NCBI GenBank assembly: GCA_038251965.1
Contig: JBBSAV010000005.1
Span: 1-58,313, forward strand
Source: Candidatus Limnocylindrales bacterium
GTDB lineage: Bacteria; Chloroflexota; Limnocylindria; Limnocylindrales; CSP1-4
DNA length: 58,313 nucleotides
Direction of reading: 5' to 3'
Numbering within the stretch: position 1 is the stretch's first letter; each line of letters opens with the position of its first letter. Of the stretch, positions 1 to 58,313 are shown in pieces. The notes below the pieces were generated by a model that made no database searches, was not told the DNA's origin, and saw only the letters and a program-made list of their open reading frames with translations. A program made the translations under genes and the position numbers.

Positions 1-285
1 GGCGAGGAGCGTGCGCAGCAGCCGGCCAAGGGGCGAGTCCCAGCGACCGACCAGGGCCTCCACGCCACCGCTGGACTGCTTGGCCAGCTCATCGGCGCCA
101 CCTTCGACATCCAGCGTGTCCTCGATGGCATCGGCCCGTTCGAGGCCGTCGTCGCGGGGCGACCAGGCGGAGGTGTTGGGGCCCATCGCGCGGTAGGGCA
201 TGGGAACACGACCGCCGTCGTCGGCCTCCGTCCGATCCTGCGGAGGGTTCGTGTGCTTGCCCTGCTCGGGGCCCTCATCGCTCAT
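1..285 (-). CDS. Hypothetical protein, N-terminal part (runs off left edge)
   Basis: Manually translated open frame MSDEGPEQGKHTNPPQDRTEADDGGRVPMPYRAMGPNTSAW... from ATG 285 to the window edge. Confidence 0.55.
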   Translation of the reverse strand, partial: MSDEGPEQGKHTNPPQDRTEADDGGRVPMPYRAMGPNTSAWSPRDDGLERADAIEDTLDVEGGADELAKQSSGGVEALVGRWDSPLGRLLRTLLA

Positions 286-351
286 GGCTTGCCCTGCTCG
301 GTGCCCTCATCGCTCATGGCTTGCCCTGCTCGGTACCTTCGTCCCTCATGG
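256..351. repeat. 3 x 32-bp tandem repeat containing the start codon of the upstream partial gene
   Basis: Units cttgccctgctcggNNccNtcNtcNctcatgg at 256, 288, 320. Confidence 0.9.
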
Positions 352-387
352 CTCACCCACCCCGGGCTTCCCTGGCCTCCTCGCGCG

Positions 388-1722
388 CTAGGAGCGCACG
401 CCCGCGTCAGCGATGTCAAGGGCGGCGTCGATGATGTCGAAGCCTTCAGCCATCTCCGCCTCGCTGATCGTCAGCGGCGGGTTGCAGTGGATGGTGTTGA
501 AACGCAGGAAGGTGAAGAGGCCGTTGTCCCGGAAGTACTTGCCGATCGCCTTCATCTCATCGGACGTGCCGCCGTAGGGCGCCATCGGCTCGTAGGTCTG
601 GCGGTCGCGCACCAGCTCAAGGATGCCGAAGAGGCCGATGTTCCGATGCGCGCCGATGCTGGGGTGCTTGCCCATGAGTCGTTCCATGTGGCCGCGCATG
701 ACGTCGCCCATCCGCCTGGCGCGCTCGATGAGCCCGTCCTGCTCGTAGACGTCGATCACGGCAAGGGCCGTAGCACAGCCCATGGGGTGGCTGTTGTAGG
801 TCAAGCCGCCGGAGAAGACCTTGTCAGCGAAGCCGTCGGCGATGTTCTGGCGCATGGCCACGGCACCCAGGGGCAGGTACGACGAGGTCATGCCTTTGGC
901 CATGGTGAGGACATCGGGCACGACGCCCCAATGATCCACGGCGAACCATTCACCGGTGCGGCCGAAGCCGCTCATGACCTCGTCGGCGATCATCATGATG
1001 CCGTGCTTGTCACAGATCTCACGCACGCCCTGCAGGTAGCCGTCCGGTGGGATGAGGATGCCGTTGGTACCCACCACCGGCTCAAGGATGAAGCCGGCGA
1101 TGTTCTGGCCGCCCTCGAACATGATCACTTCCTCGAGATCGGCGAGGGCTTGCTCGACCGGCTCGGGGTCGCGGCGTCCATAGCGGTGCGGATCGGGCGC
1201 CCGGTAGATGCCGGACACGCCAGTCTCGCTGGGCCAGCGACGCGGATCTCCAGTGGCGGTGATGACCTGCCCCGTACCGCCGTGGTATGACCGATAGCGG
1301 GCCAGGATCTTGTGCCGGCCGGTGAACTGGCGAGCCAGCTTGATGGCATTTTCGTTGGCTTCGGCACCACCGTTGGTGAAGAACATCACGTCAAGGTCGC
1401 CGGGCGTGAGCGAGGCCAGCTTCTGCCCCAGGCGGGCGCGCGGCTCATGTGCCAGGAAGGGGTTGGCATAGGCCAGCTTCTGAGCCTGCGCCGCGATGGC
1501 ATCGATGACGCGCTGGTCGCCGTGGCCGATGTTCACGGACATCAACTGGCTGTTCCAGTCGAGATAACGCTTGCCGTCGCTCGAGTAGAAGTAGCAGCCT
1601 TTGGCCGTCTCGACCGGGATAGGGTCGGCCGCATTCTGGGCTGTCCACTCGAACATGGTGTGCTTCTTCGAGAGCGCTACGATCTCATCGGCGCTCATGA
1701 CCCCCTCGGTCTGCTGAGCCAT
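388..1722 (-). CDS. Class III (omega-amino acid/taurine-pyruvate-like) PLP aminotransferase
   Basis: FTNGGAEANENA, SYHG, ILEPVVG, IADEVMSGFGRTG, AKG motifs; RBS-like GAAGGTGAGG before ATG 1722. Confidence 0.92.
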   Translation of the reverse strand: MAQQTEGVMSADEIVALSKKHTMFEWTAQNAADPIPVETAKGCYFYSSDGKRYLDWNSQLMSVNIGHGDQRVIDAIAAQAQKLAYANPFLAHEPRARLGQKLASLTPGDLDVMFFTNGGAEANENAIKLARQFTGRHKILARYRSYHGGTGQVITATGDPRRWPSETGVSGIYRAPDPHRYGRRDPEPVEQALADLEEVIMFEGGQNIAGFILEPVVGTNGILIPPDGYLQGVREICDKHGIMMIADEVMSGFGRTGEWFAVDHWGVVPDVLTMAKGMTSSYLPLGAVAMRQNIADGFADKVFSGGLTYNSHPMGCATALAVIDVYEQDGLIERARRMGDVMRGHMERLMGKHPSIGAHRNIGLFGILELVRDRQTYEPMAPYGGTSDEMKAIGKYFRDNGLFTFLRFNTIHCNPPLTISEAEMAEGFDIIDAALDIADAGVRS

Positions 1723-1936
1723 ATCCTCACCTTCTGTTGCGCGATCCATGGGTGCCCGGACGGATCCAAGTCCCAAGCTTGCCCCGGAGCCGCTGCGTCC
1801 GCCGGAGTGTGCCACGGATGGAGCCGGGGCAGGGGGTCATCGTCCCCATCAGACTTCCTGCGCGGTGCTATAAGCGTGAGGTGTAGCCGCACCACGCTGG
1901 CACGGCGCCCGAGGGGCATGCTGCTATCGTCCGGCG

Positions 1937-2638
1937 ATGGCTCACGATCCTGATCGCCGCATCCCCTACCGGCCGGCTCGACTGGCGCCCCAGGAGATGG
2001 AGTCCCGGTCGACCGCGTTCCTCGCCGAGTCGGATGGCCGCCGATCGGTGCGCTCGTTCAGCCCTGATCCGGTGCCGAGGCAACTCATCGAGCTTGCCAT
2101 CCAAACGGCATCGACAGCGCCGAGTGGCACGCATCAGCAGCCCTGGACCTTCGTGGCTGTGAGTGATCCAGGCACCAAGTGACACATCCGCCTGGCGGCT
2201 GAGGCGGAGGAGCGACGTGCCTATGAGAGCCGCATGTCGGAGGAGTGGCTGGATGCCTTGGCGCCGCTCGGAACCGACTGGCGCAAGCCCTACCTGGAGA
2301 CTGCGCCGTGGCTGGTGGTGCTGTTCGAGCAGATCCATGGCACCTTCCCCGACGGCAGCCATCGCAAGCACTACTACACACGCGAATCGGTGGGCATCGC
2401 GGCGGGCATGTTCATCGCCGCCATCCACCACATGGGCCTAGCCACACTGACCCATACTCCCAGCCCGATGGGGTTCCTGACCCAGGTCCTGGAGCGGCCC
2501 CGCAACGAGCGGCCGTTCGTGCTCTTCCCGGTCGGCTATCCGGCACCCGATGCCACGGTGCCCGACCTGCGGCGCAAGTCGCTCGGGGAGGTGGCCACCT
2601 TCGACCCGCCTCTGGGCGACCCCGACGAGGCAGAGTAA
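1937..2638 (+). pseudogene. Nitroreductase, iodotyrosine-deiodinase-like, interrupted by an in-frame TGA at 2180-2182
   Basis: ORFs 1937-2182 and 2234-2638 are in the same frame; RRSVRSF, APSGTHQQPW, EEW..L.PLGT.W.KPYLE, TLTHTPSPM motifs. Confidence 0.8.
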
Positions 2639-2709
2639 CGTCGGACCCCCGCTCCCTGGCGTCTTGCCCGGATCCAGACGTCGGGTCACGTCGGGTCGAG
2701 CCGCAAACT

Positions 2710-2880
2710 GATGCACTCAGTGACTCAACGAGCCAAGCAGGGCGGCATTCCGGGCTGTTCGATGCCACCGGCGACTCGGATGGCCAATTATAGGCGTGAT
2801 TTATGCACCACCAGACTCGATCAGCCGACGTTTCGCCCCTCTCGGTGGCCAGCGTGGCCACTTGAGTCGGTGGGGACATC
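2710..2880. repeat. Four-site element: ATG-N8-GACTC-N4-RGCC x4 (three direct, one inverted)
   Basis: Copies start at 2711, 2762, 2803 (+) and 2855-2879 (-). Confidence 0.7.
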
Positions 2881-2890
2881 ACCCTCGACG

Positions 2891-2957
2891 GTGGTGCCTC
2901 CACAGTGGTGCCTCCACAGTGGTGCCTCCACAGTGGTGCCTCCACAGTGGTGCCTCC
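2891..2957. repeat. 14-bp tandem repeat (gtggtgcctccaca) x4.8
   Basis: Perfect units at 2891, 2905, 2919, 2933 and a partial unit at 2947. Confidence 0.95.
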
Positions 2958-2982
2958 GCGGCGACACCTTGGCCGCGTCGGC

Positions 2983-3831
2983 CTACTCGTCGGAGGCCGT
3001 CGCTTCCTCGATCTCGCGACCGAGCTCCTCGGTGCGTCGGTAGGCGGCGAAGACGGCCTCTGACAATACCGTACGCAAGCCGCCCTTCTCCATCGCCGCG
3101 ATGGCGGCAGCAGAGGTGCCGGCCGGTGATGTGACCATGTTGCGAAGGTAGGCCGGGTGGTCTCCGCTGGCCTGCGCCAGCAGCGTCGCGCCGAGCAGCG
3201 TCTCGATCACCAGGTCGTGCGCGATGTGGCGCGGGAAGCCGAGGTGCACCGCAGCATCGATGAGCGCCTCCATGACCAGGAAGACATAGGCCGGCCCGGT
3301 GCCGCTGACGGCCGTGGACATGGAGACGTACTTCTCGTCCTCCACCTGGATCTCCTTGCCCAGGCTCCGCAGCAGCGCCGCTGCCTGCTCGCGCTGCCGC
3401 TCGGTCACCTGTGGCGTGGCGTACCAGACAGTCATGCCCTTGCCCAGTTGTGCGGGCGTGTTGGGCATGGCACGCACGATGGCCTCGTGTCGCAGCGAGT
3501 TCCGCAGCGCCTTGGTGGTGGGCCCGGCCAGGATGGAGATGACCAGCTGCTCGGGGCGCAGCACCGGCGCGATCTGGCGGCCGACCTCGACGAGCATCTG
3601 CGGCTTGATCGCCAGCACCACCACCTGAGCGGCTTCGACAGCCTCTGTGTTGGAAGCCGTGACGGCGATCGCCAGCTTGGCCTGGACCTCTTCACGGCGC
3701 TCGGCACGAGGGTCGCTGGCGATGACCTGGCCGGCCTCGAAGCCATCGACGGCCAGCAGGCCCGCGATCATCGATTCGGCCATGACACCCGTTCCCACGG
3801 TGGCGATGGTCGTTCCATTCAAGGCTGACAC
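2983..3831 (-). CDS. proC: Pyrroline-5-carboxylate reductase
   Basis: GTGVMA, LAIKPQ, RAMPNTPA, TAVSGTGPAY, VTSPAGTS; GTG start 7 nt after TATACT. Confidence 0.95.
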   Translation of the reverse strand: MSALNGTTIATVGTGVMAESMIAGLLAVDGFEAGQVIASDPRAERREEVQAKLAIAVTASNTEAVEAAQVVVLAIKPQMLVEVGRQIAPVLRPEQLVISILAGPTTKALRNSLRHEAIVRAMPNTPAQLGKGMTVWYATPQVTERQREQAAALLRSLGKEIQVEDEKYVSMSTAVSGTGPAYVFLVMEALIDAAVHLGFPRHIAHDLVIETLLGATLLAQASGDHPAYLRNMVTSPAGTSAAAIAAMEKGGLRTVLSEAVFAAYRRTEELGREIEEATASDE

Positions 3832-3889
3832 GCTCGCGAGTATAGGTGGCACGGGGGGCGATGCGGGCGTCACCTGGCCGGCGCGAGCG

Positions 3890-4816
3890 TCACCTGCCCG
3901 GTGCCAACGCCTCCAGCGTCGGTCGCTGCTCAGTGGCGCCATCCGCGGCGAGCGGGATGACCGCGACATGATCGGCACCGGCGGCGTGGTACTCGGCGAT
4001 GCGGGAGCGCACCGTCTGGGCATCGCCCCAGGCCACCAGCGCGTCCACGAGACGGTCGGAATACGGTGGCTCCCAGTCGTGGGCCTCGAAGCCCTGTTCG
4101 GTGAGGCTGTGCTGGTAGTTCTCAGCTCGACAGTAGGGCGTCATCCATGCTCGGCCGGCGGCACGCGCCAGCTCAGGGTCTGGCTCCACGACCGCCGCCA
4201 GGGCGGTCGCCAGCAGCGGCCGCGGCCGGGCGAGCGCCACGGCGTCATCGAGCACGCCACGCATCCAGGCGATCCGGTCGGCGCTGACGAAGAACGGCAG
4301 TGCCCCGTCGGTCTCGGAAGCCGCCAACTCCAGCATGCGGCGTCGGAGTGCGGCGATCAGCACGGGTGGCTCGGTCGACTTCCCGTCGATACCGGTGATG
4401 ACAGGCCCGCGATAGGGCAACCGCTGGTAGGCCGCGAGATACTCGCGCATCTGCGTGAGCGGCTTCTCATAGACGTGACCGCGCAGTTTCTGAACCAGGT
4501 GCACATGCGAGACGCCCAGTCCCAGGGCGAAGCGGCCGCCCGTGAGCTCATGCAACGTCATGGCCCCCATCTTCGCGGCCATCGGGTCGCGACCGAAGAT
4601 GTTGACGATGCTCGTTCCGAGGAGCATGGAGCCGGAGACCTCGGCCACCGCTGCCAGCTGCGCGAATGGATCGCGAGCGGTCCCGTCACCGACCCACAGC
4701 GCGCTGTAGCCGAGCGCTGCGGCGCGGGCCACGAACGGACGCAGCTGCGATGCCGGCAAGTCGGTGAGATGGCCCCAGATCCCGAGTGGGCCGAGGAGCG
4801 TTCGAGGGTCGTCCAT
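3890..4816 (-). CDS. LLM-class (luciferase-like, probably F420-dependent) oxidoreductase
   Basis: GYSALWV, GTSIVNI, GRFALGLGVSH, AGADHV motifs. Confidence 0.88.
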   Translation of the reverse strand: MDDPRTLLGPLGIWGHLTDLPASQLRPFVARAAALGYSALWVGDGTARDPFAQLAAVAEVSGSMLLGTSIVNIFGRDPMAAKMGAMTLHELTGGRFALGLGVSHVHLVQKLRGHVYEKPLTQMREYLAAYQRLPYRGPVITGIDGKSTEPPVLIAALRRRMLELAASETDGALPFFVSADRIAWMRGVLDDAVALARPRPLLATALAAVVEPDPELARAAGRAWMTPYCRAENYQHSLTEQGFEAHDWEPPYSDRLVDALVAWGDAQTVRSRIAEYHAAGADHVAVIPLAADGATEQRPTLEALAPGR

Positions 4817-4846
4817 GGCGATGAGTCTAGGCCTGGTCGGTACCCA

Positions 4847-5740
4847 TCAGGCCGCCGCGATCGCGTGTCCGTACACGAAGGCGTTGCGTGTCTCACCGAT
4901 CTCGACCGAGGCGAACCCGGAGGCAAGGACGGCGCCACGGAGCGACTCCGGATCTCGCGGCCAGAGCGGGCCGGTCGGGCCGCTGATCGGCGCGGCTGCC
5001 GGACCGGCCTGGGCCTCGACGAAGATGAATGTGCCACCGGGCTTCAGCCAGGAGCGTGCCCCCGCCAGCCGGGTACCAAGTGCATCGGCACCCTCGACGG
5101 CACCCAGCAAGTACGCCGCAAAGACGATGTCGACCGCCTTGTCCGCCGCGGCGAGTGGCGAACGCAGATGCAGGTGCGCCAACAGCCCGTGCGCAACCAG
5201 GCGCTTGCGAGCCGCCTCCAGCGATGCGCCGTCATCATCGTAGAGCCACGTTTCGCCTTTCTCGGCGAGCAAGCCGGCCCACCAACCCATGCCGGCACCA
5301 AGCTCGACGATGACGCCGCTCGATATGACCCCATCGAGCCACCGCGTGACCTGCTCCAGCTCCATCGACCAAGGGCCGTCGTGGATGGGGCCGCGCGAGA
5401 AACGGCCGCGGCGCAGATACCAGTCCTCCCAGCCGCCGGCCGAGGCCACCGCAGCCGAGGCCACCGCGGCTGGAGTGCCATCTCCCGCGGCAGTGCCATC
5501 TCCCGCGGCAGTGCCATCTCCCGCGGCAGTGCCATCTCCCGCCGGGACGATGGTCGCCTCCCGGGCTGCGGCCGCTCGCTCGCGCAAGGCCGTGCGCAAT
5601 CGCATCCGCAGGAAGCCGTTGTCATCGGCCCTACCCAGGCATTCGGGACACAGGAGTGCCCAACCCTCCAGGTCGTCGTCGCTGCGGACCTCCCAGGGCT
5701 GTCCACACCAAAGGCAGTCGAAGGCGCGTCGCGGGGCCAT
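4847..5740 (-). CDS. Class I SAM methyltransferase with N-terminal CxxC...CxxC zinc ribbon
   Basis: VELGAGMG motif I, LKPGG; N-terminal CLWC...CPEC; GDGTAA-repeat linker. Confidence 0.8.
   Translation of the reverse strand: MAPRRAFDCLWCGQPWEVRSDDDLEGWALLCPECLGRADDNGFLRMRLRTALRERAAAAREATIVPAGDGTAAGDGTAAGDGTAAGDGTPAAVASAAVASAGGWEDWYLRRGRFSRGPIHDGPWSMELEQVTRWLDGVISSGVIVELGAGMGWWAGLLAEKGETWLYDDDGASLEAARKRLVAHGLLAHLHLRSPLAAADKAVDIVFAAYLLGAVEGADALGTRLAGARSWLKPGGTFIFVEAQAGPAAAPISGPTGPLWPRDPESLRGAVLASGFASVEIGETRNAFVYGHAIAAA
5474..5542. repeat. 18-bp in-frame tandem repeat x3.8 (GDGTAA linker)
   Basis: agtgccatctcccgcggc units at 5474, 5492, 5510, 5528. Confidence 0.9.
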
Positions 5741-5748
5741 CGCGCGGG

Positions 5749-6645
5749 TCAGCCGGCCAGGCCGTCAGTGAGGCGCTTGCCGGCCACGCCCATCGGCGCC
5801 AGCGGCAGCCATGCCTCGACCGGACCGGCGCCGGCGAAGATCTCCGGCTCCAGCAGCTCGGCCAGCACGGCGACACCCTCGATCACACGCGGACCCGGGC
5901 GCGAGAACAGGCCGTGGCCATCGACGGCGAAGAACTCGCCCTCGCGCACCGCCTCCAGCTCATCGAACCACTGCGGCAACACAGCCGTCTCAAGCGCGCG
6001 GGCGGCCCCGGCCGCATCGGCATCGCGGAGCGCCAGGATGAGGACTTCCGGCTCCACCTCACGCAGTTGCGACCAGCTCGTGACCACCGATGGCTCGCGC
6101 TCGCGACCCAGCAGCTCCCAGTCGCCCGCCCGGCGGACCATCTCCGGCACCCAGCGGCCGGCACCCAGCAGGGGGTCCAGTCCCTCGAGCACGACGACGC
6201 GCCGCGTGTCAGGGCCAACGCTGCCGCGCTCCACGGCGGCAAGCCGCTCACGCAGGATTTCGACCAGGCCGACCGCCTCGTACTCCGCCTCGGTATAGGC
6301 GCCTACCGTGGAGATGCTGTTGAGGATGCCCTCGATCGTCTCGGGCGCCAGTGCCACCAGCGTCACGTCGCGCTCAAGGCCGCCGACGATGGCGCTGACC
6401 TCCGCGTAATCGACGAGGGGCGCGTCCTCCGACCCGTCGGTCAGCACCAGGTCCGGCTCCAGGGCCGCCAGCAGCGTCCCGTCGAGGTGTCGCTCCGGAG
6501 CAGCGGGGTCGTCGACCGTCACGACGGGCCGGTCGACGACGTCCTCGGGGTAGTCGCAGGCGTGACTACGACCGACCAGGTCTTCGCCGAGTCCGAGGGC
6601 ATAGACGATCTCGGTGGCCGAGGGGACGAGGGAGACGATACGCAT
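5749..6645 (-). CDS. BtuF-like cobalamin/iron-chelate binding family protein without signal peptide
   Basis: MRIVSLVPSATEI, GRSHACDYP, FSRPGPR motifs. Confidence 0.8.
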   Translation of the reverse strand: MRIVSLVPSATEIVYALGLGEDLVGRSHACDYPEDVVDRPVVTVDDPAAPERHLDGTLLAALEPDLVLTDGSEDAPLVDYAEVSAIVGGLERDVTLVALAPETIEGILNSISTVGAYTEAEYEAVGLVEILRERLAAVERGSVGPDTRRVVVLEGLDPLLGAGRWVPEMVRRAGDWELLGREREPSVVTSWSQLREVEPEVLILALRDADAAGAARALETAVLPQWFDELEAVREGEFFAVDGHGLFSRPGPRVIEGVAVLAELLEPEIFAGAGPVEAWLPLAPMGVAGKRLTDGLAG

Positions 6646-6742
6646 GGCGGCCCAATCGTCCCATGCTGCTGCCGACCTGTCCGGCGCCGACTGTGCGACA
6701 CCGACTGTGCGGCCGTGCCGGGCGATGCGGTAGCCTCTGGAA

Positions 6743-7669
6743 ATGGCATCGCCCGCGGTCGACGTCCGTCACGTCTGGATGCGCTACGGCGACACGGACG
6801 TCGTGGTCGACCTCTCATTCGACGTGCAGCCGGGAGAGGTCCTTGGCTTCCTGGGGCCCAACGGCTCGGGCAAGACCACCACGATGCGCATGATCCTTGA
6901 CATCGTGCGGCCGGCACGAGGTGAGATCGATGTCTTCGGCAACCCGCCCGGCGTCGAGCACCAGGCTCGCGTGGGCTACCTGCCAGAGGATCGCGGTCTG
7001 TATCGCGACGTGAAGCTCATCGACACACTCACCTATTTCGGCGCGCTGCGAGGGATGTCGGGATCGAACGCCCGTGCGCGAGCCATGGACTTGCTGGAAG
7101 AGATGGGGCTCGCTGACGCCGCCCAGAAGAAGGCGGCCGAGCTGTCCCGCGGCATGCACCAGAAGGCTCAGCTCATCGCCACCATCCTCAACGACCCCGA
7201 CTTGCTGATCATCGACGAGCCCTTCCAGGGCCTGGATCCGGTCAATGCGGACATGCTCAAGGGCGTCGTGCGAAAGCAGCGTGACCGGGGGGCGGCGGTG
7301 ATCATGAGCACCCATGACATGGGAGACGCGCAGACCCTCTGCGACCGCATCCTGCTCATCGACAAGGGCGTGCGACTGCTCTACGGGACCGTCGACCGGG
7401 TGCGTGAGGCGTTCAGCGATGGCGCTGTGCAGGTCAGCGGGCCGGACATCCCAGCTTCGGCCGAGGGATTGGCCAGTGTCACCGATGCCCGCGCCGTCGC
7501 GGACGGGATGCGTTACCTCATCGCTGAGGGCGCTTCACCGCAGGACCTCTTCCGCGAGCTGGCAGCCAGTGGCGCACACGTGGAGCAGTTCGCCGTGGAG
7601 GCACCGAGCCTCGATGAGATCTTCATCCGCACGGTGGCCGGCGACCCGCGCGCGGAGGCGGTGCGATGA
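6743..7669 (+). CDS. ABC exporter ATP-binding protein
   Basis: GPNGSGKTT, LSRGM, IIDEP. Confidence 0.92.
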   Translation: MASPAVDVRHVWMRYGDTDVVVDLSFDVQPGEVLGFLGPNGSGKTTTMRMILDIVRPARGEIDVFGNPPGVEHQARVGYLPEDRGLYRDVKLIDTLTYFGALRGMSGSNARARAMDLLEEMGLADAAQKKAAELSRGMHQKAQLIATILNDPDLLIIDEPFQGLDPVNADMLKGVVRKQRDRGAAVIMSTHDMGDAQTLCDRILLIDKGVRLLYGTVDRVREAFSDGAVQVSGPDIPASAEGLASVTDARAVADGMRYLIAEGASPQDLFRELAASGAHVEQFAVEAPSLDEIFIRTVAGDPRAEAVR

Positions 7670-8976
7670 GCACGCCGCGGCAGCTCGGGAGTGCACAGGG
7701 GCAGCTCGGGAGTGCGCCGCGCCAGCCGGGCAAGACCGGCCGCCTGCGGCTGACCAGCCTGGTGGCACGGCGCGAGTATCTCCGTACCGTTCGCCGGCCC
7801 GGCTTCATCTTCGGCACCCTGCTGCTGCCGTTCGGTATCGCCTTCCTCATGGGCATCTCGGTGTTCTTCTCGGCCGACGGCTTCAGCAGCGACGGGGCAG
7901 CCAGCGGCACCATCGTCGTGGTCAACGACTCGGACGTCGCCCTCACCGTCCCTGCCTCCGGCGCCGTCAACCTCACCACGCTATCCGAGCAGGAAGCCGC
8001 CGCGCGGCTCCGTGACGGCACCATCAGTGAGTACTACCAGATCCCCGCGGGTTTCGAAGGGGCCGGAGAGATCACTCGTGTCGAGGGCGGATCCGGACTC
8101 GCGATCTCTCGCCTGGAGGCACAGAGCGGCAACGAGGCGCTGATCCGCTACGTCATCCGTGATGCGCTGCTGCGAAAAGCCGGAGTCTCCCCCGACGACG
8201 CCGCGCGCATCCTGCAGGGCGTCACCATCAAGACCGTGTCCGAGGAGGGCGACGAGGTCTCGATGACCGATACGGCCGCCGGCTTCATGGTCCCGCTCAT
8301 CTTCGTGGCGATCTTCATGATCAGCATCTTCATGACCAGCGGCTACCTGCTGCAGTCGGTGACCGAGGAGAAGGAGAACCGCGTCGTGGAGATCGTGCTC
8401 AGCTCGGTGCCCGCCACGCCGCTGATGGCGGGCAAGATCCTTGGTCTGGGTGGCGCCGGTTTGACGCAGGTTGGGATCTGGGCGGCCACTGCCCTCGTGG
8501 CGGTGCCGCTCCTGTCGAGCCGGGTCCCAGACCTTGGCCCGATCGAGATCGACCCGGTCATGCTGGTGCTGGCGCTGACCTACTTCGTGCTGGGATACAT
8601 CGCCTTCGGCGCCATCTTCGCGGCCGTTGGCGCCATGGCACCGGGAAACCGCGAAGCGCAGCAGTACTCGGGCTTCCTTGGCTTCGCCGCTGCCGTGCCC
8701 TTCATCGTGTTCTCAGCCTTCCTGACCGACTTGAACTCCCCGCTGGTGTACGCCTTGTCGCTGTTCCCACTCACGGCGCCGACATCCATGCTGCTGGTGC
8801 TGGGCCTTTCGGATTCGATCCCCTGGCCGCTGGTGGGAGCTTCCCTGACCAGCCTCTCGCTGTTCGCACTCCTCGCCACCTGGGCGTCCGCACGCATCTT
8901 CCGGGCCACGGTGTTGCTCTACGGGGTGCGACCCACGCTCAGCCAGATCGTCGGCGCCATCCGCTCACCACGGTAG
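7666..8976 (+). CDS. ABC-2 type permease (NatB/YhaP-like)
   Basis: EEKENRVVEIVLSS, GKILG; multiple TM segments; ATGA overlap with the ATPase. Confidence 0.88.
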   Translation: MSTPRQLGSAQGQLGSAPRQPGKTGRLRLTSLVARREYLRTVRRPGFIFGTLLLPFGIAFLMGISVFFSADGFSSDGAASGTIVVVNDSDVALTVPASGAVNLTTLSEQEAAARLRDGTISEYYQIPAGFEGAGEITRVEGGSGLAISRLEAQSGNEALIRYVIRDALLRKAGVSPDDAARILQGVTIKTVSEEGDEVSMTDTAAGFMVPLIFVAIFMISIFMTSGYLLQSVTEEKENRVVEIVLSSVPATPLMAGKILGLGGAGLTQVGIWAATALVAVPLLSSRVPDLGPIEIDPVMLVLALTYFVLGYIAFGAIFAAVGAMAPGNREAQQYSGFLGFAAAVPFIVFSAFLTDLNSPLVYALSLFPLTAPTSMLLVLGLSDSIPWPLVGASLTSLSLFALLATWASARIFRATVLLYGVRPTLSQIVGAIRSPR

Positions 8977-8990
8977 CAGTGGCATGAGCA

Positions 8991-9016
8991 GGCCCCACGC
9001 TCTTCAACGTGGGGCC
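8991..9016. terminator. Hairpin between convergent genes
   Basis: ggccccacg ... cgtggggcc inverted repeat. Confidence 0.55.
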
Positions 9017-9077
9017 GGAATTCAGAAAGGCGGGTTCTCGGGATCGATCGTGGCCCCGAGGCCGGGGCCGAAGAGGG

Positions 9078-9365
9078 TCAGGCGGGCTTGAGCTCGTTGA
9101 CCATGGCGCGTGCGGCGTCCTTGTCCTTGAACCAGAGGGCATTGACCTCCGTGTAGCCAGCCTGGTCACTGGGCACCGAGTCCTCGGGAAAGATCGCCGC
9201 CGTGGGGCACTCGGGCTCACAAGCGCCACAGTCGATGCACTCGTCGGGATCGATGAACAGGGTCCGATCGACGCCCTCCTCGAAATGGATGCAGTCCACG
9301 GGGCAGACGGCCACGCAGGCCTGGTCCATCACGTCGACGCAGGGCTCTGCGATGACGTAGGTCAT
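9078..9365 (-). CDS. fdxA: 7Fe-type ferredoxin
   Basis: [33 protein letters not shown]. Confidence 0.93.
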
Positions 9366-9534
9366 TGACGCACTCCTTCGTTCTCTCGGTAGGTCAGTGT
9401 CTCACCGAGGCCCGAGCCCCGGTGTTCAGTCGCTTGTCAACTTCACCCATCTTACCCACGAGTGCCAAATGCCGTGGATGCATTCAGACCGTGCCGCGGG
9501 TGCGCTATGGACCAGAATCGGCCGACTCCGCGGC

Positions 9535-10068
9535 TCAGGCGGAGATGGTCACGTCTCGCAGATCGACCGCACCCACCATGCCCTTCTCGATGTGGCCGGG
9601 GATGTGGCAGAGGATGGCCAGGTATTCGTCGCTGGGCACGTGGTAGTCGACGGTGGCCTGCTCGCCCGATCGGAGGAACACACGCAAGCCGCCGGTGCCA
9701 GGCGGCACGCTGGCCGGCGGCGCGGTGGCCAGCAGGTTCGGCGGCGTGGCGGCGGCATCAGCCTGGTGCCAGACCTTTTGCACCTCGGCATCACCGATGA
9801 CGAAGTCGTGCACTTCCAGCCCGGCGTTGAAGATCGTGAAGCGTACGGTCTCGCCAGGCACCAGCACGACCGGCGTGGGATCGAAGCGGTAGTCGCGCAT
9901 GATGACGGTCACATCTCGCGGAGCGTCGGCCGTGCCGGGCCGCGTGATCTCCACCGCAGGCGGCGGCTCGCCGGGACGCTGCATGCCGATGAACACCAGC
10001 GTGATCGCCACCACCGCGAAGACGATGACGACCACGACCGGAGCTCGTGAGATGGAGGCGTTCTGCAC
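9535..10068 (-). CDS. Membrane-anchored cupredoxin-domain protein
   Basis: N-terminal TM; HDFVIG and CHIPGHIEKGM copper ligand motifs. Confidence 0.85.
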   Translation of the reverse strand: MQNASISRAPVVVVIVFAVVAITLVFIGMQRPGEPPPAVEITRPGTADAPRDVTVIMRDYRFDPTPVVLVPGETVRFTIFNAGLEVHDFVIGDAEVQKVWHQADAAATPPNLLATAPPASVPPGTGGLRVFLRSGEQATVDYHVPSDEYLAILCHIPGHIEKGMVGAVDLRDVTISA

Positions 10069-10143
10069 GCTCCGAAGCGTAGACGAGCTTGGGGCGAGAG
10101 GCCGGAAACGCCTGACCGGCCAGGTCGTGCCGTATGCCGGTCG

Positions 10144-10314
10144 CTACCAGCGGAAGGGCGCCATCACGACCGTCCCCTGGGCAGGCAGCACGATACCGGC
10201 CACCACGACCGCGATAAGGAAGACCGTGAACGCGAGCGACGCTGCAAGGAGCACGGTCCCCCGTCCTCCAAGCCGTGTCATGAAGGAGTTGCCGAGTGCT
10301 GCTGCTGAGTCCAT
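10144..10314 (-). CDS. Small single-TM hypothetical protein (start could be 10281, 10314 or 10323)
   Basis: Manual translation MDSAAALGNSFMTRLGGRGTVLLAASLAFTVFLIAVVVAGIVLPAQGTVVMAPFRW; below the ORF-track cutoff. Confidence 0.5.
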   Translation of the reverse strand: MDSAAALGNSFMTRLGGRGTVLLAASLAFTVFLIAVVVAGIVLPAQGTVVMAPFRW

Positions 10315-10448
10315 GCCGTCCATCCCTTGCGCTGCGTGGCGGATCGATGGAGCAAGGCTAGGGACGGGTCCTTACGCGACCGTCGCCAGGGACTTAACCG
10401 ACACTTACCTGGCTGTGGAGAGCGCAGGCAACCCGACAGGCAAACCAA

Positions 10449-10476
10449 GAGGCGCCCCTCAGCGAGAAGGCGCCTC
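10449..10476 (-). terminator. Intrinsic terminator of the zinc-ribbon gene
   Basis: GAGGCGCC stem followed by TTGGTTT on the - strand. Confidence 0.6.
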
Positions 10477-10516
10477 GATGGCGTTGCGTTGATGCGACCC
10501 GTGTCGCCGGGCTTAC

Positions 10517-10897
10517 CTAGCGGCGAGCGCGGAAGCAGTCGTTGCAGTACACCGGACGGCTGCCGGTGGGCTGGAACGGCACCTGTGCGACCTTGCCGCA
10601 ATCGGCGCAGGTGGCATCGTAGAGCTGACGGGGCGGACGGTCGTACCCACCACCACCTCCTCCGCCGTAGCCACCACCGCCACCGCCACCGCCGCCGCCA
10701 CTGCTGTAGCCGCCGCTGTAACTGTCATCGCCGTAGCCACCACCGGTGTTGCGCTGAGCCTTTCGGGACTGGCGGCAGGTCTTGCAACGCTTGGGTGCGT
10801 CGGTGAAGCCCTTCTCCGCATAGAACGCCTGCTCGGATGCGGTGAAGGTAAACTCCTGACCGCAGTCGGCACAGGTGATAGTCCTGTCCTCGTACAC
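10517..10897 (-). CDS. Zinc-ribbon / CxxC-x17-CxxC domain protein with Gly-rich linker
   Basis: CADCG..F.FTASEQ.FY..KGF..PKRCKTC and CADCG...VPF.P...RPVYCNDC; AGGAGG RBS. Confidence 0.9.
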   Translation of the reverse strand: MYEDRTITCADCGQEFTFTASEQAFYAEKGFTDAPKRCKTCRQSRKAQRNTGGGYGDDSYSGGYSSGGGGGGGGGGYGGGGGGGYDRPPRQLYDATCADCGKVAQVPFQPTGSRPVYCNDCFRARR

Positions 10898-11059
10898 GAA
10901 CGAACGAACCTCCTAGGTTCCTAGATGTGACCAGGGACGTTCGAGCGAGATACGGGACCACGAAGAGCGTTCCTGAGATTACCGATACGGACTATAGCGA
11001 CCGGATCGCCGCGACGCTAGCACTTTATCGTGCACCGGACCATGCGAATCCTTCACGGA

Positions 11060-11257
11060 CTACATCGATGGCTCGTAGTCCGGTGCGAGGAAGCGGTCAG
11101 GGTCCTCCTCGAAGTCGAGCCGGCAACCCTTGGCGCAAAAGTAGTAGGTGGTGCCATCGTGCTCTGCGGTGAGCTGGGCGTCCTTGACGACGACCTGCAT
11201 GCCGCAGACGGGATCGACGGCAACCTCAAGACCAGGGGGAGTGTCTGGATGGTTCAT
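11060..11257 (-). CDS. YHS domain protein
   Basis: DPVCGM...YYFCAKGC. Confidence 0.88.
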   Translation of the reverse strand: MNHPDTPPGLEVAVDPVCGMQVVVKDAQLTAEHDGTTYYFCAKGCRLDFEEDPDRFLAPDYEPSM

Positions 11258-11345
11258 GTCGACGAGTCTACGACGACGGCCGAATCGGCCCTCATGGCGA
11301 TGGCGGGATCGGCCCTGATCACGCATCCGCGCGTATCCTGCGCCT

Positions 11346-12083
11346 GTGACTGACAGACCCAAAGACCCCCGTTCACGGGAAGGGGACGACCGCAAGCTGC
11401 TGATGCAGCGGCCGTTCGCCGACCCCTCATTCCTCGAATCGGATGCCTGGCGCGCCCTACGCATCATGGGCGAGTTCATCGATGGCTTCGACGCACTGGC
11501 CCGCCTGGGCCCCGCCGTGAGCATCTTCGGCTCCGCCCGAACCAAGCCTGATGACCCCATGTACGCGCAGGCCGAAATGCTCGCGCGACGGCTGACCGAG
11601 CAGGGTTTCACGGTGATCACCGGCGGTGGACCGGGAATCATGACGGCCGCCAACAAGGGCGCCAAGGAGGCCGATGGCGTCTCGGTCGGCCTGGCCATCG
11701 ACCTGCCTCACGAAACAGGCCTCAACCCCTACGTGGACCTGCCGGCCTACTTCCGCTACTTCTTCGTCCGGAAGACCATGTTCGTCAAGTACGCCCAGGC
11801 CTTCGTCATCTTCCCCGGTGGCTTCGGCACCTTCGACGAGCTCTTCGAGTCTCTGACCCTGGTGCAGACCGGGAAGATCGACCACTTCCCCATCATCCTG
11901 TTCGACAGCGGCTATTGGGCCGGCTTGATCGACTGGCTTCGTGCCCAGGTGATCCCGCGGGGCAACGTCTCAGAGCCAGATCTGGACCTCTTTCAGGTCA
12001 GCGATGACATCGATGAGATCGTGCAGATCATCGCCGCGTCCTATCGCACGCGCGAGGCCAACGGCGCCGAGGCGGAAGCGTGA
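11346..12083 (+). CDS. LOG family nucleotide phosphoribohydrolase (TIGR00730-like)
   Basis: FGSART, TGGGPGIM, RKTMF, PGGFGTFDE. Confidence 0.92.
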   Translation: MTDRPKDPRSREGDDRKLLMQRPFADPSFLESDAWRALRIMGEFIDGFDALARLGPAVSIFGSARTKPDDPMYAQAEMLARRLTEQGFTVITGGGPGIMTAANKGAKEADGVSVGLAIDLPHETGLNPYVDLPAYFRYFFVRKTMFVKYAQAFVIFPGGFGTFDELFESLTLVQTGKIDHFPIILFDSGYWAGLIDWLRAQVIPRGNVSEPDLDLFQVSDDIDEIVQIIAASYRTREANGAEAEA

Positions 12084-12523
12084 TGCGCATCGCGGTCGGT
12101 ACCGACCACGCCGGCCTGCCCCTGAAGGAGCTGGTAGTGGACTGGCTCGCTGAGCATGGTTACGAGGTGGTCGACTTCGGTGTGAGCACGTCCGACCCGG
12201 TCGACTATCCCGACTACGTCGCGCCTGCGGCTCGGGCGGTCGCGACGGGCGACTGTCGTTTCGGGCTCGTCTTCGGCGGCAGTGGCACCGGCGAGCAGAT
12301 CGTGGCCAACAAGATCGACGGCATCCGCTGCTGCCAGGCCACGGAACCGGTAACCGCGGCACTCTCGCGACAACACAACGACGCCAACATGCTCGCGATG
12401 GGGGCGCGCATCGTGGGCGCGCAGTTGGCCATCGGTTGTGTGGAGGCATTCCTGTCGACTGGGTTCGAGGGTGGTCGCCATCTCGCGCGGGTCCGGAAGA
12501 TCATGGCCCTGGAGTCAGAGTAG
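12083..12523 (+). CDS. rpiB: Ribose-5-phosphate isomerase B
   Basis: DHAG, DYPD, GGSGTGE, ANK, RQHNDAN, FEGGRH. Confidence 0.93.
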   Translation: MRIAVGTDHAGLPLKELVVDWLAEHGYEVVDFGVSTSDPVDYPDYVAPAARAVATGDCRFGLVFGGSGTGEQIVANKIDGIRCCQATEPVTAALSRQHNDANMLAMGARIVGAQLAIGCVEAFLSTGFEGGRHLARVRKIMALESE

Positions 12524-12645
12524 GCCGACCGACCGACCCCGCCGAGCAGCCAAGCCGACCCGCCGGGCCCAAGTCAGCCGAGCAGCCGAGCCGCCAACCC
12601 GACCTGCCCGACCGAGCAGCCGAGCAGCCGACCACGACCGACCCC
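12524..12645. repeat. Low-complexity tandem repeats (ccgagcag / ccga)
   Basis: Repeated ccgagcagccga and ccgac units immediately after the rpiB stop. Confidence 0.7.
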
Positions 12646-12652
12646 AGGTCCC

Positions 12653-12819
12653 ACCCGCCCCACGGGTCAAGCGTCGGCACATGGCCTGGGCGCGCCTCGC
12701 ATTCCGCTGCGTCACCCGCTGGCTGGGTGAAACGACGGAGGCTCGGTCGTTTCACCCGTCTGGTGGGTGGATCGACGGAGCAGGCCCGCTAGGTCCGCCC
12801 GATGACCCGTGGCGTGGGT
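12653..12819. repeat. Four-site element: ACCC-N7-GGGT x4 (family shared with 52691-52859)
   Basis: Cores at 12653, 12714, 12754, 12805; 12712-12757 aligns without gaps to 52740-52785. Confidence 0.8.
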
Positions 12820-12958
12820 AACGTAGCGACGAGGATCGCGATCGACCGAGCGCCATCTCCCGAAGCGGGAACCAGCGGGTGAGGAGATCGCGGACCCTTG
12901 CGGGTCTGATCGCTTCCCGCAGCCTCGAGAGCCGCCATGACCTCATCGATCCCCAGAC

Positions 12959-13462
12959 TCACGATGGGGCGTCCGACTCCTGCAACTGCTCGGCGATGGA
13001 CTCCGCCCAGCTTGAGATCTCCGACCACGGCCGGAAGTCGCCTAGCTGGGCCCGGACGAGCGCCACCAGCGCCTTCTCGCTGATCCCCAGGTCGGAACCT
13101 TCGATCTTGCCGGCGAAGAGCCGGTGCCCCCTGGAGCCGATGCGCTTCACCACGCCCGCTACCTCGGCGGGGTTCTCGAGCGGCTTGGGCGGGTCACCGA
13201 TAGGGCCGCTGGAGAAGAGCCATACGCGGAGCCGTTTGAGTTCACCCTCGTGGATGTCCACGAACTCCCGCGCCGAGCGCATCCAGTGGCCGGCATACAC
13301 GCCGCTGCCCAGCACGACCGCGTCGTAGGGGCTGAGGGCGGTGACGTCCTCGATGCGCTTCAGGTCCGCTTCGAGGCCGCTCGAATGCAACGAGGCCTCG
13401 ATGACCTGGCCGATCTCCATGGTGGCGCCGTGCTTGGATGCCACCGCCACAAGGACCTTCAT
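12959..13462 (-). CDS. Flavodoxin-domain protein (HemG-like)
   Basis: ASKHGAT, YDAVVLGSGVY, WLFSSGP, GDFRPW. Confidence 0.85.
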   Translation of the reverse strand: MKVLVAVASKHGATMEIGQVIEASLHSSGLEADLKRIEDVTALSPYDAVVLGSGVYAGHWMRSAREFVDIHEGELKRLRVWLFSSGPIGDPPKPLENPAEVAGVVKRIGSRGHRLFAGKIEGSDLGISEKALVALVRAQLGDFRPWSEISSWAESIAEQLQESDAPS

Positions 13463-13604
13463 CACATGGGATCTCCGTTGCTGTGGGCGTAGTAGAACGA
13501 CGATGGCGGCTCGCGCACGACCGGGCTAGTGCCGAGGGTACTCTCCTGCGAGGGCGACACGGCGGTCGACGAGGGCGAGCGACCGCCGTCGGTCGACGCC
13601 GTCG

Positions 13605-14003
13605 CTAGCCGCGGATGATGCGCACCGCGGCTCGCAACACCACCAGGGCCATGACCGAATAGGCCAATACCAGGCCGGGGTCCTGCCACGGCCGCTTGAG
13701 CGGGACGAAGACCGACTTCTCAGCGGTGATCTCGATGTAGCCGATGGGGCGCGACAGAGCACCGCCACCGGCTCCCTCACCGCTCCCTGCTTCGTCCGAT
13801 CTGCCGCTGCCCGCGCCGGTGCCGATGATCGACTGCGCCACGGGGATGACGGTGCGGCCATCCTTCTCGACAGCCTCACCGAATGCGGCACGGACGCCGG
13901 CATTCATGCCCAGCCGCTCGAGCACCACCTGCAGCATGCGAGCAGTCCCGGACTCGGCAGCGTCCCGGGCTTCGCCCGATGCCTGGTCCTTGTCGTCTTT
14001 CAT
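13605..14003 (-). CDS. GerW/YtfJ-like protein
   Basis: FGEAV...VIPVA...GAGSG...GAGGG...PIGYIEI; AGGAGG RBS. Confidence 0.75.
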   Translation of the reverse strand: MKDDKDQASGEARDAAESGTARMLQVVLERLGMNAGVRAAFGEAVEKDGRTVIPVAQSIIGTGAGSGRSDEAGSGEGAGGGALSRPIGYIEITAEKSVFVPLKRPWQDPGLVLAYSVMALVVLRAAVRIIRG

Positions 14004-14083
14004 GAGCGGTGTCCTCCTGCTGATGGGCGCGTCCATGCCTCAACGTTCGATGGGCGATCGCCCGCAGCGCGTAGCATGACGGC

Positions 14084-14431
14084 ATGATCGATCCGCGCAA
14101 CCGCCCGGCCCTCCTCGGCTCACTCGCAGCCGGTGCGATCGCGTTCGTGGCCCTTTGGCTGCTGGGTCTCTCACCGCTCCTCGCCTGGGTCGTCGGCTGG
14201 ACGCTGCCGGCCTTCGCGATGTACGGCATCGACAAGCGGCAGGCACAGGCGGGCGGCTGGCGTATGCCAGAGGCGATCCTGCACGGCCTGGCACTCATCG
14301 GCGGTGTCATCGGCGCCTGGGCTGGCCGGGCCGTCTTCCACCACAAGACCCAGAAGCCCATCTTCACGCTCGTGCTGGTCGTCGCCAGCATCCTGTGGGG
14401 CGCTATCGCCATCTGGGCGCTGCTGCGCTGA
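14084..14431 (+). CDS. DUF1294 membrane protein
   Basis: YGIDKRQA...WRMPE..LH....GG..GA......HHKTQK. Confidence 0.88.
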   Translation: MIDPRNRPALLGSLAAGAIAFVALWLLGLSPLLAWVVGWTLPAFAMYGIDKRQAQAGGWRMPEAILHGLALIGGVIGAWAGRAVFHHKTQKPIFTLVLVVASILWGAIAIWALLR

Positions 14432-14450
14432 GAACTCGGCCCACCGGGTC

Positions 14451-14510
14451 GCAGCACCGTTCGTGGCAGCACCGTTCGTGGCAGCACCGCTCGTCGAAGC
14501 AGCACTGTTC
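14451..14510. repeat. 15-bp tandem repeat (gcagcaccgttcgtg) about x3.5
   Basis: Units at 14451, 14466, 14481 and a partial unit at 14499. Confidence 0.85.
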
Positions 14511-14534
14511 CAGTCGTCGGGGCACAATCCGATC

Positions 14535-15452
14535 ATGCTGACCTCTCATCGCGCCAGAGCGGCGCTTGTCATCGCCTGCCTCCTACTGCTCCTGCCCGCC
14601 GGCAGCCTCGCCCAGAAGCCCCTGACCGTCACCGACGTCGACGGCAACGCGGTGGCTATCGAGGACACCTCGCGCGTGGCCACCCTCGGTGGCGTATTCA
14701 CCGAGACCGCCTATGCCCTCGGTGCGCAGGACCAACTGGTCGCGGTCGACGCGTCGAGCTTCTACCCACCCGAGGCGCTCACCGACAAGCCCAACTTCGG
14801 TTACTACCGCTTCCTCTCGGCGGAGCCGGTGCTGGCACAGGACCCCAGCCTCATCATCGGCAACGAGGAGACCGGTCCGCCAGAGGTGGTGCAGCAGCTG
14901 CGCGATGCCGGCGTGCCCATCCTGCTGCTGCCGGACAACAACGACGTGCAGGCGGCGCGCGACCTCATCACCACGTTGGGTGAGATCTTCGAGCGCCAGA
15001 GCCAGGCGGCCGACCTGATCGAGCAGCTCGATGCCGACGTCGCTGTGGCCCAGGAGCTGGTGGCCCAGGCCACCGACTCCCCGCGGGTGCTGTTCATCCT
15101 GCAACCCCCGGAGGCACCGATGCTGGTGGCCGGTGCCGTCACCGCGGCCGGCTCCATGATCGAGCTCGCGGGTGGCACCAATGTCTACCCGGGGTTTCCC
15201 GCCTACATCCCCATGACCCCCGAGGGCATCGTGGAGACGGCGCCCGACGTCATCCTTACCACTACCCGCTCGGTCGAGCGCCTGGGGGGTTGGGACGCCT
15301 TCCTCGAGTATCCCGGCATCAGCCAGACACCCGCGGTCGCCAACGACCGGGTCGTGGCCATGGATGACCTCTACCTGATGGGCTTCGGCCCACGCACCGG
15401 CGCTGCCATCGCCGATCTGGCACGGCTGCTGCATCCGGAGCTGGCGTCGTAA
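14535..15452 (+). CDS. hmuT: Heme/iron-chelate ABC transporter substrate-binding protein
   Basis: Signal peptide; GYYRFLSAE heme-Tyr motif; GFGPRT. Confidence 0.8.
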   Translation: MLTSHRARAALVIACLLLLLPAGSLAQKPLTVTDVDGNAVAIEDTSRVATLGGVFTETAYALGAQDQLVAVDASSFYPPEALTDKPNFGYYRFLSAEPVLAQDPSLIIGNEETGPPEVVQQLRDAGVPILLLPDNNDVQAARDLITTLGEIFERQSQAADLIEQLDADVAVAQELVAQATDSPRVLFILQPPEAPMLVAGAVTAAGSMIELAGGTNVYPGFPAYIPMTPEGIVETAPDVILTTTRSVERLGGWDAFLEYPGISQTPAVANDRVVAMDDLYLMGFGPRTGAAIADLARLLHPELAS

Positions 15453-16507
15453 GCCGCTCGGGACTGCGGGGTCGCACGGGGGTCCGGCTGGTCATCCTGG
15501 CAACCATCCTCCTCGTGGTCGTCGTTGTGGCGATGGGGATCGGTGCCGTGGCCATCTCGCCGACTGAGGTCGTGGCCATCCTCGTAGGGCAGCTCGGCCT
15601 TGACTTGGGGCCCCACTACACCGAGCGCCAGGAGACCGTACTGACCGCCATCCGCGTCCCGCGCGTGCTGGCTACGGCACTGGTCGGTGCTGCTTGGGCG
15701 ACGGCCGGTGTCGCCATGCAGGGCCTCTACCGAACCCCGCTGGCCGATCCCGCACTGGTCGGCATCGGCGCCGGGGCAGCCCTGGGGGCCGCGCTGGGAA
15801 CCGCAGCCGCGGTGTCGCTGGGGGTGGTCGCGGCCTACGGAGGCACGCTCCTGATCATCGTCGCGGCCTTCGTGGCGGCCCTGGTGGCGGCGGCCCTCGT
15901 CTATCGGGTGGCCTCGTCGTCCGGTCGCGTCGTCGTGGCCACGATGCTGCTGGCAGGCATCGCCCTGTCGGCCCTCTTCGCGGCCGTGACCGCGCTGATC
16001 ATCGCAGGCGGTCGGACAGCGGAACTCGGGTCGGTCGCCTTCTGGACGCTAGGCGCGTTCGCCGGCATCGTCGGGCGCGACGTGGTCGTTTCGGCCCTCA
16101 TCGTCATCCCGACGGTGCTGCTACTGGCTCGCCTGGGCCCGCGGCTGGATGCCCTGGCGTTGGGTGAGTCGGAGGCGGGCCACCTCGGCCTCGACGTACC
16201 ACGATTGACCCTGACCGTCAGTGCCATCTTTGCGCTGCTGACAGCGGTGGCGGTGGCGACGGCCGGCGTCATCGCGTTCGTGGCGTTGATGGTGCCGAGC
16301 CTCATCCGGGGCTGGGTAGGGCAGTCGCACCGGACGGCCGTCGTCGGCTCGGCACTCCTGGGCGCGACACTGCTGGTCGTCGCCGATGTCCTCGCACGGC
16401 AGCTCTTCTCGCCGGTCGAGCTTCCGATCGGTGTCATCACCACCCTACTGGGGGCGCCCTTCTTCCTGTGGCTGCTGCTGCGCGACCGGGGGTTGCTGGC
16501 GCGATGA
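15449..16507 (+). CDS. hmuU: FecCD-family heme ABC permease (start uncertain; first canonical start 15515)
   Basis: RVPR, QGLYRTPLADP, LGESEAGHLG, ELPIGV...GAPFF. Confidence 0.85.
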   Translation, partial: VSRSGLRGRTGVRLVILATILLVVVVVAMGIGAVAISPTEVVAILVGQLGLDLGPHYTERQETVLTAIRVPRVLATALVGAAWATAGVAMQGLYRTPLADPALVGIGAGAALGAALGTAAAVSLGVVAAYGGTLLIIVAAFVAALVAAALVYRVASSSGRVVVATMLLAGIALSALFAAVTALIIAGGRTAELGSVAFWTLGAFAGIVGRDVVVSALIVIPTVLLLARLGPRLDALALGESEAGHLGLDVPRLTLTVSAIFALLTAVAVATAGVIAFVALMVPSLIRGWVGQSHRTAVVGSALLGATLLVVADVLARQLFSPVELPIGVITTLLGAPFFLWLLLRDRGLLAR

Positions 16508-17343
16508 CCTACGCGGCAAGCGGGATCTCCGTCTACATCGGCAAGGCCACCTTGCTCGACGATGTCTCGCTGGAAGTGCGCCCCGGCGAGATCGTGGCTG
16601 TGGCCGGGCCCAATGGTGCCGGCAAATCCACGCTCATCAGCGTCCTCGCAGGCGATCGCACACCATCGAGTGGGTCGGTGTCGCTGGAGGGTCGAGCTTT
16701 GGCCGACTGGCCTCGTGGCGAGCTGGCGCGACGGCGCGCTGTCATGAGCACCGATCACGCCGTAGCCTTCGCCTTCACGGCTCAGGAGGTGGCACTCATG
16801 GGCCGCATGCCCCTCCACGGCGGCGACCCTGACGACTCCGACCGCGAGGTCATCCGCGATCTGCTGACGGCCGTGGACTGCTCGTCGCTTGCCGATCGCG
16901 TCTACGCCACGCTCTCGACCGGCGAGCGGCAGCGTGTGCAGCTGGCGCGAGCGGTGGCGCAAGTGACCGATGCACCCGACGGGGAGGATCGCGCCGCCGA
17001 TACGCCCAGCCGCATCGAGTCGGCCGACCGATTCCTGCTCCTCGACGAGCCTACGTCGAGCCTTGACCCGGCGCACCAGCACACCGCCATGCGCCTCATC
17101 CGCCAGGCGGCCGATGCCGGTCGCGGCGTACTAGCGGTCCTGCACGACCTGAACTTGGCGGCTGCCTATGCCGATCGCGTCGTGCTCATGGCCAAGGCAC
17201 GCGTGGTGGCTTCGGGAACACCGGACGAGGTGCTTCGGGCGGACCTCCTCGAGTCGGTCTTCCACATCCCCATGCTGGTCATCCCGCACCCACAGCTGTC
17301 GCATCCTCTCGTCATCGCGGAGCCACACCAAGCCGCGCCGTAG
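16504..17343 (+). CDS. hmuV: Heme ABC transporter ATP-binding protein
   Basis: GPNGAGKS, LSTGERQRVQLAR, LDEPT, LHDLNLAA. Confidence 0.88.
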   Translation: MTYAASGISVYIGKATLLDDVSLEVRPGEIVAVAGPNGAGKSTLISVLAGDRTPSSGSVSLEGRALADWPRGELARRRAVMSTDHAVAFAFTAQEVALMGRMPLHGGDPDDSDREVIRDLLTAVDCSSLADRVYATLSTGERQRVQLARAVAQVTDAPDGEDRAADTPSRIESADRFLLLDEPTSSLDPAHQHTAMRLIRQAADAGRGVLAVLHDLNLAAAYADRVVLMAKARVVASGTPDEVLRADLLESVFHIPMLVIPHPQLSHPLVIAEPHQAAP

Positions 17344-17355
17344 CAGTGGGTGGCA

Positions 17356-17379
17356 ATGTATGTCATCATGTATGTCATG
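17356..17379 (+). promoter_or_regulatory. 12-bp direct repeat at the TA promoter/start, putative autorepression operator
   Basis: atgtatgtcatc atgtatgtcatg. Confidence 0.4.
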
Positions 17380-17595
17380 GAACGCACCACGGTCTACTTG
17401 ACTGCCTCGCAGCGGATCGCCCTCAAGGAGACCGCACGACGGAGACGGGTGAGTGAGGCTGAGCTGATCCGTGCGGGCGTGGACCTGGTCACCTCGGCCG
17501 AGCCTGAGCCACGCCCGCGCCTGCCGCTCTTCGAAAGCGGGGATGCGACCCTGGCGGATCGTGCTACTGAAGCGCTGGATGGCTTCGGCGAGTGA
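17377..17595 (+). CDS. CopG/RHH antitoxin (VapB-like)
   Basis: MERTTVYL...SEAELIR; GTGA overlap with the PIN gene. Confidence 0.85.
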   Translation: MERTTVYLTASQRIALKETARRRRVSEAELIRAGVDLVTSAEPEPRPRLPLFESGDATLADRATEALDGFGE

Positions 17596-18020
17596 TCGTC
17601 CTTGACACCAGCGGTCTGCTCGCAGCCATCGACGCCAGCCAACGCCTTCACGCAGCAGCCGCTGCTGCGCTTTCGGAGGCACGGCCGCCGTTGCTCCTGT
17701 CGCCCTTCGTGCTCGCGGAACTCGACTACCTGTTGGGTAAGTACGCTGGCTCACATGCGCAGGACGCACTGCTGGCTGAGGTCGAGCGCGGGGCGTACGC
17801 CCTCGAAGCCTTCACAGCCGCGGACGTGGCAGGGGCGCGGGAAGTCGCCGCTCGCTACGTTGACCTCGGGATCGGGCTGGCGGATGCCTCGATCGTCGTG
17901 ATCGCCGGTCGCTATGGCATCCACGACGTGCTCACGCTTGATGAGCGCCACTTCCGAGCCATCCAGGGACCCGCCGACAAGCCATTTCGACTCCTGCCGG
18001 CGGATGCCATGAACGCGTAG
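17592..18020 (+). CDS. PIN-domain toxin (VapC-like)
   Basis: LDTS, E, DASI, TLDERHF acidic tetrad. Confidence 0.9.
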   Translation: MIVLDTSGLLAAIDASQRLHAAAAAALSEARPPLLLSPFVLAELDYLLGKYAGSHAQDALLAEVERGAYALEAFTAADVAGAREVAARYVDLGIGLADASIVVIAGRYGIHDVLTLDERHFRAIQGPADKPFRLLPADAMNA

Positions 18021-18150
18021 ACCACGTGGCAAAGGCGAGACCTCCAAATGCTCGGCCGGGTCGGAAACGCGCGCATCTTGGCTGAGGTTGCCAAGTACGA
18101 TATCGTGTGTGTGAACTGCCATCGCGACCGCACGCACAGGCGGCGTAGGG
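18020..18150 (+). pseudogene. C-terminal relic of an HNH endonuclease
   Basis: DHV in one frame, then ILAEVAKYDIVCVNCHRDRT in another frame. Confidence 0.6.
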
Positions 18151-18163
18151 CGGGTTCCTCCGA

Positions 18164-18239
18164 GCGGGAGAAGCTCAGTTGGTCGAGCGCCAGCCTTCCA
18201 AGCTGGATGTCGCGGGTTCGAATCCCGTCTCCCGCTCCA
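18164..18239 (+). tRNA. tRNA-Gly (TCC), non-canonical at positions 8 and 21
   Basis: Full cloverleaf GCGGGAG/CTCCCGC, anticodon loop CTTCCAA, TTCGAAT T-loop, encoded CCA. Confidence 0.92.
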
Positions 18240-18454
18240 ATCCTCCGCTCCGCGCCTATCTTCAAGACGATCCGACCGGCGCCTGGTCATGGAGGCGGAG
18301 CCGCGGCAGCCGGACGCGGCCGAGCGCATCCTTCCCCCACCAAGGCTCTTGTCGGGCAAGGGGCCTCCTGACCAGGACCCATCTCAACACGGACGTTCAT
18401 CGCCTCGATGGCAGCCCGATCCGACCAATACATGAAGACCCAAGGAGAGATTCG

Positions 18455-19951
18455 ATGAAGAGACCAGTGGTTACGCTCCTTGCGAGCACGCTCGCCACAG
18501 CGGTCGTCCTGAGCGGCGGCCTATCCCTCATGGCCGCAGCACAGGACTCCTCAGACGCGACCATCCAGATCGGCTCGCTGTACGAACCACAGAACCTCGA
18601 CAACACGGCCGGCGGCGGCCAGGGTGTCACTGAGGCATTCAATGGCAACGTCTACGAAGGTCTGTTCCAGCTCACCGACGCCGGCGAGGTCGAGCCCCTG
18701 CTGGCCGAGAGCTACACGATGAGCGACGACGGCCTCACGTACACCTTCCAGCTCAGGCCGGGAGTCACGTTCCATTCCGGCAAGGCCCTCACGTCGGAGG
18801 ACGTCAAGTTCAGCATCGAGCGGGTGTTCGCCCCCGATTCACAGTCGGCCCGAAAGTCGAGCTTCGGAGCCATCGCGAGCATCGAGACACCGACTCCCGA
18901 CACCGTGGTCGTGACGCTCGAAAGCCCTTCGATCTCGTTCATCTATAACCTCGCGTACGTGTGGATGATGAACAAGGACGCCACGGACCTCACCACCACC
19001 GAAGACGGCACGGGCCCGTACGTGCTGGACGACTGGACGCGCGGCAGCTCCCTGTCACTGAGCCGCTTCGATGGCTACTGGGGAACTCCGGCCGCCAACA
19101 AGGAAGTCGTCTTCGAGTACTTCACGGACGCTACTGCTTTGAGCAACGCGCTTCTCACCGATGCCGTCGACATCGTCACGAACGTGCAGAGCCCCGACGC
19201 GCTCAGCCTGTTCGAGGGTAACCCCGACTACGTGGTCAACGACGGGACATCGACCACCAAGGAGCTGCTCGCGTTCAACGACCGTGTCGCACCGTTCGAC
19301 AAGGTCGAGGTCCGCAAGGCGGTGTACTCGGCCATCGACCGCGCCAAGCTGCTCGATGCCGTCTGGGGCGGCAAAGGGACCTTGATCGGCTCGATGGTTC
19401 CGCCGACCGATCCCTGGTACATCGATCTGGTGGCCGAGAACCCCTACGATCCCGAGCTCGCGAAGCAGTTGCTCACCGATGCCGGATACCCCGATGGCTT
19501 CGAGTTCACGCTGGACACGCCGACCTACGACCCCCACCCGCTGGTCGCCGAGTTCGTCAAGAGCGAGCTGGCCAAGATCGGGGTGACCGTCGATATCAAC
19601 TCCATCACCTCGGACGAGTGGTATACGAAGGTGTTCCAGCAGCAGGACTTCGAGGCGACCCTGCAGGAGCACGTCAACGATCGTGACGTGGTCTGGTACG
19701 GAGACCCGGGCTTCTACTGGGGTTACGACAACCCGCAGGTGACGACCTGGGTCGCCGAAGCCGAGGCGGCCAAGACCGTCGAGGAGCAGACCGCCAAGCT
19801 CAAGCTCGTCAACGAGCAGATCGCCAAGGATGCCGCCAGTGCGTGGCTGTACCTGTACCCACAGCTGGTGGTGGCCTCGGCCGACGTCAGCGGCTACCCC
19901 GTCAACGGTCTCAACTCGCAGTTCCCTGCCTACGACATCGTCAAGGGCTAG
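18455..19951 (+). CDS. Peptide/nickel (family 5) ABC substrate-binding protein
   Basis: Signal peptide; YTFQLRPGVTFHSG, GTGPY, VRKA; AAGGAG RBS. Confidence 0.92.
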   Translation: MKRPVVTLLASTLATAVVLSGGLSLMAAAQDSSDATIQIGSLYEPQNLDNTAGGGQGVTEAFNGNVYEGLFQLTDAGEVEPLLAESYTMSDDGLTYTFQLRPGVTFHSGKALTSEDVKFSIERVFAPDSQSARKSSFGAIASIETPTPDTVVVTLESPSISFIYNLAYVWMMNKDATDLTTTEDGTGPYVLDDWTRGSSLSLSRFDGYWGTPAANKEVVFEYFTDATALSNALLTDAVDIVTNVQSPDALSLFEGNPDYVVNDGTSTTKELLAFNDRVAPFDKVEVRKAVYSAIDRAKLLDAVWGGKGTLIGSMVPPTDPWYIDLVAENPYDPELAKQLLTDAGYPDGFEFTLDTPTYDPHPLVAEFVKSELAKIGVTVDINSITSDEWYTKVFQQQDFEATLQEHVNDRDVVWYGDPGFYWGYDNPQVTTWVAEAEAAKTVEEQTAKLKLVNEQIAKDAASAWLYLYPQLVVASADVSGYPVNGLNSQFPAYDIVKG

Positions 19952-19958
19952 GGCACGA

Positions 19959-19992
19959 CCGGGGTCCCGACGCGCGAACGACGGGACCCCGG
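19959..19992 (+). terminator. Intercistronic hairpin after the SBP gene
   Basis: ccggggtcccg ... cgggaccccgg 11-bp stem. Confidence 0.6.
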
Positions 19993-20059
19993 CAGATCGC
20001 CGGCACTGCGGCGATGCGCCGATACCTTGAGCCAGGAAGGGCAACGAGACTAGCGAGAC

Positions 20060-21019
20060 ATGGCTCAGTATCTTCTGCGACGCACCGCCATCCTCGTGGG
20101 GTCATTGCTGATCGCGATGGTCGCGATCTTCCTCCTCCTCCGAGCGTTGCCCGGCGACCCGGCCAACGCGCTGCTGACGGTCCAGGCGACGCCCCAGCAG
20201 ATCGCCGCAGCGCGGGCCCAAGTCGGGGCGGATCTTCCGATGCTCGAGCAGTTCGCCGACTGGTTCCGCGGCATGGTCACGCTGGATTTCGGAAGCTCGT
20301 TCATCAGCACATTGCCGGTGGCCCCGGAGGTCGCCTCGCGGCTGGCCGTGACCATCCCCCTCACCTTCCTGGCCTTCGGGTTTGCCTTCGTGCTGTCGCT
20401 GGTGATGGGCTTCGTTGCCGCCTACAAGGCTGACCGTTGGTACGGCGCCGCACTCTCCGCCTTCTCGCAGCTGTTCATCGCCATCCCGGCATTCTGGGTG
20501 GGCATCCTGCTCATCGGCATCTTCGCTCTGCGGCTCGGGGCATTGCCCGCCGGCGGGTTCCCTCGGGAGGGCTGGTCCGACCCGGGTGCCGCGCTCACGC
20601 ACCTCGCACTGCCGGTCCTGACGGTCGCCCTGGTGATGGCCGGATCGCTGTCGCGCTACGTCCGCAGTGCCACCATCGACGTGCTCGGCAGCGACTACCT
20701 CAGGAACGCCCGCGCCATGGGATCCACGATGGGGGTGGCCATGCTCCGCCATGGCCTGCGCAACGGGGCCATCCCGGTCATCTCCATCCTCGGCATCGAG
20801 CTCGCCACCACCTTCCTGGGGGCCGTGGTCATCGAGGCCGTCTTCGCGCTTCCAGGCCTTGGAAGCATGCTTCTCAAGGCGATCGCACAACACGACTATC
20901 CGAATATCCAGGGGATCCTCTTCGTCAGCACCATGCTGGTGCTGATCGTCGGCTTCATCGCGGACGTCGCACAGCGCGTGGTCGATCCACGCTTGCGCCA
21001 CACGGCACGGTCGTCATGA
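20060..21019 (+). CDS. Peptide ABC permease (DppB-like)
   Basis: LPGDPA, DYLRNARAMG, IEAVFALPGLG. Confidence 0.92.
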   Translation: MAQYLLRRTAILVGSLLIAMVAIFLLLRALPGDPANALLTVQATPQQIAAARAQVGADLPMLEQFADWFRGMVTLDFGSSFISTLPVAPEVASRLAVTIPLTFLAFGFAFVLSLVMGFVAAYKADRWYGAALSAFSQLFIAIPAFWVGILLIGIFALRLGALPAGGFPREGWSDPGAALTHLALPVLTVALVMAGSLSRYVRSATIDVLGSDYLRNARAMGSTMGVAMLRHGLRNGAIPVISILGIELATTFLGAVVIEAVFALPGLGSMLLKAIAQHDYPNIQGILFVSTMLVLIVGFIADVAQRVVDPRLRHTARSS

Positions 21020-21921
21020 GCACGCCGGGCGAGCCGGAGGGTTCGGCCGAGGCCGATCCGGACGACACGCCACCGCCCGACACGCGACCGCCCGACAAGC
21101 GGCGCCGCCGCCGCCGTTCCCTCCTCCTCATCGTGGGCCTGCTCATGGTCGGGACGATCGTGCTCATCGCGCTGGTGTCGCTGGCGTGGCTGCCATACGA
21201 TCTGAGCGACACGTCAGGCAGCCGCCTGGAGGGTCCATCGATCGCCCACTGGCTGGGCACGGACCGGCTGGGCCGGGACCTCTTCACGCAGCTCATGGTC
21301 GGTGCCCGCATCGCCCTCATGGTCGGACTCGGGGCCGTCGCGGTTGGTGCTGCCATCGGCGTCACTGTCGGCCTGGTGGCAGCGTTCGCCTCCGGCTGGT
21401 TGGATGACGTGTTGTCCGCCGGCATGGACATCATGATCGCCTTTCCCCTGCTCCTGCTGGCCATGCTGTTCGTGGCCGTGACGGGGGCATCACTCATCAC
21501 GGTGACGGTGGCCATCGGGCTGGCCGTGTCTGCGATCGTGGCCCGACTCACGCGGATCGTCTCCAAACGAGTCCTGGCGCAGCAATACATCACGGCTGCG
21601 CGCACGTCCGGTACCGGCTCGCTGGGAATCGTCTGGCAGCACGTCCTGCCCAACATCTGGCCCACGATCAGCGTCAATCTGGGGCTATTGTTCGGTGTCG
21701 CCGTCCTCGCGGAGGCGAGCCTCTCGTACCTTGGGCTGGGCGCACCGCCACCCAACTCTTCCTGGGGCCGACTGTTGCAGGAGGCACAGTCCACGGTCGT
21801 GACCGCCCCCCTGGGAGCGATCGCCCCGGGTGTCGTGCTGGTGATCCTCGTGATCGGCGTCAACCTGCTGGTCGACGGACTACGGGATGTCGCGGACCCG
21901 ACACAGGCTCGATCCCGATGA
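21016..21921 (+). CDS. Peptide ABC permease (DppC-like)
   Basis: HWLGTDRLGRD, YITAARTSG, EASLSYLGLG. Confidence 0.92.
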   Translation: MSTPGEPEGSAEADPDDTPPPDTRPPDKRRRRRRSLLLIVGLLMVGTIVLIALVSLAWLPYDLSDTSGSRLEGPSIAHWLGTDRLGRDLFTQLMVGARIALMVGLGAVAVGAAIGVTVGLVAAFASGWLDDVLSAGMDIMIAFPLLLLAMLFVAVTGASLITVTVAIGLAVSAIVARLTRIVSKRVLAQQYITAARTSGTGSLGIVWQHVLPNIWPTISVNLGLLFGVAVLAEASLSYLGLGAPPPNSSWGRLLQEAQSTVVTAPLGAIAPGVVLVILVIGVNLLVDGLRDVADPTQARSR

Positions 21922-22730
21922 GCCTGCTGGAGGTAGCGTCGCTCAGCGTCATCTCACCGGACGACGACCCTCTCGTGCGGGAGGTCTCCTTCACGGTCGC
22001 ACCCGGCGAACGCCTTGGACTGATCGGCGAATCCGGTTCCGGGAAGTCGCTCACGGCATTCGCCATCATGGGGCTCCTTCCCGCAGGGCTGAAGTCGACC
22101 GGCAGCGTCGTGCTCGACGGCACCCAAGTCATCGGTGCATCAGAGAAGCAGCTGGTGCCGTTGCGCGGCCGAGTGTGTGCCTTCATCTTCCAGGAGCCGC
22201 TGACCGCGCTGGACCCGTTGATGAAGCTGGGCCGTCAGGTGGCGGAGCCCATCGCGCGTCACCAAGGCCTGCGCGGTTCGGCCCTCAAACGAGCCGTGCT
22301 GGATGCCCTTGACGAGGTGCACCTCTCCGAGCCCGAACGCATCGCGGGCTCACGCTCCTACGAGATCTCCGGCGGACAACGGCAACGGGTCGCCATCGCC
22401 ATGGCCCTCGCCTGCAGTCCACGACTGCTGATCGCGGATGAGCCCACCACCGCGCTTGACGTGACCGTTCAGTCCGACGTGCTCGACCTCCTCGATCACC
22501 TCGTCGCGGACCGGGACATGGCCATGATCTTCGTCAGCCATGACCTGGCGATCGTCTCGCGCATGACCGACCACGCCCTGGTCATGCGGAACGGCGAGGC
22601 GGTCGAGCGGGGGAGCATCGGACAGCTCCTGGCGTCACCACAGCACCCCTACACCGCGGCATTCGCCGCCAGCGCGTATCGCATCGAGGCCGGATTCGCA
22701 GCGTCCATCTCCCAGGGCCGCGACGAATGA
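21918..22730 (+). CDS. Peptide ABC ATP-binding protein (DppD-like)
   Basis: [24 protein letters not shown]. Confidence 0.92.
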
Positions 22731-23500
22731 CACCGATCCTGGGGCTCGACGACGTGAGCTTCACGTATCGAGGTGCCCACACCGGGCAGCACGCCGTGCA
22801 GGGTGTCTCGTTCAGCATCGAACCGGGACAGAACACCGGCCTGGTCGGCGAGTCCGGCTCCGGCAAGACGACACTGGTCAGACTGCTGCTCGGCCTCCTG
22901 AGGCCGACCACAGGCCAGGTCCGCTTCGATGGAGAGCCGCTCGACCTCGGAGACCGTACGCAGGTCCGTGCATTCCGCCGCAGCGTGCAGACGGTCTTCC
23001 AGGACCCCTACTCGTCCCTCGACCCGCGGCAGCGCGTCGGTCGCATCGTGGGCGAGCCGGTGCGGTCATTGCAGATCGCGAGCGGCGGTGAGGCGACTAC
23101 GCTCGTCGCGGAAGCGCTCGATTCGGTCGGACTGTCCGCCGACGCCGCCTCTCGCTATCCACATGAGTTTTCCGGCGGGCAGCGCCAGCGCATCGCCATC
23201 GCCCGGGCCATCGTCAGCCGACCTCGCGTCCTCCTGGCCGATGAACCGGTCAGCGCCCTCGATGTCATCACCCGCAGCCAGGTGATCGACCTGCTGGCGG
23301 ATCTGCGCGCAAGCCGGGACCTGACCGTCCTCATGGTCTCCCATGACCTCGGCGTCGTCGGCGCGCTCTGTCAGCGCACCATCGTCCTGAAGGGAGGCCG
23401 GATCGTCGAGCAGGGGACGACCGCTGGCGTGTTGGGCGCACCGAGCGAGGCGTACACGCGGCAGCTGCTGGCGGCCGTGCCGCGGCTGCCGCAGATCTGA
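22727..23500 (+). CDS. Peptide ABC ATP-binding protein (DppF-like)
   Basis: GESGSGKT, FQDPYSSL, YPHEFSGGQRQR. Confidence 0.92.
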   Translation: MTPILGLDDVSFTYRGAHTGQHAVQGVSFSIEPGQNTGLVGESGSGKTTLVRLLLGLLRPTTGQVRFDGEPLDLGDRTQVRAFRRSVQTVFQDPYSSLDPRQRVGRIVGEPVRSLQIASGGEATTLVAEALDSVGLSADAASRYPHEFSGGQRQRIAIARAIVSRPRVLLADEPVSALDVITRSQVIDLLADLRASRDLTVLMVSHDLGVVGALCQRTIVLKGGRIVEQGTTAGVLGAPSEAYTRQLLAAVPRLPQI

Positions 23501-23506
23501 CCGTCC

Positions 23507-23995
23507 TTATGCGCCTTGCGCAGCCTCTTGGTCAGCAGCTCGCCGAATGGCGGCGATATCGATCTTGTGCATCCCCAGCATGGCCGTGGTGGCACGTGCG
23601 GCGCGCGCGGGGTCGGCGTCACCCAGCAGCTGCTCGAGCTCCCGTGGGATGACCTGCCAGGAGAGTCCGAAGCGGTCCTTGAGCCAGCCGCACATGCTCT
23701 CCTCACCACCCTCGGAGAGCTTCGCCCAGTAGTCATCGACCTCGGCCTGGTCAGCACAATCGATGAGCAGCGAGATGGCCTCATCGAAGGTGAACTGGGG
23801 CCCGCCGTTGATCGCGGTCAGTCGCTGGCCGTCAAGCTCGAAGCTGACCGCGAGGACCGAGCCAGCCTCACGTGGGCCGGCCTCGCCGTAGCGATCGACC
23901 TTGATGATGCGTGAGTCGGGGAAGACCGAGACGTAGAACTCGGCCGCCTCCAGCGCTTGCATATCGAACCAGAGGCTGGGATGGATCGCCGGCAT
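23507..23995 (-). CDS. VOC/PhnB-like protein
   Basis: PSLWF..QA.EAAEFY, NGGPQF, CGWLKDRFGLSWQ. Confidence 0.9.
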   Translation of the reverse strand: MPAIHPSLWFDMQALEAAEFYVSVFPDSRIIKVDRYGEAGPREAGSVLAVSFELDGQRLTAINGGPQFTFDEAISLLIDCADQAEVDDYWAKLSEGGEESMCGWLKDRFGLSWQVIPRELEQLLGDADPARAARATTAMLGMHKIDIAAIRRAADQEAAQGA

Positions 23996-24096
23996 CTGCT
24001 ACTCCTCTTTCGCGGACGGTCGCCCGGGAGAGCGACACGATAGCGGCACGGCTCCCCGAATGGAAGCGGTCTCGTGTGGGCGGAGTGAGGCTGGCC

Positions 24097-24825
24097 TCAG
24101 ACAGCCGCCCTGGCCGACCTCGCCGACCACCAGGCAGCGAGCAGCACCAGCACGAGCGCCGTGCCAGCCCCGATGGCCAGGCCGGCAGCGACATCGGTGA
24201 ACCAGTGGACGCGCAGGTAGATCCGACTCGCTGCCATGATCAAGGCGTAGACCGCGCCGACCACGAGCAGCGGACGACGGAGCGGGCCGGCCGGCACCCA
24301 CACCAGCACCAGCATCAGCGCCACCGCCGCCGCCGTGAGCGAGTGGCCCGAGGCGAACGACCAAGTGTGCTCCACGACCAACCCCTGCGGGGGCCGAGGT
24401 CGCTGGTAGATCTCCTTGATGGCGACGTTGAGGGCGGTGGCCACGGTGAAGACGAGCAGCCAGACCGCCACGGCCGACCAGCGTCGCTGCCAGACCAGGA
24501 CGACCGACCCCACGACCACGAGGACCGTCATGCTCAACGTGTCCCCGATCAGGGCAAGTAGTTCCGCGGCGCTGACGAGCACGGAGTACTCGTGGTTGAC
24601 CGCGACCCCCCAGAACCAGTCGTCCAGCGGCGCCACAGCATCGGCAAGCAGCGGCACGGCCATCACCACGAGCAGGAGACCGGCGATCGCGGCGAACACG
24701 AGGGCCCAGCGCCGATAAGCGGGACCGGCGGCATCGATCGACGGGTCGGGGGTGGTCCCGGCGGTCTCGGGCATGTCGGTCTCGGCCATGTCGTTCTCGG
24801 CGGTCTCGGCCGTGTCGGTCGTCAT
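24097..24825 (-). CDS. PAP2-family phosphatase
   Basis: K....RPRP, SFASGH, SRIYLRVHWFTD. Confidence 0.9.
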   Translation of the reverse strand: MTTDTAETAENDMAETDMPETAGTTPDPSIDAAGPAYRRWALVFAAIAGLLLVVMAVPLLADAVAPLDDWFWGVAVNHEYSVLVSAAELLALIGDTLSMTVLVVVGSVVLVWQRRWSAVAVWLLVFTVATALNVAIKEIYQRPRPPQGLVVEHTWSFASGHSLTAAAVALMLVLVWVPAGPLRRPLLVVGAVYALIMAASRIYLRVHWFTDVAAGLAIGAGTALVLVLLAAWWSARSARAAV

Positions 24826-24845
24826 CTACCCGCTAGCCTATGCCC

Positions 24846-25532
24846 ATGAGCGTCCGCGCCGCGACCATGATCCGACCACTGCCCACGCCCGAGCCCGATG
24901 GGGCGGTGTTTTCCTTCGACCGGGTCTCTGTGCGCTTCGGTCAAAGCGAGGTATTGCATGACGTCGACCTGGAGGTCGCAGGGTCCGGCATCACCGCGGT
25001 GTTGGGGTCGTCCGGGTCCGGCAAGTCGACCCTGACGCGGTTGTGCAACCGGTTGTTGGACGCCACCAGCGGCACGGTTCGCCTTCGCGGCACCGATGTG
25101 CGGGAGCTTGACGTGCTGCAGCTGCGCCACACGGTGGGCATGGTCTTCCAGCGGCCGACACTCTTCGACGGCAGCGTCGGCGACAACCTCGCCGCCACCG
25201 GCGTGACCGATCGGGACGCACACCGCGAGGTGCTCGGATCGGTCGGCCTGGATGCCGACTTCCTGCCGCGTGATTCGGCCACGTTGTCCGGGGGCGAGGC
25301 CCAGCGTGCCTGCCTGGCACGAACGCTGTTGATGCGGCCGCGGGTGCTGGTGGCAGACGAGCCCACGGCTTCGCTCGATGAGGCCGCCGCTCGCACACTC
25401 GAAGGGCTGGCCCGGCGACTGGCCGACGACGGTGTGCCCATCCTCTGGGTCACCCACGACCTCGCGCAGGTGGAACGGATCGCTGACCGACGCGTGACGC
25501 TCGAAGCCGGCCGCGTGGTAGCGGTCGCATGA
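24846..25532 (+). CDS. fetA: ABC ATP-binding protein (FetA/YbbL-like)
   Basis: GSSGSGKS, LSGGE, DEPT; directly upstream of a UPF0014 permease. Confidence 0.75.
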   Translation: MSVRAATMIRPLPTPEPDGAVFSFDRVSVRFGQSEVLHDVDLEVAGSGITAVLGSSGSGKSTLTRLCNRLLDATSGTVRLRGTDVRELDVLQLRHTVGMVFQRPTLFDGSVGDNLAATGVTDRDAHREVLGSVGLDADFLPRDSATLSGGEAQRACLARTLLMRPRVLVADEPTASLDEAAARTLEGLARRLADDGVPILWVTHDLAQVERIADRRVTLEAGRVVAVA

Positions 25533-25566
25533 TCGCGGCGACCGCCGTCCCCGGGGTGGTGCACCG

Positions 25567-26346
25567 ATGAGCGGACCGGTCGAGCTGCTCGGGGTGGCCG
25601 CATCAGGGCTGCTGGTGCTGGTCGCGGTGGCGGTCTCGTGGTGGGTCGGACTTGGCCTTGGCCGCGACCTCATCGAAGCCTCGCTCCGAGCGCTCGTGCA
25701 GCTGGCGCTGCTGGGCCTGATCCTGGCGGCCATGATCGCGCCGGGCCAACCACTGGCATTGTCGTGGCTGTGGGTGGCGGTGATGGTCCTGTTCGCCGGC
25801 TGGACCGTGCACCGGCGCATCCCTGACGTGCCCCGGCTGTGGCTGCTGTCGATGGCCGCGTTCGCAGCGTCGGCCGCGGTGACGCTTGGCGTCCTGTTCG
25901 GCGCCGGAGTCTTCCCCGTCGAGGGCCGCACGGTCGTGCCCCTGGCCGGCCTGATGATCGGCAACTCCATGACGGCCACCGTGCTGGTGACGCGTCGCAT
26001 CATGGCCGAGTTCAAGGACAAACGACTCGAGATCGAGGCTCGGCTCGCGCTCGGCCAGCCATCCTCACAGGCAGCCGCGCCGTACCTGCGTGAGGCCCTG
26101 CGCACCGCGCTCATCCCCCAGATCGAAACGACCAAGGCGGTCGGCATCGTGTTCCTGCCGGGCATGATGGTGGGCCTGTTGCTGGCCGGCGTGACCCCCG
26201 TCGGTGCGGTGCAGGCACAGGTGGTGATCATGTACCTGGTACTGGGCTCGGTGGCGGTGACGACCAGCGTCATCGCACTGGGCATGCGGCGGATCCTCTT
26301 CACCTCCGCTCACCAGTTGCATCTTCCCAACGACGAAGCGAGGTGA
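25567..26346 (+). CDS. fetB: UPF0014 iron-export ABC permease
   Basis: RALVQL, GNSM, IEARLALG, GIVFLPGMMVG. Confidence 0.85.
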   Translation: MSGPVELLGVAASGLLVLVAVAVSWWVGLGLGRDLIEASLRALVQLALLGLILAAMIAPGQPLALSWLWVAVMVLFAGWTVHRRIPDVPRLWLLSMAAFAASAAVTLGVLFGAGVFPVEGRTVVPLAGLMIGNSMTATVLVTRRIMAEFKDKRLEIEARLALGQPSSQAAAPYLREALRTALIPQIETTKAVGIVFLPGMMVGLLLAGVTPVGAVQAQVVIMYLVLGSVAVTTSVIALGMRRILFTSAHQLHLPNDEAR

Positions 26347-27350
26347 GCCGCGCGAGGCCCTTCCACGACCTGACCGTGCTTGGACAAGCTCGCCGCCTGC
26401 GCCCCATGGTGGAGGAAGCGCTGCGCTGTTACGACATCGACGCGCGCGGTCTGCGACTCATCAGCAATGACTGGAATGGCGTGTTCCGCATCGACACGCC
26501 GACGGGACCCAGGGTCATCCGTGTCACGCGGCCCGTGCCCGGAGCGCTTCCACGCCCAGTGCACTCGGAGGTCGCCTTCATGACCGCGCTGGCTGCCGAG
26601 ACCGGCATCGCCGTGCCCGCGCTATTCGCAAACCGTGACGGCGAGCTGGTCACGCTCGCGGGCGCGCCCAGTGTCCCTGAGCCACGCGAGTGTGTCGTCT
26701 TCGGCTGGCTCGCTGGAGCGAACCTGGCATCGCGGATGGACCCAGGGAGTTGGACCGCCCTGGGCGAGTTGATGGGCCGGATGCATCGCTTCGCATCGAC
26801 GTGGGAGCCTCCGGCCGACTTCGACGTGCCGGTATTCGACCGCCTCATCCCCTACGGCGAGCCACTCGTGGTCTTCGAGCAAGACCCGGCCGAGCTGCTG
26901 GGCCTGGCCGGGCTCCTTCGTGAGGCCGCCGACGCGACCGAGGTGCGGCTCAGCGTGTTGGCCCGCGAGGGCTCGGCCGTCGTCACTCATGGCGACCTGC
27001 ACCAGTGGAACGTCAAGAGCAGGCACGGCGTGCTGTCCCCGTTCGACTTCGAGGACCTGCTGTGGGCAGCACCGATCCTGGACGTGGCCACCTCGCTCTA
27101 CTACGTGCGTGATCGGGAGGACTACCCGGCGCTGGCGCGAGCCTTTCGCCGGGGCTACCAACGACAGCGCACGTGGGTGGAGCACGAGCCGGGCGAGGTC
27201 GATCGACTGATGTTCGCGCGTGCCTTGCTGCTGCTCAACGCACTCTTCCTCGACGGGGGGCTGGCCGTCGGCGACCGGGAGTCGTTCGTTCGCCGCCGCG
27301 AGAACCTGGCACTTGTCGCGCTGGGCGAACGCGAGGCGGTCGTGCTCTAG
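26343..27350 (+). CDS. APH/homoserine-kinase-II-like phosphotransferase
   Basis: HGDLHQWN and FDFED motifs. Confidence 0.85.
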   Translation: MSRARPFHDLTVLGQARRLRPMVEEALRCYDIDARGLRLISNDWNGVFRIDTPTGPRVIRVTRPVPGALPRPVHSEVAFMTALAAETGIAVPALFANRDGELVTLAGAPSVPEPRECVVFGWLAGANLASRMDPGSWTALGELMGRMHRFASTWEPPADFDVPVFDRLIPYGEPLVVFEQDPAELLGLAGLLREAADATEVRLSVLAREGSAVVTHGDLHQWNVKSRHGVLSPFDFEDLLWAAPILDVATSLYYVRDREDYPALARAFRRGYQRQRTWVEHEPGEVDRLMFARALLLLNALFLDGGLAVGDRESFVRRRENLALVALGEREAVVL

Positions 27351-27976
27351 CCTCGAGGGCGAGTCGCGATCGAGTCGTGAGGACGAGTCGCGATGACGAG
27401 CGTGTCGAGCGCGATGCGAGGGCCCTCATCGGTATCGACCGGTCGCTCCGCGACCTCAGCCAGCCGGATCTCCAGGGTGCTGAGCGCCACGACGGTGGCA
27501 TCAAGGTCGTAGCAATGGTCCGGGTCGGTCGGTCCACCGTAGCCATGCTCGACGTTGGAGCGATCGTGCGCGATCACGAGAAGCGAGCCGCCGACAGCGA
27601 GCCAGCTCGCCGCATGTTCGAGCACGAGCCGTTGCTGGTCGGGCGGGAGCTGCAGATAGGAGATGACGACGAGGTCAACGAGCCCGGGCGGCTGGTAGGA
27701 GAGGGCGTCAGCCTCGACGATCTCGACCCGTTCGGTGACGCCGTTGTCAGCGGCGAGTCGCGCTGCCTTGGCCAGCCCGACCCCGGAGAAGTCGACGGCG
27801 GCCACGTGCCAGCCCTGCCGCGCCAGCCAAACGGCATTGCGCCCCTCCCCGGCGGCGAGGTCGATGGCGCGCCCAGGCGTGAGGCCGGCGAGGTGCCGCT
27901 CGACGAACTGGTTGGGGCCGACATCCCAGAGGTACTCCCGTCCGGCATAGCGTTCATCCCAGCGCTCGATGGCCAT
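27347..27976 (-). CDS. Class I SAM methyltransferase (TehB-like)
   Basis: WDERY, DLAAGEGRNAVWLA, VDFS. Confidence 0.88.
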   Translation of the reverse strand: MAIERWDERYAGREYLWDVGPNQFVERHLAGLTPGRAIDLAAGEGRNAVWLARQGWHVAAVDFSGVGLAKAARLAADNGVTERVEIVEADALSYQPPGLVDLVVISYLQLPPDQQRLVLEHAASWLAVGGSLLVIAHDRSNVEHGYGGPTDPDHCYDLDATVVALSTLEIRLAEVAERPVDTDEGPRIALDTLVIATRPHDSIATRPRG

Positions 27977-28905
27977 CAGGCTTCGGCCCTGGGCTCCACG
28001 AGCGCAGCCACGACCGCGGCGGCCAGCTCCCGCAGCAGGTCCTGATAGGTGCCGCCATCGGGGAGCTGCGCCACCTGGAGCTCGACGACGACGGCGCCGG
28101 TCTCGTCGGCTACGGCCCGAGCGACCGACTGCGGCGTGCCCACATCGGTGAAGACGGCTGTGGAGCCGGCAGCCTTGATGTCATCGATGAGCGCCGCGAT
28201 CTCGCGCGCGGACGGCTCGTCCGAGGAGCTCAGGCCGGGAACCACCGTCCCGATGATCTCGAAGCCGTAGCGATCGGCGAAGTAGCCCAGCGCGCCGTGC
28301 CCGGTCACCAGTCGGCGCTGATCCTCCGGCACGACCGCGAGCGTCGCGGACAGCTCGGCGTCAAGCGCCTCCAGATCTGCGATGAGCGCCGCTGTCCGGT
28401 CGCCCAGCTCCACGCCGGCCGCCGCCAGCACCGGATCGAGGGCCAGCACCACGTCCCGCATGGCCAACGGATCGAGCCAGAAGTGCGGGTCCCCCGCGGC
28501 ATGATCGTCGCCGGGCGACGCCACTGGGCCATCGCTGCCCGCCTCAGCCCCTGCGGAGCCGCGCAGTGCCACATGGTCGGTGGCATGGAAGACCGTCACT
28601 CCGTCCGCCTCAGCCTGCTCGAGCACACTGACCAGGCCTTCTTCCAGATCCAGGCCGTTGGCGACGATGAGGTCCGCCTCGAACAGGGCCTGGCTATCGC
28701 GCGCCGAGGGTTGCCATGAATGGGGGTCGACCCCACCGCTCATCAGTACGGTCACGTCCGCCACGTCTCCGGCCAGCTGGCTGACGACCGATCCGAGCAC
28801 CTCGGTCGTGGCCACCACCGAGACCCGAGCCGGGTCCTCGACGGCGGCGGCCGGCGCGGCGAACGACAGTGCGACAGCTAGCGCGACCACGGAAAGCATC
28901 CTCAT
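27976..28905 (-). CDS. Zn/Mn ABC substrate-binding protein (ZnuA/TroA family)
   Basis: DPHSWQP, NGLDLE, DPHFWLDP, H..LGYFA.RYG. Confidence 0.9.
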   Translation of the reverse strand: MRMLSVVALAVALSFAAPAAAVEDPARVSVVATTEVLGSVVSQLAGDVADVTVLMSGGVDPHSWQPSARDSQALFEADLIVANGLDLEEGLVSVLEQAEADGVTVFHATDHVALRGSAGAEAGSDGPVASPGDDHAAGDPHFWLDPLAMRDVVLALDPVLAAAGVELGDRTAALIADLEALDAELSATLAVVPEDQRRLVTGHGALGYFADRYGFEIIGTVVPGLSSSDEPSAREIAALIDDIKAAGSTAVFTDVGTPQSVARAVADETGAVVVELQVAQLPDGGTYQDLLRELAAAVVAALVEPRAEA

Positions 28906-28912
28906 CTCCACA

Positions 28913-28927
28913 TGATACTCAGTCTCA
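28913..28927. promoter_or_regulatory. Fur/Zur-type 7-1-7 operator overlapping the -10 box of the metal SBP gene
   Basis: TGATACT-C-AGTCTCA inverted repeat (1 mismatch), adjacent to a Fur-family gene. Confidence 0.65.
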
Positions 28928-28947
28928 CTATTACCTGCACAGAAGCA

Positions 28948-29385
28948 TCAGTCGTCGCGGGACGACTGGCAGGTGGGACAGCGGCCGAAGAGCTCGAGCC
29001 GGTGCGTCTGCACCTCCCAGCCGGTCCGCCGTTCGATCTGGTCGATGGCAACGCCCAGTCCCAGGTCCTCCACCTCGGTCACGCGGCCGCAGGTGTCGCA
29101 CACGATATGGTGATGGTGGTGTTCGGGCAGGCAGGGCACATAGGCGTGGTCGCCGGTCGGCAGGTCGATGCGCTCCAGCACATCCAGCTCGGCGAAGAGG
29201 TCCAATGCACGGAAGACCGTCGCCCGGCCGATCTCGATGTCGCGGGCCTGCGCATCCTCGAGGAGGTCATTGGCGGTGAAGTGGCCCGTGCGGCGTGCGA
29301 CCAACTCGGCCACCACGCGACGCGGCTCGGTGAGTCGGTAGCCAGCCCGTCCCATGGCATCGACAAGGGGTTGGGCAGCAGTCAT
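28948..29385 (-). CDS. Fur-family regulator (Zur-like)
   Basis: RLTEPR, ATVFRAL, HHHHHIVCDTCG, CPTC. Confidence 0.92.
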   Translation of the reverse strand: MTAAQPLVDAMGRAGYRLTEPRRVVAELVARRTGHFTANDLLEDAQARDIEIGRATVFRALDLFAELDVLERIDLPTGDHAYVPCLPEHHHHHIVCDTCGRVTEVEDLGLGVAIDQIERRTGWEVQTHRLELFGRCPTCQSSRDD

Positions 29386-29486
29386 CTCGCCCGAATCGTA
29401 GCGATGTCGGGTCTCGGCCGTATTCGGGTCTTGAGCGCCGTCGTCGGTATCCTCTGCATATCCTGCACATGCAGCATGCGGCACGC

Positions 29487-30350
29487 ATGTCGCTGCACGC
29501 GTCCGAAGCCGCCCTGGAGGCCCGCCTCGCCCACATGGACCGACCCGTTCGAAAGCCGACCCTTCGATCGGTGGCGATGCCCGCTGAGCATGGTGGCTGG
29601 GGCCTGACGCTGGAGCCCGGCATCCTGGGGGTGCTCGTCGCGCCAAGCTTGGCAGGGTTGCTGCTGGGGATCGCGGCGTTGCTGGCACTCCTGGTGCGGA
29701 CACCACTGCGCCTCATGCTCATCGGTCGTCATCGGTCCGACGACCGGCCGAGGACCACGATGGGCACACAGCGCAACCAGTTGGCGACGCGACTCGCTGC
29801 CGCGGAGCTATCGGGCATCGGGCTTGCCGTCCTCGTCGCAGCCGTCCTCGCCCGCGACCCACTCTGGTGGCTGCCCATGGTCGTGGCCGCTCCGCTGTTC
29901 GCGCTGGCATTGTGGTTCGATATGCGTTCGCTCAGCCGCCACCTCATCCCCGAGGTGGTGGGTTCGGTCGCCATCGCGGGCGTGGCGGCCATGGGAGCCC
30001 TCGCCGGTGGCGCAGTGTGGGCATTGGCGCTTGGTGCCTGGGTCATCCTGGGGGCACGCATCTTCACGTCGATCCCCCACGTGCGGGCACAGGTCCGGCG
30101 CATCCACGGCCAACCGGCAGCCATCGCTCCGACGCTGATCGGCGACCTCAGCGCCATCGTCGCCGCAGTGGTGGCCGTGCTCCTCGACGGCTCGCTGGTG
30201 GTCGGCGCCATCGCGGTCCTGGGCCTGATCGTCATCCAGCGCATCACGTTGCTGCGGCCTCCGCGTCCGGCCAAGGTCCTGGGTATCCGCCAGATGATCC
30301 TCGGCTTTGCCGTCGTCGCCGCCACGGCCATCGGCGTCTGGATGCTGTAG
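29487..30350 (+). CDS. YwiC-like membrane protein (start uncertain)
   Basis: P.EHGGW motif; multi-TM. Confidence 0.75.
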   Translation: MSLHASEAALEARLAHMDRPVRKPTLRSVAMPAEHGGWGLTLEPGILGVLVAPSLAGLLLGIAALLALLVRTPLRLMLIGRHRSDDRPRTTMGTQRNQLATRLAAAELSGIGLAVLVAAVLARDPLWWLPMVVAAPLFALALWFDMRSLSRHLIPEVVGSVAIAGVAAMGALAGGAVWALALGAWVILGARIFTSIPHVRAQVRRIHGQPAAIAPTLIGDLSAIVAAVVAVLLDGSLVVGAIAVLGLIVIQRITLLRPPRPAKVLGIRQMILGFAVVAATAIGVWML

Positions 30351-30403
30351 GTCCGGCCGCCACGAAGAGCGCCGGCCTGTCCGAAGAGCGCCACCAAGAC
30401 ATG

Positions 30404-30439
30404 AAGAAAGGCCCGCCCCGGCTGGGACGAGCCTCTTCG
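30404..30439 (-). terminator. Intrinsic terminator of the cold-shock gene
   Basis: AGGCTCGTCCC/GGGGCGGGCCT stem followed by TTCTT on the - strand. Confidence 0.6.
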
Positions 30440-30474
30440 TCTACGTCGGCGGCAACACTGCCGCCACGACGGAG

Positions 30475-30678
30475 CTAGACCAGACGAACCTTCTGGGCCT
30501 GCGGGCCCTTGGGGCTCTGCCCGATCTCGAACTCGACCTTCTCACCGCCGGCAAGGCGGTCGAAGTCGGACGAACTCTCGAGCTCATTACGGTGGAAGAA
30601 GTATTCCTTGCCGTCTTCTGCGGCGATGAATCCGAAGCCTCGATCAGAGACGAGCTTCTTGATAGTTCCGGCGGCCAT
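30475..30678 (-). CDS. Cold-shock domain protein
   Basis: RGFGFI, FFH, KGPQA; AGGAGG RBS. Confidence 0.95.
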   Translation of the reverse strand: MAAGTIKKLVSDRGFGFIAAEDGKEYFFHRNELESSSDFDRLAGGEKVEFEIGQSPKGPQAQKVRLV

Positions 30679-30804
30679 GGGGCCCTCCTACGGATCCCGA
30701 ACGAAGAACGCGAGTACGCACGGTCCGTTCGAGAAGAGGGGTGACCACGCATGCTTGCTGCGACATGCAGCCCTACTAAGGTAGCACGCCTGCCGAATCG
30801 ACGG

Positions 30805-32469
30805 CTACCCTCGACTCCACGGCTGCGACTCAGGGGTCTCCAAGTTCACGATGCGAGCAACGCGCCGCGCCATCGAGGGCCGATGCGAGATGACCAGGAC
30901 CGTCCTGTTCTCCAGCCACCGGTCGAGCGCGGACCACAGGGCCACCTCGGTGGTGCTGTCAAGGTCGGCGGTGGCCTCGTCAAGGATGACGATGGGGGCG
31001 TCCTTGAGCACGGCGCGCGCGATGGCCAGCCGACGGCGTTCACCGCCCGAGAGCAGCAGGCCGTTCTCGCCGATGACCGTGTCGTAGCCATGGGGCAGTT
31101 CGGCGATGAAGTCGTGCAACTGGGCGATGCGGCAGGCTCGCTCCATGGCGGCTTGATCAGCCCCGGCATCGGCCACCGCGAGGTTGTCCGCGATGGTGGC
31201 ATTGAAGAGGTGGACGTCCTGGGGCACCACGCTCAGCTGTGCCCGCACGGCCTCGGCCTCAAGCTCATGCAGCTCGCAGCCGCCGAGCCGGATGGTGCCG
31301 TGGTCGTAGTCCCAGAAGCGCAATAGCAGCGAGACCAGGGTGGACTTGCCGCAGCCGCTGGGGCCCACGATGGCCACGCGTTCGCCCGCGGCGACCCGCA
31401 GGTCGAAGTCGCGCAGCGCCCATGGACCGGCAGGCTCGAAGCGGAACGAGAGGCCACTGATGTCGATGGCGTTGCCCTCGGAGACACACGCCGACCGCTC
31501 GGGATCGGGCACCGGAGGCGGCTCGTCGATCAACTCGAACAGCCGTCTCGCGGACCCGCGCGAGGTGTCCAGCAGTTGCAGTGAGCGCGCCAGCGGCTGC
31601 AGCGCCTCGAAGGCGGCGATGGCAGCCAGCGGCAGCGCCGCAAGGAACACGCCTTCCATCTTCTGTGAGCTCACCAACGGGATGGCCAACACCAGGATAC
31701 AGAGACCTGCCAGCGAGGCGAAGAGACCACCCAAGGCGTTGCTGACACCCTCGATGACACCCAGACGAGCCCGTGCTGCGTCCAGCTCACGTGCCCGGGC
31801 CAATAGCCGCTCACGATAGCCGGCGGCAGCATCGAGCGCGACCAGGTCGGCCACCCCGTCGAGCCCGTCGACCAGCAAGGCGCCGACATCGCCGCGGATG
31901 GTGGCGACCGCGGCCGCCGGGCTCGCCGAGAGCCGCCGCGCCAGCAAGGGCAGTGCCACGCCGGTGAGGAGCATGAAGAAGGCCAGCACGAGGCCGATGG
32001 CGAAGTCGAAGAGCCCGTAGATGACGCTTACCGACGCGACCACCACTGCGGCCACGAGCGGCGGCACGAGCACCTTGATGTAGAAGTCCTCCAGCGAGTC
32101 GACATCCGATACCGACCGTGTCAGCAGGTCGCCGCTGCGCTTCTGGACCAGCCGCGCCGGCGCCAGCGGCTCGACCGCGCGGTAGAACCAGACACGTACG
32201 CCGGAGAGGATGCGGAACATGGCGCGGTGGGTGGTGTATCGCTCCAGGTAGCGGAAACCGGCGCGAGAGATGGCCAACGCGCGCACGCCGGTGACAGCCA
32301 GTGCCAGCTCGGCCACGCTGCTGGCGATGGCGGCCTTGGAGATGAGGTAGGCCGATAGCCCCATCAACGCGACGTTGGAGCCGACGGCGATGATGCCGAA
32401 GAGCGCACCAGCCAGCAGCCAGCGCCAGTGCGGCAGCACGAGTCGGAGCAGCCGACGCAGGTCGCTCAT
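30805..32469 (-). CDS. cydC: Thiol/heme exporter CydC
   Basis: RYLERY..H, GDLLTR, GPSGCGKS, LSGGERRR; in the cyd operon. Confidence 0.92.
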   Translation of the reverse strand: MSDLRRLLRLVLPHWRWLLAGALFGIIAVGSNVALMGLSAYLISKAAIASSVAELALAVTGVRALAISRAGFRYLERYTTHRAMFRILSGVRVWFYRAVEPLAPARLVQKRSGDLLTRSVSDVDSLEDFYIKVLVPPLVAAVVVASVSVIYGLFDFAIGLVLAFFMLLTGVALPLLARRLSASPAAAVATIRGDVGALLVDGLDGVADLVALDAAAGYRERLLARARELDAARARLGVIEGVSNALGGLFASLAGLCILVLAIPLVSSQKMEGVFLAALPLAAIAAFEALQPLARSLQLLDTSRGSARRLFELIDEPPPVPDPERSACVSEGNAIDISGLSFRFEPAGPWALRDFDLRVAAGERVAIVGPSGCGKSTLVSLLLRFWDYDHGTIRLGGCELHELEAEAVRAQLSVVPQDVHLFNATIADNLAVADAGADQAAMERACRIAQLHDFIAELPHGYDTVIGENGLLLSGGERRRLAIARAVLKDAPIVILDEATADLDSTTEVALWSALDRWLENRTVLVISHRPSMARRVARIVNLETPESQPWSRG

Positions 32470-34346
32470 GACCAGCCCCCACGGTCGGCGTTGCGCGCGG
32501 CAACGTCATCGTCCTCGTCCTCGTCATCGTCGTGGTCGTGGTCGTCGAGCAAACGGCGATAGGCGCCGTTCGCGGCGAGTAGTTCGGCGGGCGGGCCACT
32601 CTCGATGACGCGACCATGGTCCAGCACGGCCACACGGTCGGCTCGCTGCGCCAACCTCAGGCGATGGGCGATCAGGAGCACGGTGCGGCTGACCACCAGG
32701 CGATCGATGGCGTCGGCGATGGCTTCCTCACTTGCCTCGTCCTGGTGCGAGGTGGCCTCGTCGAGCAGCAGCAGTGGAGCGTCACGCAGGAACGCCCGAG
32801 CGATGGCGATGCGCTGCCGTTGCCCCCCGGAGAAGCGGCTGCCGACCTCGCCCACCTCCGTGGCCAGCCCGCGCGGTAGCTGCGCGATGAAGCCGGCCGC
32901 GTTGGCCGCTTCTGCCGCCTCGATGACCGCCTCGTCGGTGGCCTCGGGGCGGGCCATCCGGATGTTGTCCGCGATGGTGCCGTGAAAGAGGTGCGGGCGC
33001 TGCGGCACCCACGCTAACGATGCGCGCCACGCCGCGACCGAGAGCTCTCGGAGCGGTCGGCCATCGACCTCGACCACGCCCGAATCAGCCTCGATGAAAC
33101 GCAGGAGCAGACTGGCCAGCGTCGATTTACCAGCACCGCTGGCGCCGACCAGGGCCAGCGATTCGCCGGGGCGCAGTTCGAGCGTGACAGCATCCAGGGC
33201 CATCGCGTCGCGCGTCGGATAGGTGAAGGTGACGCCGCTGTATCGGATGTGTGGCGCGGAGACCAGCGCCGCGGCAGGTGCCTTGCGCCGCCCGTCGCCG
33301 CAGCGGGCGCGCTGGCCGGCCGAGTCGGTGGTGGCTGGCGCATCGCTGTGGGTCGGCAGGTCCACCGGGGCTGGCTCGTCGAGGATGGCGAAGGCGCGGG
33401 CGGCCGCCGCCTTGCCCGCAGTGCCAACGTGGAACCGGACCGCCAACGCCCGCAGCGGCAGGAAGAACTCGGGTGTGATCAGCAGCACCGCCAAGGCACG
33501 CTCGAAGGCGATGCCGTCGTCGAGCAGCCGCAGCCCGATCTCGACCGCCACCAGCGCGATGGCGATGGTGGCGCCCCACTCAAGCACCAGCGAGGTCTGG
33601 AACGCGGTCCGCAGCACGTCCATGGTGGCGTCGCCGTAGCGGCCGCTGACCCGGCGCAGGTTGTCCACCTGCTCGCGGCTGCGGCCGAACATCTTGAGTG
33701 TGGCGATGCCGCGCAGGATGTCGAGGAAGAAGGCGCTCAGGGTGCGCATCTCCATGAACCGGCGCTCCGACACGGCCCGCGTGCGCCCGCCGATCACCAC
33801 CAGCAACAGCAGCAGCAGCGGTCCAGTGAACAGCAGCACCAGCACCGACGGCGGATCGAGCACGAACACGATCAGCAGCACCAGCAGCGGCACGATCATG
33901 GCAAGCCAGCGCACCGGCAGATACGTGGTGACGTACTCCTCGACCGACTCGAGGCCGCCGACCAGGACACCGCTGATCTCGCCGCTGCGTTCGTGACTGC
34001 TCCACGTCGGCCCGAGGCGCAGCAGCTGCCCGGTCAGGTCGGCTCGCAGCGTCCCCACCAGCACATCGGCGGAGCGGCGCGCCGCCAGCTCACCGGCGAT
34101 ACCCAGCAGCGTGCGCAGGATCAGCAAGGCGAAGCCTGCCGCCAGCAGTGGCAGCACGTCGTCCAGGGTGCGGCCGTCGAGGAAGACACCGGCCACTGCA
34201 AGGGCGACCGCGATGAGCTGCGCCACCAACGCCAGCATCGCGGCGACGCCGGCAAGGACCGCCACGGCCATCCAGCGGCGCGCACGCACGTCATGCCGGA
34301 GTAGCCGACGCTCGGGGGCAGCGCCGGACGCGGATGAGCTGATCAC
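32466..34346 (-). CDS. cydD: Thiol/heme exporter CydD
   Basis: TMDVLRTAF, PEFFLPLR, GASGAGKS, FSGGQRQR. Confidence 0.92.
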   Translation of the reverse strand: MISSSASGAAPERRLLRHDVRARRWMAVAVLAGVAAMLALVAQLIAVALAVAGVFLDGRTLDDVLPLLAAGFALLILRTLLGIAGELAARRSADVLVGTLRADLTGQLLRLGPTWSSHERSGEISGVLVGGLESVEEYVTTYLPVRWLAMIVPLLVLLIVFVLDPPSVLVLLFTGPLLLLLLVVIGGRTRAVSERRFMEMRTLSAFFLDILRGIATLKMFGRSREQVDNLRRVSGRYGDATMDVLRTAFQTSLVLEWGATIAIALVAVEIGLRLLDDGIAFERALAVLLITPEFFLPLRALAVRFHVGTAGKAAAARAFAILDEPAPVDLPTHSDAPATTDSAGQRARCGDGRRKAPAAALVSAPHIRYSGVTFTYPTRDAMALDAVTLELRPGESLALVGASGAGKSTLASLLLRFIEADSGVVEVDGRPLRELSVAAWRASLAWVPQRPHLFHGTIADNIRMARPEATDEAVIEAAEAANAAGFIAQLPRGLATEVGEVGSRFSGGQRQRIAIARAFLRDAPLLLLDEATSHQDEASEEAIADAIDRLVVSRTVLLIAHRLRLAQRADRVAVLDHGRVIESGPPAELLAANGAYRRLLDDHDHDDDEDEDDDVAARNADRGGWS

Positions 34347-34370
34347 GCAGTCGCGATCAGGCCGTCACGA

Positions 34371-35390
34371 CTAGTAGCTGGTCGGTTCGACAGTGACCTT
34401 GCCGCGGAAGATGTAATAGACACCGATCGTGTATAGCAGCACGAAGGGCATCCCGATGAGGGCGATGACCAACGCCACCGTCAGCGTGTTGTCCTCTGAG
34501 GCCGCGTTGTAGATGGTCAGGTTGTAGGCCTGATCGATGCTCGAGACGAGCAGGTTCGGGTGCATGCCGATACCGCCGGCGACCAGCAACATCAGGATCA
34601 TGACCGACGAGGCGGCGAAGGCCAGGAAGTAGCGCGCCCGTTGTACGAAGTACCAGACGGCACCCATGGCCACCAGTGCCGCCGCCGGGAAGATCACCGG
34701 CCAGATCTGTTCCAGATAGCGGTCGGTGAAGGGCAGGCCGAGCGCGACCGCGGCGATGACGCCGACGGTGTTGAGTGCCACGAACCCACCCATCAGGTAG
34801 GGCAACCAGCGTTTGGTGCGAGCCTGGATGTCGCCCTCCGTCTTCATGATCAAGTAGATGGCGCCGTGCATGGCGAGCATCGCGACGGTCGTGACCCCGA
34901 TGAGCAGCGCATACGGTGTGAGCAGCTCGAAGAGGTTGACCTCGATCTCCCCGCGAGCGTCCAGGGGAACCCCGTTGAGAATGGCCCCGAAGGCGACGCC
35001 CAGCAAGAGCGCGAGGACGGCTGAGCTTAGGAAGAAGCTGACGTCCCAGATGCTGCGCCACGTCGAGCCGGGGCGCTGCGAACGGAACTCCAGCGTCACG
35101 GCACGGAAGATCAGGACCACCAGCACGAGCATGAAGGCGATGTAGAAGCCAGAGAACAGTGAGGCGTAGGCGAAGGGGAAGACGGCGAAGAGCACACCAC
35201 CACCCAGGATGAGCCAGACCTCGTTGCCGTCCCAGACCGGGCCGATGCTGTTGAGCAACGTGCGCCGCTCCGTGTCGTTGCGGGCCAGCAGCAGGTGCAG
35301 GATGCCCACACCCATATCGAAGCCATCGAGGATGAGGTAGCCGCCGACGATGACGATGAAGAGGATGAACCAGATCTCGTTGAGGATCAT
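34371..35390 (-). CDS. cydB: Cytochrome bd oxidase subunit II
   Basis: LDGFDMGVG, IGPVWDGNEVW. Confidence 0.96.
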   Translation of the reverse strand: MILNEIWFILFIVIVGGYLILDGFDMGVGILHLLLARNDTERRTLLNSIGPVWDGNEVWLILGGGVLFAVFPFAYASLFSGFYIAFMLVLVVLIFRAVTLEFRSQRPGSTWRSIWDVSFFLSSAVLALLLGVAFGAILNGVPLDARGEIEVNLFELLTPYALLIGVTTVAMLAMHGAIYLIMKTEGDIQARTKRWLPYLMGGFVALNTVGVIAAVALGLPFTDRYLEQIWPVIFPAAALVAMGAVWYFVQRARYFLAFAASSVMILMLLVAGGIGMHPNLLVSSIDQAYNLTIYNAASEDNTLTVALVIALIGMPFVLLYTIGVYYIFRGKVTVEPTSY

Positions 35391-36814
35391 CGAACCATCC
35401 TCTCTTCCCCCTCACCGCGCGCGGTGAAGATACTGCGCAGCGTATCCGGTAGGTCCTCCACTGGCTTGGTCTCAAGCTCCTCGAGCGGCGCGGGGCCATG
35501 CTGGATCTTGGCATTCAACAGGTACAGGAACAGGGCCATCAGCAGGACGTAGATGAGCACGAAGCCACCCAGCGAGACCACGATCTCCTCCGCCGAGACG
35601 ACTGGTGAGGTGGCGACGGCGGTGAACATCAACCCATAGACGACCCACGGCTGACGACCGAACTCAGCGACCCACCAACCCATGGTGATGACGAAGAGCG
35701 ACACGAAGACCGTGGACACCACGATCCAGAGCGCCCAGCGGTACTCCAGCAGCTTGCGCTTCCAGAACCACAACCCCGCAGCCATGAGCGCGAAGGGCAC
35801 GATGGCCATGCCCAGCCCGACCATGAGGTGGTACGACTGGAAGGTCAGTTGCACTTCGCTCGGCGGGACATCGGGCGGGACATCGAAGGAGTTGATGCCC
35901 TCTACCGTGTCCTGGCCGCTGAGGAAGCTCAGCAGGCCCGGGATGGCCAGGCCGGTCGTGGTCCCGGCGTCGGTGTCCACCCAGCCGAAGGCATAGGCGG
36001 GAGCATTCTGCTGGGTTTCCCAGATGCCCTCCATGGCCGCCAGCTTGGTGGGCTGGAACTCGGCCACGTTGCGAGCCGATTCGGGGCCGAAGACGAAGGC
36101 ATTGGCGACCGCGAAGAGGATGAAGAATGGGAGCGCGATGGCGAGGGCGGCGCGGCCCAGGTCGGCGAAGTCCTTCTTCTTCAGCACGTAGTACGCACCC
36201 ACACTGGCCACGAACGCCGCGCCCGCGGTCCAGCTTGCGAAGAAGACGTGCAGGATGCGTGGAATGAAGGACGGCGTGAAGACGACGTCCCAGAAGTCGG
36301 TCATGACCGCCCGAGTGGGTAGCGGCAGGTCCTGGACCTGGTACCCCTGCGGGGTCTGCATCCAGGAGTTGGCCATCACGATCCAGAGCGCGCTGAAGTG
36401 CGCCCCCACCACGACCATGAGGCTGGCCCCGAACCACATCCGCGGTCCCAGCCGAGTGCCGCCGAAGAGCATCAGGCCGAGGAAGCCGCCTTCGAGGAAG
36501 AAGGCGAAGACACCTTCGGCCGCGAGGAGCGAGCCGAAGACGTTGCCCACGAAACGGGAGTAGTCGGCCCAGTTCATGCCGAACTCGAACTCCATGACCA
36601 CACCGGTGGCCACGCCCATGGCGAAGACGATGCCGTAGATCTTCACCCAGAAGAACGACAGGCGGCGCCACTTGGGGTCCTTGGTCCGCAGGTACATGCC
36701 GCTGATGACCAGCAGCATCAGGCCCAGCCCCATGGAGAGGGGCGGGAAGATGAAGTGGTAGGTGATCGTCAGCGTGAATTGCAGCCGAGCGAGCAGTTCG
36801 GCGTCCAAACCCAT
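35387..36814 (-). CDS. cydA: Cytochrome bd oxidase subunit I
   Basis: ARLQF...YH, EFEFG.NW, ANSWMQTP, KLAAME, GRQPW. Confidence 0.96.
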   Translation of the reverse strand: MGLDAELLARLQFTLTITYHFIFPPLSMGLGLMLLVISGMYLRTKDPKWRRLSFFWVKIYGIVFAMGVATGVVMEFEFGMNWADYSRFVGNVFGSLLAAEGVFAFFLEGGFLGLMLFGGTRLGPRMWFGASLMVVVGAHFSALWIVMANSWMQTPQGYQVQDLPLPTRAVMTDFWDVVFTPSFIPRILHVFFASWTAGAAFVASVGAYYVLKKKDFADLGRAALAIALPFFILFAVANAFVFGPESARNVAEFQPTKLAAMEGIWETQQNAPAYAFGWVDTDAGTTTGLAIPGLLSFLSGQDTVEGINSFDVPPDVPPSEVQLTFQSYHLMVGLGMAIVPFALMAAGLWFWKRKLLEYRWALWIVVSTVFVSLFVITMGWWVAEFGRQPWVVYGLMFTAVATSPVVSAEEIVVSLGGFVLIYVLLMALFLYLLNAKIQHGPAPLEELETKPVEDLPDTLRSIFTARGEGEERMVR

Positions 36815-37029
36815 CGCCCCCCTCTACGTCTCTGGGCCCAGCGCAGCGGCCGATTCCCACAGACCCCCACGCTCCACACCATCGTGCTCCGGACGTTTCC
36901 TGCCTGGCGCGTGCCGTTCGGCCACCCGATGGCGGGCCGTTCGGCCGCGAGGCTCCCTGGGAGCCAGGCTGCCTCTGGCGCCAGGATGCCTCTGGCGAAC
37001 CGCTTCCAACCGAGGCGTGTCGGTACCGC

Positions 37030-37178
37030 TTCCCGTTCAGCGGGACAACTCGACCCACCTGACGCCTGTTGAGTTCGTCTGTCCCGAACGGCGGGAAGCC
37101 GTGACAGCCTCTCCCGCCAGTCGGTAAGAGTCCGCATCTTCCGCCGCATCCCGGTCGTGTTGTCCCGCCACACGGGAA
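37030..37178. repeat. Left 149-bp four-palindrome element (TTCCCG-N4-GCGGGACAAC family)
   Basis: Motif at 37030 (+) and ending at 37097, 37127, 37178 (-). Confidence 0.9.
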
Positions 37179-37222
37179 CGTGTGCTAAGCCCGGGATAAG
37201 TGGCACCAACCAGCATAGAGCC

Positions 37223-37876
37223 ATGGCAGGGAGCGAACGTCGAGATGATCGAGTCAAGCGGGTCGCGCATGCCGCGTTGACCAACATCGGCCTGGAGATA
37301 CGCCAAGCTCGGCTCAACCACGACCTCAGCCAGTCTCAGGCGGCCGCTGCCATCGGCAAGTCGAACTCGGCATGGAGCCGCATCGAACGCGGGGAGTCTC
37401 CAAAGCTGCCCCTGCTCGATCTCGCCCTGGCGGCTGCCGTGGTGGGACTCGATCTGAACGTGCGCGCCTATCCTGGTGGGAGCCCGGTCCGCGATCGGGC
37501 ACACCTGGCATTGCTGGAACGGCTGAGGGCCTTGTTGGAGCCAACTGTCGGTTGGCGAACGGAGGTCGCACTGCCCAACCCCGGCGACCGTCGAGCGTGG
37601 GATGCCCTTGTTTCACTGCCGTCCATGCGCATCGGGGTGGAGGCAGAGACCAAGGTCCGCGACGCGCAGGAACTGCAGCGTCGGCTCTCCCTGAAACGCC
37701 GCGACGGCGGTGTCGACCACCTCATCCTCCTGCTCGCCAACACGCGACACAACCGCGCCTTCCTCCGAATGGCCGGTCGCGGCTTTCTGGCTGACTTCCC
37801 CGTACCTGGGGCTACTGCGCTAGCTCGACTCTCCGCCGCCGAAGACCCGCTCGGGAGCTCCATCGTGCTTCTCTGA
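37223..37876 (+). CDS. XRE-HTH protein fused to a putative PD-(D/E)XK/Vsr-like nuclease domain
   Basis: IRQARL...LSQ..AA...G.S...SRIERG HTH; C-terminal TEV...AWD...GVEAET acidic motif; CAGCAT-N6-ATG start. Confidence 0.75.
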   Translation: MAGSERRDDRVKRVAHAALTNIGLEIRQARLNHDLSQSQAAAAIGKSNSAWSRIERGESPKLPLLDLALAAAVVGLDLNVRAYPGGSPVRDRAHLALLERLRALLEPTVGWRTEVALPNPGDRRAWDALVSLPSMRIGVEAETKVRDAQELQRRLSLKRRDGGVDHLILLLANTRHNRAFLRMAGRGFLADFPVPGATALARLSAAEDPLGSSIVLL

Positions 37877-37885
37877 GGAAGCCGT

Positions 37886-37964
37886 GCTCGCCGTGGCGAG
37901 ACGCGATGGTATCGCCGTGTGGCGGGACGCGACGGCATTCCCGCGTGGCGGGACGCAATGACTA
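37886..37964. repeat. 26-27-bp tandem degenerate copies of the element's terminal motif
   Basis: gtggcgRgacgc units near 37886, 37912, 37938. Confidence 0.8.
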
Positions 37965-38113
37965 TTCCCGCGTGGCGGGACAACGTGACCATTCGGATCG
38001 GTGAATGCACCGACCTTCCCGGGACGCGGGAAGAACTGACATGCGCTCCCGCCGCGCGGGAAGAACCAGACGGCTGGACGCCCATCCGGTCACGTTGTCC
38101 CGCTCATCGGGAA
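37965..38113. repeat. Right 149-bp four-palindrome element, inverted relative to the left copy
   Basis: Motif at 37965, 38016, 38046 (+) and 38094-38113 (-). Confidence 0.9.
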
Positions 38114-38201
38114 TGGGCGACAGCCGGGGAAGCGGCTCCCGGAGGCGCTGGCGACTCGAACCCGGTGGCGATGCCTCGTGGACCCCGCCGTGTGACGCTA
38201 C

Positions 38202-38474
38202 TCAGAGCGGCAGTGTGGCCTCGCCGGCCGGTCGGACGAGCACCAGGGCGTATGTCACCGCCACGCCATCGTTCATGATGAAGCAGCCGCCCTTGACCGG
38301 GCAGGCCGTACAGCCGGCGTCCTCGAAGACGATGGCCCGCAATCGGCCCCGAGCCACCAGCGTCTCCAGCATGCCTTCGAGCGCCGACTCCTCGATGCCC
38401 AGGTCCCGACTGAGATCGACCAGGCACATCGGTTTACCGGCGTCGCGCACGGCCGACAGGATGGCACTGAGCAT
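38202..38474 (-). CDS. feoC: FeoC-like winged-helix protein
   Basis: LSRDLGIE..ALEGMLE.LV.RG and CTACPVKGGC; downstream of feoB. Confidence 0.75.
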   Translation of the reverse strand: MLSAILSAVRDAGKPMCLVDLSRDLGIEESALEGMLETLVARGRLRAIVFEDAGCTACPVKGGCFIMNDGVAVTYALVLVRPAGEATLPL

Positions 38475-38549
38475 CACGAGCGACCCAAGGTCATCTGGCA
38501 CGCCGCCCCGTCATCAGCCACCCCCGCGTCATCAGGCACACCGGCGTCA

Positions 38550-40253
38550 TCAGGCATACCCCAGGAACGTTCCGATCTGGAAGACCAGCACCGCCAGCAG
38601 CCAGGCCAGGCCCAGCTGGTACAGACCGGAGAAGGCCGCCCAGCGCCAGCCGAATTCGCTGCGGATCGCGGCCAATGTGGCGATGCAGGGCGTATAGATG
38701 AGCACGAACATGACGAAGGCGACGGCGGCCAGCGGTGTGAAGTTGGCTGCCAGCGCGTTGCTCAGTGCGGTCTCCTGTGGGTCTTCGGCATCGCTCGAGA
38801 CCAGGTCCACACCGGGGATGATGCTCAACGTGGAACGGACAGCACCATCGATCGCGGCCACGAAGGAGCTCCCGATCTCACGGATGTCCTCGCCCAGCGA
38901 AGGAGGCGGGACCGCCGCATCGGAGGGCTCGTCACCCACGTACGCCTGTGCCATCGACGTCACCACCACTTCCTTGGCGATGAACCCGGTCACCAACGCT
39001 CCCGAGGCTTCCCAGGTGCCGAACCCGGCCGGCTCGAACACGGGCGCCGCGGCCGCGCTGACCTGGCCGAAGTAGCTGTCGCGCGGCTCTGCCACACCCC
39101 AGGGCAGGTTCATCAGGAACCATAGGCCCACCGACACGATGAAGATGACCGTGCCGGCCTTGACGATGAACTCCTTGGTCTTCTGCCAGGTGTGGGTGGT
39201 CAGCGCCTTCAGTGTGGGCACACGATAGGGCGGCAGTTCCAGCGCGAACACCGAGTCATCCCGTTGGCGCAGGATCGTACGCGACAGCACGACCGCGACG
39301 AAGCCGGCGATGAGGATGCCGATGACATAGAGACCGGTGATGACCGAGGCCGCCGCCGCACCGAAGAAGGCCAGGCCGAAGACGACATACACTGGCAAAC
39401 GAGCCGAACACGACATCAGCGGCACCAGCAGGCTGGTCATGATGCGCTGCGTGCGGTTCTCCAGGGTGCGCGTGGCATAGATGGCCGGCACGGCACACCC
39501 GAAGCCCAGCACCATGGGGATGAACGACTTGCCGTGCAAGCCGGTGAAGCGCATCACGCGGTCCATCACGAACGCCACCCGAGCCATGTAGCCACTGTCC
39601 TCGAGCAGCGTCAGGAAGAGGTACAGCACGATCAGACCGGGCACGAAGACGAGCACGGCGCCGACACCCGCGATGACGCCATCGACGACCAGCGAGACGA
39701 ACCAGTCGGGCGCAGAGAAGAGTTCCAGGATGGCGACGGCCCAGCGCGTGACCGGCCCACCGATGACCGCGTCCACCCAGTCGAGGAAGTAGCCCGAGAC
39801 CTCCACCACCAGCTTGAAGACGATGAACATCACAGCGAAGAAGATGGGCAGTCCCAGGAGCCGGTTGGTCAGGACCCGGTCGAGCCGGTCGGTGACGCTG
39901 TAGCGCGAGACGGCCGAGGTATCGACGACTTCCCGCACGACTCCGTGGACGTAGCCGTAGCGGGCATCGGCGATGGCGATATCGGCCGTGTCACCGTGCA
40001 TCGCCTCGATGCGCCCGCGTCCCGCCTCCGCTATGGCCACGAGGTCGGCACCGTCGTCGCTGCGCCCGACGCGAGCGACGAGGTCGGCCTCCCCTTCCAG
40101 CAGCTTGATGGCCAGCCAGCGCGGCTGAAACGAGCCGGCTAGCTCGGGGTGGGCTGCGATACGCTCGACCAGCGCGGCGATCTCTGCCTCGACCTCACGG
40201 CCGTAGTCGATACGAAAGGAAGGACGATCGGCAGTGCCGACGAACGTCGTCAC
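38550..40253 (-). CDS. feoB: FeoB helical + membrane domain (separate ORF)
   Basis: IADARY, LEDSGYMARVAF, GFGCAVPA, SCSARLPVY, ELPPY, YTPC. Confidence 0.92.
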   Translation of the reverse strand: MTTFVGTADRPSFRIDYGREVEAEIAALVERIAAHPELAGSFQPRWLAIKLLEGEADLVARVGRSDDGADLVAIAEAGRGRIEAMHGDTADIAIADARYGYVHGVVREVVDTSAVSRYSVTDRLDRVLTNRLLGLPIFFAVMFIVFKLVVEVSGYFLDWVDAVIGGPVTRWAVAILELFSAPDWFVSLVVDGVIAGVGAVLVFVPGLIVLYLFLTLLEDSGYMARVAFVMDRVMRFTGLHGKSFIPMVLGFGCAVPAIYATRTLENRTQRIMTSLLVPLMSCSARLPVYVVFGLAFFGAAAASVITGLYVIGILIAGFVAVVLSRTILRQRDDSVFALELPPYRVPTLKALTTHTWQKTKEFIVKAGTVIFIVSVGLWFLMNLPWGVAEPRDSYFGQVSAAAAPVFEPAGFGTWEASGALVTGFIAKEVVVTSMAQAYVGDEPSDAAVPPPSLGEDIREIGSSFVAAIDGAVRSTLSIIPGVDLVSSDAEDPQETALSNALAANFTPLAAVAFVMFVLIYTPCIATLAAIRSEFGWRWAAFSGLYQLGLAWLLAVLVFQIGTFLGYA

Positions 40254-40264
40254 GCCAGCGCCAG

Positions 40265-40804
40265 CTAGGCGACGAGGCGCAGCCGCGCGCGCCCGTGATC
40301 AGCCGGGCCGACCAGGCTGATGGCCGCGTCCAGCAGGTGATCAAGGCCACGTCCGCGGTGGCCGACGGTCTCGACGATGGGGGCGCGGCCGAGCAGGACG
40401 CTGAGCCGTTCGTGATCGATCTTGATGCCCTGCGCACGGGCGCTGTCGCTGACGTTGAGCGCCAGCACCAACGGGATGCCCAGCTCCAGCAGCTGCGCGG
40501 TGAGGTACAGGTTGCGCTCGAGATTGGTGGCGTCGACCACGTCGATGACGGCGTCGGCCTCACCCGTCAGCAGGTAGTCGCGGGTGATGATCTCCTCCGG
40601 CGACAACGCACTCAGGCTGTACGTGCCCGGCAGGTCCACCAGCCGGCCCACGACATCGGCATGACGAAAGGTGCCCTCCATCTTGGAGACCGTCTTTCCC
40701 GGCCAATTGCCCACGTGGTGACGTGAACCGGTGAGGGCGTTGAAGATGCTCGTTTTGCCGGCATTGGGATTGCCCGCGAGCGCCAGGGTCAGGGAGTCGC
40801 TCAT
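40265..40804 (-). CDS. feoB: FeoB GTPase domain (separate ORF)
   Basis: GNPNAGKT, VGNWPGKTV, DLPGTYSL, LERNLYL. Confidence 0.92.
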   Translation of the reverse strand: MSDSLTLALAGNPNAGKTSIFNALTGSRHHVGNWPGKTVSKMEGTFRHADVVGRLVDLPGTYSLSALSPEEIITRDYLLTGEADAVIDVVDATNLERNLYLTAQLLELGIPLVLALNVSDSARAQGIKIDHERLSVLLGRAPIVETVGHRGRGLDHLLDAAISLVGPADHGRARLRLVA

Positions 40805-41181
40805 GCGGCGCTCGCCGTCTCGTCGACGGTTTCGAGAGCCTCCACGATGATGGTCACGGCTTCACGCTTGCGGAGGGACAGGTGATAGCCCTTGATGATG
40901 AACTCCAGTGGGTCACCCAGCGGTGCGGCTCGTTGCAGGGTGATCGTCTCGCCACGAACGACGCCAAGCTCCAGGAGCCTGCGTCGCGCAGCGGGGCGAC
41001 CCCCGACTCGCAGGATGCGGCCGCTCTGGCCACGACCAAGCTCATCAACACCCACGATCGATGCGGCAGCCGGGCAGGACTTGCGGCAACGCCTGGGGAC
41101 CGGACGGCCGAGCGCGAAGGCGCGCGTCAGAAACCGGCAGGATCGATGCTCGCAATCCTGAGTCGGGGAGTCAGGATTCAT
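40801..41181 (-). CDS. feoA: FeoA with Cys-rich N-terminal extension
   Basis: RRLLELG, APLGDPLE, LSLRKREA. Confidence 0.88.
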   Translation of the reverse strand: MNPDSPTQDCEHRSCRFLTRAFALGRPVPRRCRKSCPAAASIVGVDELGRGQSGRILRVGGRPAARRRLLELGVVRGETITLQRAAPLGDPLEFIIKGYHLSLRKREAVTIIVEALETVDETASAA

Positions 41182-41279
41182 ATGCCTATTGCAATCGACT
41201 CGGCGATCGATGGGTAGTGACGTGTGGCCGGTCCACGCGGTCCCTTAGGCACGAAGTCTGGACGCCTTGTGGGTGTGTA

Positions 41280-42404
41280 TCAGGTGGCCTTGACAGATGG
41301 CGACCCGAGTCGCAACCAGAAGCGCGCACCATGTGGCGCCACGTTCTCGGCGCCGGCACTGCCGCCTTGCGCATCGGCCAGCGCACGGACGATGGACAGC
41401 CCCAGGCCTGAGGTGCCTGGCACACGCGCTCGTGCCGGATCAGCACGGTAGAAGCGCTCGAACACGTAGGGCAGGTCTTCAGTGGGGATGCCGGGTCCGG
41501 TGTCACGCACGGCCAAGCGCCCTGCGCCCTCCTCGGGCCAAGCCTCCAGCACGATGCTGCCACCCGCGGGCGTGTGCCGCAGCGCGTTGTCGACCAGGGC
41601 AGCCACCATCTGGCGCAGCCGCTCGCGATCAGCACGAACCAGGACGGGCTCGCCTCCGGACTCGACCTTGACACGCACGCCGGCGAACTGCGCGCGGGGC
41701 CCAAAGCTCTGGGCCACCGCGCCAAGGACCTCGACCGCGTCGACCTCGGCCAGCTGGAGCGGCATCTGCCCCGATTCGGCCAGACTCACGGTGCGCAGAT
41801 CATCGACCACACGCGCCAGCAGGTGTGACTGGTCGCGGATGGTCTCAAGGTGCCGATCATCATGCTCGTAGACGCCATCAAGGATCGCGGTGGTGGTGGC
41901 GTCGATGACGGTGAGCGGCGTCTTGAGCTCGTGCGCTGCATCTTGGAAAAGGCGACGCCGGGCGGCGTCCGAGCGCTCCAGTGCCTGGGCCATGCGGTCG
42001 AAGGAGCGCCCCAGGTCGCCGATCTCGTCGCCCCGCTCAGCCACCGCTGAGCGACGATCGAGGTTGCCGGCAGCGACATCGGCAGCAGCGTCGCGCAGCC
42101 GCCCCAACGGTCGCACCAGTCGCCCCGCCACCAGGAAGCCGAGCACCGACGCCGCGGCCGCCGCGGCCGCCGCGACCAGCACGATGGCTACCGTCGTCTC
42201 CTCCTGCGCGCGCCCAGGGCCGCGCCCTTCGCGAGGACCCGGTCCCAACCCCTGGCCCATGCCTTGCCCGCTGCCACGCGCAGCATCGACCTCGGCCCGC
42301 CGAAAACCCTGGTCCACGATGGCCGGGGTCACCAGCGCGATGGCGCTGCCGGTGACGATGGCCACCAGCGCGAAGATCAGTGCCAGACGGATACGCAGGC
42401 TCAT
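41280..42404 (-). CDS. HAMP sensor histidine kinase (BaeS-like)
   Basis: Two TMs, HELKTPL, DNALRHT, DTGPGI, GLGLSI. Confidence 0.93.
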   Translation of the reverse strand: MSLRIRLALIFALVAIVTGSAIALVTPAIVDQGFRRAEVDAARGSGQGMGQGLGPGPREGRGPGRAQEETTVAIVLVAAAAAAAASVLGFLVAGRLVRPLGRLRDAAADVAAGNLDRRSAVAERGDEIGDLGRSFDRMAQALERSDAARRRLFQDAAHELKTPLTVIDATTTAILDGVYEHDDRHLETIRDQSHLLARVVDDLRTVSLAESGQMPLQLAEVDAVEVLGAVAQSFGPRAQFAGVRVKVESGGEPVLVRADRERLRQMVAALVDNALRHTPAGGSIVLEAWPEEGAGRLAVRDTGPGIPTEDLPYVFERFYRADPARARVPGTSGLGLSIVRALADAQGGSAGAENVAPHGARFWLRLGSPSVKAT

Positions 42405-43084
42405 CGCCGAGCGGCTCGGTAGCCGACGCCACGTACGGTCTCGATGTAGTCGCCTCCAGCGGAGGGCCGGCCGAGCTTGCGGCGCAGGTTCTTGACATGA
42501 CTGTCGATGGTGCGGTCGTCGGCCTCGAAGGCCTCGCCAAAGATGCGCTCACCCAGTTGGCCTCGGCCGAGCACCGTGCCCGGTCGCTCGGCGAGCGTGG
42601 CGAGGAGGTCGAACTCGACACGGGTGAGGGGGATATCGACATCGCCACGTCGGACCTCACGGGCGTCGGAGTCGATGGTGAGGTCGAGGAAGGCGCGAGC
42701 GAGGGGAAGTGCGCGTGACTCATCGAGGCGCCGCAGGATCGCGCCGATGCGAGCCACCAGCTCACGCGGCTCGAAGGGCTTGGTGAGGTAGTCGTCGGCA
42801 CCCATCTCCAAGCCGGCCACTCGGTCGATGACGTCGTCGCGCGCGGTCAGCATGATCACGGCGCTGTCGATCCCATCCGCGCGCAGCTGCCGCAGGACCT
42901 CGAAACCCGAGCGACCGGGCAGCATCACATCGAGGACGAGGACATCAGGCTGGGTCGAACGTGCCAGCTGGTAGGCCTGCTCGCCATCGGCGGCCGTATC
43001 GACCCGATAGCCCTCACGCACCAGATAGGCGCTGACAACCTGGGTGATGTGGGGTTCGTCGTCGACGACGAGGATGCGGACCAT
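42401..43084 (-). CDS. OmpR-family response regulator
   Basis: VVDDE, LDVMLP, GADDY.TKPF, ETVRGVGY. Confidence 0.95.
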   Translation of the reverse strand: MVRILVVDDEPHITQVVSAYLVREGYRVDTAADGEQAYQLARSTQPDVLVLDVMLPGRSGFEVLRQLRADGIDSAVIMLTARDDVIDRVAGLEMGADDYLTKPFEPRELVARIGAILRRLDESRALPLARAFLDLTIDSDAREVRRGDVDIPLTRVEFDLLATLAERPGTVLGRGQLGERIFGEAFEADDRTIDSHVKNLRRKLGRPSAGGDYIETVRGVGYRAARR

Positions 43085-43165
43085 GGGGCGTCGATGGTAC
43101 GTCGAAGGCCGGGAACAGTGCCGGCCTTCGAGCGCGAACGTACAGGTCGTGGTGCGAGCGACCGT

Positions 43166-44032
43166 CTAGGACAGGCTCTCGAATGCCGCCTGGTGGTAGC
43201 CGCTGGCGGTCAGCAGGTGCGAATACATGTTGAAGACGTCGAGTGCGGTCTCATCGAGCCCGACCATGCGCTGTTCCAGGTCGGCGATGTCGGCGACCTC
43301 GATCTGGACGGCAGCAGCCAGGGCTTCATCCAGGCTCGTCGAGCCCTGGGCGATGAGGTCGGTGTAGAGCTGCTGCAGGCCGGCGTCTCTCAGCTCGCCT
43401 TGGGCGAGGTCCGCCGTGGGGTCATCGATACCGTAGCGTCCGAGGATGGTCCCGACTGCGACCTGGTGGCGCGCCTCCGACATGGCGATACGCTCGAACG
43501 TGGGCAGGTCGTACAGCTCCGCGAACGCCATGTAGACATCGTGTGCCAGCTTCTCTTCGTTGGCCATGAAGACGAGTCCCGCGATGTCGTCGTCGGTGAG
43601 CGTACCCATCTCGAACAGGCAGTCTTCGCACGCCTGCGGGCCGCGAACCGTGTCGCTGTCCCAGCCGCGGCCCGCGCCCACGCTAGCGCTGCCGTTGCGA
43701 CCCTGTCCCGCACCGCGCTCGTCGGTGTCGCGTGCCGGGCCGCCCCTGTCATCGCCACGGCGCGCCTGGCTTCGGCCTTGGTCTTGTCCGGCGCGCGCTT
43801 GGACCTGCCCACCACCACCGGCGTTAGCGGCTGTATCGGTCCGTGTACCGGAACCGTCCCGCGCACGGGCCTGCCGCTGCACCTGGGCCTGGTCGTTGGG
43901 GCAGTCGGCGTCACAAGCGCCCGCGCCGGGCCCTGGGCCCTTGGCGAAGGCCGCGGTCGGCGCCAACGCGGAGGCGGTGAGTGCCAGGGCTGCCGAGAGG
44001 GCAAGGATGTTGCGAGACGAGCGGATCTGCAT
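43166..44032 (-). CDS. Secreted DUF2202 ferritin-like protein
   Basis: Signal peptide, Gly-rich region, EEKLAHDVY, SEARH, IEVADIADL. Confidence 0.82.
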   Translation of the reverse strand: MQIRSSRNILALSAALALTASALAPTAAFAKGPGPGAGACDADCPNDQAQVQRQARARDGSGTRTDTAANAGGGGQVQARAGQDQGRSQARRGDDRGGPARDTDERGAGQGRNGSASVGAGRGWDSDTVRGPQACEDCLFEMGTLTDDDIAGLVFMANEEKLAHDVYMAFAELYDLPTFERIAMSEARHQVAVGTILGRYGIDDPTADLAQGELRDAGLQQLYTDLIAQGSTSLDEALAAAVQIEVADIADLEQRMVGLDETALDVFNMYSHLLTASGYHQAAFESLS

Positions 44033-44126
44033 GGTTCGGTTCTCCATCTGGTTGGGGCGCCATGTAGGCGTCCGAGCGGTTCGATGGGTCCACCATGGCG
44101 TGCCCATGCGCACCTGCCATGGACCG

Positions 44127-44150
44127 AAGATGGAGTTCGTGTGGAGATGC
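44127..44150 (-). promoter_or_regulatory. Possible OmpR-family direct repeat upstream of the DUF2202 gene
   Basis: CTCCACA-CGAA-CTCCATC, 11-bp period. Confidence 0.35.
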
Positions 44151-44160
44151 GGCTCGGCCG

Positions 44161-45666
44161 TCAGGCGTGCGGCCACTCGCGTACGTAGCGCAACTGGTCG
44201 GGCATGGTCAGCGTGTGCCGTCGGGCCGCGTGCACACGATCGATGGCTGTGGCGGCGTCCAGGCCGGCCTCGCGCAGCAGGCATGCGGCGGTCATTCCGG
44301 TACGGTCGAGGCCGCCCCGGCAGGCGATCGCCAGCGTCTCGCCCGAGCGCACACGCGAGGACACCACTGCCAGCAGCGCCCGGTAGGCGCCGTCATCGCG
44401 TGGCACCTGTGGGTCGGGGATAGGGAAGCGGATGAGTTCGACACCGCGCGCGTCCAAGGCGTCAGCCACGTCGGGGACACGACAGCGGTCGAGCTCCTTG
44501 TCCTCCACGTGCAACAGCACGAGGTCCACGCCAAGCTCAGCAAGGCGAACCGCATCTGTGTCCAAGTCCCGCCAGTGCGGCCCGCTGTAGTACCCCAGGT
44601 AGCGTTTGCCCGGCAAGAAGGTCATGCCCACGCGACCTCCCGCGCGCCCCAGGTCACTGCCGTCAAGGTCCAGCATGTCCACCCGCAGCGGCTGCCGCCT
44701 TGAGGTACACCACGGGTTTCCGTCCCACTGGGACGTGTCCGTCTCCACCAGGCGGTCGGCCAGATCTTGTGCGATGTAGCGGTCGCGCAGGCCGCGGCGC
44801 CACGCTGCAGGGATGGCATGGACGCCGAACCAGGCACCCGCCAGGCCGCCGGCGATGGCGGCAGTGGTGTCGGTGTCGTCGCCGTAGCGCACAGCCGCCG
44901 TCACGCACGACGCGTAGTCCGGGGCTGCGGCAAACACGTCCCAGGCCGACCAGAAGCTGTCCACCACATGACCACGCCCCTGGCGGCCTGGCCAGGCCTC
45001 GAACGCGTCGAGGGCGGCAACGGCGTCGGCAGGAGCGGCTGATTCCCTGGAGCCCGGCAAGCCTGCGTCGGTCAGGATGCCTCTGACACGGGTCCGGGCG
45101 TCGTCGAGGACCGCGGCGCGATCCTCTGCCCCAGTCAGCAGCCGCCGGACGATGAGGGCGTAGAGCGCGCAGGCGAGCTGGGCTTCGGCACTGCCATGGG
45201 TGACCCGGGAGGCCCGCACCGCCTTGTCCACGAGATCCTCGTCGTCGATGTCACGCAGCACCAGCGCCAACGGCAGGATGCGCATGAGCGAGCCATTACC
45301 CTTGGCAGCGACACCGCCGGCCTCCTCGGGCGGCGTACCCGATCGGAGCGCGTGAAGCGCCTGCGAGGTGGAGATGCCGACGTCGAACACGAGCCCGCCG
45401 GGCGCGTAGGCACCTTCATCTCGCCAGGCCAGGGCTCGTCGCGCCTGGTCGGCCGTATCGAAGCCCACGCTGAGCAGCGAGTCGAGCAGCGCCAACATCA
45501 AGGCGCCGTCGTCACTCCACGTACCCGGTGGCTGGTCATGGGAACCGTGGCCGCGCCACTCGACCGTGCCGATGTCGCTCCCAGACATGAACTCGTAGGG
45601 AACGCCCAGGGCGTCGCCGCAGAGGTGACCGTAGACGGCGCCTTCGAGGCGCTCCGGCAACAACAT
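44161..45666 (-). CDS. ADP-ribosylglycohydrolase fused to C-terminal CDKN3-like Cys phosphatase
   Basis: GDALG, WSDD, GNGSLMR, TH, DTDT; C-terminal FPIPD and CRGGLDRTG. Confidence 0.88.
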   Translation of the reverse strand: MLLPERLEGAVYGHLCGDALGVPYEFMSGSDIGTVEWRGHGSHDQPPGTWSDDGALMLALLDSLLSVGFDTADQARRALAWRDEGAYAPGGLVFDVGISTSQALHALRSGTPPEEAGGVAAKGNGSLMRILPLALVLRDIDDEDLVDKAVRASRVTHGSAEAQLACALYALIVRRLLTGAEDRAAVLDDARTRVRGILTDAGLPGSRESAAPADAVAALDAFEAWPGRQGRGHVVDSFWSAWDVFAAAPDYASCVTAAVRYGDDTDTTAAIAGGLAGAWFGVHAIPAAWRRGLRDRYIAQDLADRLVETDTSQWDGNPWCTSRRQPLRVDMLDLDGSDLGRAGGRVGMTFLPGKRYLGYYSGPHWRDLDTDAVRLAELGVDLVLLHVEDKELDRCRVPDVADALDARGVELIRFPIPDPQVPRDDGAYRALLAVVSSRVRSGETLAIACRGGLDRTGMTAACLLREAGLDAATAIDRVHAARRHTLTMPDQLRYVREWPHA

Positions 45667-45917
45667 CCGATCGACCCTCCGATGTGACCGCCACGCCTGG
45701 CGGATGGCCCGGCGCCACGGGGTTCGCCGCAGCCGGGACCAGAAGAATGCTCCGTCGGACTGACCGCTGCCTTCGGTCATCGCACGGACAGGCCGATAGG
45801 CAAGGCGTAGACCAAGGCGATCACGGCTCTCGTGGCGATGACCGTATCTCCCGAGAGGGACTCGTCGACCGGATCGATCGACTCTCTCGCCATCGGTCGA
45901 CGGCAGCTGTGGCCGGG

Positions 45918-46394
45918 TCAGATCTCGCTGGGAACCTGGCGCAGCAGCCGACAGGTGGCGCCAAAGAACTTGTGGAAGCCGTCGGCGGTCTTGCCGTACC
46001 AGAGCGGACAGCTCACCAGGGCGGTGATGCCGTTGTCGCGGCAGAACTGGTGAGCCTCTTCCGAATAGCTGCCGGCCCCGAAGTTCTTGTGGATCCAGAC
46101 CTTGGTGACACCGGCTTCCTTGCAGTCCTGGGCCACTGCCAGCGAGGCCTTGGGATTGGTAGCGATGACGACGGCATCGACGCCGCCGGGGATGTCCTTG
46201 ACGCTGTGATAGCAGGTGTCGCCCATGATGGTGTCCGCGTTGGGGTTGACCGGAAAGACCTCGTAACCGCGCTCCTTGAAGCGCGAATAGATGCCATTGC
46301 TGGCGTGAGCGCCACCGAGCTGACGCGAGACGCCTGCGACGGCGATACGCGCAGACGACTGGAATGCTTCGACGGCCTGGTCGATCGTGGGCAT
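45918..46394 (-). CDS. CoA-binding domain protein (YccU-like)
   Basis: IAVAGVS, PVNP, KVWIH, CPL; AGGAGG RBS. Confidence 0.85.
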   Translation of the reverse strand: MPTIDQAVEAFQSSARIAVAGVSRQLGGAHASNGIYSRFKERGYEVFPVNPNADTIMGDTCYHSVKDIPGGVDAVVIATNPKASLAVAQDCKEAGVTKVWIHKNFGAGSYSEEAHQFCRDNGITALVSCPLWYGKTADGFHKFFGATCRLLRQVPSEI

Positions 46395-46548
46395 GACATC
46401 CTCCTGCAGATCGAAAGAGATGAGTTCCGATCGCGCCTCAGGCTCCCCGTCGATACGTTCGGCGCCAAGAGCCGTTCTGCCCCGTGGGATGTGCCCTTTT
46501 CGCCCGTTTGCCGGATTCCTGCCCGGCTGGAGTGTGTTCGCCAGGCAG

Positions 46549-47331
46549 CTACTCGGCCGGAGCGTCCGATGCCGGGGTGTCCGATGCCGGCATGTCCGCG
46601 GCAGGGCTCTCGTCGGCCATGGCTGCGTCACGCTTGAGGAAGAGCTGCCATTCGAGGTCACCGTTGCCCGCGACGGACACCACGATGGGCGCGCTCGGCA
46701 TGGTCACGCCGAAGGAGGTGAAGTCCACCGGCAGCGTGCCCACCACCACGACCACCTCGCCGACGCGCTGACCGGTCAGCTCCAACGTCACGTCCTGGCT
46801 GACGTCGCGGATGGTGAGGCTGCCGGGCATCGACGCCGTGAAGGGCCCGCCATCGACCGGCACCACACCCAGGTCCACGGGACTATCCGAAGTGAACGTC
46901 GCGGTCGGGAACTGGCCGGTGCCGAGCGCGCGCTGGATGGCGTCATCACGGCGCGGTCGATCGCTGATGATGGCGCTGAGATCGGCCTCGATAGTGGCGC
47001 TTTCGATGACCGATCCGACCGCCTCCAGCTGGCCACTCACCGCGGGCGTCCGCCCCACGGCATCGACCGAACCGCCCGGATCGAGCACCTCGGCCACCCG
47101 GAACCCGACCCAGGAGCTGCTGAAGTCGGCGAAGTCGCCGATCTCGGTGTCGATGGTCCAGGTGCCATCGATGTCCGCTGCCGCGGGCTGTTCGCTCGCG
47201 GGTGCGGCGGTCTCCTGCGCGTGCGTCACAGCCGTGCCCAGGACCAGGGCGACACCAAGGGCGACGGCCGCGACGGACAACATGCGCAGACCGCGATGGC
47301 GATCGATGGGGACGACTCGGACCTTGCTCAC
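46549..47331 (-). CDS. YceI-family secreted protein
   Basis: GTWTID, VGFRVAE, SDRPRRD, FPTATF, GSLTIRDV. Confidence 0.88.
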   Translation of the reverse strand: MSKVRVVPIDRHRGLRMLSVAAVALGVALVLGTAVTHAQETAAPASEQPAAADIDGTWTIDTEIGDFADFSSSWVGFRVAEVLDPGGSVDAVGRTPAVSGQLEAVGSVIESATIEADLSAIISDRPRRDDAIQRALGTGQFPTATFTSDSPVDLGVVPVDGGPFTASMPGSLTIRDVSQDVTLELTGQRVGEVVVVVGTLPVDFTSFGVTMPSAPIVVSVAGNGDLEWQLFLKRDAAMADESPAADMPASDTPASDAPAE

Positions 47332-47522
47332 GGCGATCTCCTGTAGGGTCAGGTGGAGACGCAGCATATCCGCCATCGATGAATGCAGCGTGACCGCTCC
47401 AGGCGACGCGCACCTCCACAAGCGACCTCAAGGTCGCCGGCCCCGCGTAGGCTTCACGCGGTCGTGCCGACCTGCCATCCATCGCCAACAGCTCGGCTCG
47501 CACACAGCATTGGAGGACAAGC

Positions 47523-48116
47523 ATGACCCGACTCGAACCACTCGCCCTCGACCAGGTCGAGGGACTCGAAGCGGTGGAACAGACCTACCAGCGCACCCTC
47601 GGGTTCGTGCCCAACGGGTTGCGCATCATGGCTCGCCGCCCGGAGATCGTGCAGGGCTTCATCGCGCTGCGGCGGGCGGTCCTGGACCCGGCCTCAGGCA
47701 CCGTGCCGGCAGAGCTGAAGAACCTCGTCGCCCACATCGCCAGCCGCACCCACGGCTGCCAGTATTGCCAGGCGCACGCGCTGCAAGGTGCCGAGCGCGC
47801 GGGTGCCGAGCAGGCCAGGCTGGAGGCCGTCTGGGAGTACCAGACCAGCGAACTCTTCAGTGAGGCCGAGCGCGCAGCGCTGGACTTCGCGGTCCATGCC
47901 GCATCGGTGCCGAACCTCGTGACCGATGCCGACTTCGACCGGCTACGCGAGCACTTCGACGAGGGGCAGATCGTGGAGATCCTGGCGGCTGTGTCGCTCT
48001 ACGGCTTCCTCAACCGCTGGAATGACTCGCTGGCGACACCCTTGGAGGAGTCCTCAGCAGCTGTGGCAGAGGCGGCCCTCGGCGATAAGGGCTGGACGCG
48101 CGGCAAGCACGTCTAG
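47523..48116 (+). CDS. AhpD/carboxymuconolactone-decarboxylase-family peroxidase-like protein
   Basis: GFVPN, CQYCQAH, ERAALDFA, FLNRWN. Confidence 0.88.
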   Translation: MTRLEPLALDQVEGLEAVEQTYQRTLGFVPNGLRIMARRPEIVQGFIALRRAVLDPASGTVPAELKNLVAHIASRTHGCQYCQAHALQGAERAGAEQARLEAVWEYQTSELFSEAERAALDFAVHAASVPNLVTDADFDRLREHFDEGQIVEILAAVSLYGFLNRWNDSLATPLEESSAAVAEAALGDKGWTRGKHV

Positions 48117-48128
48117 CGGCCGCGTCCT

Positions 48129-49226
48129 TCAGCCTCGACCGACTGCATCGTCGGACAGCAGCACAGGGTCGCTGAGCGCCAGGTCTTCCTCAAGACGGCG
48201 CTGAGGGTTGATGCCGGACTCGGCGAGGGTCCGGTGATAGCGACGGACGGCACCTTCCGGAGTCAGCTCCCCGCGGAGCACGAGCGGCATCAGCTTGACC
48301 AGCTCCAGCTGTGACTCGGCGCCCTGGATCTTGCGCCCGAAGAGTGCGACGCGCCCGCCGTGTGCCTCGATGCGGTGGAGCAGCTCGAACGTGTCTCGCG
48401 TCGTACCGGCATTCCCGCCAAGGACTCCGACCACCAATGAAGGATCATGTTCGACCAGCTCGTCGAGCGCTGCAGCACCGTTGTAGGCCACCTTCAGGAA
48501 GACCGGACGCTGCGCCGTGGTGATCCCCGCGAGCACGCGGATGATCGAGTCGTTGACGAAGGCTGGGATCTCGGCCGGCGCCAGATCGACAGGGTCGTTG
48601 GGATCGAAGACCTCGAGGAAGTGCCGGACTCCGAGCGTCGCGGCTTCTATCCGGAACTCGCGATACGCCTCGAGCGTATCGAGGTCGTGCTGGAGGTCGT
48701 TGTTGAGGGTGATGGAGTACAAGACGAGATCGCAGAACGGCTGGATCGCGGCAAGGTCCACGCTGCGAAACGGACGTGAGGGCGAGCGACGGTAGCCGGC
48801 GCCGCGACCCAGCCAGATGTCCGTCGTGTCATTGGCTCGGATCGCCAGGGTGATTTCGTCGTCGAGCGAGCCACTTGCGACCAGTCGCTCGCCGTTGGAT
48901 GCGGATGTCAGGACGATGTCGAGAATGCCGTGGCCCACCAGCGTGCGCATGGCGTCAAGGTACGAGTCGCGCGTGCGAAAGTATCCGGGTCCCGCCGAGC
49001 CATCTTCACGCTCGGGTGTATCGGGCAACGGTCCTGCTGCCGCTACCCCGAAGCCCATGTCCGCATCCTTGGCATCGGCGAGCACGAAGTCATCTGGTTC
49101 ATAGCGGCCCGCGGCGATATTGCCGAGCTTTCGATCAAGGCGACGAACACCGAAGCGTGGCCCGGGCGGTTCACCGACCGTGGGAACTGAGGCTGTTGGT
49201 GTGGCCAGACGTCTCGATGACGTCAC
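48129..49226 (-). CDS. Conserved hypothetical protein, putative class I aldolase-like TIM barrel
   Basis: ADAKDAD, HFLEVF, FLKVAY, VLGG, ALFGRKI; last gene of the sugar ABC operon. Confidence 0.6.
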   Translation of the reverse strand: MTSSRRLATPTASVPTVGEPPGPRFGVRRLDRKLGNIAAGRYEPDDFVLADAKDADMGFGVAAAGPLPDTPEREDGSAGPGYFRTRDSYLDAMRTLVGHGILDIVLTSASNGERLVASGSLDDEITLAIRANDTTDIWLGRGAGYRRSPSRPFRSVDLAAIQPFCDLVLYSITLNNDLQHDLDTLEAYREFRIEAATLGVRHFLEVFDPNDPVDLAPAEIPAFVNDSIIRVLAGITTAQRPVFLKVAYNGAAALDELVEHDPSLVVGVLGGNAGTTRDTFELLHRIEAHGGRVALFGRKIQGAESQLELVKLMPLVLRGELTPEGAVRRYHRTLAESGINPQRRLEEDLALSDPVLLSDDAVGRG

Positions 49227-49229
49227 GGG

Positions 49230-50059
49230 CTACGCGGCCGCCCTCGCGGATGCTGGCAGCGCCATCTCGTCGTCGGTCATCTGCGCCGGTGTGGCGCCGG
49301 TCATGATGGCCACCGCCTCCGTCATCGTGTGCGACTGCGGGGTGACCACGGCCACGCGCCGTCCCAGGCGGTGGATGTGGATGCGATCGGCCACCTCGAA
49401 GACGTGTGGCATGTTGTGGCTGATGAGGATCACCGGGATGCCCCGGTCGCGAACGTCCTTGATGAGCTGCAGCACCTTGCGCGACTCCTTGACGCCGAGC
49501 GCGGCCGTGGGCTCGTCCATGATGATCACACGCTGCCCGAAGGCCGCCGCCCTGGCCACAGCCACGCCCTGCCGTTGGCCGCCGGAGAGTGTCTCCACGG
49601 CCTGGCTCATGTCCTGGATGGTGAGCAACCCCAGATCGGACATCTCCTTGCGCGCGGCCTCGCGCATGCCGCTGAGGTCGAGCATGCGGAAGACCGAGCC
49701 GAGGATGCCCGGCTTGCGCCTCTCCCGACCCAGGAAGAGGTTCGTACCGATATCGAGTGCCGGACAGATGGCGAGCGTCTGGTAGACCGTCTCGATGCCG
49801 GACGCCATCGAATCGCCCGGCGAATGCAGGTGGACCAGCTCCCCGTCGATGTAGATCTCGCCCTCATCAGGGATGACTGCGCCACTAAAGCACTTGATGA
49901 GCGTGGATTTTCCGGCGCCGTTATCGCCGATGACCCCCAGCACCTCACCCGGATAGAGCTCGAGATTGGCGCCGTCGAGCGCGACAACGCGGCCGTAGTT
50001 CTTGACCAGCCCTCTCGCCTGCAGCGTGGGCGTCGGGATGTCCTTGGTCGTGGCGACGG

Positions 50060-50063
<4 letters not shown>
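49230..50063 (-). CDS. Monosaccharide ABC ATP-binding protein (FrcA-like)
   Basis: GDNGAGKS, GIETVYQ, LSGGQRQ, MDEPTAALG. Confidence 0.92.
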
Positions 50064-51145
<1,082 letters not shown>

Positions 51146-51216
51146 GCCGTACCCCTCATCACTGTGCCCTCTCCGGGTGTCGTGTGCACGACTCCAAGCG
51201 TAGATGATAGATATGT

Positions 51217-51246
51217 GAACGGGGTGGCTGTGAGGCCACCCCGTTC
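51217..51246 (-). terminator. Intercistronic hairpin after the sugar SBP gene
   Basis: gaacggggtggc ... gccaccccgttc 12-bp perfect stem. Confidence 0.7.
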
Positions 51247-51264
51247 GACTGTGCTAGCGGGCGA

Positions 51265-52377
51265 TTACGCGGTGCCCCAGCAGTTCTCGAGACCCCAGGT
51301 GCTGTCCTCGGAGGGGACGCCTTCCTGCGGGTCGTTGGTGATGAGCTCGACGCCCGTGTTGTAGATGTCGTTGCCCTCGACGTAGTACGGGCTGTCCTGC
51401 GGGGACGGAAGCTCGCCGGTCATGGCGTTACGCACGGCCCAGTCGACGCTGAGCTCGGCCATGCGGGACGGGAACTGCATGGACGTGGCATCGATGATGC
51501 CGTTCTGCAGGTCGGTCACGCCGGCGCAGCCGCCGTCCACCGAGAGGACCAGCACATCGTCAGACGTCTTGCCGGCGGCTTCGAGGGCCTGCATCGCGCC
51601 CGCTGCGGTGGGCTCGTTGATGGTGTAGACGACGTTGATATCCGGGTTCTTCTGGAGCAGCAGCTCCATCGCCTGGAGGCCACCCTCCTGGTTGCCGTGG
51701 CCGATTTCCTGGCCGGCGATGCGCGGGTCGGTCTCGTCGCCCCACATGTTGATGTCGCCGACGTCGACGCCGAAGCCCTGCAGGAAACCCTGGTTGCGCT
51801 GCACGCCGACGATCGGCTGGGACGGGTCGATGTTGATGAGGCCGATCACGGCGTCCGCCGCCGCGTCGCCCATCTTGGCCTTGGCCCACTCGCCGATGAG
51901 GAGACCGGCCTGGAAGTTGTCCGTGGCGAAGGTCATGTCGACGGCATCGGCCGGATCGGTCTTGGTGTCGATGGCGATGGTCATGAGGCCCGCCTCACGC
52001 GCCTGATCGATGGCCGGCGTGACACCGGCGTTGGCCGGCGCGATGATGATGGTGTTGGCGCCGCGAGAGATGGCGTTCTCGATGCAGGTGGTCTGGCCCT
52101 CGGGATCGGGATCCTGGACACCCCAGCAGGCGTGCAGGTTGGCCCCGAGCTTCTGGGCCTCGGCCGTCGCACCGTTGATCTGCCAGACCCAGAACGGGTT
52201 GATGTTCTCCTTGACGATGTACTCGATGTCGACGCCGGTGCCGTCGAGCGCCATGTCACTGGCGGCAGGCGACTCGTCCTGGGCCACCACGGCGGCAGTG
52301 CCGAGCGCCCCTGCGGTCAGCGCCACGGTCGCGGCGATCACGGTCAGCCGCATGAAGCGGCTTCGGGAATGGGTCAT
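51265..52377 (-). CDS. Monosaccharide ABC substrate-binding protein (FrcB-like)
   Basis: Signal peptide; NPFW, FATDN, YTINEP, SVDGGC, NCWG. Confidence 0.9.
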   Translation of the reverse strand: MTHSRSRFMRLTVIAATVALTAGALGTAAVVAQDESPAASDMALDGTGVDIEYIVKENINPFWVWQINGATAEAQKLGANLHACWGVQDPDPEGQTTCIENAISRGANTIIIAPANAGVTPAIDQAREAGLMTIAIDTKTDPADAVDMTFATDNFQAGLLIGEWAKAKMGDAAADAVIGLINIDPSQPIVGVQRNQGFLQGFGVDVGDINMWGDETDPRIAGQEIGHGNQEGGLQAMELLLQKNPDINVVYTINEPTAAGAMQALEAAGKTSDDVLVLSVDGGCAGVTDLQNGIIDATSMQFPSRMAELSVDWAVRNAMTGELPSPQDSPYYVEGNDIYNTGVELITNDPQEGVPSEDSTWGLENCWGTA

Positions 52378-52441
52378 CGCTTGAGCGAGCCTCCTTGTTT
52401 GCTCCGACTGCCTGGGTGACAGCCTCCTCCCGTTGTCATCC

Positions 52442-52453
52442 GACAACGTTGTC
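52442..52453. promoter_or_regulatory. LacI-family operator 1
   Basis: Perfect palindrome GACAACGTTGTC upstream of the SBP gene. Confidence 0.8.
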
Positions 52454-52504
52454 TGGCACGGTAGTCCTCGGCCGATGTCGATGTCAACTGTCACGTGGGT
52501 CGTG

Positions 52505-53034
52505 TGTCGGAGCTCAGCGATGAGGTCACGACCAAGGGGACAGGGTCTTCGTCACGCTCGTATTCATGGACACGAGCGAGACCATCAGCCTGGACGGCCC
52601 GACACAGCGACGTCACGCCATCCTCACCTGTCTGGTGGTCGACGAGCTGACGATCGATGAGGCGGCGACCAGCCTGGGGCGCTCGGCCCGACCCATGGGG
52701 TGGGTCATCCGACGAAGCTTCGCGCGTCGCTCTGCTGTCTCACCCATCGGGCGGGTGAAACGACAGAGCAGCGGTCGTTCTACCCACCCGGGTGCATGGG
52801 ACGACGACTCGGTGGGCCGCAGCGGTCCCCGGCTCCGCTCACTCACCCATGGGGCGGGTCGCAGGTGACACCGTGGCACCTGGGCGCGCTGGAACCCCGT
52901 CTCGGGCCAGCAGGCGCCAAGCCGGCGGCCGGCCACGACTGGAGGCCGGCCGTCGCTGGAAGCGTGACGCGGCGAGGGGGCCCAAGTGGCAGGATCGCTG
53001 TCCGTCGGGCGGCCGGTGTCACTGTCCCCGGACA
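52505..53034 (+). mobile_element. Internally deleted ISNCY/IS1202-like relic
   Basis: TGTC...GACA ends with internal CAG.GA/GGACAG repeats; N-terminal ETISL...RR..IL..LV..ELT..EAA..LGRS.R and C-terminal KPAAGHDWR fragments. Confidence 0.6.
52691..52859. repeat. Four-site element: ACCC-N7-GGGT family
   Basis: Cores at 52691, 52742, 52782 (degenerate), 52845. Confidence 0.75.
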
Positions 53035-53082
53035 CTGCAGGGAGGCTTGTTGCGGCGCGATCGATGTCCTATGGTTCGGGCA

Positions 53083-54177
53083 ATGGCACAGATCGGGCAG
53101 ACAACGTTGTCAGCCAACAGCGACGGAGAGCCCCGGCACCGTCGTGCCACGATGCGCGACGTCGCGGCGCTGGCCGGGGTCAGCATCAAGACCGTGTCGC
53201 GTGTGGTGAATGGTGAGGCGGGCGTCTCCGTGGATCTGGTCGCGCGGGTCGAGCGAGCAGCGCGCCAGCTCGACTACCGTCCGGACCTGACCGCCGCCAA
53301 CCTGCGGCGGGGCCGGCATACCGCCACGCTCGGCCTCATGCTGAAGAACGTCGCCAACCCCTACTCTGGTGCTGTCCACCGCGCCATCGACGACGCCGCC
53401 AGCGAACGTGGCCTGGCCGTCCTGACCACGAGCCTCGACGAGGACCCCGAACGGGAGCGCGAAGTCGCACGGGCGATGATGCAACGACGGGTCGATGGCC
53501 TTGTCATCGTGCCTACCAGCACCGACCAGTCATACCTGCGCGCCGACATGCAGGCCGGCCTGGCCACCGTCTTCGTCGACAGGCCTCCCAGATTCCTCGA
53601 TGCCGATACGGTGCTGGCGACCAATCGTGAGGGCGCCCTTGAGGCTGTGGCGCATCTCATCGAGGCGGGACACCGCCGCATCGCCTTCCTCGGCGACCTG
53701 ACCGAGATCGCGACCGCGCAGGACCGCTACAAGGGGTACGTCGACGCCCTACGCAACGCCGGCATCGAGATCGATCCACGACTCGTTCGCCGGGACCTCC
53801 GCGCTCGCGAGGCTGCGCAGCACGCCGCCGAGAGCCTGCTGCGATTGCCGGCCGATGTGGGGCCGACGGCGCTGTTCGCGAGCCAGAACCTGGTCACCAT
53901 CGGCGCTATCCACGCCCTCCATGGACAGGACCTGCAGCATCTCGTGGCACTGGTCGGTTTCGATGACATCGAGTTGGCGAGCATGCTCGATCCAGGCGTC
54001 ACGGTGGTGGCCCAGGATCCCTATGCCATCGGCCGGACTGCGGCCGAGCTCCTCTTCGCAAGGCTCGACGGCTACAGCGGGCCCAGCCAGCACCGTACGA
54101 TCTCGACGCGACTGGTGATCCGCGGCTCCGGCGAGATCCGTCCTTGCGATACGAAGAAGCGATCGTCGCCAAGGTAG
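53083..54177 (+). CDS. LacI-family transcriptional regulator
   Basis: TMRDVAALAGVSIKTVSRVVN, RVDGL, GHRRIAF, GFDD. Confidence 0.95.
   Translation: MAQIGQTTLSANSDGEPRHRRATMRDVAALAGVSIKTVSRVVNGEAGVSVDLVARVERAARQLDYRPDLTAANLRRGRHTATLGLMLKNVANPYSGAVHRAIDDAASERGLAVLTTSLDEDPEREREVARAMMQRRVDGLVIVPTSTDQSYLRADMQAGLATVFVDRPPRFLDADTVLATNREGALEAVAHLIEAGHRRIAFLGDLTEIATAQDRYKGYVDALRNAGIEIDPRLVRRDLRAREAAQHAAESLLRLPADVGPTALFASQNLVTIGAIHALHGQDLQHLVALVGFDDIELASMLDPGVTVVAQDPYAIGRTAAELLFARLDGYSGPSQHRTISTRLVIRGSGEIRPCDTKKRSSPR
53100..53111. promoter_or_regulatory. LacI-family operator 2
   Basis: Second GACAACGTTGTC at the 5' end of the lacI-family gene. Confidence 0.75.
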
Positions 54178-54215
54178 CGCCGACCGCTGACGTAGCACCG
54201 ATCGCTGGACTCGCG

Positions 54216-54632
54216 CTAACCGATGACGGCCACACCCTCCGCGCGGGCTGCCCGAGCGAGTGCGCGGTCACAGGTCGCAAGCTCGCCGTCGACATCGAGC
54301 GCCAACTGCAAGTACGCGGCGTCGCAGACCGTCAAGTCATGTTTGGCGGCCAATTCGACCGAGTCGTAGAGGCCGTCGAGTCCACGCTCGGCTTGCTGGA
54401 CTCCTGCCGCGAATAGCTGCTGAAGTCGGCTGACCACCTCCGCAGCATCAAGGCGCATGCCCTTGAGCAGGCCATTCGCGGCCTCGACACGGAAGTGCGT
54501 CGGGGCCAGGAGCATTGCGTCGGCGTCCAGCCAGGCGTCGAGGCGATCGATCCAGTCCGGGTTGCCGCTCAATGCCTCCAGCATGGATGACGCATCGACC
54601 ACCACGGCCGTGAGCGGACGCACGAAGCTCAC
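54216..54632 (-). CDS. PIN-domain toxin (VapC-like)
   Basis: VVDAS, EAAN, DAAYL.LA, ATCD. Confidence 0.88.
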   Translation of the reverse strand: MSFVRPLTAVVVDASSMLEALSGNPDWIDRLDAWLDADAMLLAPTHFRVEAANGLLKGMRLDAAEVVSRLQQLFAAGVQQAERGLDGLYDSVELAAKHDLTVCDAAYLQLALDVDGELATCDRALARAARAEGVAVIG

Positions 54633-54943
54633 GTGGGCTCCGCTGGTGACTCGATCGGCGCGACCATGCGTCCGGTGCGCCCGTCCCGCATCTGACGGAT
54701 GGTCGCTGTCGCGTCGAATCCGGGCGGCGCGGGTCGAAGCCGTGCCAGACGCCGGAGCTCCCCAAGCGCCGCCTTCTGCTTCGCACGCTGCTCCTCGGGA
54801 TCAAGCAGCCGCAGGTCTTCGAGCGACACCAATGCCGCGCGGGGCTGGCCGGCACGCTCGATGACGATGCGCTCGCCGGCAGCTGCCTCGTCGAGCAGAC
54901 GGCCGAAGTGTTTGCGGACATCGAGGGCGCTGACGGTCTTCAT
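54629..54943 (-). CDS. Phd/YefM antitoxin
   Basis: MKTVSALDVRKHFGRLLDEAAAGERIVIERAGQPRAALV; GTGA overlap with the toxin. Confidence 0.9.
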   Translation of the reverse strand: MKTVSALDVRKHFGRLLDEAAAGERIVIERAGQPRAALVSLEDLRLLDPEEQRAKQKAALGELRRLARLRPAPPGFDATATIRQMRDGRTGRMVAPIESPAEPT

Positions 54944-55045
54944 GCTGACCATCATAGCCCTATATGAGCGCTATGTAGGCACTCGTGGGTGCACGGACCG
55001 CAGGGACGATACCCGTGGCCGCACCAGCGGCGGTGGATCGCCGCC

Positions 55046-58024
55046 TCAGTCGCCGGACAGGCCTTGGTCGAGGGCGACGCGGGCGGCCTCGGTGCGGGTC
55101 GAGACGCCCAGCTTGCCGAGGATGTTGGAGACATGGACGCCGGCCGTGGACTCGCTGATGAAGAGGTTCGCGGCGATCTCGCGATTGGTGCGGCCAGCCG
55201 CGACCTCGTTCAGCACCTCGCGTTCACGGGGGGTTAGCCCGTAGGCGCGGTCAGGTGCGATGGTGGGGACGGCGCTCGTGCCACCGAGCCGAACGCGAAG
55301 GCGCCGAGCCATGACGTCCAGATGGCCGAGCAGCGGCTTGGCGCCGAGCTTCATGGCGATGCCATGGGCCTCACGAAGAGCCGCCGCAGCCACGTCCCGC
55401 TCGCCGGCAGCCGCGGCCGCCTCTGCCTCACGCCACCTTGCCATGGCCGAGCGGAAGGGGCGCCCGATGTCAGACCATCCGTCCGCCACCGATCGCCAAG
55501 CCGGCAGCGGCGACGGGCCCAACATGCGCGCCTGCTCTGCTTCGACCTGCAGCGCATTGAGCTCGAGCACGCGTCCCAACCGACTATCGGGGCTGCCGAT
55601 CTGCGCACGCCACTGACGTGCCAAGCCGACCAGCTGAGCCATGCGGTCGGCGGCGACCTTGGCGGCCCCGGCATCACCGGCTGCGAGCGCTGATCGTCCC
55701 GTCTCGGCGACCGGCCACGCTGCCACGCGGGCCAGCTCGCTGTAGCGCAGCGGAGACTCACCGAGAAGGATGACCTCGAAGCCTTCCCAGGTGATCTCCA
55801 CGGCCTCGTGGTAGCGCTCAGCGAAGGCAGCCCGCTCGATGCCGCCGAGATAGATCGTGCCGAGGTTGTCACTCGAGGGCCCTGACGACACCATCTCGCG
55901 CACCCGGGGCCACAACGACGCAGCCTCTTCGTCCCCTAGGCAGGCCAACAGCTCGAGCGCATAGGTGGCCCGGTAGACGAGGGCCCCATCCCCCGGGCTG
56001 CCCGTGCGGTCGGCCTCAGCCAGGAGACGGGCCGCCTCGGACCACTCACCACACTCGAAGGCGGACTGGACCGCGCCGTAGCCGATGTAGGCGCCGTAGC
56101 CGCGCGCCACACCCCAGTCGGCTGCCGCACGGATACCCTCGAGGCCGGACGCCAGAGCTCGCTCCGCGTATCCGGCCCAGAAGTGCGCCTCGGCCAGGTT
56201 GACATGTGCGCGGCCGATGTCATCGGGTAGACCCAGTTCCAGTGCGATGCGCAAGGCGGCCTCGCTCGAGCTGATGCCGGCCTCGGCCTCGCCAAGAGCG
56301 GCGAGAACGAGGCCGAGCGTGTTCAGGGCGTGGCCTTCCAGGTCACGCGCACCGACGGAGCGGGCCAGCTTGACCGCCTCCTCGCAGAGCGGGCGCGCCT
56401 CGGCCAGGCGGCCATGAAGCATGTGGACCTGGCCCAGTCCAGCCAGGGCGCGAGCGCGCATGATGGGCGGCTCCGACGGAGCGATACGGAGCGCCTCCGC
56501 GTACGCGTCGATGCTCGCCGTCCAATCGCCGGCGACCCAGAGCGTCCGACCCAGCAGGATGAGCAAGGTCGTGAGCCGTGCTTCGTCAGCGTCCCCAAGC
56601 TCGGCGATCGCCTCGCGGCAGGTGGCCACAGCGCGCCGGTACTCAGCGGCCATGTAGGCGGCGCGGGAAGAACGCTCGAGCAGGGCCACGTGGTCGACGT
56701 CGCTGCCGTTGACGGGCTCGTTGTCGCCCCAGAGCAGCAGGGCTTCCTCGTACTCGCGCGCGGCGATGCCGTAGGAGAAGCCCTCCATGGCCGCGTCACC
56801 GGCGCTGATCGATGCCGGCAGAGCCCGGGCGTCGCGAGCCTCGCGCCAGTGGTGGGCGAGCTGCAGCCGGTAGGCGGCACCCATGGCCGCGGCCGCGTCG
56901 TGGCTGGCCAGCGTCTCGCCCCAGTCCCGGTGGAGACGGCGTCGCTCGGTCGGCAGCATCGCGTCGTAGACCGCTTCCTGCAACAGTGCGTGGCGGAAGC
57001 CGTAGGCGTCATCATCGTCGAGCGCCCGCGTGGGAACGAGCAACCCTGCGTCGACGAGCTGTCGCAGATCCTGCCGAACGGCGTCGCCGTCCTCGCCGGC
57101 GACCTCGACGAGGGCCTCGTGCTCGACGACCCGCCCGCCCACCGCAGCGATGCCGAGCAAATGCTGAGCCGACTCCGGAAGCGTATCGATGCGGGCGAGC
57201 AGCACATCGCGCAGCCCTCCCGGCAAGGCCTCACCGCCGTGGATGCGCGAGGCAAGCAGTTCCTCGATGAAGAAGGGATTGCCATCGGAGCGCAACTGGA
57301 TGGCGGCGATCTCGTCGGACGCAAGATCCTCATCGATGATGGTGCGCACGAGCAGAGCGATCTGGGGCTCGGACAGCGGTTCGAGGTCGATGCGTTCGAC
57401 CGCCCCCAACCGCGACATCTCAGCCAGCCACGGTCGCAGCGGATGGCGCCGGGTGATCTCGTCGGTACGGAACGTGGCCATGATGGTGATGGGCTCGTGC
57501 TCGATGGCACGAAGCAGGAACGACGTCGCGGCGAGGGTGCCGGCGTCGGCCCAGTGCAGATCCTCCAGTTGGAGGACCAGCGGTTCCTGCGCCGAACAGC
57601 GGCGGAGGAGCCCCAGCAACGCCTCGAACAGGCGCGCCTGCGCCCACAACTCCCCGATGGGCAGGGCTTCGCCGGAGCCGAGCGCCGGCACCAGGCGAGC
57701 CAAGTCACCGGCGGCACGACCCGCCGCCGAAGCCAGGCGGTCGGCACCTTCGCGCGCCACTAGGGAACGCAGAACCTCCGTGTACGGGGCGAAGGGCAAC
57801 CCTTCATCACCGACCGAGACGCAGCCGCCGACGAGCACCATGGCAGCGCCTGCTTCGGCGACCGCGCGCGCTTCGGTCAGTAGGCGCGTCTTGCCCACGC
57901 CGGCTTCACCCCCCACGACGATGTGTCGCGGCTCGCCTTGGCGGGAGGCCTCGACGGCAGCCTGGAGCTGCAGCGCGACCTCGGTCCGGCCGACCATCAC
58001 GGGGCTGCTCATCCTGCGCGCCAT
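55046..58024 (-). CDS. AAA-ATPase/TPR/LuxR-HTH transcriptional regulator
   Basis: GEAGVGKT, LEDLHWAD, GNPFF, FRHAL, LTPREREVL...NREIA. Confidence 0.93.
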   Translation of the reverse strand: MARRMSSPVMVGRTEVALQLQAAVEASRQGEPRHIVVGGEAGVGKTRLLTEARAVAEAGAAMVLVGGCVSVGDEGLPFAPYTEVLRSLVAREGADRLASAAGRAAGDLARLVPALGSGEALPIGELWAQARLFEALLGLLRRCSAQEPLVLQLEDLHWADAGTLAATSFLLRAIEHEPITIMATFRTDEITRRHPLRPWLAEMSRLGAVERIDLEPLSEPQIALLVRTIIDEDLASDEIAAIQLRSDGNPFFIEELLASRIHGGEALPGGLRDVLLARIDTLPESAQHLLGIAAVGGRVVEHEALVEVAGEDGDAVRQDLRQLVDAGLLVPTRALDDDDAYGFRHALLQEAVYDAMLPTERRRLHRDWGETLASHDAAAAMGAAYRLQLAHHWREARDARALPASISAGDAAMEGFSYGIAAREYEEALLLWGDNEPVNGSDVDHVALLERSSRAAYMAAEYRRAVATCREAIAELGDADEARLTTLLILLGRTLWVAGDWTASIDAYAEALRIAPSEPPIMRARALAGLGQVHMLHGRLAEARPLCEEAVKLARSVGARDLEGHALNTLGLVLAALGEAEAGISSSEAALRIALELGLPDDIGRAHVNLAEAHFWAGYAERALASGLEGIRAAADWGVARGYGAYIGYGAVQSAFECGEWSEAARLLAEADRTGSPGDGALVYRATYALELLACLGDEEAASLWPRVREMVSSGPSSDNLGTIYLGGIERAAFAERYHEAVEITWEGFEVILLGESPLRYSELARVAAWPVAETGRSALAAGDAGAAKVAADRMAQLVGLARQWRAQIGSPDSRLGRVLELNALQVEAEQARMLGPSPLPAWRSVADGWSDIGRPFRSAMARWREAEAAAAAGERDVAAAALREAHGIAMKLGAKPLLGHLDVMARRLRVRLGGTSAVPTIAPDRAYGLTPREREVLNEVAAGRTNREIAANLFISESTAGVHVSNILGKLGVSTRTEAARVALDQGLSGD

Positions 58025-58071
58025 GGCCCCGATCATAGAGGTCGCACCCAGCTGATCACGCGATCGGACCG

Positions 58072-58251
58072 TCAGGCGCTCGCGCGCCCGAGCAGCGCCA
58101 CGATGCGCGGAAGCAGTGAGCCGCGAGGGCGAGCGGGGGCAGACCGGCGGGTCCGCGGTGCCCGGTCGTTCGCCAGCCGCTGGCGGTCGGCCTCGTCGCG
58201 CAAGTGCTGAATGTGGTCGCTGGCAAGGGCGCGCATCTGGAAGTCGTTCAT
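58072..58251 (-). CDS. Small hypothetical protein (59 aa)
   Basis: MNDFQMRALASDHIQHLRDEADRQRLA...; AGGAG RBS. Confidence 0.6.
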   Translation of the reverse strand: MNDFQMRALASDHIQHLRDEADRQRLANDRAPRTRRSAPARPRGSLLPRIVALLGRASA

Positions 58252-58313
58252 CGTGGTGCTCCTGTCCGGCGCGGCTGGGGATCGCCGCTGCTGTCGAGGA
58301 CGATGGCCCTAAA

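Follow-up and report, generated by a model that had tools for sequence, protein, structure and literature searches.

Helically phased palindrome arrays adjoin HTH-nuclease genes in a Limnocylindria-like Chloroflexota genome and suggest a REPIN-RAYT-like system with a different enzyme class

In the genome of a Limnocylindria-like Chloroflexota we found arrays of short palindromes that have a common architecture and helical phasing, are dispersed genome-wide, have expanded in particular lineages, and adjoin genes for a small HTH-nuclease protein, a different array family lying beside each of its close paralogues. We consider it probable that arrays and protein together form a REPIN-RAYT-like protein-repeat system that uses a different class of enzyme, in which we infer site binding by the protein, formation of a phased complex, cleavage and array mobility.

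Array families and their phasing

The window, the whole stretch of DNA analysed (58,313 nucleotides), is contig C5 of a 3.14-Mb Chloroflexota MAG, here labelled G000. The host is an uncultured bacterium of soil or sediment. Arrays of three families lie in the window with an HTH-nuclease gene and adjoining tandem repeats, as follows.

2710..2880, no strand assigned: family C array, four 17-bp sites at 2710, 2761, 2802 and 2864, spacing 51/41/62
2883..2971, no strand assigned: 14-bp tandem repeat, five copies, directly abutting the C array
12541..12631, no strand assigned: 44-bp tandem repeat, 2.1 copies, abutting array B1
12653..12819, no strand assigned: family B array B1, sites at 12653, 12714, 12754 and 12805, spacing 61/40/51
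37030..37178, no strand assigned: family A array A1, sites at 37031, 37082, 37112 (one mismatch) and 37163, spacing 51/30/51
37223..37876, + strand: HTH-nuclease gene encoding the 217-aa protein P0002, which has an XRE-type HTH at its N-terminus followed by a restriction-endonuclease-like domain at the C-terminus (about residues 90-217)
37892..37994, no strand assigned: 26/27-bp tandem duplication repeating the outer-left A site and giving an extra site at 37939
37965..38113, no strand assigned: family A array A2, sites at 37966, 38017, 38047 and 38098, spacing 51/30/51
52691..52930, no strand assigned: family B array B2, sites at 52691, 52742, about 52782 (degenerate) and 52845, spacing 51/40/63

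The family A motif (TCCCG-N5-CGGGA) has eight exact matches in the window against 0.24 expected, a count that none of 100 shuffles reached, and the family B motif (ACCC-N7-GGGT) has seven against 0.99. An earlier note on this DNA had given family A a spacing of 51/30/51 in two copies and family B spacings of 61/40/51 and 51/40/63. Both descriptions hold, the former with the one mismatch in A1 and the duplicated site beside A2, the latter exactly for B1 and, for B2, through the degenerate site near 52782 that splits the 103 bp of its exact-site spacing (51/103) into 40 and 63. The 51/41/52 proposed for family C stands in its first two gaps, while the last is 50 bp if measured from GACTC at 2722, 2773 and 2814 to GAGTC at 2864, or 62 bp for the 17-bp unit GAKKC-N7-GMMTC, whose geometry then matches that of family B. 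Four G000 loci have the GACTC geometry, against about 0.0015 expected. Beyond the sites themselves, A1 has two-fold symmetry and ends in inverted repeats of 26 nt (TTCCCG-N5-CGGGACAACnnGACC), those of A2 are 27 nt long and 85% complementary, the outer family C sites carry a AACGAGCCAAG-type inward extension, the centre of B1 holds an extra palindrome (GAAACGAC-N9-GTCGTTTC), and B2 ends in a conserved tail of about 70 bp that is common to other copies.

Genome-wide, at least 65 such arrays were found, comprising 14 of family A, 40 of family B and 11 of family T (TTGCA-N5-TGCAA), a family newly seen beside those of the window. Two further families are smaller: C has about six copies, those elsewhere lying on C36, C166, C182 and, twice, C11, and a fifth family, D, has about ten. 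The 178 gaps between neighbouring sites in the 65 A, T and B arrays fit best a period of 10.20 bp, in keeping with the earlier suggestion of multiples of about 10.3 bp. Exactly 51 bp separate the sites in 91 of these gaps; others measure 30 bp (n=11), 40/41 bp (n=14), 61/62 bp (n=20) or 102-104 bp (n=14), and further clusters occur at 71/72 and 81 bp. At 10.2 bp per turn, the gap classes of 30, 40.3, 51 and 61.6 bp correspond to 2.94, 3.95, 5.00 and 6.04 turns, and those of 71.5, 81, 91.5 and 102.4 bp to 7.01, 7.94, 8.97 and 10.04 turns.

Conservation within family A arrays is confined to the half-sites plus a short inverted repeat at the ends. The commonest base of a position has a mean frequency of 0.95 in half-sites, compared with 0.61 in spacers and 0.52 both in the central N5 and in the outside flanks, a pattern that fits recognition by a protein. 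The earlier claim that spacers diverge while spacing is kept thus describes family A well, and is less apt for family T and the B2 subfamily, whose spacers have diverged less. Because A and T have a common layout (an outer site followed by CAnCnnGACC, an inner pair around GnACTGAC, then GGAAC), the array families appear to be homologous elements with switched half-sites.

The palindromes could instead be stems rather than dimer sites, with the elements acting as single-stranded DNA or RNA hairpins of a REP-like, terminator or attenuator kind. Each site is a potential 5-bp stem, the whole of A2 folds as single-stranded DNA by pairing of its terminal repeats (z = -5.9), and both halves change together between families, so that palindromy is kept; solo arrays also resemble REPs in preferring the space between convergent genes (15/44 vs 154/788, p = 0.03). 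We nevertheless regard hairpin action as quite improbable, given that stems within a family are conserved in sequence without covariation, that the two arms lack complementarity in their spacers, and that length variants differ by about 10 bp, a helical turn, which hairpins do not require. Moreover, none of the Rfam families scored at its gathering level on the arrays, a search for terminator-like T runs gave none, and the neighbouring protein carries a double-strand-binding HTH.

The HTH-nuclease protein

The HTH of P0002 matches Pfam HTH_31 (35.9 bits against a cut-off of 27) and is structurally nearest to C.BclI, C.AhdI and HipB. Its C-terminal domain has no sequence-family match in Pfam, NCBIfam, PADLOC or PDB. 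In the AF2 model (mean pLDDT 88.3) this domain has an alpha-beta-beta-beta-alpha-beta topology, and VIA-align of residues 93-217 gave Z of 9.2, 8.7 and 8.2 to 1y88, 2okf and 2vld. Every C-terminal structural match is an endonuclease-like chain (Z 7.5-9.2; models that lack a true match often reach a best Z of 7-8), and these matches at moderate Z back a predicted nuclease-like fold of the PD-(D/E)XK type. Invariant or near-invariant residues are E114, D122, D127, E140/E142, Q149, K158 and D161. The gene has a GC3 of 0.729 against a genome mean of 0.835 +/- 0.040.

These features bear on whether the arrays are simply operator clusters of an XRE regulator, the flanking ones serving autoregulation and the solo ones marking a regulon, with a C-terminal domain that has lost nuclease activity and serves in dimerisation or sensing. 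Such a role would suit the position of A1, which ends 45 bp upstream of the ATG, the likeness of the HTH to that of controller proteins and HipB-type repressors, whose operators are paired palindromes, and the arginine that in most relatives replaces the catalytic lysine expected after E142, a position where P0002 itself has lysine. Yet arrays also lie 3' of the gene, solo arrays are depleted between divergent genes (5/44 vs 196/788, p = 0.046) in addition to their convergent preference, the expansions are lineage-specific with units amplified in tandem, and E114, D127 and E142, all acidic, vary little or not at all among 69 representatives at no more than 50% identity. We therefore give the operator explanation a rather small chance.

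Pairing of gene and array family

All four close HTH-nuclease paralogues in G000 are flanked by a different family, as the earlier note had foreseen in tying each family to its own paralogue; that the protein binds its neighbouring family is our inference. The P0002 gene has family A arrays on both sides, the C108 gene a full T array 79 bp downstream (sites 4116/4167/4197/4248), the C11 gene a family C array directly 3', and the C60 gene D motifs on both sides, 1108 bp apart. As background, 90 of 2641 crude G000 gene calls have an A, T or B array within 300 bp. No array lies near the more distant G000 paralogues (C6, C31, C3), and the G000 assembly contains no cognate gene for B, the family with most arrays; in the sister genome G201, a B array lies upstream of a distinct HTH-nuclease paralogue (on its contig C3), and the flank of that paralogue maps to the end of G000 contig C89, where the G000 assembly breaks off.

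The half-sites found beside homologues in other genomes include TTGCA, TCCCG, ACCCG and GTGCG. Locus L003, syntenic with the window, has T arrays on both sides of the gene, L002 is accompanied by two T arrays, the L005 gene lies between A-like arrays, and at L041, in a genome (G081) that belongs to a different family within the class, an ACCCG array stands on either side, with spacings of 51/62 and 51/61. A pair of sites with the same half-site occurs within 450 bp of the gene in 16 of 41 homologue loci (36.7 kb searched) and further away (107.8 kb) in six, three of which are an N-run artefact or extensions of near arrays. The detectors used found no array at 25 of the 41, including the close relatives L001 and L004. 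Half-site type groups with protein clade and recognition helix: G[KR]S.SAWSR occurs with TCCCG, G[IV]S.A[ST]WSR with TTGCA, LS.[SQ]QVSR with GTGCG (4/4) and SGSEVGR with A/CCCCG. This grouping reflects common descent in part, because kin share both gene and arrays. The protein is present in 114 of 201 genomes of the class and confined to families f1 (54/60) and f4 (59/66), being found in neither f3 (0/66) nor f2 (0/7). Large array expansions likewise occur only in f1 and f4, among them 63 B pairs in G000 and TGCR pairs in G018 (46) and G039 (30).

The arrays could instead be ordinary MITE- or BOX-like repeats, left or moved by an unlinked conventional transposase, the HTH-nuclease then being a passenger or a gene in repeat-rich, fast-evolving intergenic spots. 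Several features would suit this: inverted repeats of 26-27 nt at the ends of elements that measure 150-500 bp, internal 51-bp units in varying number (one to seven in B arrays), an IS3-type transposase ORF between two B arrays on contig C3, the 21 of 65 arrays at contig ends, as for multicopy repeats, and the distance of most arrays from any HTH-nuclease gene. But the adjacency is family-specific in all four close paralogues and recurs in other genomes with other half-sites, half-sites covary with the helix of the neighbouring protein, inspection of 11 A copies by eye showed no target-site duplication, and neutral decay predicts neither conservation of half-sites only in family A nor spacing quantised in helical turns. 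To conventional mobile repeats we accordingly assign a minor, if real, chance.

Locus comparison and turnover

The HTH-nuclease gene is single-copy per specificity and, at the one comparable locus, occupies a syntenic position in three species. G201 has the C array at the orthologous locus, and its orthologue of B1 keeps the half-sites while five of the seven central bases of site 2 have changed, which likewise fits recognition by a protein. G201 also keeps B, T and A arrays, yet all HTH-nuclease copies found there are truncated or frameshifted, so the arrays outlive the gene.

Short tandem repeats abut four of the five window loci, as the earlier note had observed, and genome-wide they adjoin 18 of 65 arrays against 3.8 +/- 1.8 expected from 200 random placements. 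The same note had placed the fifth locus at a deletion junction, a claim that holds only in part. The deletion in G000 (about 640 bp that G201 and G202 retain) is to the right of B1, not at B2; what can be said for B2 is that G201 has it at the same locus and the more distant G202 lacks 555 bp including the array. The B2 subfamily is abundant: at least 13 other contigs carry copies that are about 85% identical to B2 over their full length, a sign of recent copying. Together with the flanking tandem repeats and the variable number of 51-bp units, these copies are signs of DNA turnover at the arrays.

Immobile host sites for chromosome organisation or defence, serving to load or decoy a nuclease directed against foreign DNA and kept by host-level selection, would account for the syntenic gene and for family A sites that are perfect at loci common to G000 and G201 and decayed at one G202 locus, as if maintained in situ. 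We judge this very improbable, since array number and family differ greatly between close genomes, the B2 copies suggest recent copying, and no PADLOC defence model matched beyond the HTH.

Proposed mechanism

We propose that each array is a non-autonomous element, some 150-500 bp long and intergenic, whose functional parts would be four palindromes of 15-17 bp, whole helical turns apart in 10.2-bp units, with occasionally three sites and more in family B, where the 51-bp unit is amplified. Each family would be the cognate DNA partner of one 217-aa HTH-nuclease paralogue, whose HTH dimers would read the 5-bp half-sites, the centres of which lie 10 bp apart. A number of dimers bound along the same helical face could then assemble a compact complex over the element, and the nuclease domains might cut at or near its ends. 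To our knowledge, a PD-(D/E)XK nuclease alone cannot join strands, so any array mobility would need host repair; repair of the cut may give rise to duplicated, amplified or relocated arrays, with short tandem duplications left next to them. The earlier note had set three tests beforehand, namely whether spacing is kept in copies genome-wide, whether arrays associate with HTH-nuclease genes and whether the repeats have a RAYT- or IS-type origin, and all three results favour its reading.

Comparison with known systems

The closest folds to residues 93-217 are those of XisH (the fdxN-element excision factor), of AF1548 and of the nuclease domains of NucS and Card1/Can2, the best structural matches (Z 7.5-9.2); the likeness is at fold level only, with no detectable sequence similarity and other domain partners. 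The most similar HTH is that of restriction-modification controller (C) proteins and HipB-type repressors, dimers of which bind palindromic operators lying next to one another. In the system described here, by contrast, each array has four sites, a genome contains dozens of arrays, the HTH is fused to a nuclease-like domain, and neither a methyltransferase nor a toxin gene adjoins.

Among repeats, MITEs with long terminal inverted repeats, such as the Neisseria Correia elements (about 150 bp, repeats of about 26 nt, intergenic, many copies), are similar in size, ends, location and copy number. The arrays differ from them in that no target-site duplication is visible, the palindrome of the ends recurs internally in a fixed helical phase, family A is conserved only in its sites, and the linked protein is non-DDE. 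Pneumococcal BOX elements and E. coli BIMEs are likewise modular, with variable numbers of internal units and fixed linker lengths, but the arrays differ in sequence, in unit lengths quantised at 10.2 bp and in having a cognate neighbouring gene.

The nearest parallel in logic is REP/REPIN-RAYT (REPtrons) of Pseudomonas and enterobacteria. According to PMC3337134, the RAYT gene there is short and single-copy, with the repeats that belong to it on its flanks; gene copies in one genome differ strongly from each other, and each goes with a separate repeat family. REPs are dispersed in intergenic space, and the RAYT gene lies at the same locus in related genomes. The single-copy gene flanked by its own family, the tie of every copy to a separate family, the strong divergence between copies, the intergenic dispersal and the locus common to relatives are all matched here. 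The arrays lack the GTAG/CGTC head motif given in PMC3733652. The earlier note had likened the arrays to REPIN-RAYT with no HUH transposase in the window, and no Y1/HUH transposase (Y1_Tnp) was found in the G000 genome, which is 88.7% complete. The enzyme is instead an XRE-HTH joined to a predicted restriction-endonuclease-like fold, and where the REP repeat has a single imperfect palindrome, or two of them, recognised as a single-strand hairpin, here four short palindromes are phased in helical turns on duplex DNA, so that REPIN-RAYT logic would be carried out on double-stranded sites.

Phased four-site arrays in the window and across the genome

The G000 assembly comprises 3.14 Mb in 207 contigs (67% G+C, 88.7% complete), and the window, its contig C5, carries the following features.

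2710-2880, array of family C (GAKKC-N7-GMMTC)
12653-12819, array B1 of family B (ACCC-N7-GGGT)
18164-18239, tRNA-Gly(TCC) gene
37030-37178, array A1 of family A (TCCCG-N5-CGGGA)
37223-37876 (+), 217-aa ORF between the two A arrays, with an XRE-type helix-turn-helix (HTH) N-terminus
37965-38113, array A2 of family A
52691-52930, array B2 of family B

The phased four-site arrays observed in the earlier note were confirmed. In the window, TCCCG-N5-CGGGA has eight occurrences where 0.24 were expected, and ACCC-N7-GGGT has seven where 0.99 were expected. The 51/30/51 spacing claimed for two copies of family A was reproduced when a one-mismatch site at 37112 is counted, as were the 61/40/51 and 51/40/63 spacings of family B, the latter by way of a degenerate third site. 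For family C the initial 51/41 stood, whereas the last gap of 52 did not, the GACTC motif measuring 51/41/50; the real unit is a 17-bp near-palindrome, GAKKC-N7-GMMTC, with site starts spaced 51/41/62 in a geometry identical to that of family B. Rfam at gathering score matched none of the arrays to a known RNA family, the tRNA gene being its only match in the window, and a promoter and terminator consensus scan of 36800-38300 returned nothing.

Across G000 we counted 14 A arrays, 40 B arrays and 11 arrays of family T (TTGCA-N5-TGCAA), a family not seen in the window by the earlier note and laid out 51/30/51 as in A, together with about 6 copies of family C and a fifth family, D, at about 10 loci (TTGCS-N5-SGCAA, ends of the ACGTAACTGAC type). 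When palindrome pairs sharing a stem were sought without regard to family, the peak fell at 51 bp under all stem and loop settings that gave any pairs. Among the 178 neighbor gaps within the 65 A, T, and B arrays, 91 were 51 bp, 11 were 30, 14 were 40/41, and 20 were 61/62, the remaining classes being 71/72 (5), 81 (8), and 102-104 bp (14). The best-fitting period was 10.20 bp, placing the gap classes at 2.94 to 10.04 turns and bearing out the claim that intervals fall near multiples of about 10.3 bp.

By a crude GC3-based gene call, 64 of the 65 arrays are intergenic, and among the 44 with both flanks called, convergent gene pairs were favored (15/44 versus 154/788 background gaps; p = 0.03) and divergent pairs avoided (5/44 versus 196/788; p = 0.046). 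Short tandem repeats abut 18 of 65 arrays, compared to 3.8 +/- 1.8 (at most 9) when arrays were placed at random 200 times in other intergenic gaps, and the short tandem duplications said to adjoin four of the five window loci are indeed there. Because 21 of 65 arrays lie less than 300 bp from a contig end (2.6 expected), we conclude that arrays break the assembly, with the practical consequence that they fragment short-read assemblies of an abundant soil and freshwater lineage. In the assembly of the probable source sample, one contig covers 36554-41933 without differences (contigs only), and contigs break between 52594 and 53155, at B2. Separately, window positions 42611-43211 had a summed contig word depth of about 306 in the probable source run, versus about 15-55 in most other bins, with many loose contig ends at 42753-42822; this may be a segment common to many other organisms, or a repeat.

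Anatomy of the elements

The A and T elements span about 149 bp and are two-fold symmetric, each consisting of an outer site with an extension, a spacer, an inner pair and the mirror image. The outer site with its inward extension reads TTCCCG-N5-CGGGA-CAACGTGACC in A and TTGCA-N5-TGCAA-CATCTCGACC in T, and the inner pair lies 30 bp apart centered on GnACTGAC. In the A arrays of the window, terminal inverted repeats are present with 26-27-nt arms that are 85-88% complementary. Conservation in family A is limited to the half-sites and extension (top-base frequency: half-sites 0.95, central N5 0.52, spacers 0.61, outside 0.52), and spacer lengths are nevertheless exact, so that the claim of diverging spacers with preserved site spacing holds for this family. 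Given this combination of conserved half-sites and extension with exact spacer lengths, A and T appear to be homologous to each other, with a joint switch of the eight half-sites.

Families B and C share a 51/40-41/61-62 layout, and B arrays contain from 1 to 7 tandem 51-bp units. An abundant B subfamily, to which B2 belongs, retains about 85% identity across about 250 bp, including the tail past the last site, which points to recent copying. On contig C3, an IS3-type transposase ORF with an integrase core (2124-3395) sits between B arrays at 1710-2081 and 3711-3981 and is not bounded by the ends of these flanking arrays; the apparent N-terminus of the next ORF on C3 crosses 51-bp repeats.

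An HTH protein with a nuclease-like domain

The protein encoded between the two A arrays, P0002, matched the Pfam families HTH_31 (35.9 bits, cut-off 27) and HTH_3 (31.4 bits, cut-off 23). For its C-terminal 130 residues no family was matched in Pfam (with 1 and with 69 members), NCBIfam, PADLOC or a PDB profile search, which gave HTH matches or nothing, and a search of the ESM Atlas with the C-terminal domain found unnamed Chloroflexota clusters only. An AlphaFold2 model built on a 30-sequence alignment had a mean pLDDT of 88.3 and predicted a C-terminal alpha-beta-beta-beta-alpha-beta topology (helix 92-104; strands 110-116, 125-132, and 135-142; helix 148-162; strand 166-171) at a pLDDT of about 90. 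Structural comparison of the model with 48,161 PDB representatives by VIA-align matched residues 93-217 to AF1548 (1y88; Z 9.2, 101 residues, rmsd 2.9), XisH (2okf; Z 8.7), the nuclease domain of NucS (2vld; Z 8.2), 3dnx (Z 8.0), Card1 (7.8), VC1899 (7.6), and Can2 (7.5), all of which we take to be restriction-endonuclease-like folds; by the tool's own caution, Z scores of 7.5-9.2 are moderate. These endonuclease-like matches came from VIA-align, and Foldseek with the whole model returned HTH matches only. Across 69 representatives at or below about 50% identity, E114 and D127 are invariant, and D122, E142, Q149, K158, and D161 nearly so, but the position after E142-T (K144) is lysine in P0002 and arginine in most relatives. 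A PD-(D/E)XK nuclease core has this topology, with a lysine and with acids on its second and third strands. Given moderate Z scores and conserved residues on one side and the K144 substitution on the other, we describe the modeled domain as nuclease-like and probably active.

The family is large: one database contains at least 547 relatives (E <= 1e-5), and a second one at least 1085 clusters formed at 50% identity. Among the best 150 of the latter, only the same architecture was found, and named relatives are XRE-family or helix-turn-helix transcriptional regulators.

A repeat family for each close paralogue

The earlier note proposed that each repeat family is read by its own HTH-nuclease paralogue, and in G000 all four close paralogues (43-66% identical, including P0002) are flanked by a family of their own.

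C5, 37223-37876 (+), A arrays on both sides
C108, complete T array 79 bp downstream of the gene (sites at 4116/4167/4197/4248)
C11, C array directly 3' of the gene
C60, gene bracketed by D motifs 1108 bp apart

By comparison, any A, T, or B array lies within 300 bp of 90 of 2641 crude gene calls, and more distant paralogues on C6, C31, and C3 have flanks without arrays. GC3 is unusually low in two of the four close paralogues, 0.729 at C5 37223-37876 and 0.737 at C60 8172-8822; the genome averages 0.835 +/- 0.040, and both values rank no higher than the 1.1 percentile among crude gene calls.

For family B the G000 assembly contains no partner gene. In the sister genome, G201, a B array (62/40) lies just upstream of a distinct paralogue that is frameshifted and shares 58% identity with the C11 protein; the other flank of this paralogue aligns, 91-93% identical, with the terminal 1.1 kb of contig C89 of G000, which stops about 50 bp beyond the flanking gene. 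A B-linked gene may therefore sit in the assembly gap after C89.

Distribution among related genomes

Of 201 genomes sampled from the class, 114 have the protein, usually at 1-6 copies per genome; the tally takes in the unpublished genomes G096 and G159. Its occurrence is confined to two families of the class (54/60 genomes in f1 and 59/66 in f4), and none was found in the sampled genomes of f3 (0/66) or f2 (0/7). Homologue loci elsewhere repeat the arrangement with other half-sites: T arrays on both sides, one degenerate (L003), two T arrays after the gene (L002), A-like arrays on both sides (L005), and, in f4, ACCCG arrays on both sides at 51/62 and 51/61 (L041), with GTGCG, GTGCA, TTGCG, TTGCC, ATACG, GAACG, and GCACG pairs beside further homologues. 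Pairs with the same half-site lay within 450 bp of the gene at 16 of 41 loci, the window included (36.7 kb searched), and the pair detector found none within that distance at the other 25. Farther out (107.8 kb), six of 41 loci had a pair, of which two are extensions of near arrays and one is an artifact of a masked N run (L012).

The recognition helix G[KR]S.SAWSR accompanies TCCCG, G[IV]S.A[ST]WSR accompanies TTGCA, LS.[SQ]QVSR accompanies GTGCG (4/4), and SGSEVGR accompanies A/CCCCG. Judged from these sequences, the type of half-site follows the clade of the protein and its recognition helix, a grouping to which shared descent contributes.

Expansion of the arrays is lineage-specific. G000 has 63 B pairs spaced 51 bp apart, against 0 in 60 other f1 genomes; G201, which lies outside that sample, carries B at about 20 places. 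With the same 51-bp distance, TGCR-N5-YGCA pairs are present in 19/60 f1 and 18/66 f4 genomes, reaching 46 in G018 and 30 in G039. Five of 66 f3 genomes (G037, G082, G085, G091, and G157, of which G091 is unpublished) have one or two such pairs each, all versions of one conserved sequence that resembles a cysteine-rich motif repeated within coding sequence rather than an array.

History of the loci

Synteny at the locus of the window gene extends to G201, with about 90% identity in the flanks, and to a second relative, G202 (about 80%). G201 has lost both arrays, apart from a remnant of one site, along with the gene's 5' half; in G202 a T-clade gene with T arrays occupies the place of the window's A-clade gene and A arrays. 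Different clades at one locus point either to replacement of the cassette or to old duplicates that were differentially lost. Among solo arrays, B1, B2, the C array, and an A array on C33 are common to G000 and G201. G202 has no array at the B2 locus, where its intergenic region is compact, and at the position of an A array on C8 it retains the outer-right end as a decayed remnant.

Each HTH-nuclease copy detected in G201 (L060, L062, and L064) is truncated or frameshifted, and the A, B, C, and T arrays of that genome are still there, and hence arrays can outlast the gene; G201 would be a natural test case for array decay following gene loss.

Two neighboring differences were also seen. Compared to G201 and G202, G000 is without about 640 bp directly right of B1 (window 12830-12960), a deletion junction beside the array; the missing stretch is a minus-strand gene in both relatives. 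In G202, L057 2128-2622, orthologous to window 2640-2995, has no C array and instead carries tandem repeats of about 25 bp (GATCCCGCC.TGGAC-type units) followed by short palindromes, which may be another repeat type at the same intergenic spot.

Proposed mechanism

We propose that dimers of a duplex-binding HTH protein would be bound along one face of the helix, as half-sites 10 bp apart center to center, free central bases, and length variants of whole turns all indicate. The A2 element can fold as a single strand through its terminal repeats (z = -5.9), though stems are conserved in sequence rather than covarying, which points to HTH dimers and not to hairpins. The bound complex would then cut DNA, and repair would copy or move the element; the endonuclease-like domain, tandem duplications at array edges, amplification of the 51-bp unit, and the young B2 subfamily suggest such cutting and repair copying. 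The copying step is the weakest link in this proposal, given that no strand-transfer enzyme is evident and that inspection by eye of 11 A copies revealed no direct repeat marking a target-site duplication.

Comparison with known systems

The layout of arrays and genes matches written descriptions of RAYTs in REPIN-RAYT systems, or REPtrons (PMC3337134), in which each gene has its own repeats at its flanks and different repeat families go with different genes. The molecular components differ. The REPtron enzyme is an HUH/Y1 (IS200-like) transposase, whereas here it is an HTH_31 protein with a predicted endonuclease-like fold; extending the absence of an HUH transposase noted for the window, PF01797 had no match across the 88.7% complete G000 assembly, and 6 of 14 control genomes matched. 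REPs are imperfect palindromes of 20-40 bp, arranged in inverted pairs, and carry a GTAG/CGTC head (PMC3733652); the elements here are instead four palindromes of 15-17 bp spaced 51/30/51 or 51/40/62, with ends TTCCCG...CGGGAA. With neither the REPtron enzyme nor REP palindrome features found, the alternative raised in the earlier note, that these families are RAYT-derived repeats, is not upheld. We reject true REPtron membership, since both defining features, the HUH enzyme and the REP hairpin, are lacking, and regard the system as REPtron-like in working only.

Terminal repeats are a feature of MITEs, and modularity of BOX and BIME repeats; both properties are also present here. Our literature searches turned up no description of these repeats or of this protein-repeat pairing.

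The interpretation in the earlier note is supported as far as computation can go. Our fuller reading, to which we give somewhat less than an even chance, is that Limnocylindria-type Chloroflexota harbor an undescribed, vertically inherited class of protein-repeat partnership, in which an XRE-HTH protein with a PD-(D/E)XK-like nuclease, in at least ten half-site specificities, would co-evolve in each case with its own four-site phased duplex-DNA elements, on which it would assemble and which it would cut. If true, a protein family of at least 1085 clusters (50% identity), at present labeled no more precisely than 'XRE transcriptional regulator', would gain a function, and there would be a natural matched series of HTH recognition helices and 5-bp half-sites (TCCCG, TTGCA, GTGCG, ACCCG, and others) for the study of specificity switches. 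To our knowledge, among repeat populations that live with a dedicated enzyme, single-copy and vertically inherited, REPIN-RAYT has so far been the main case. The partnership proposed here would be its counterpart of independent origin, built on another enzyme superfamily and on double-stranded rather than hairpin DNA, and such a second system with an unrelated enzyme would mean that this lifestyle evolved more than once.
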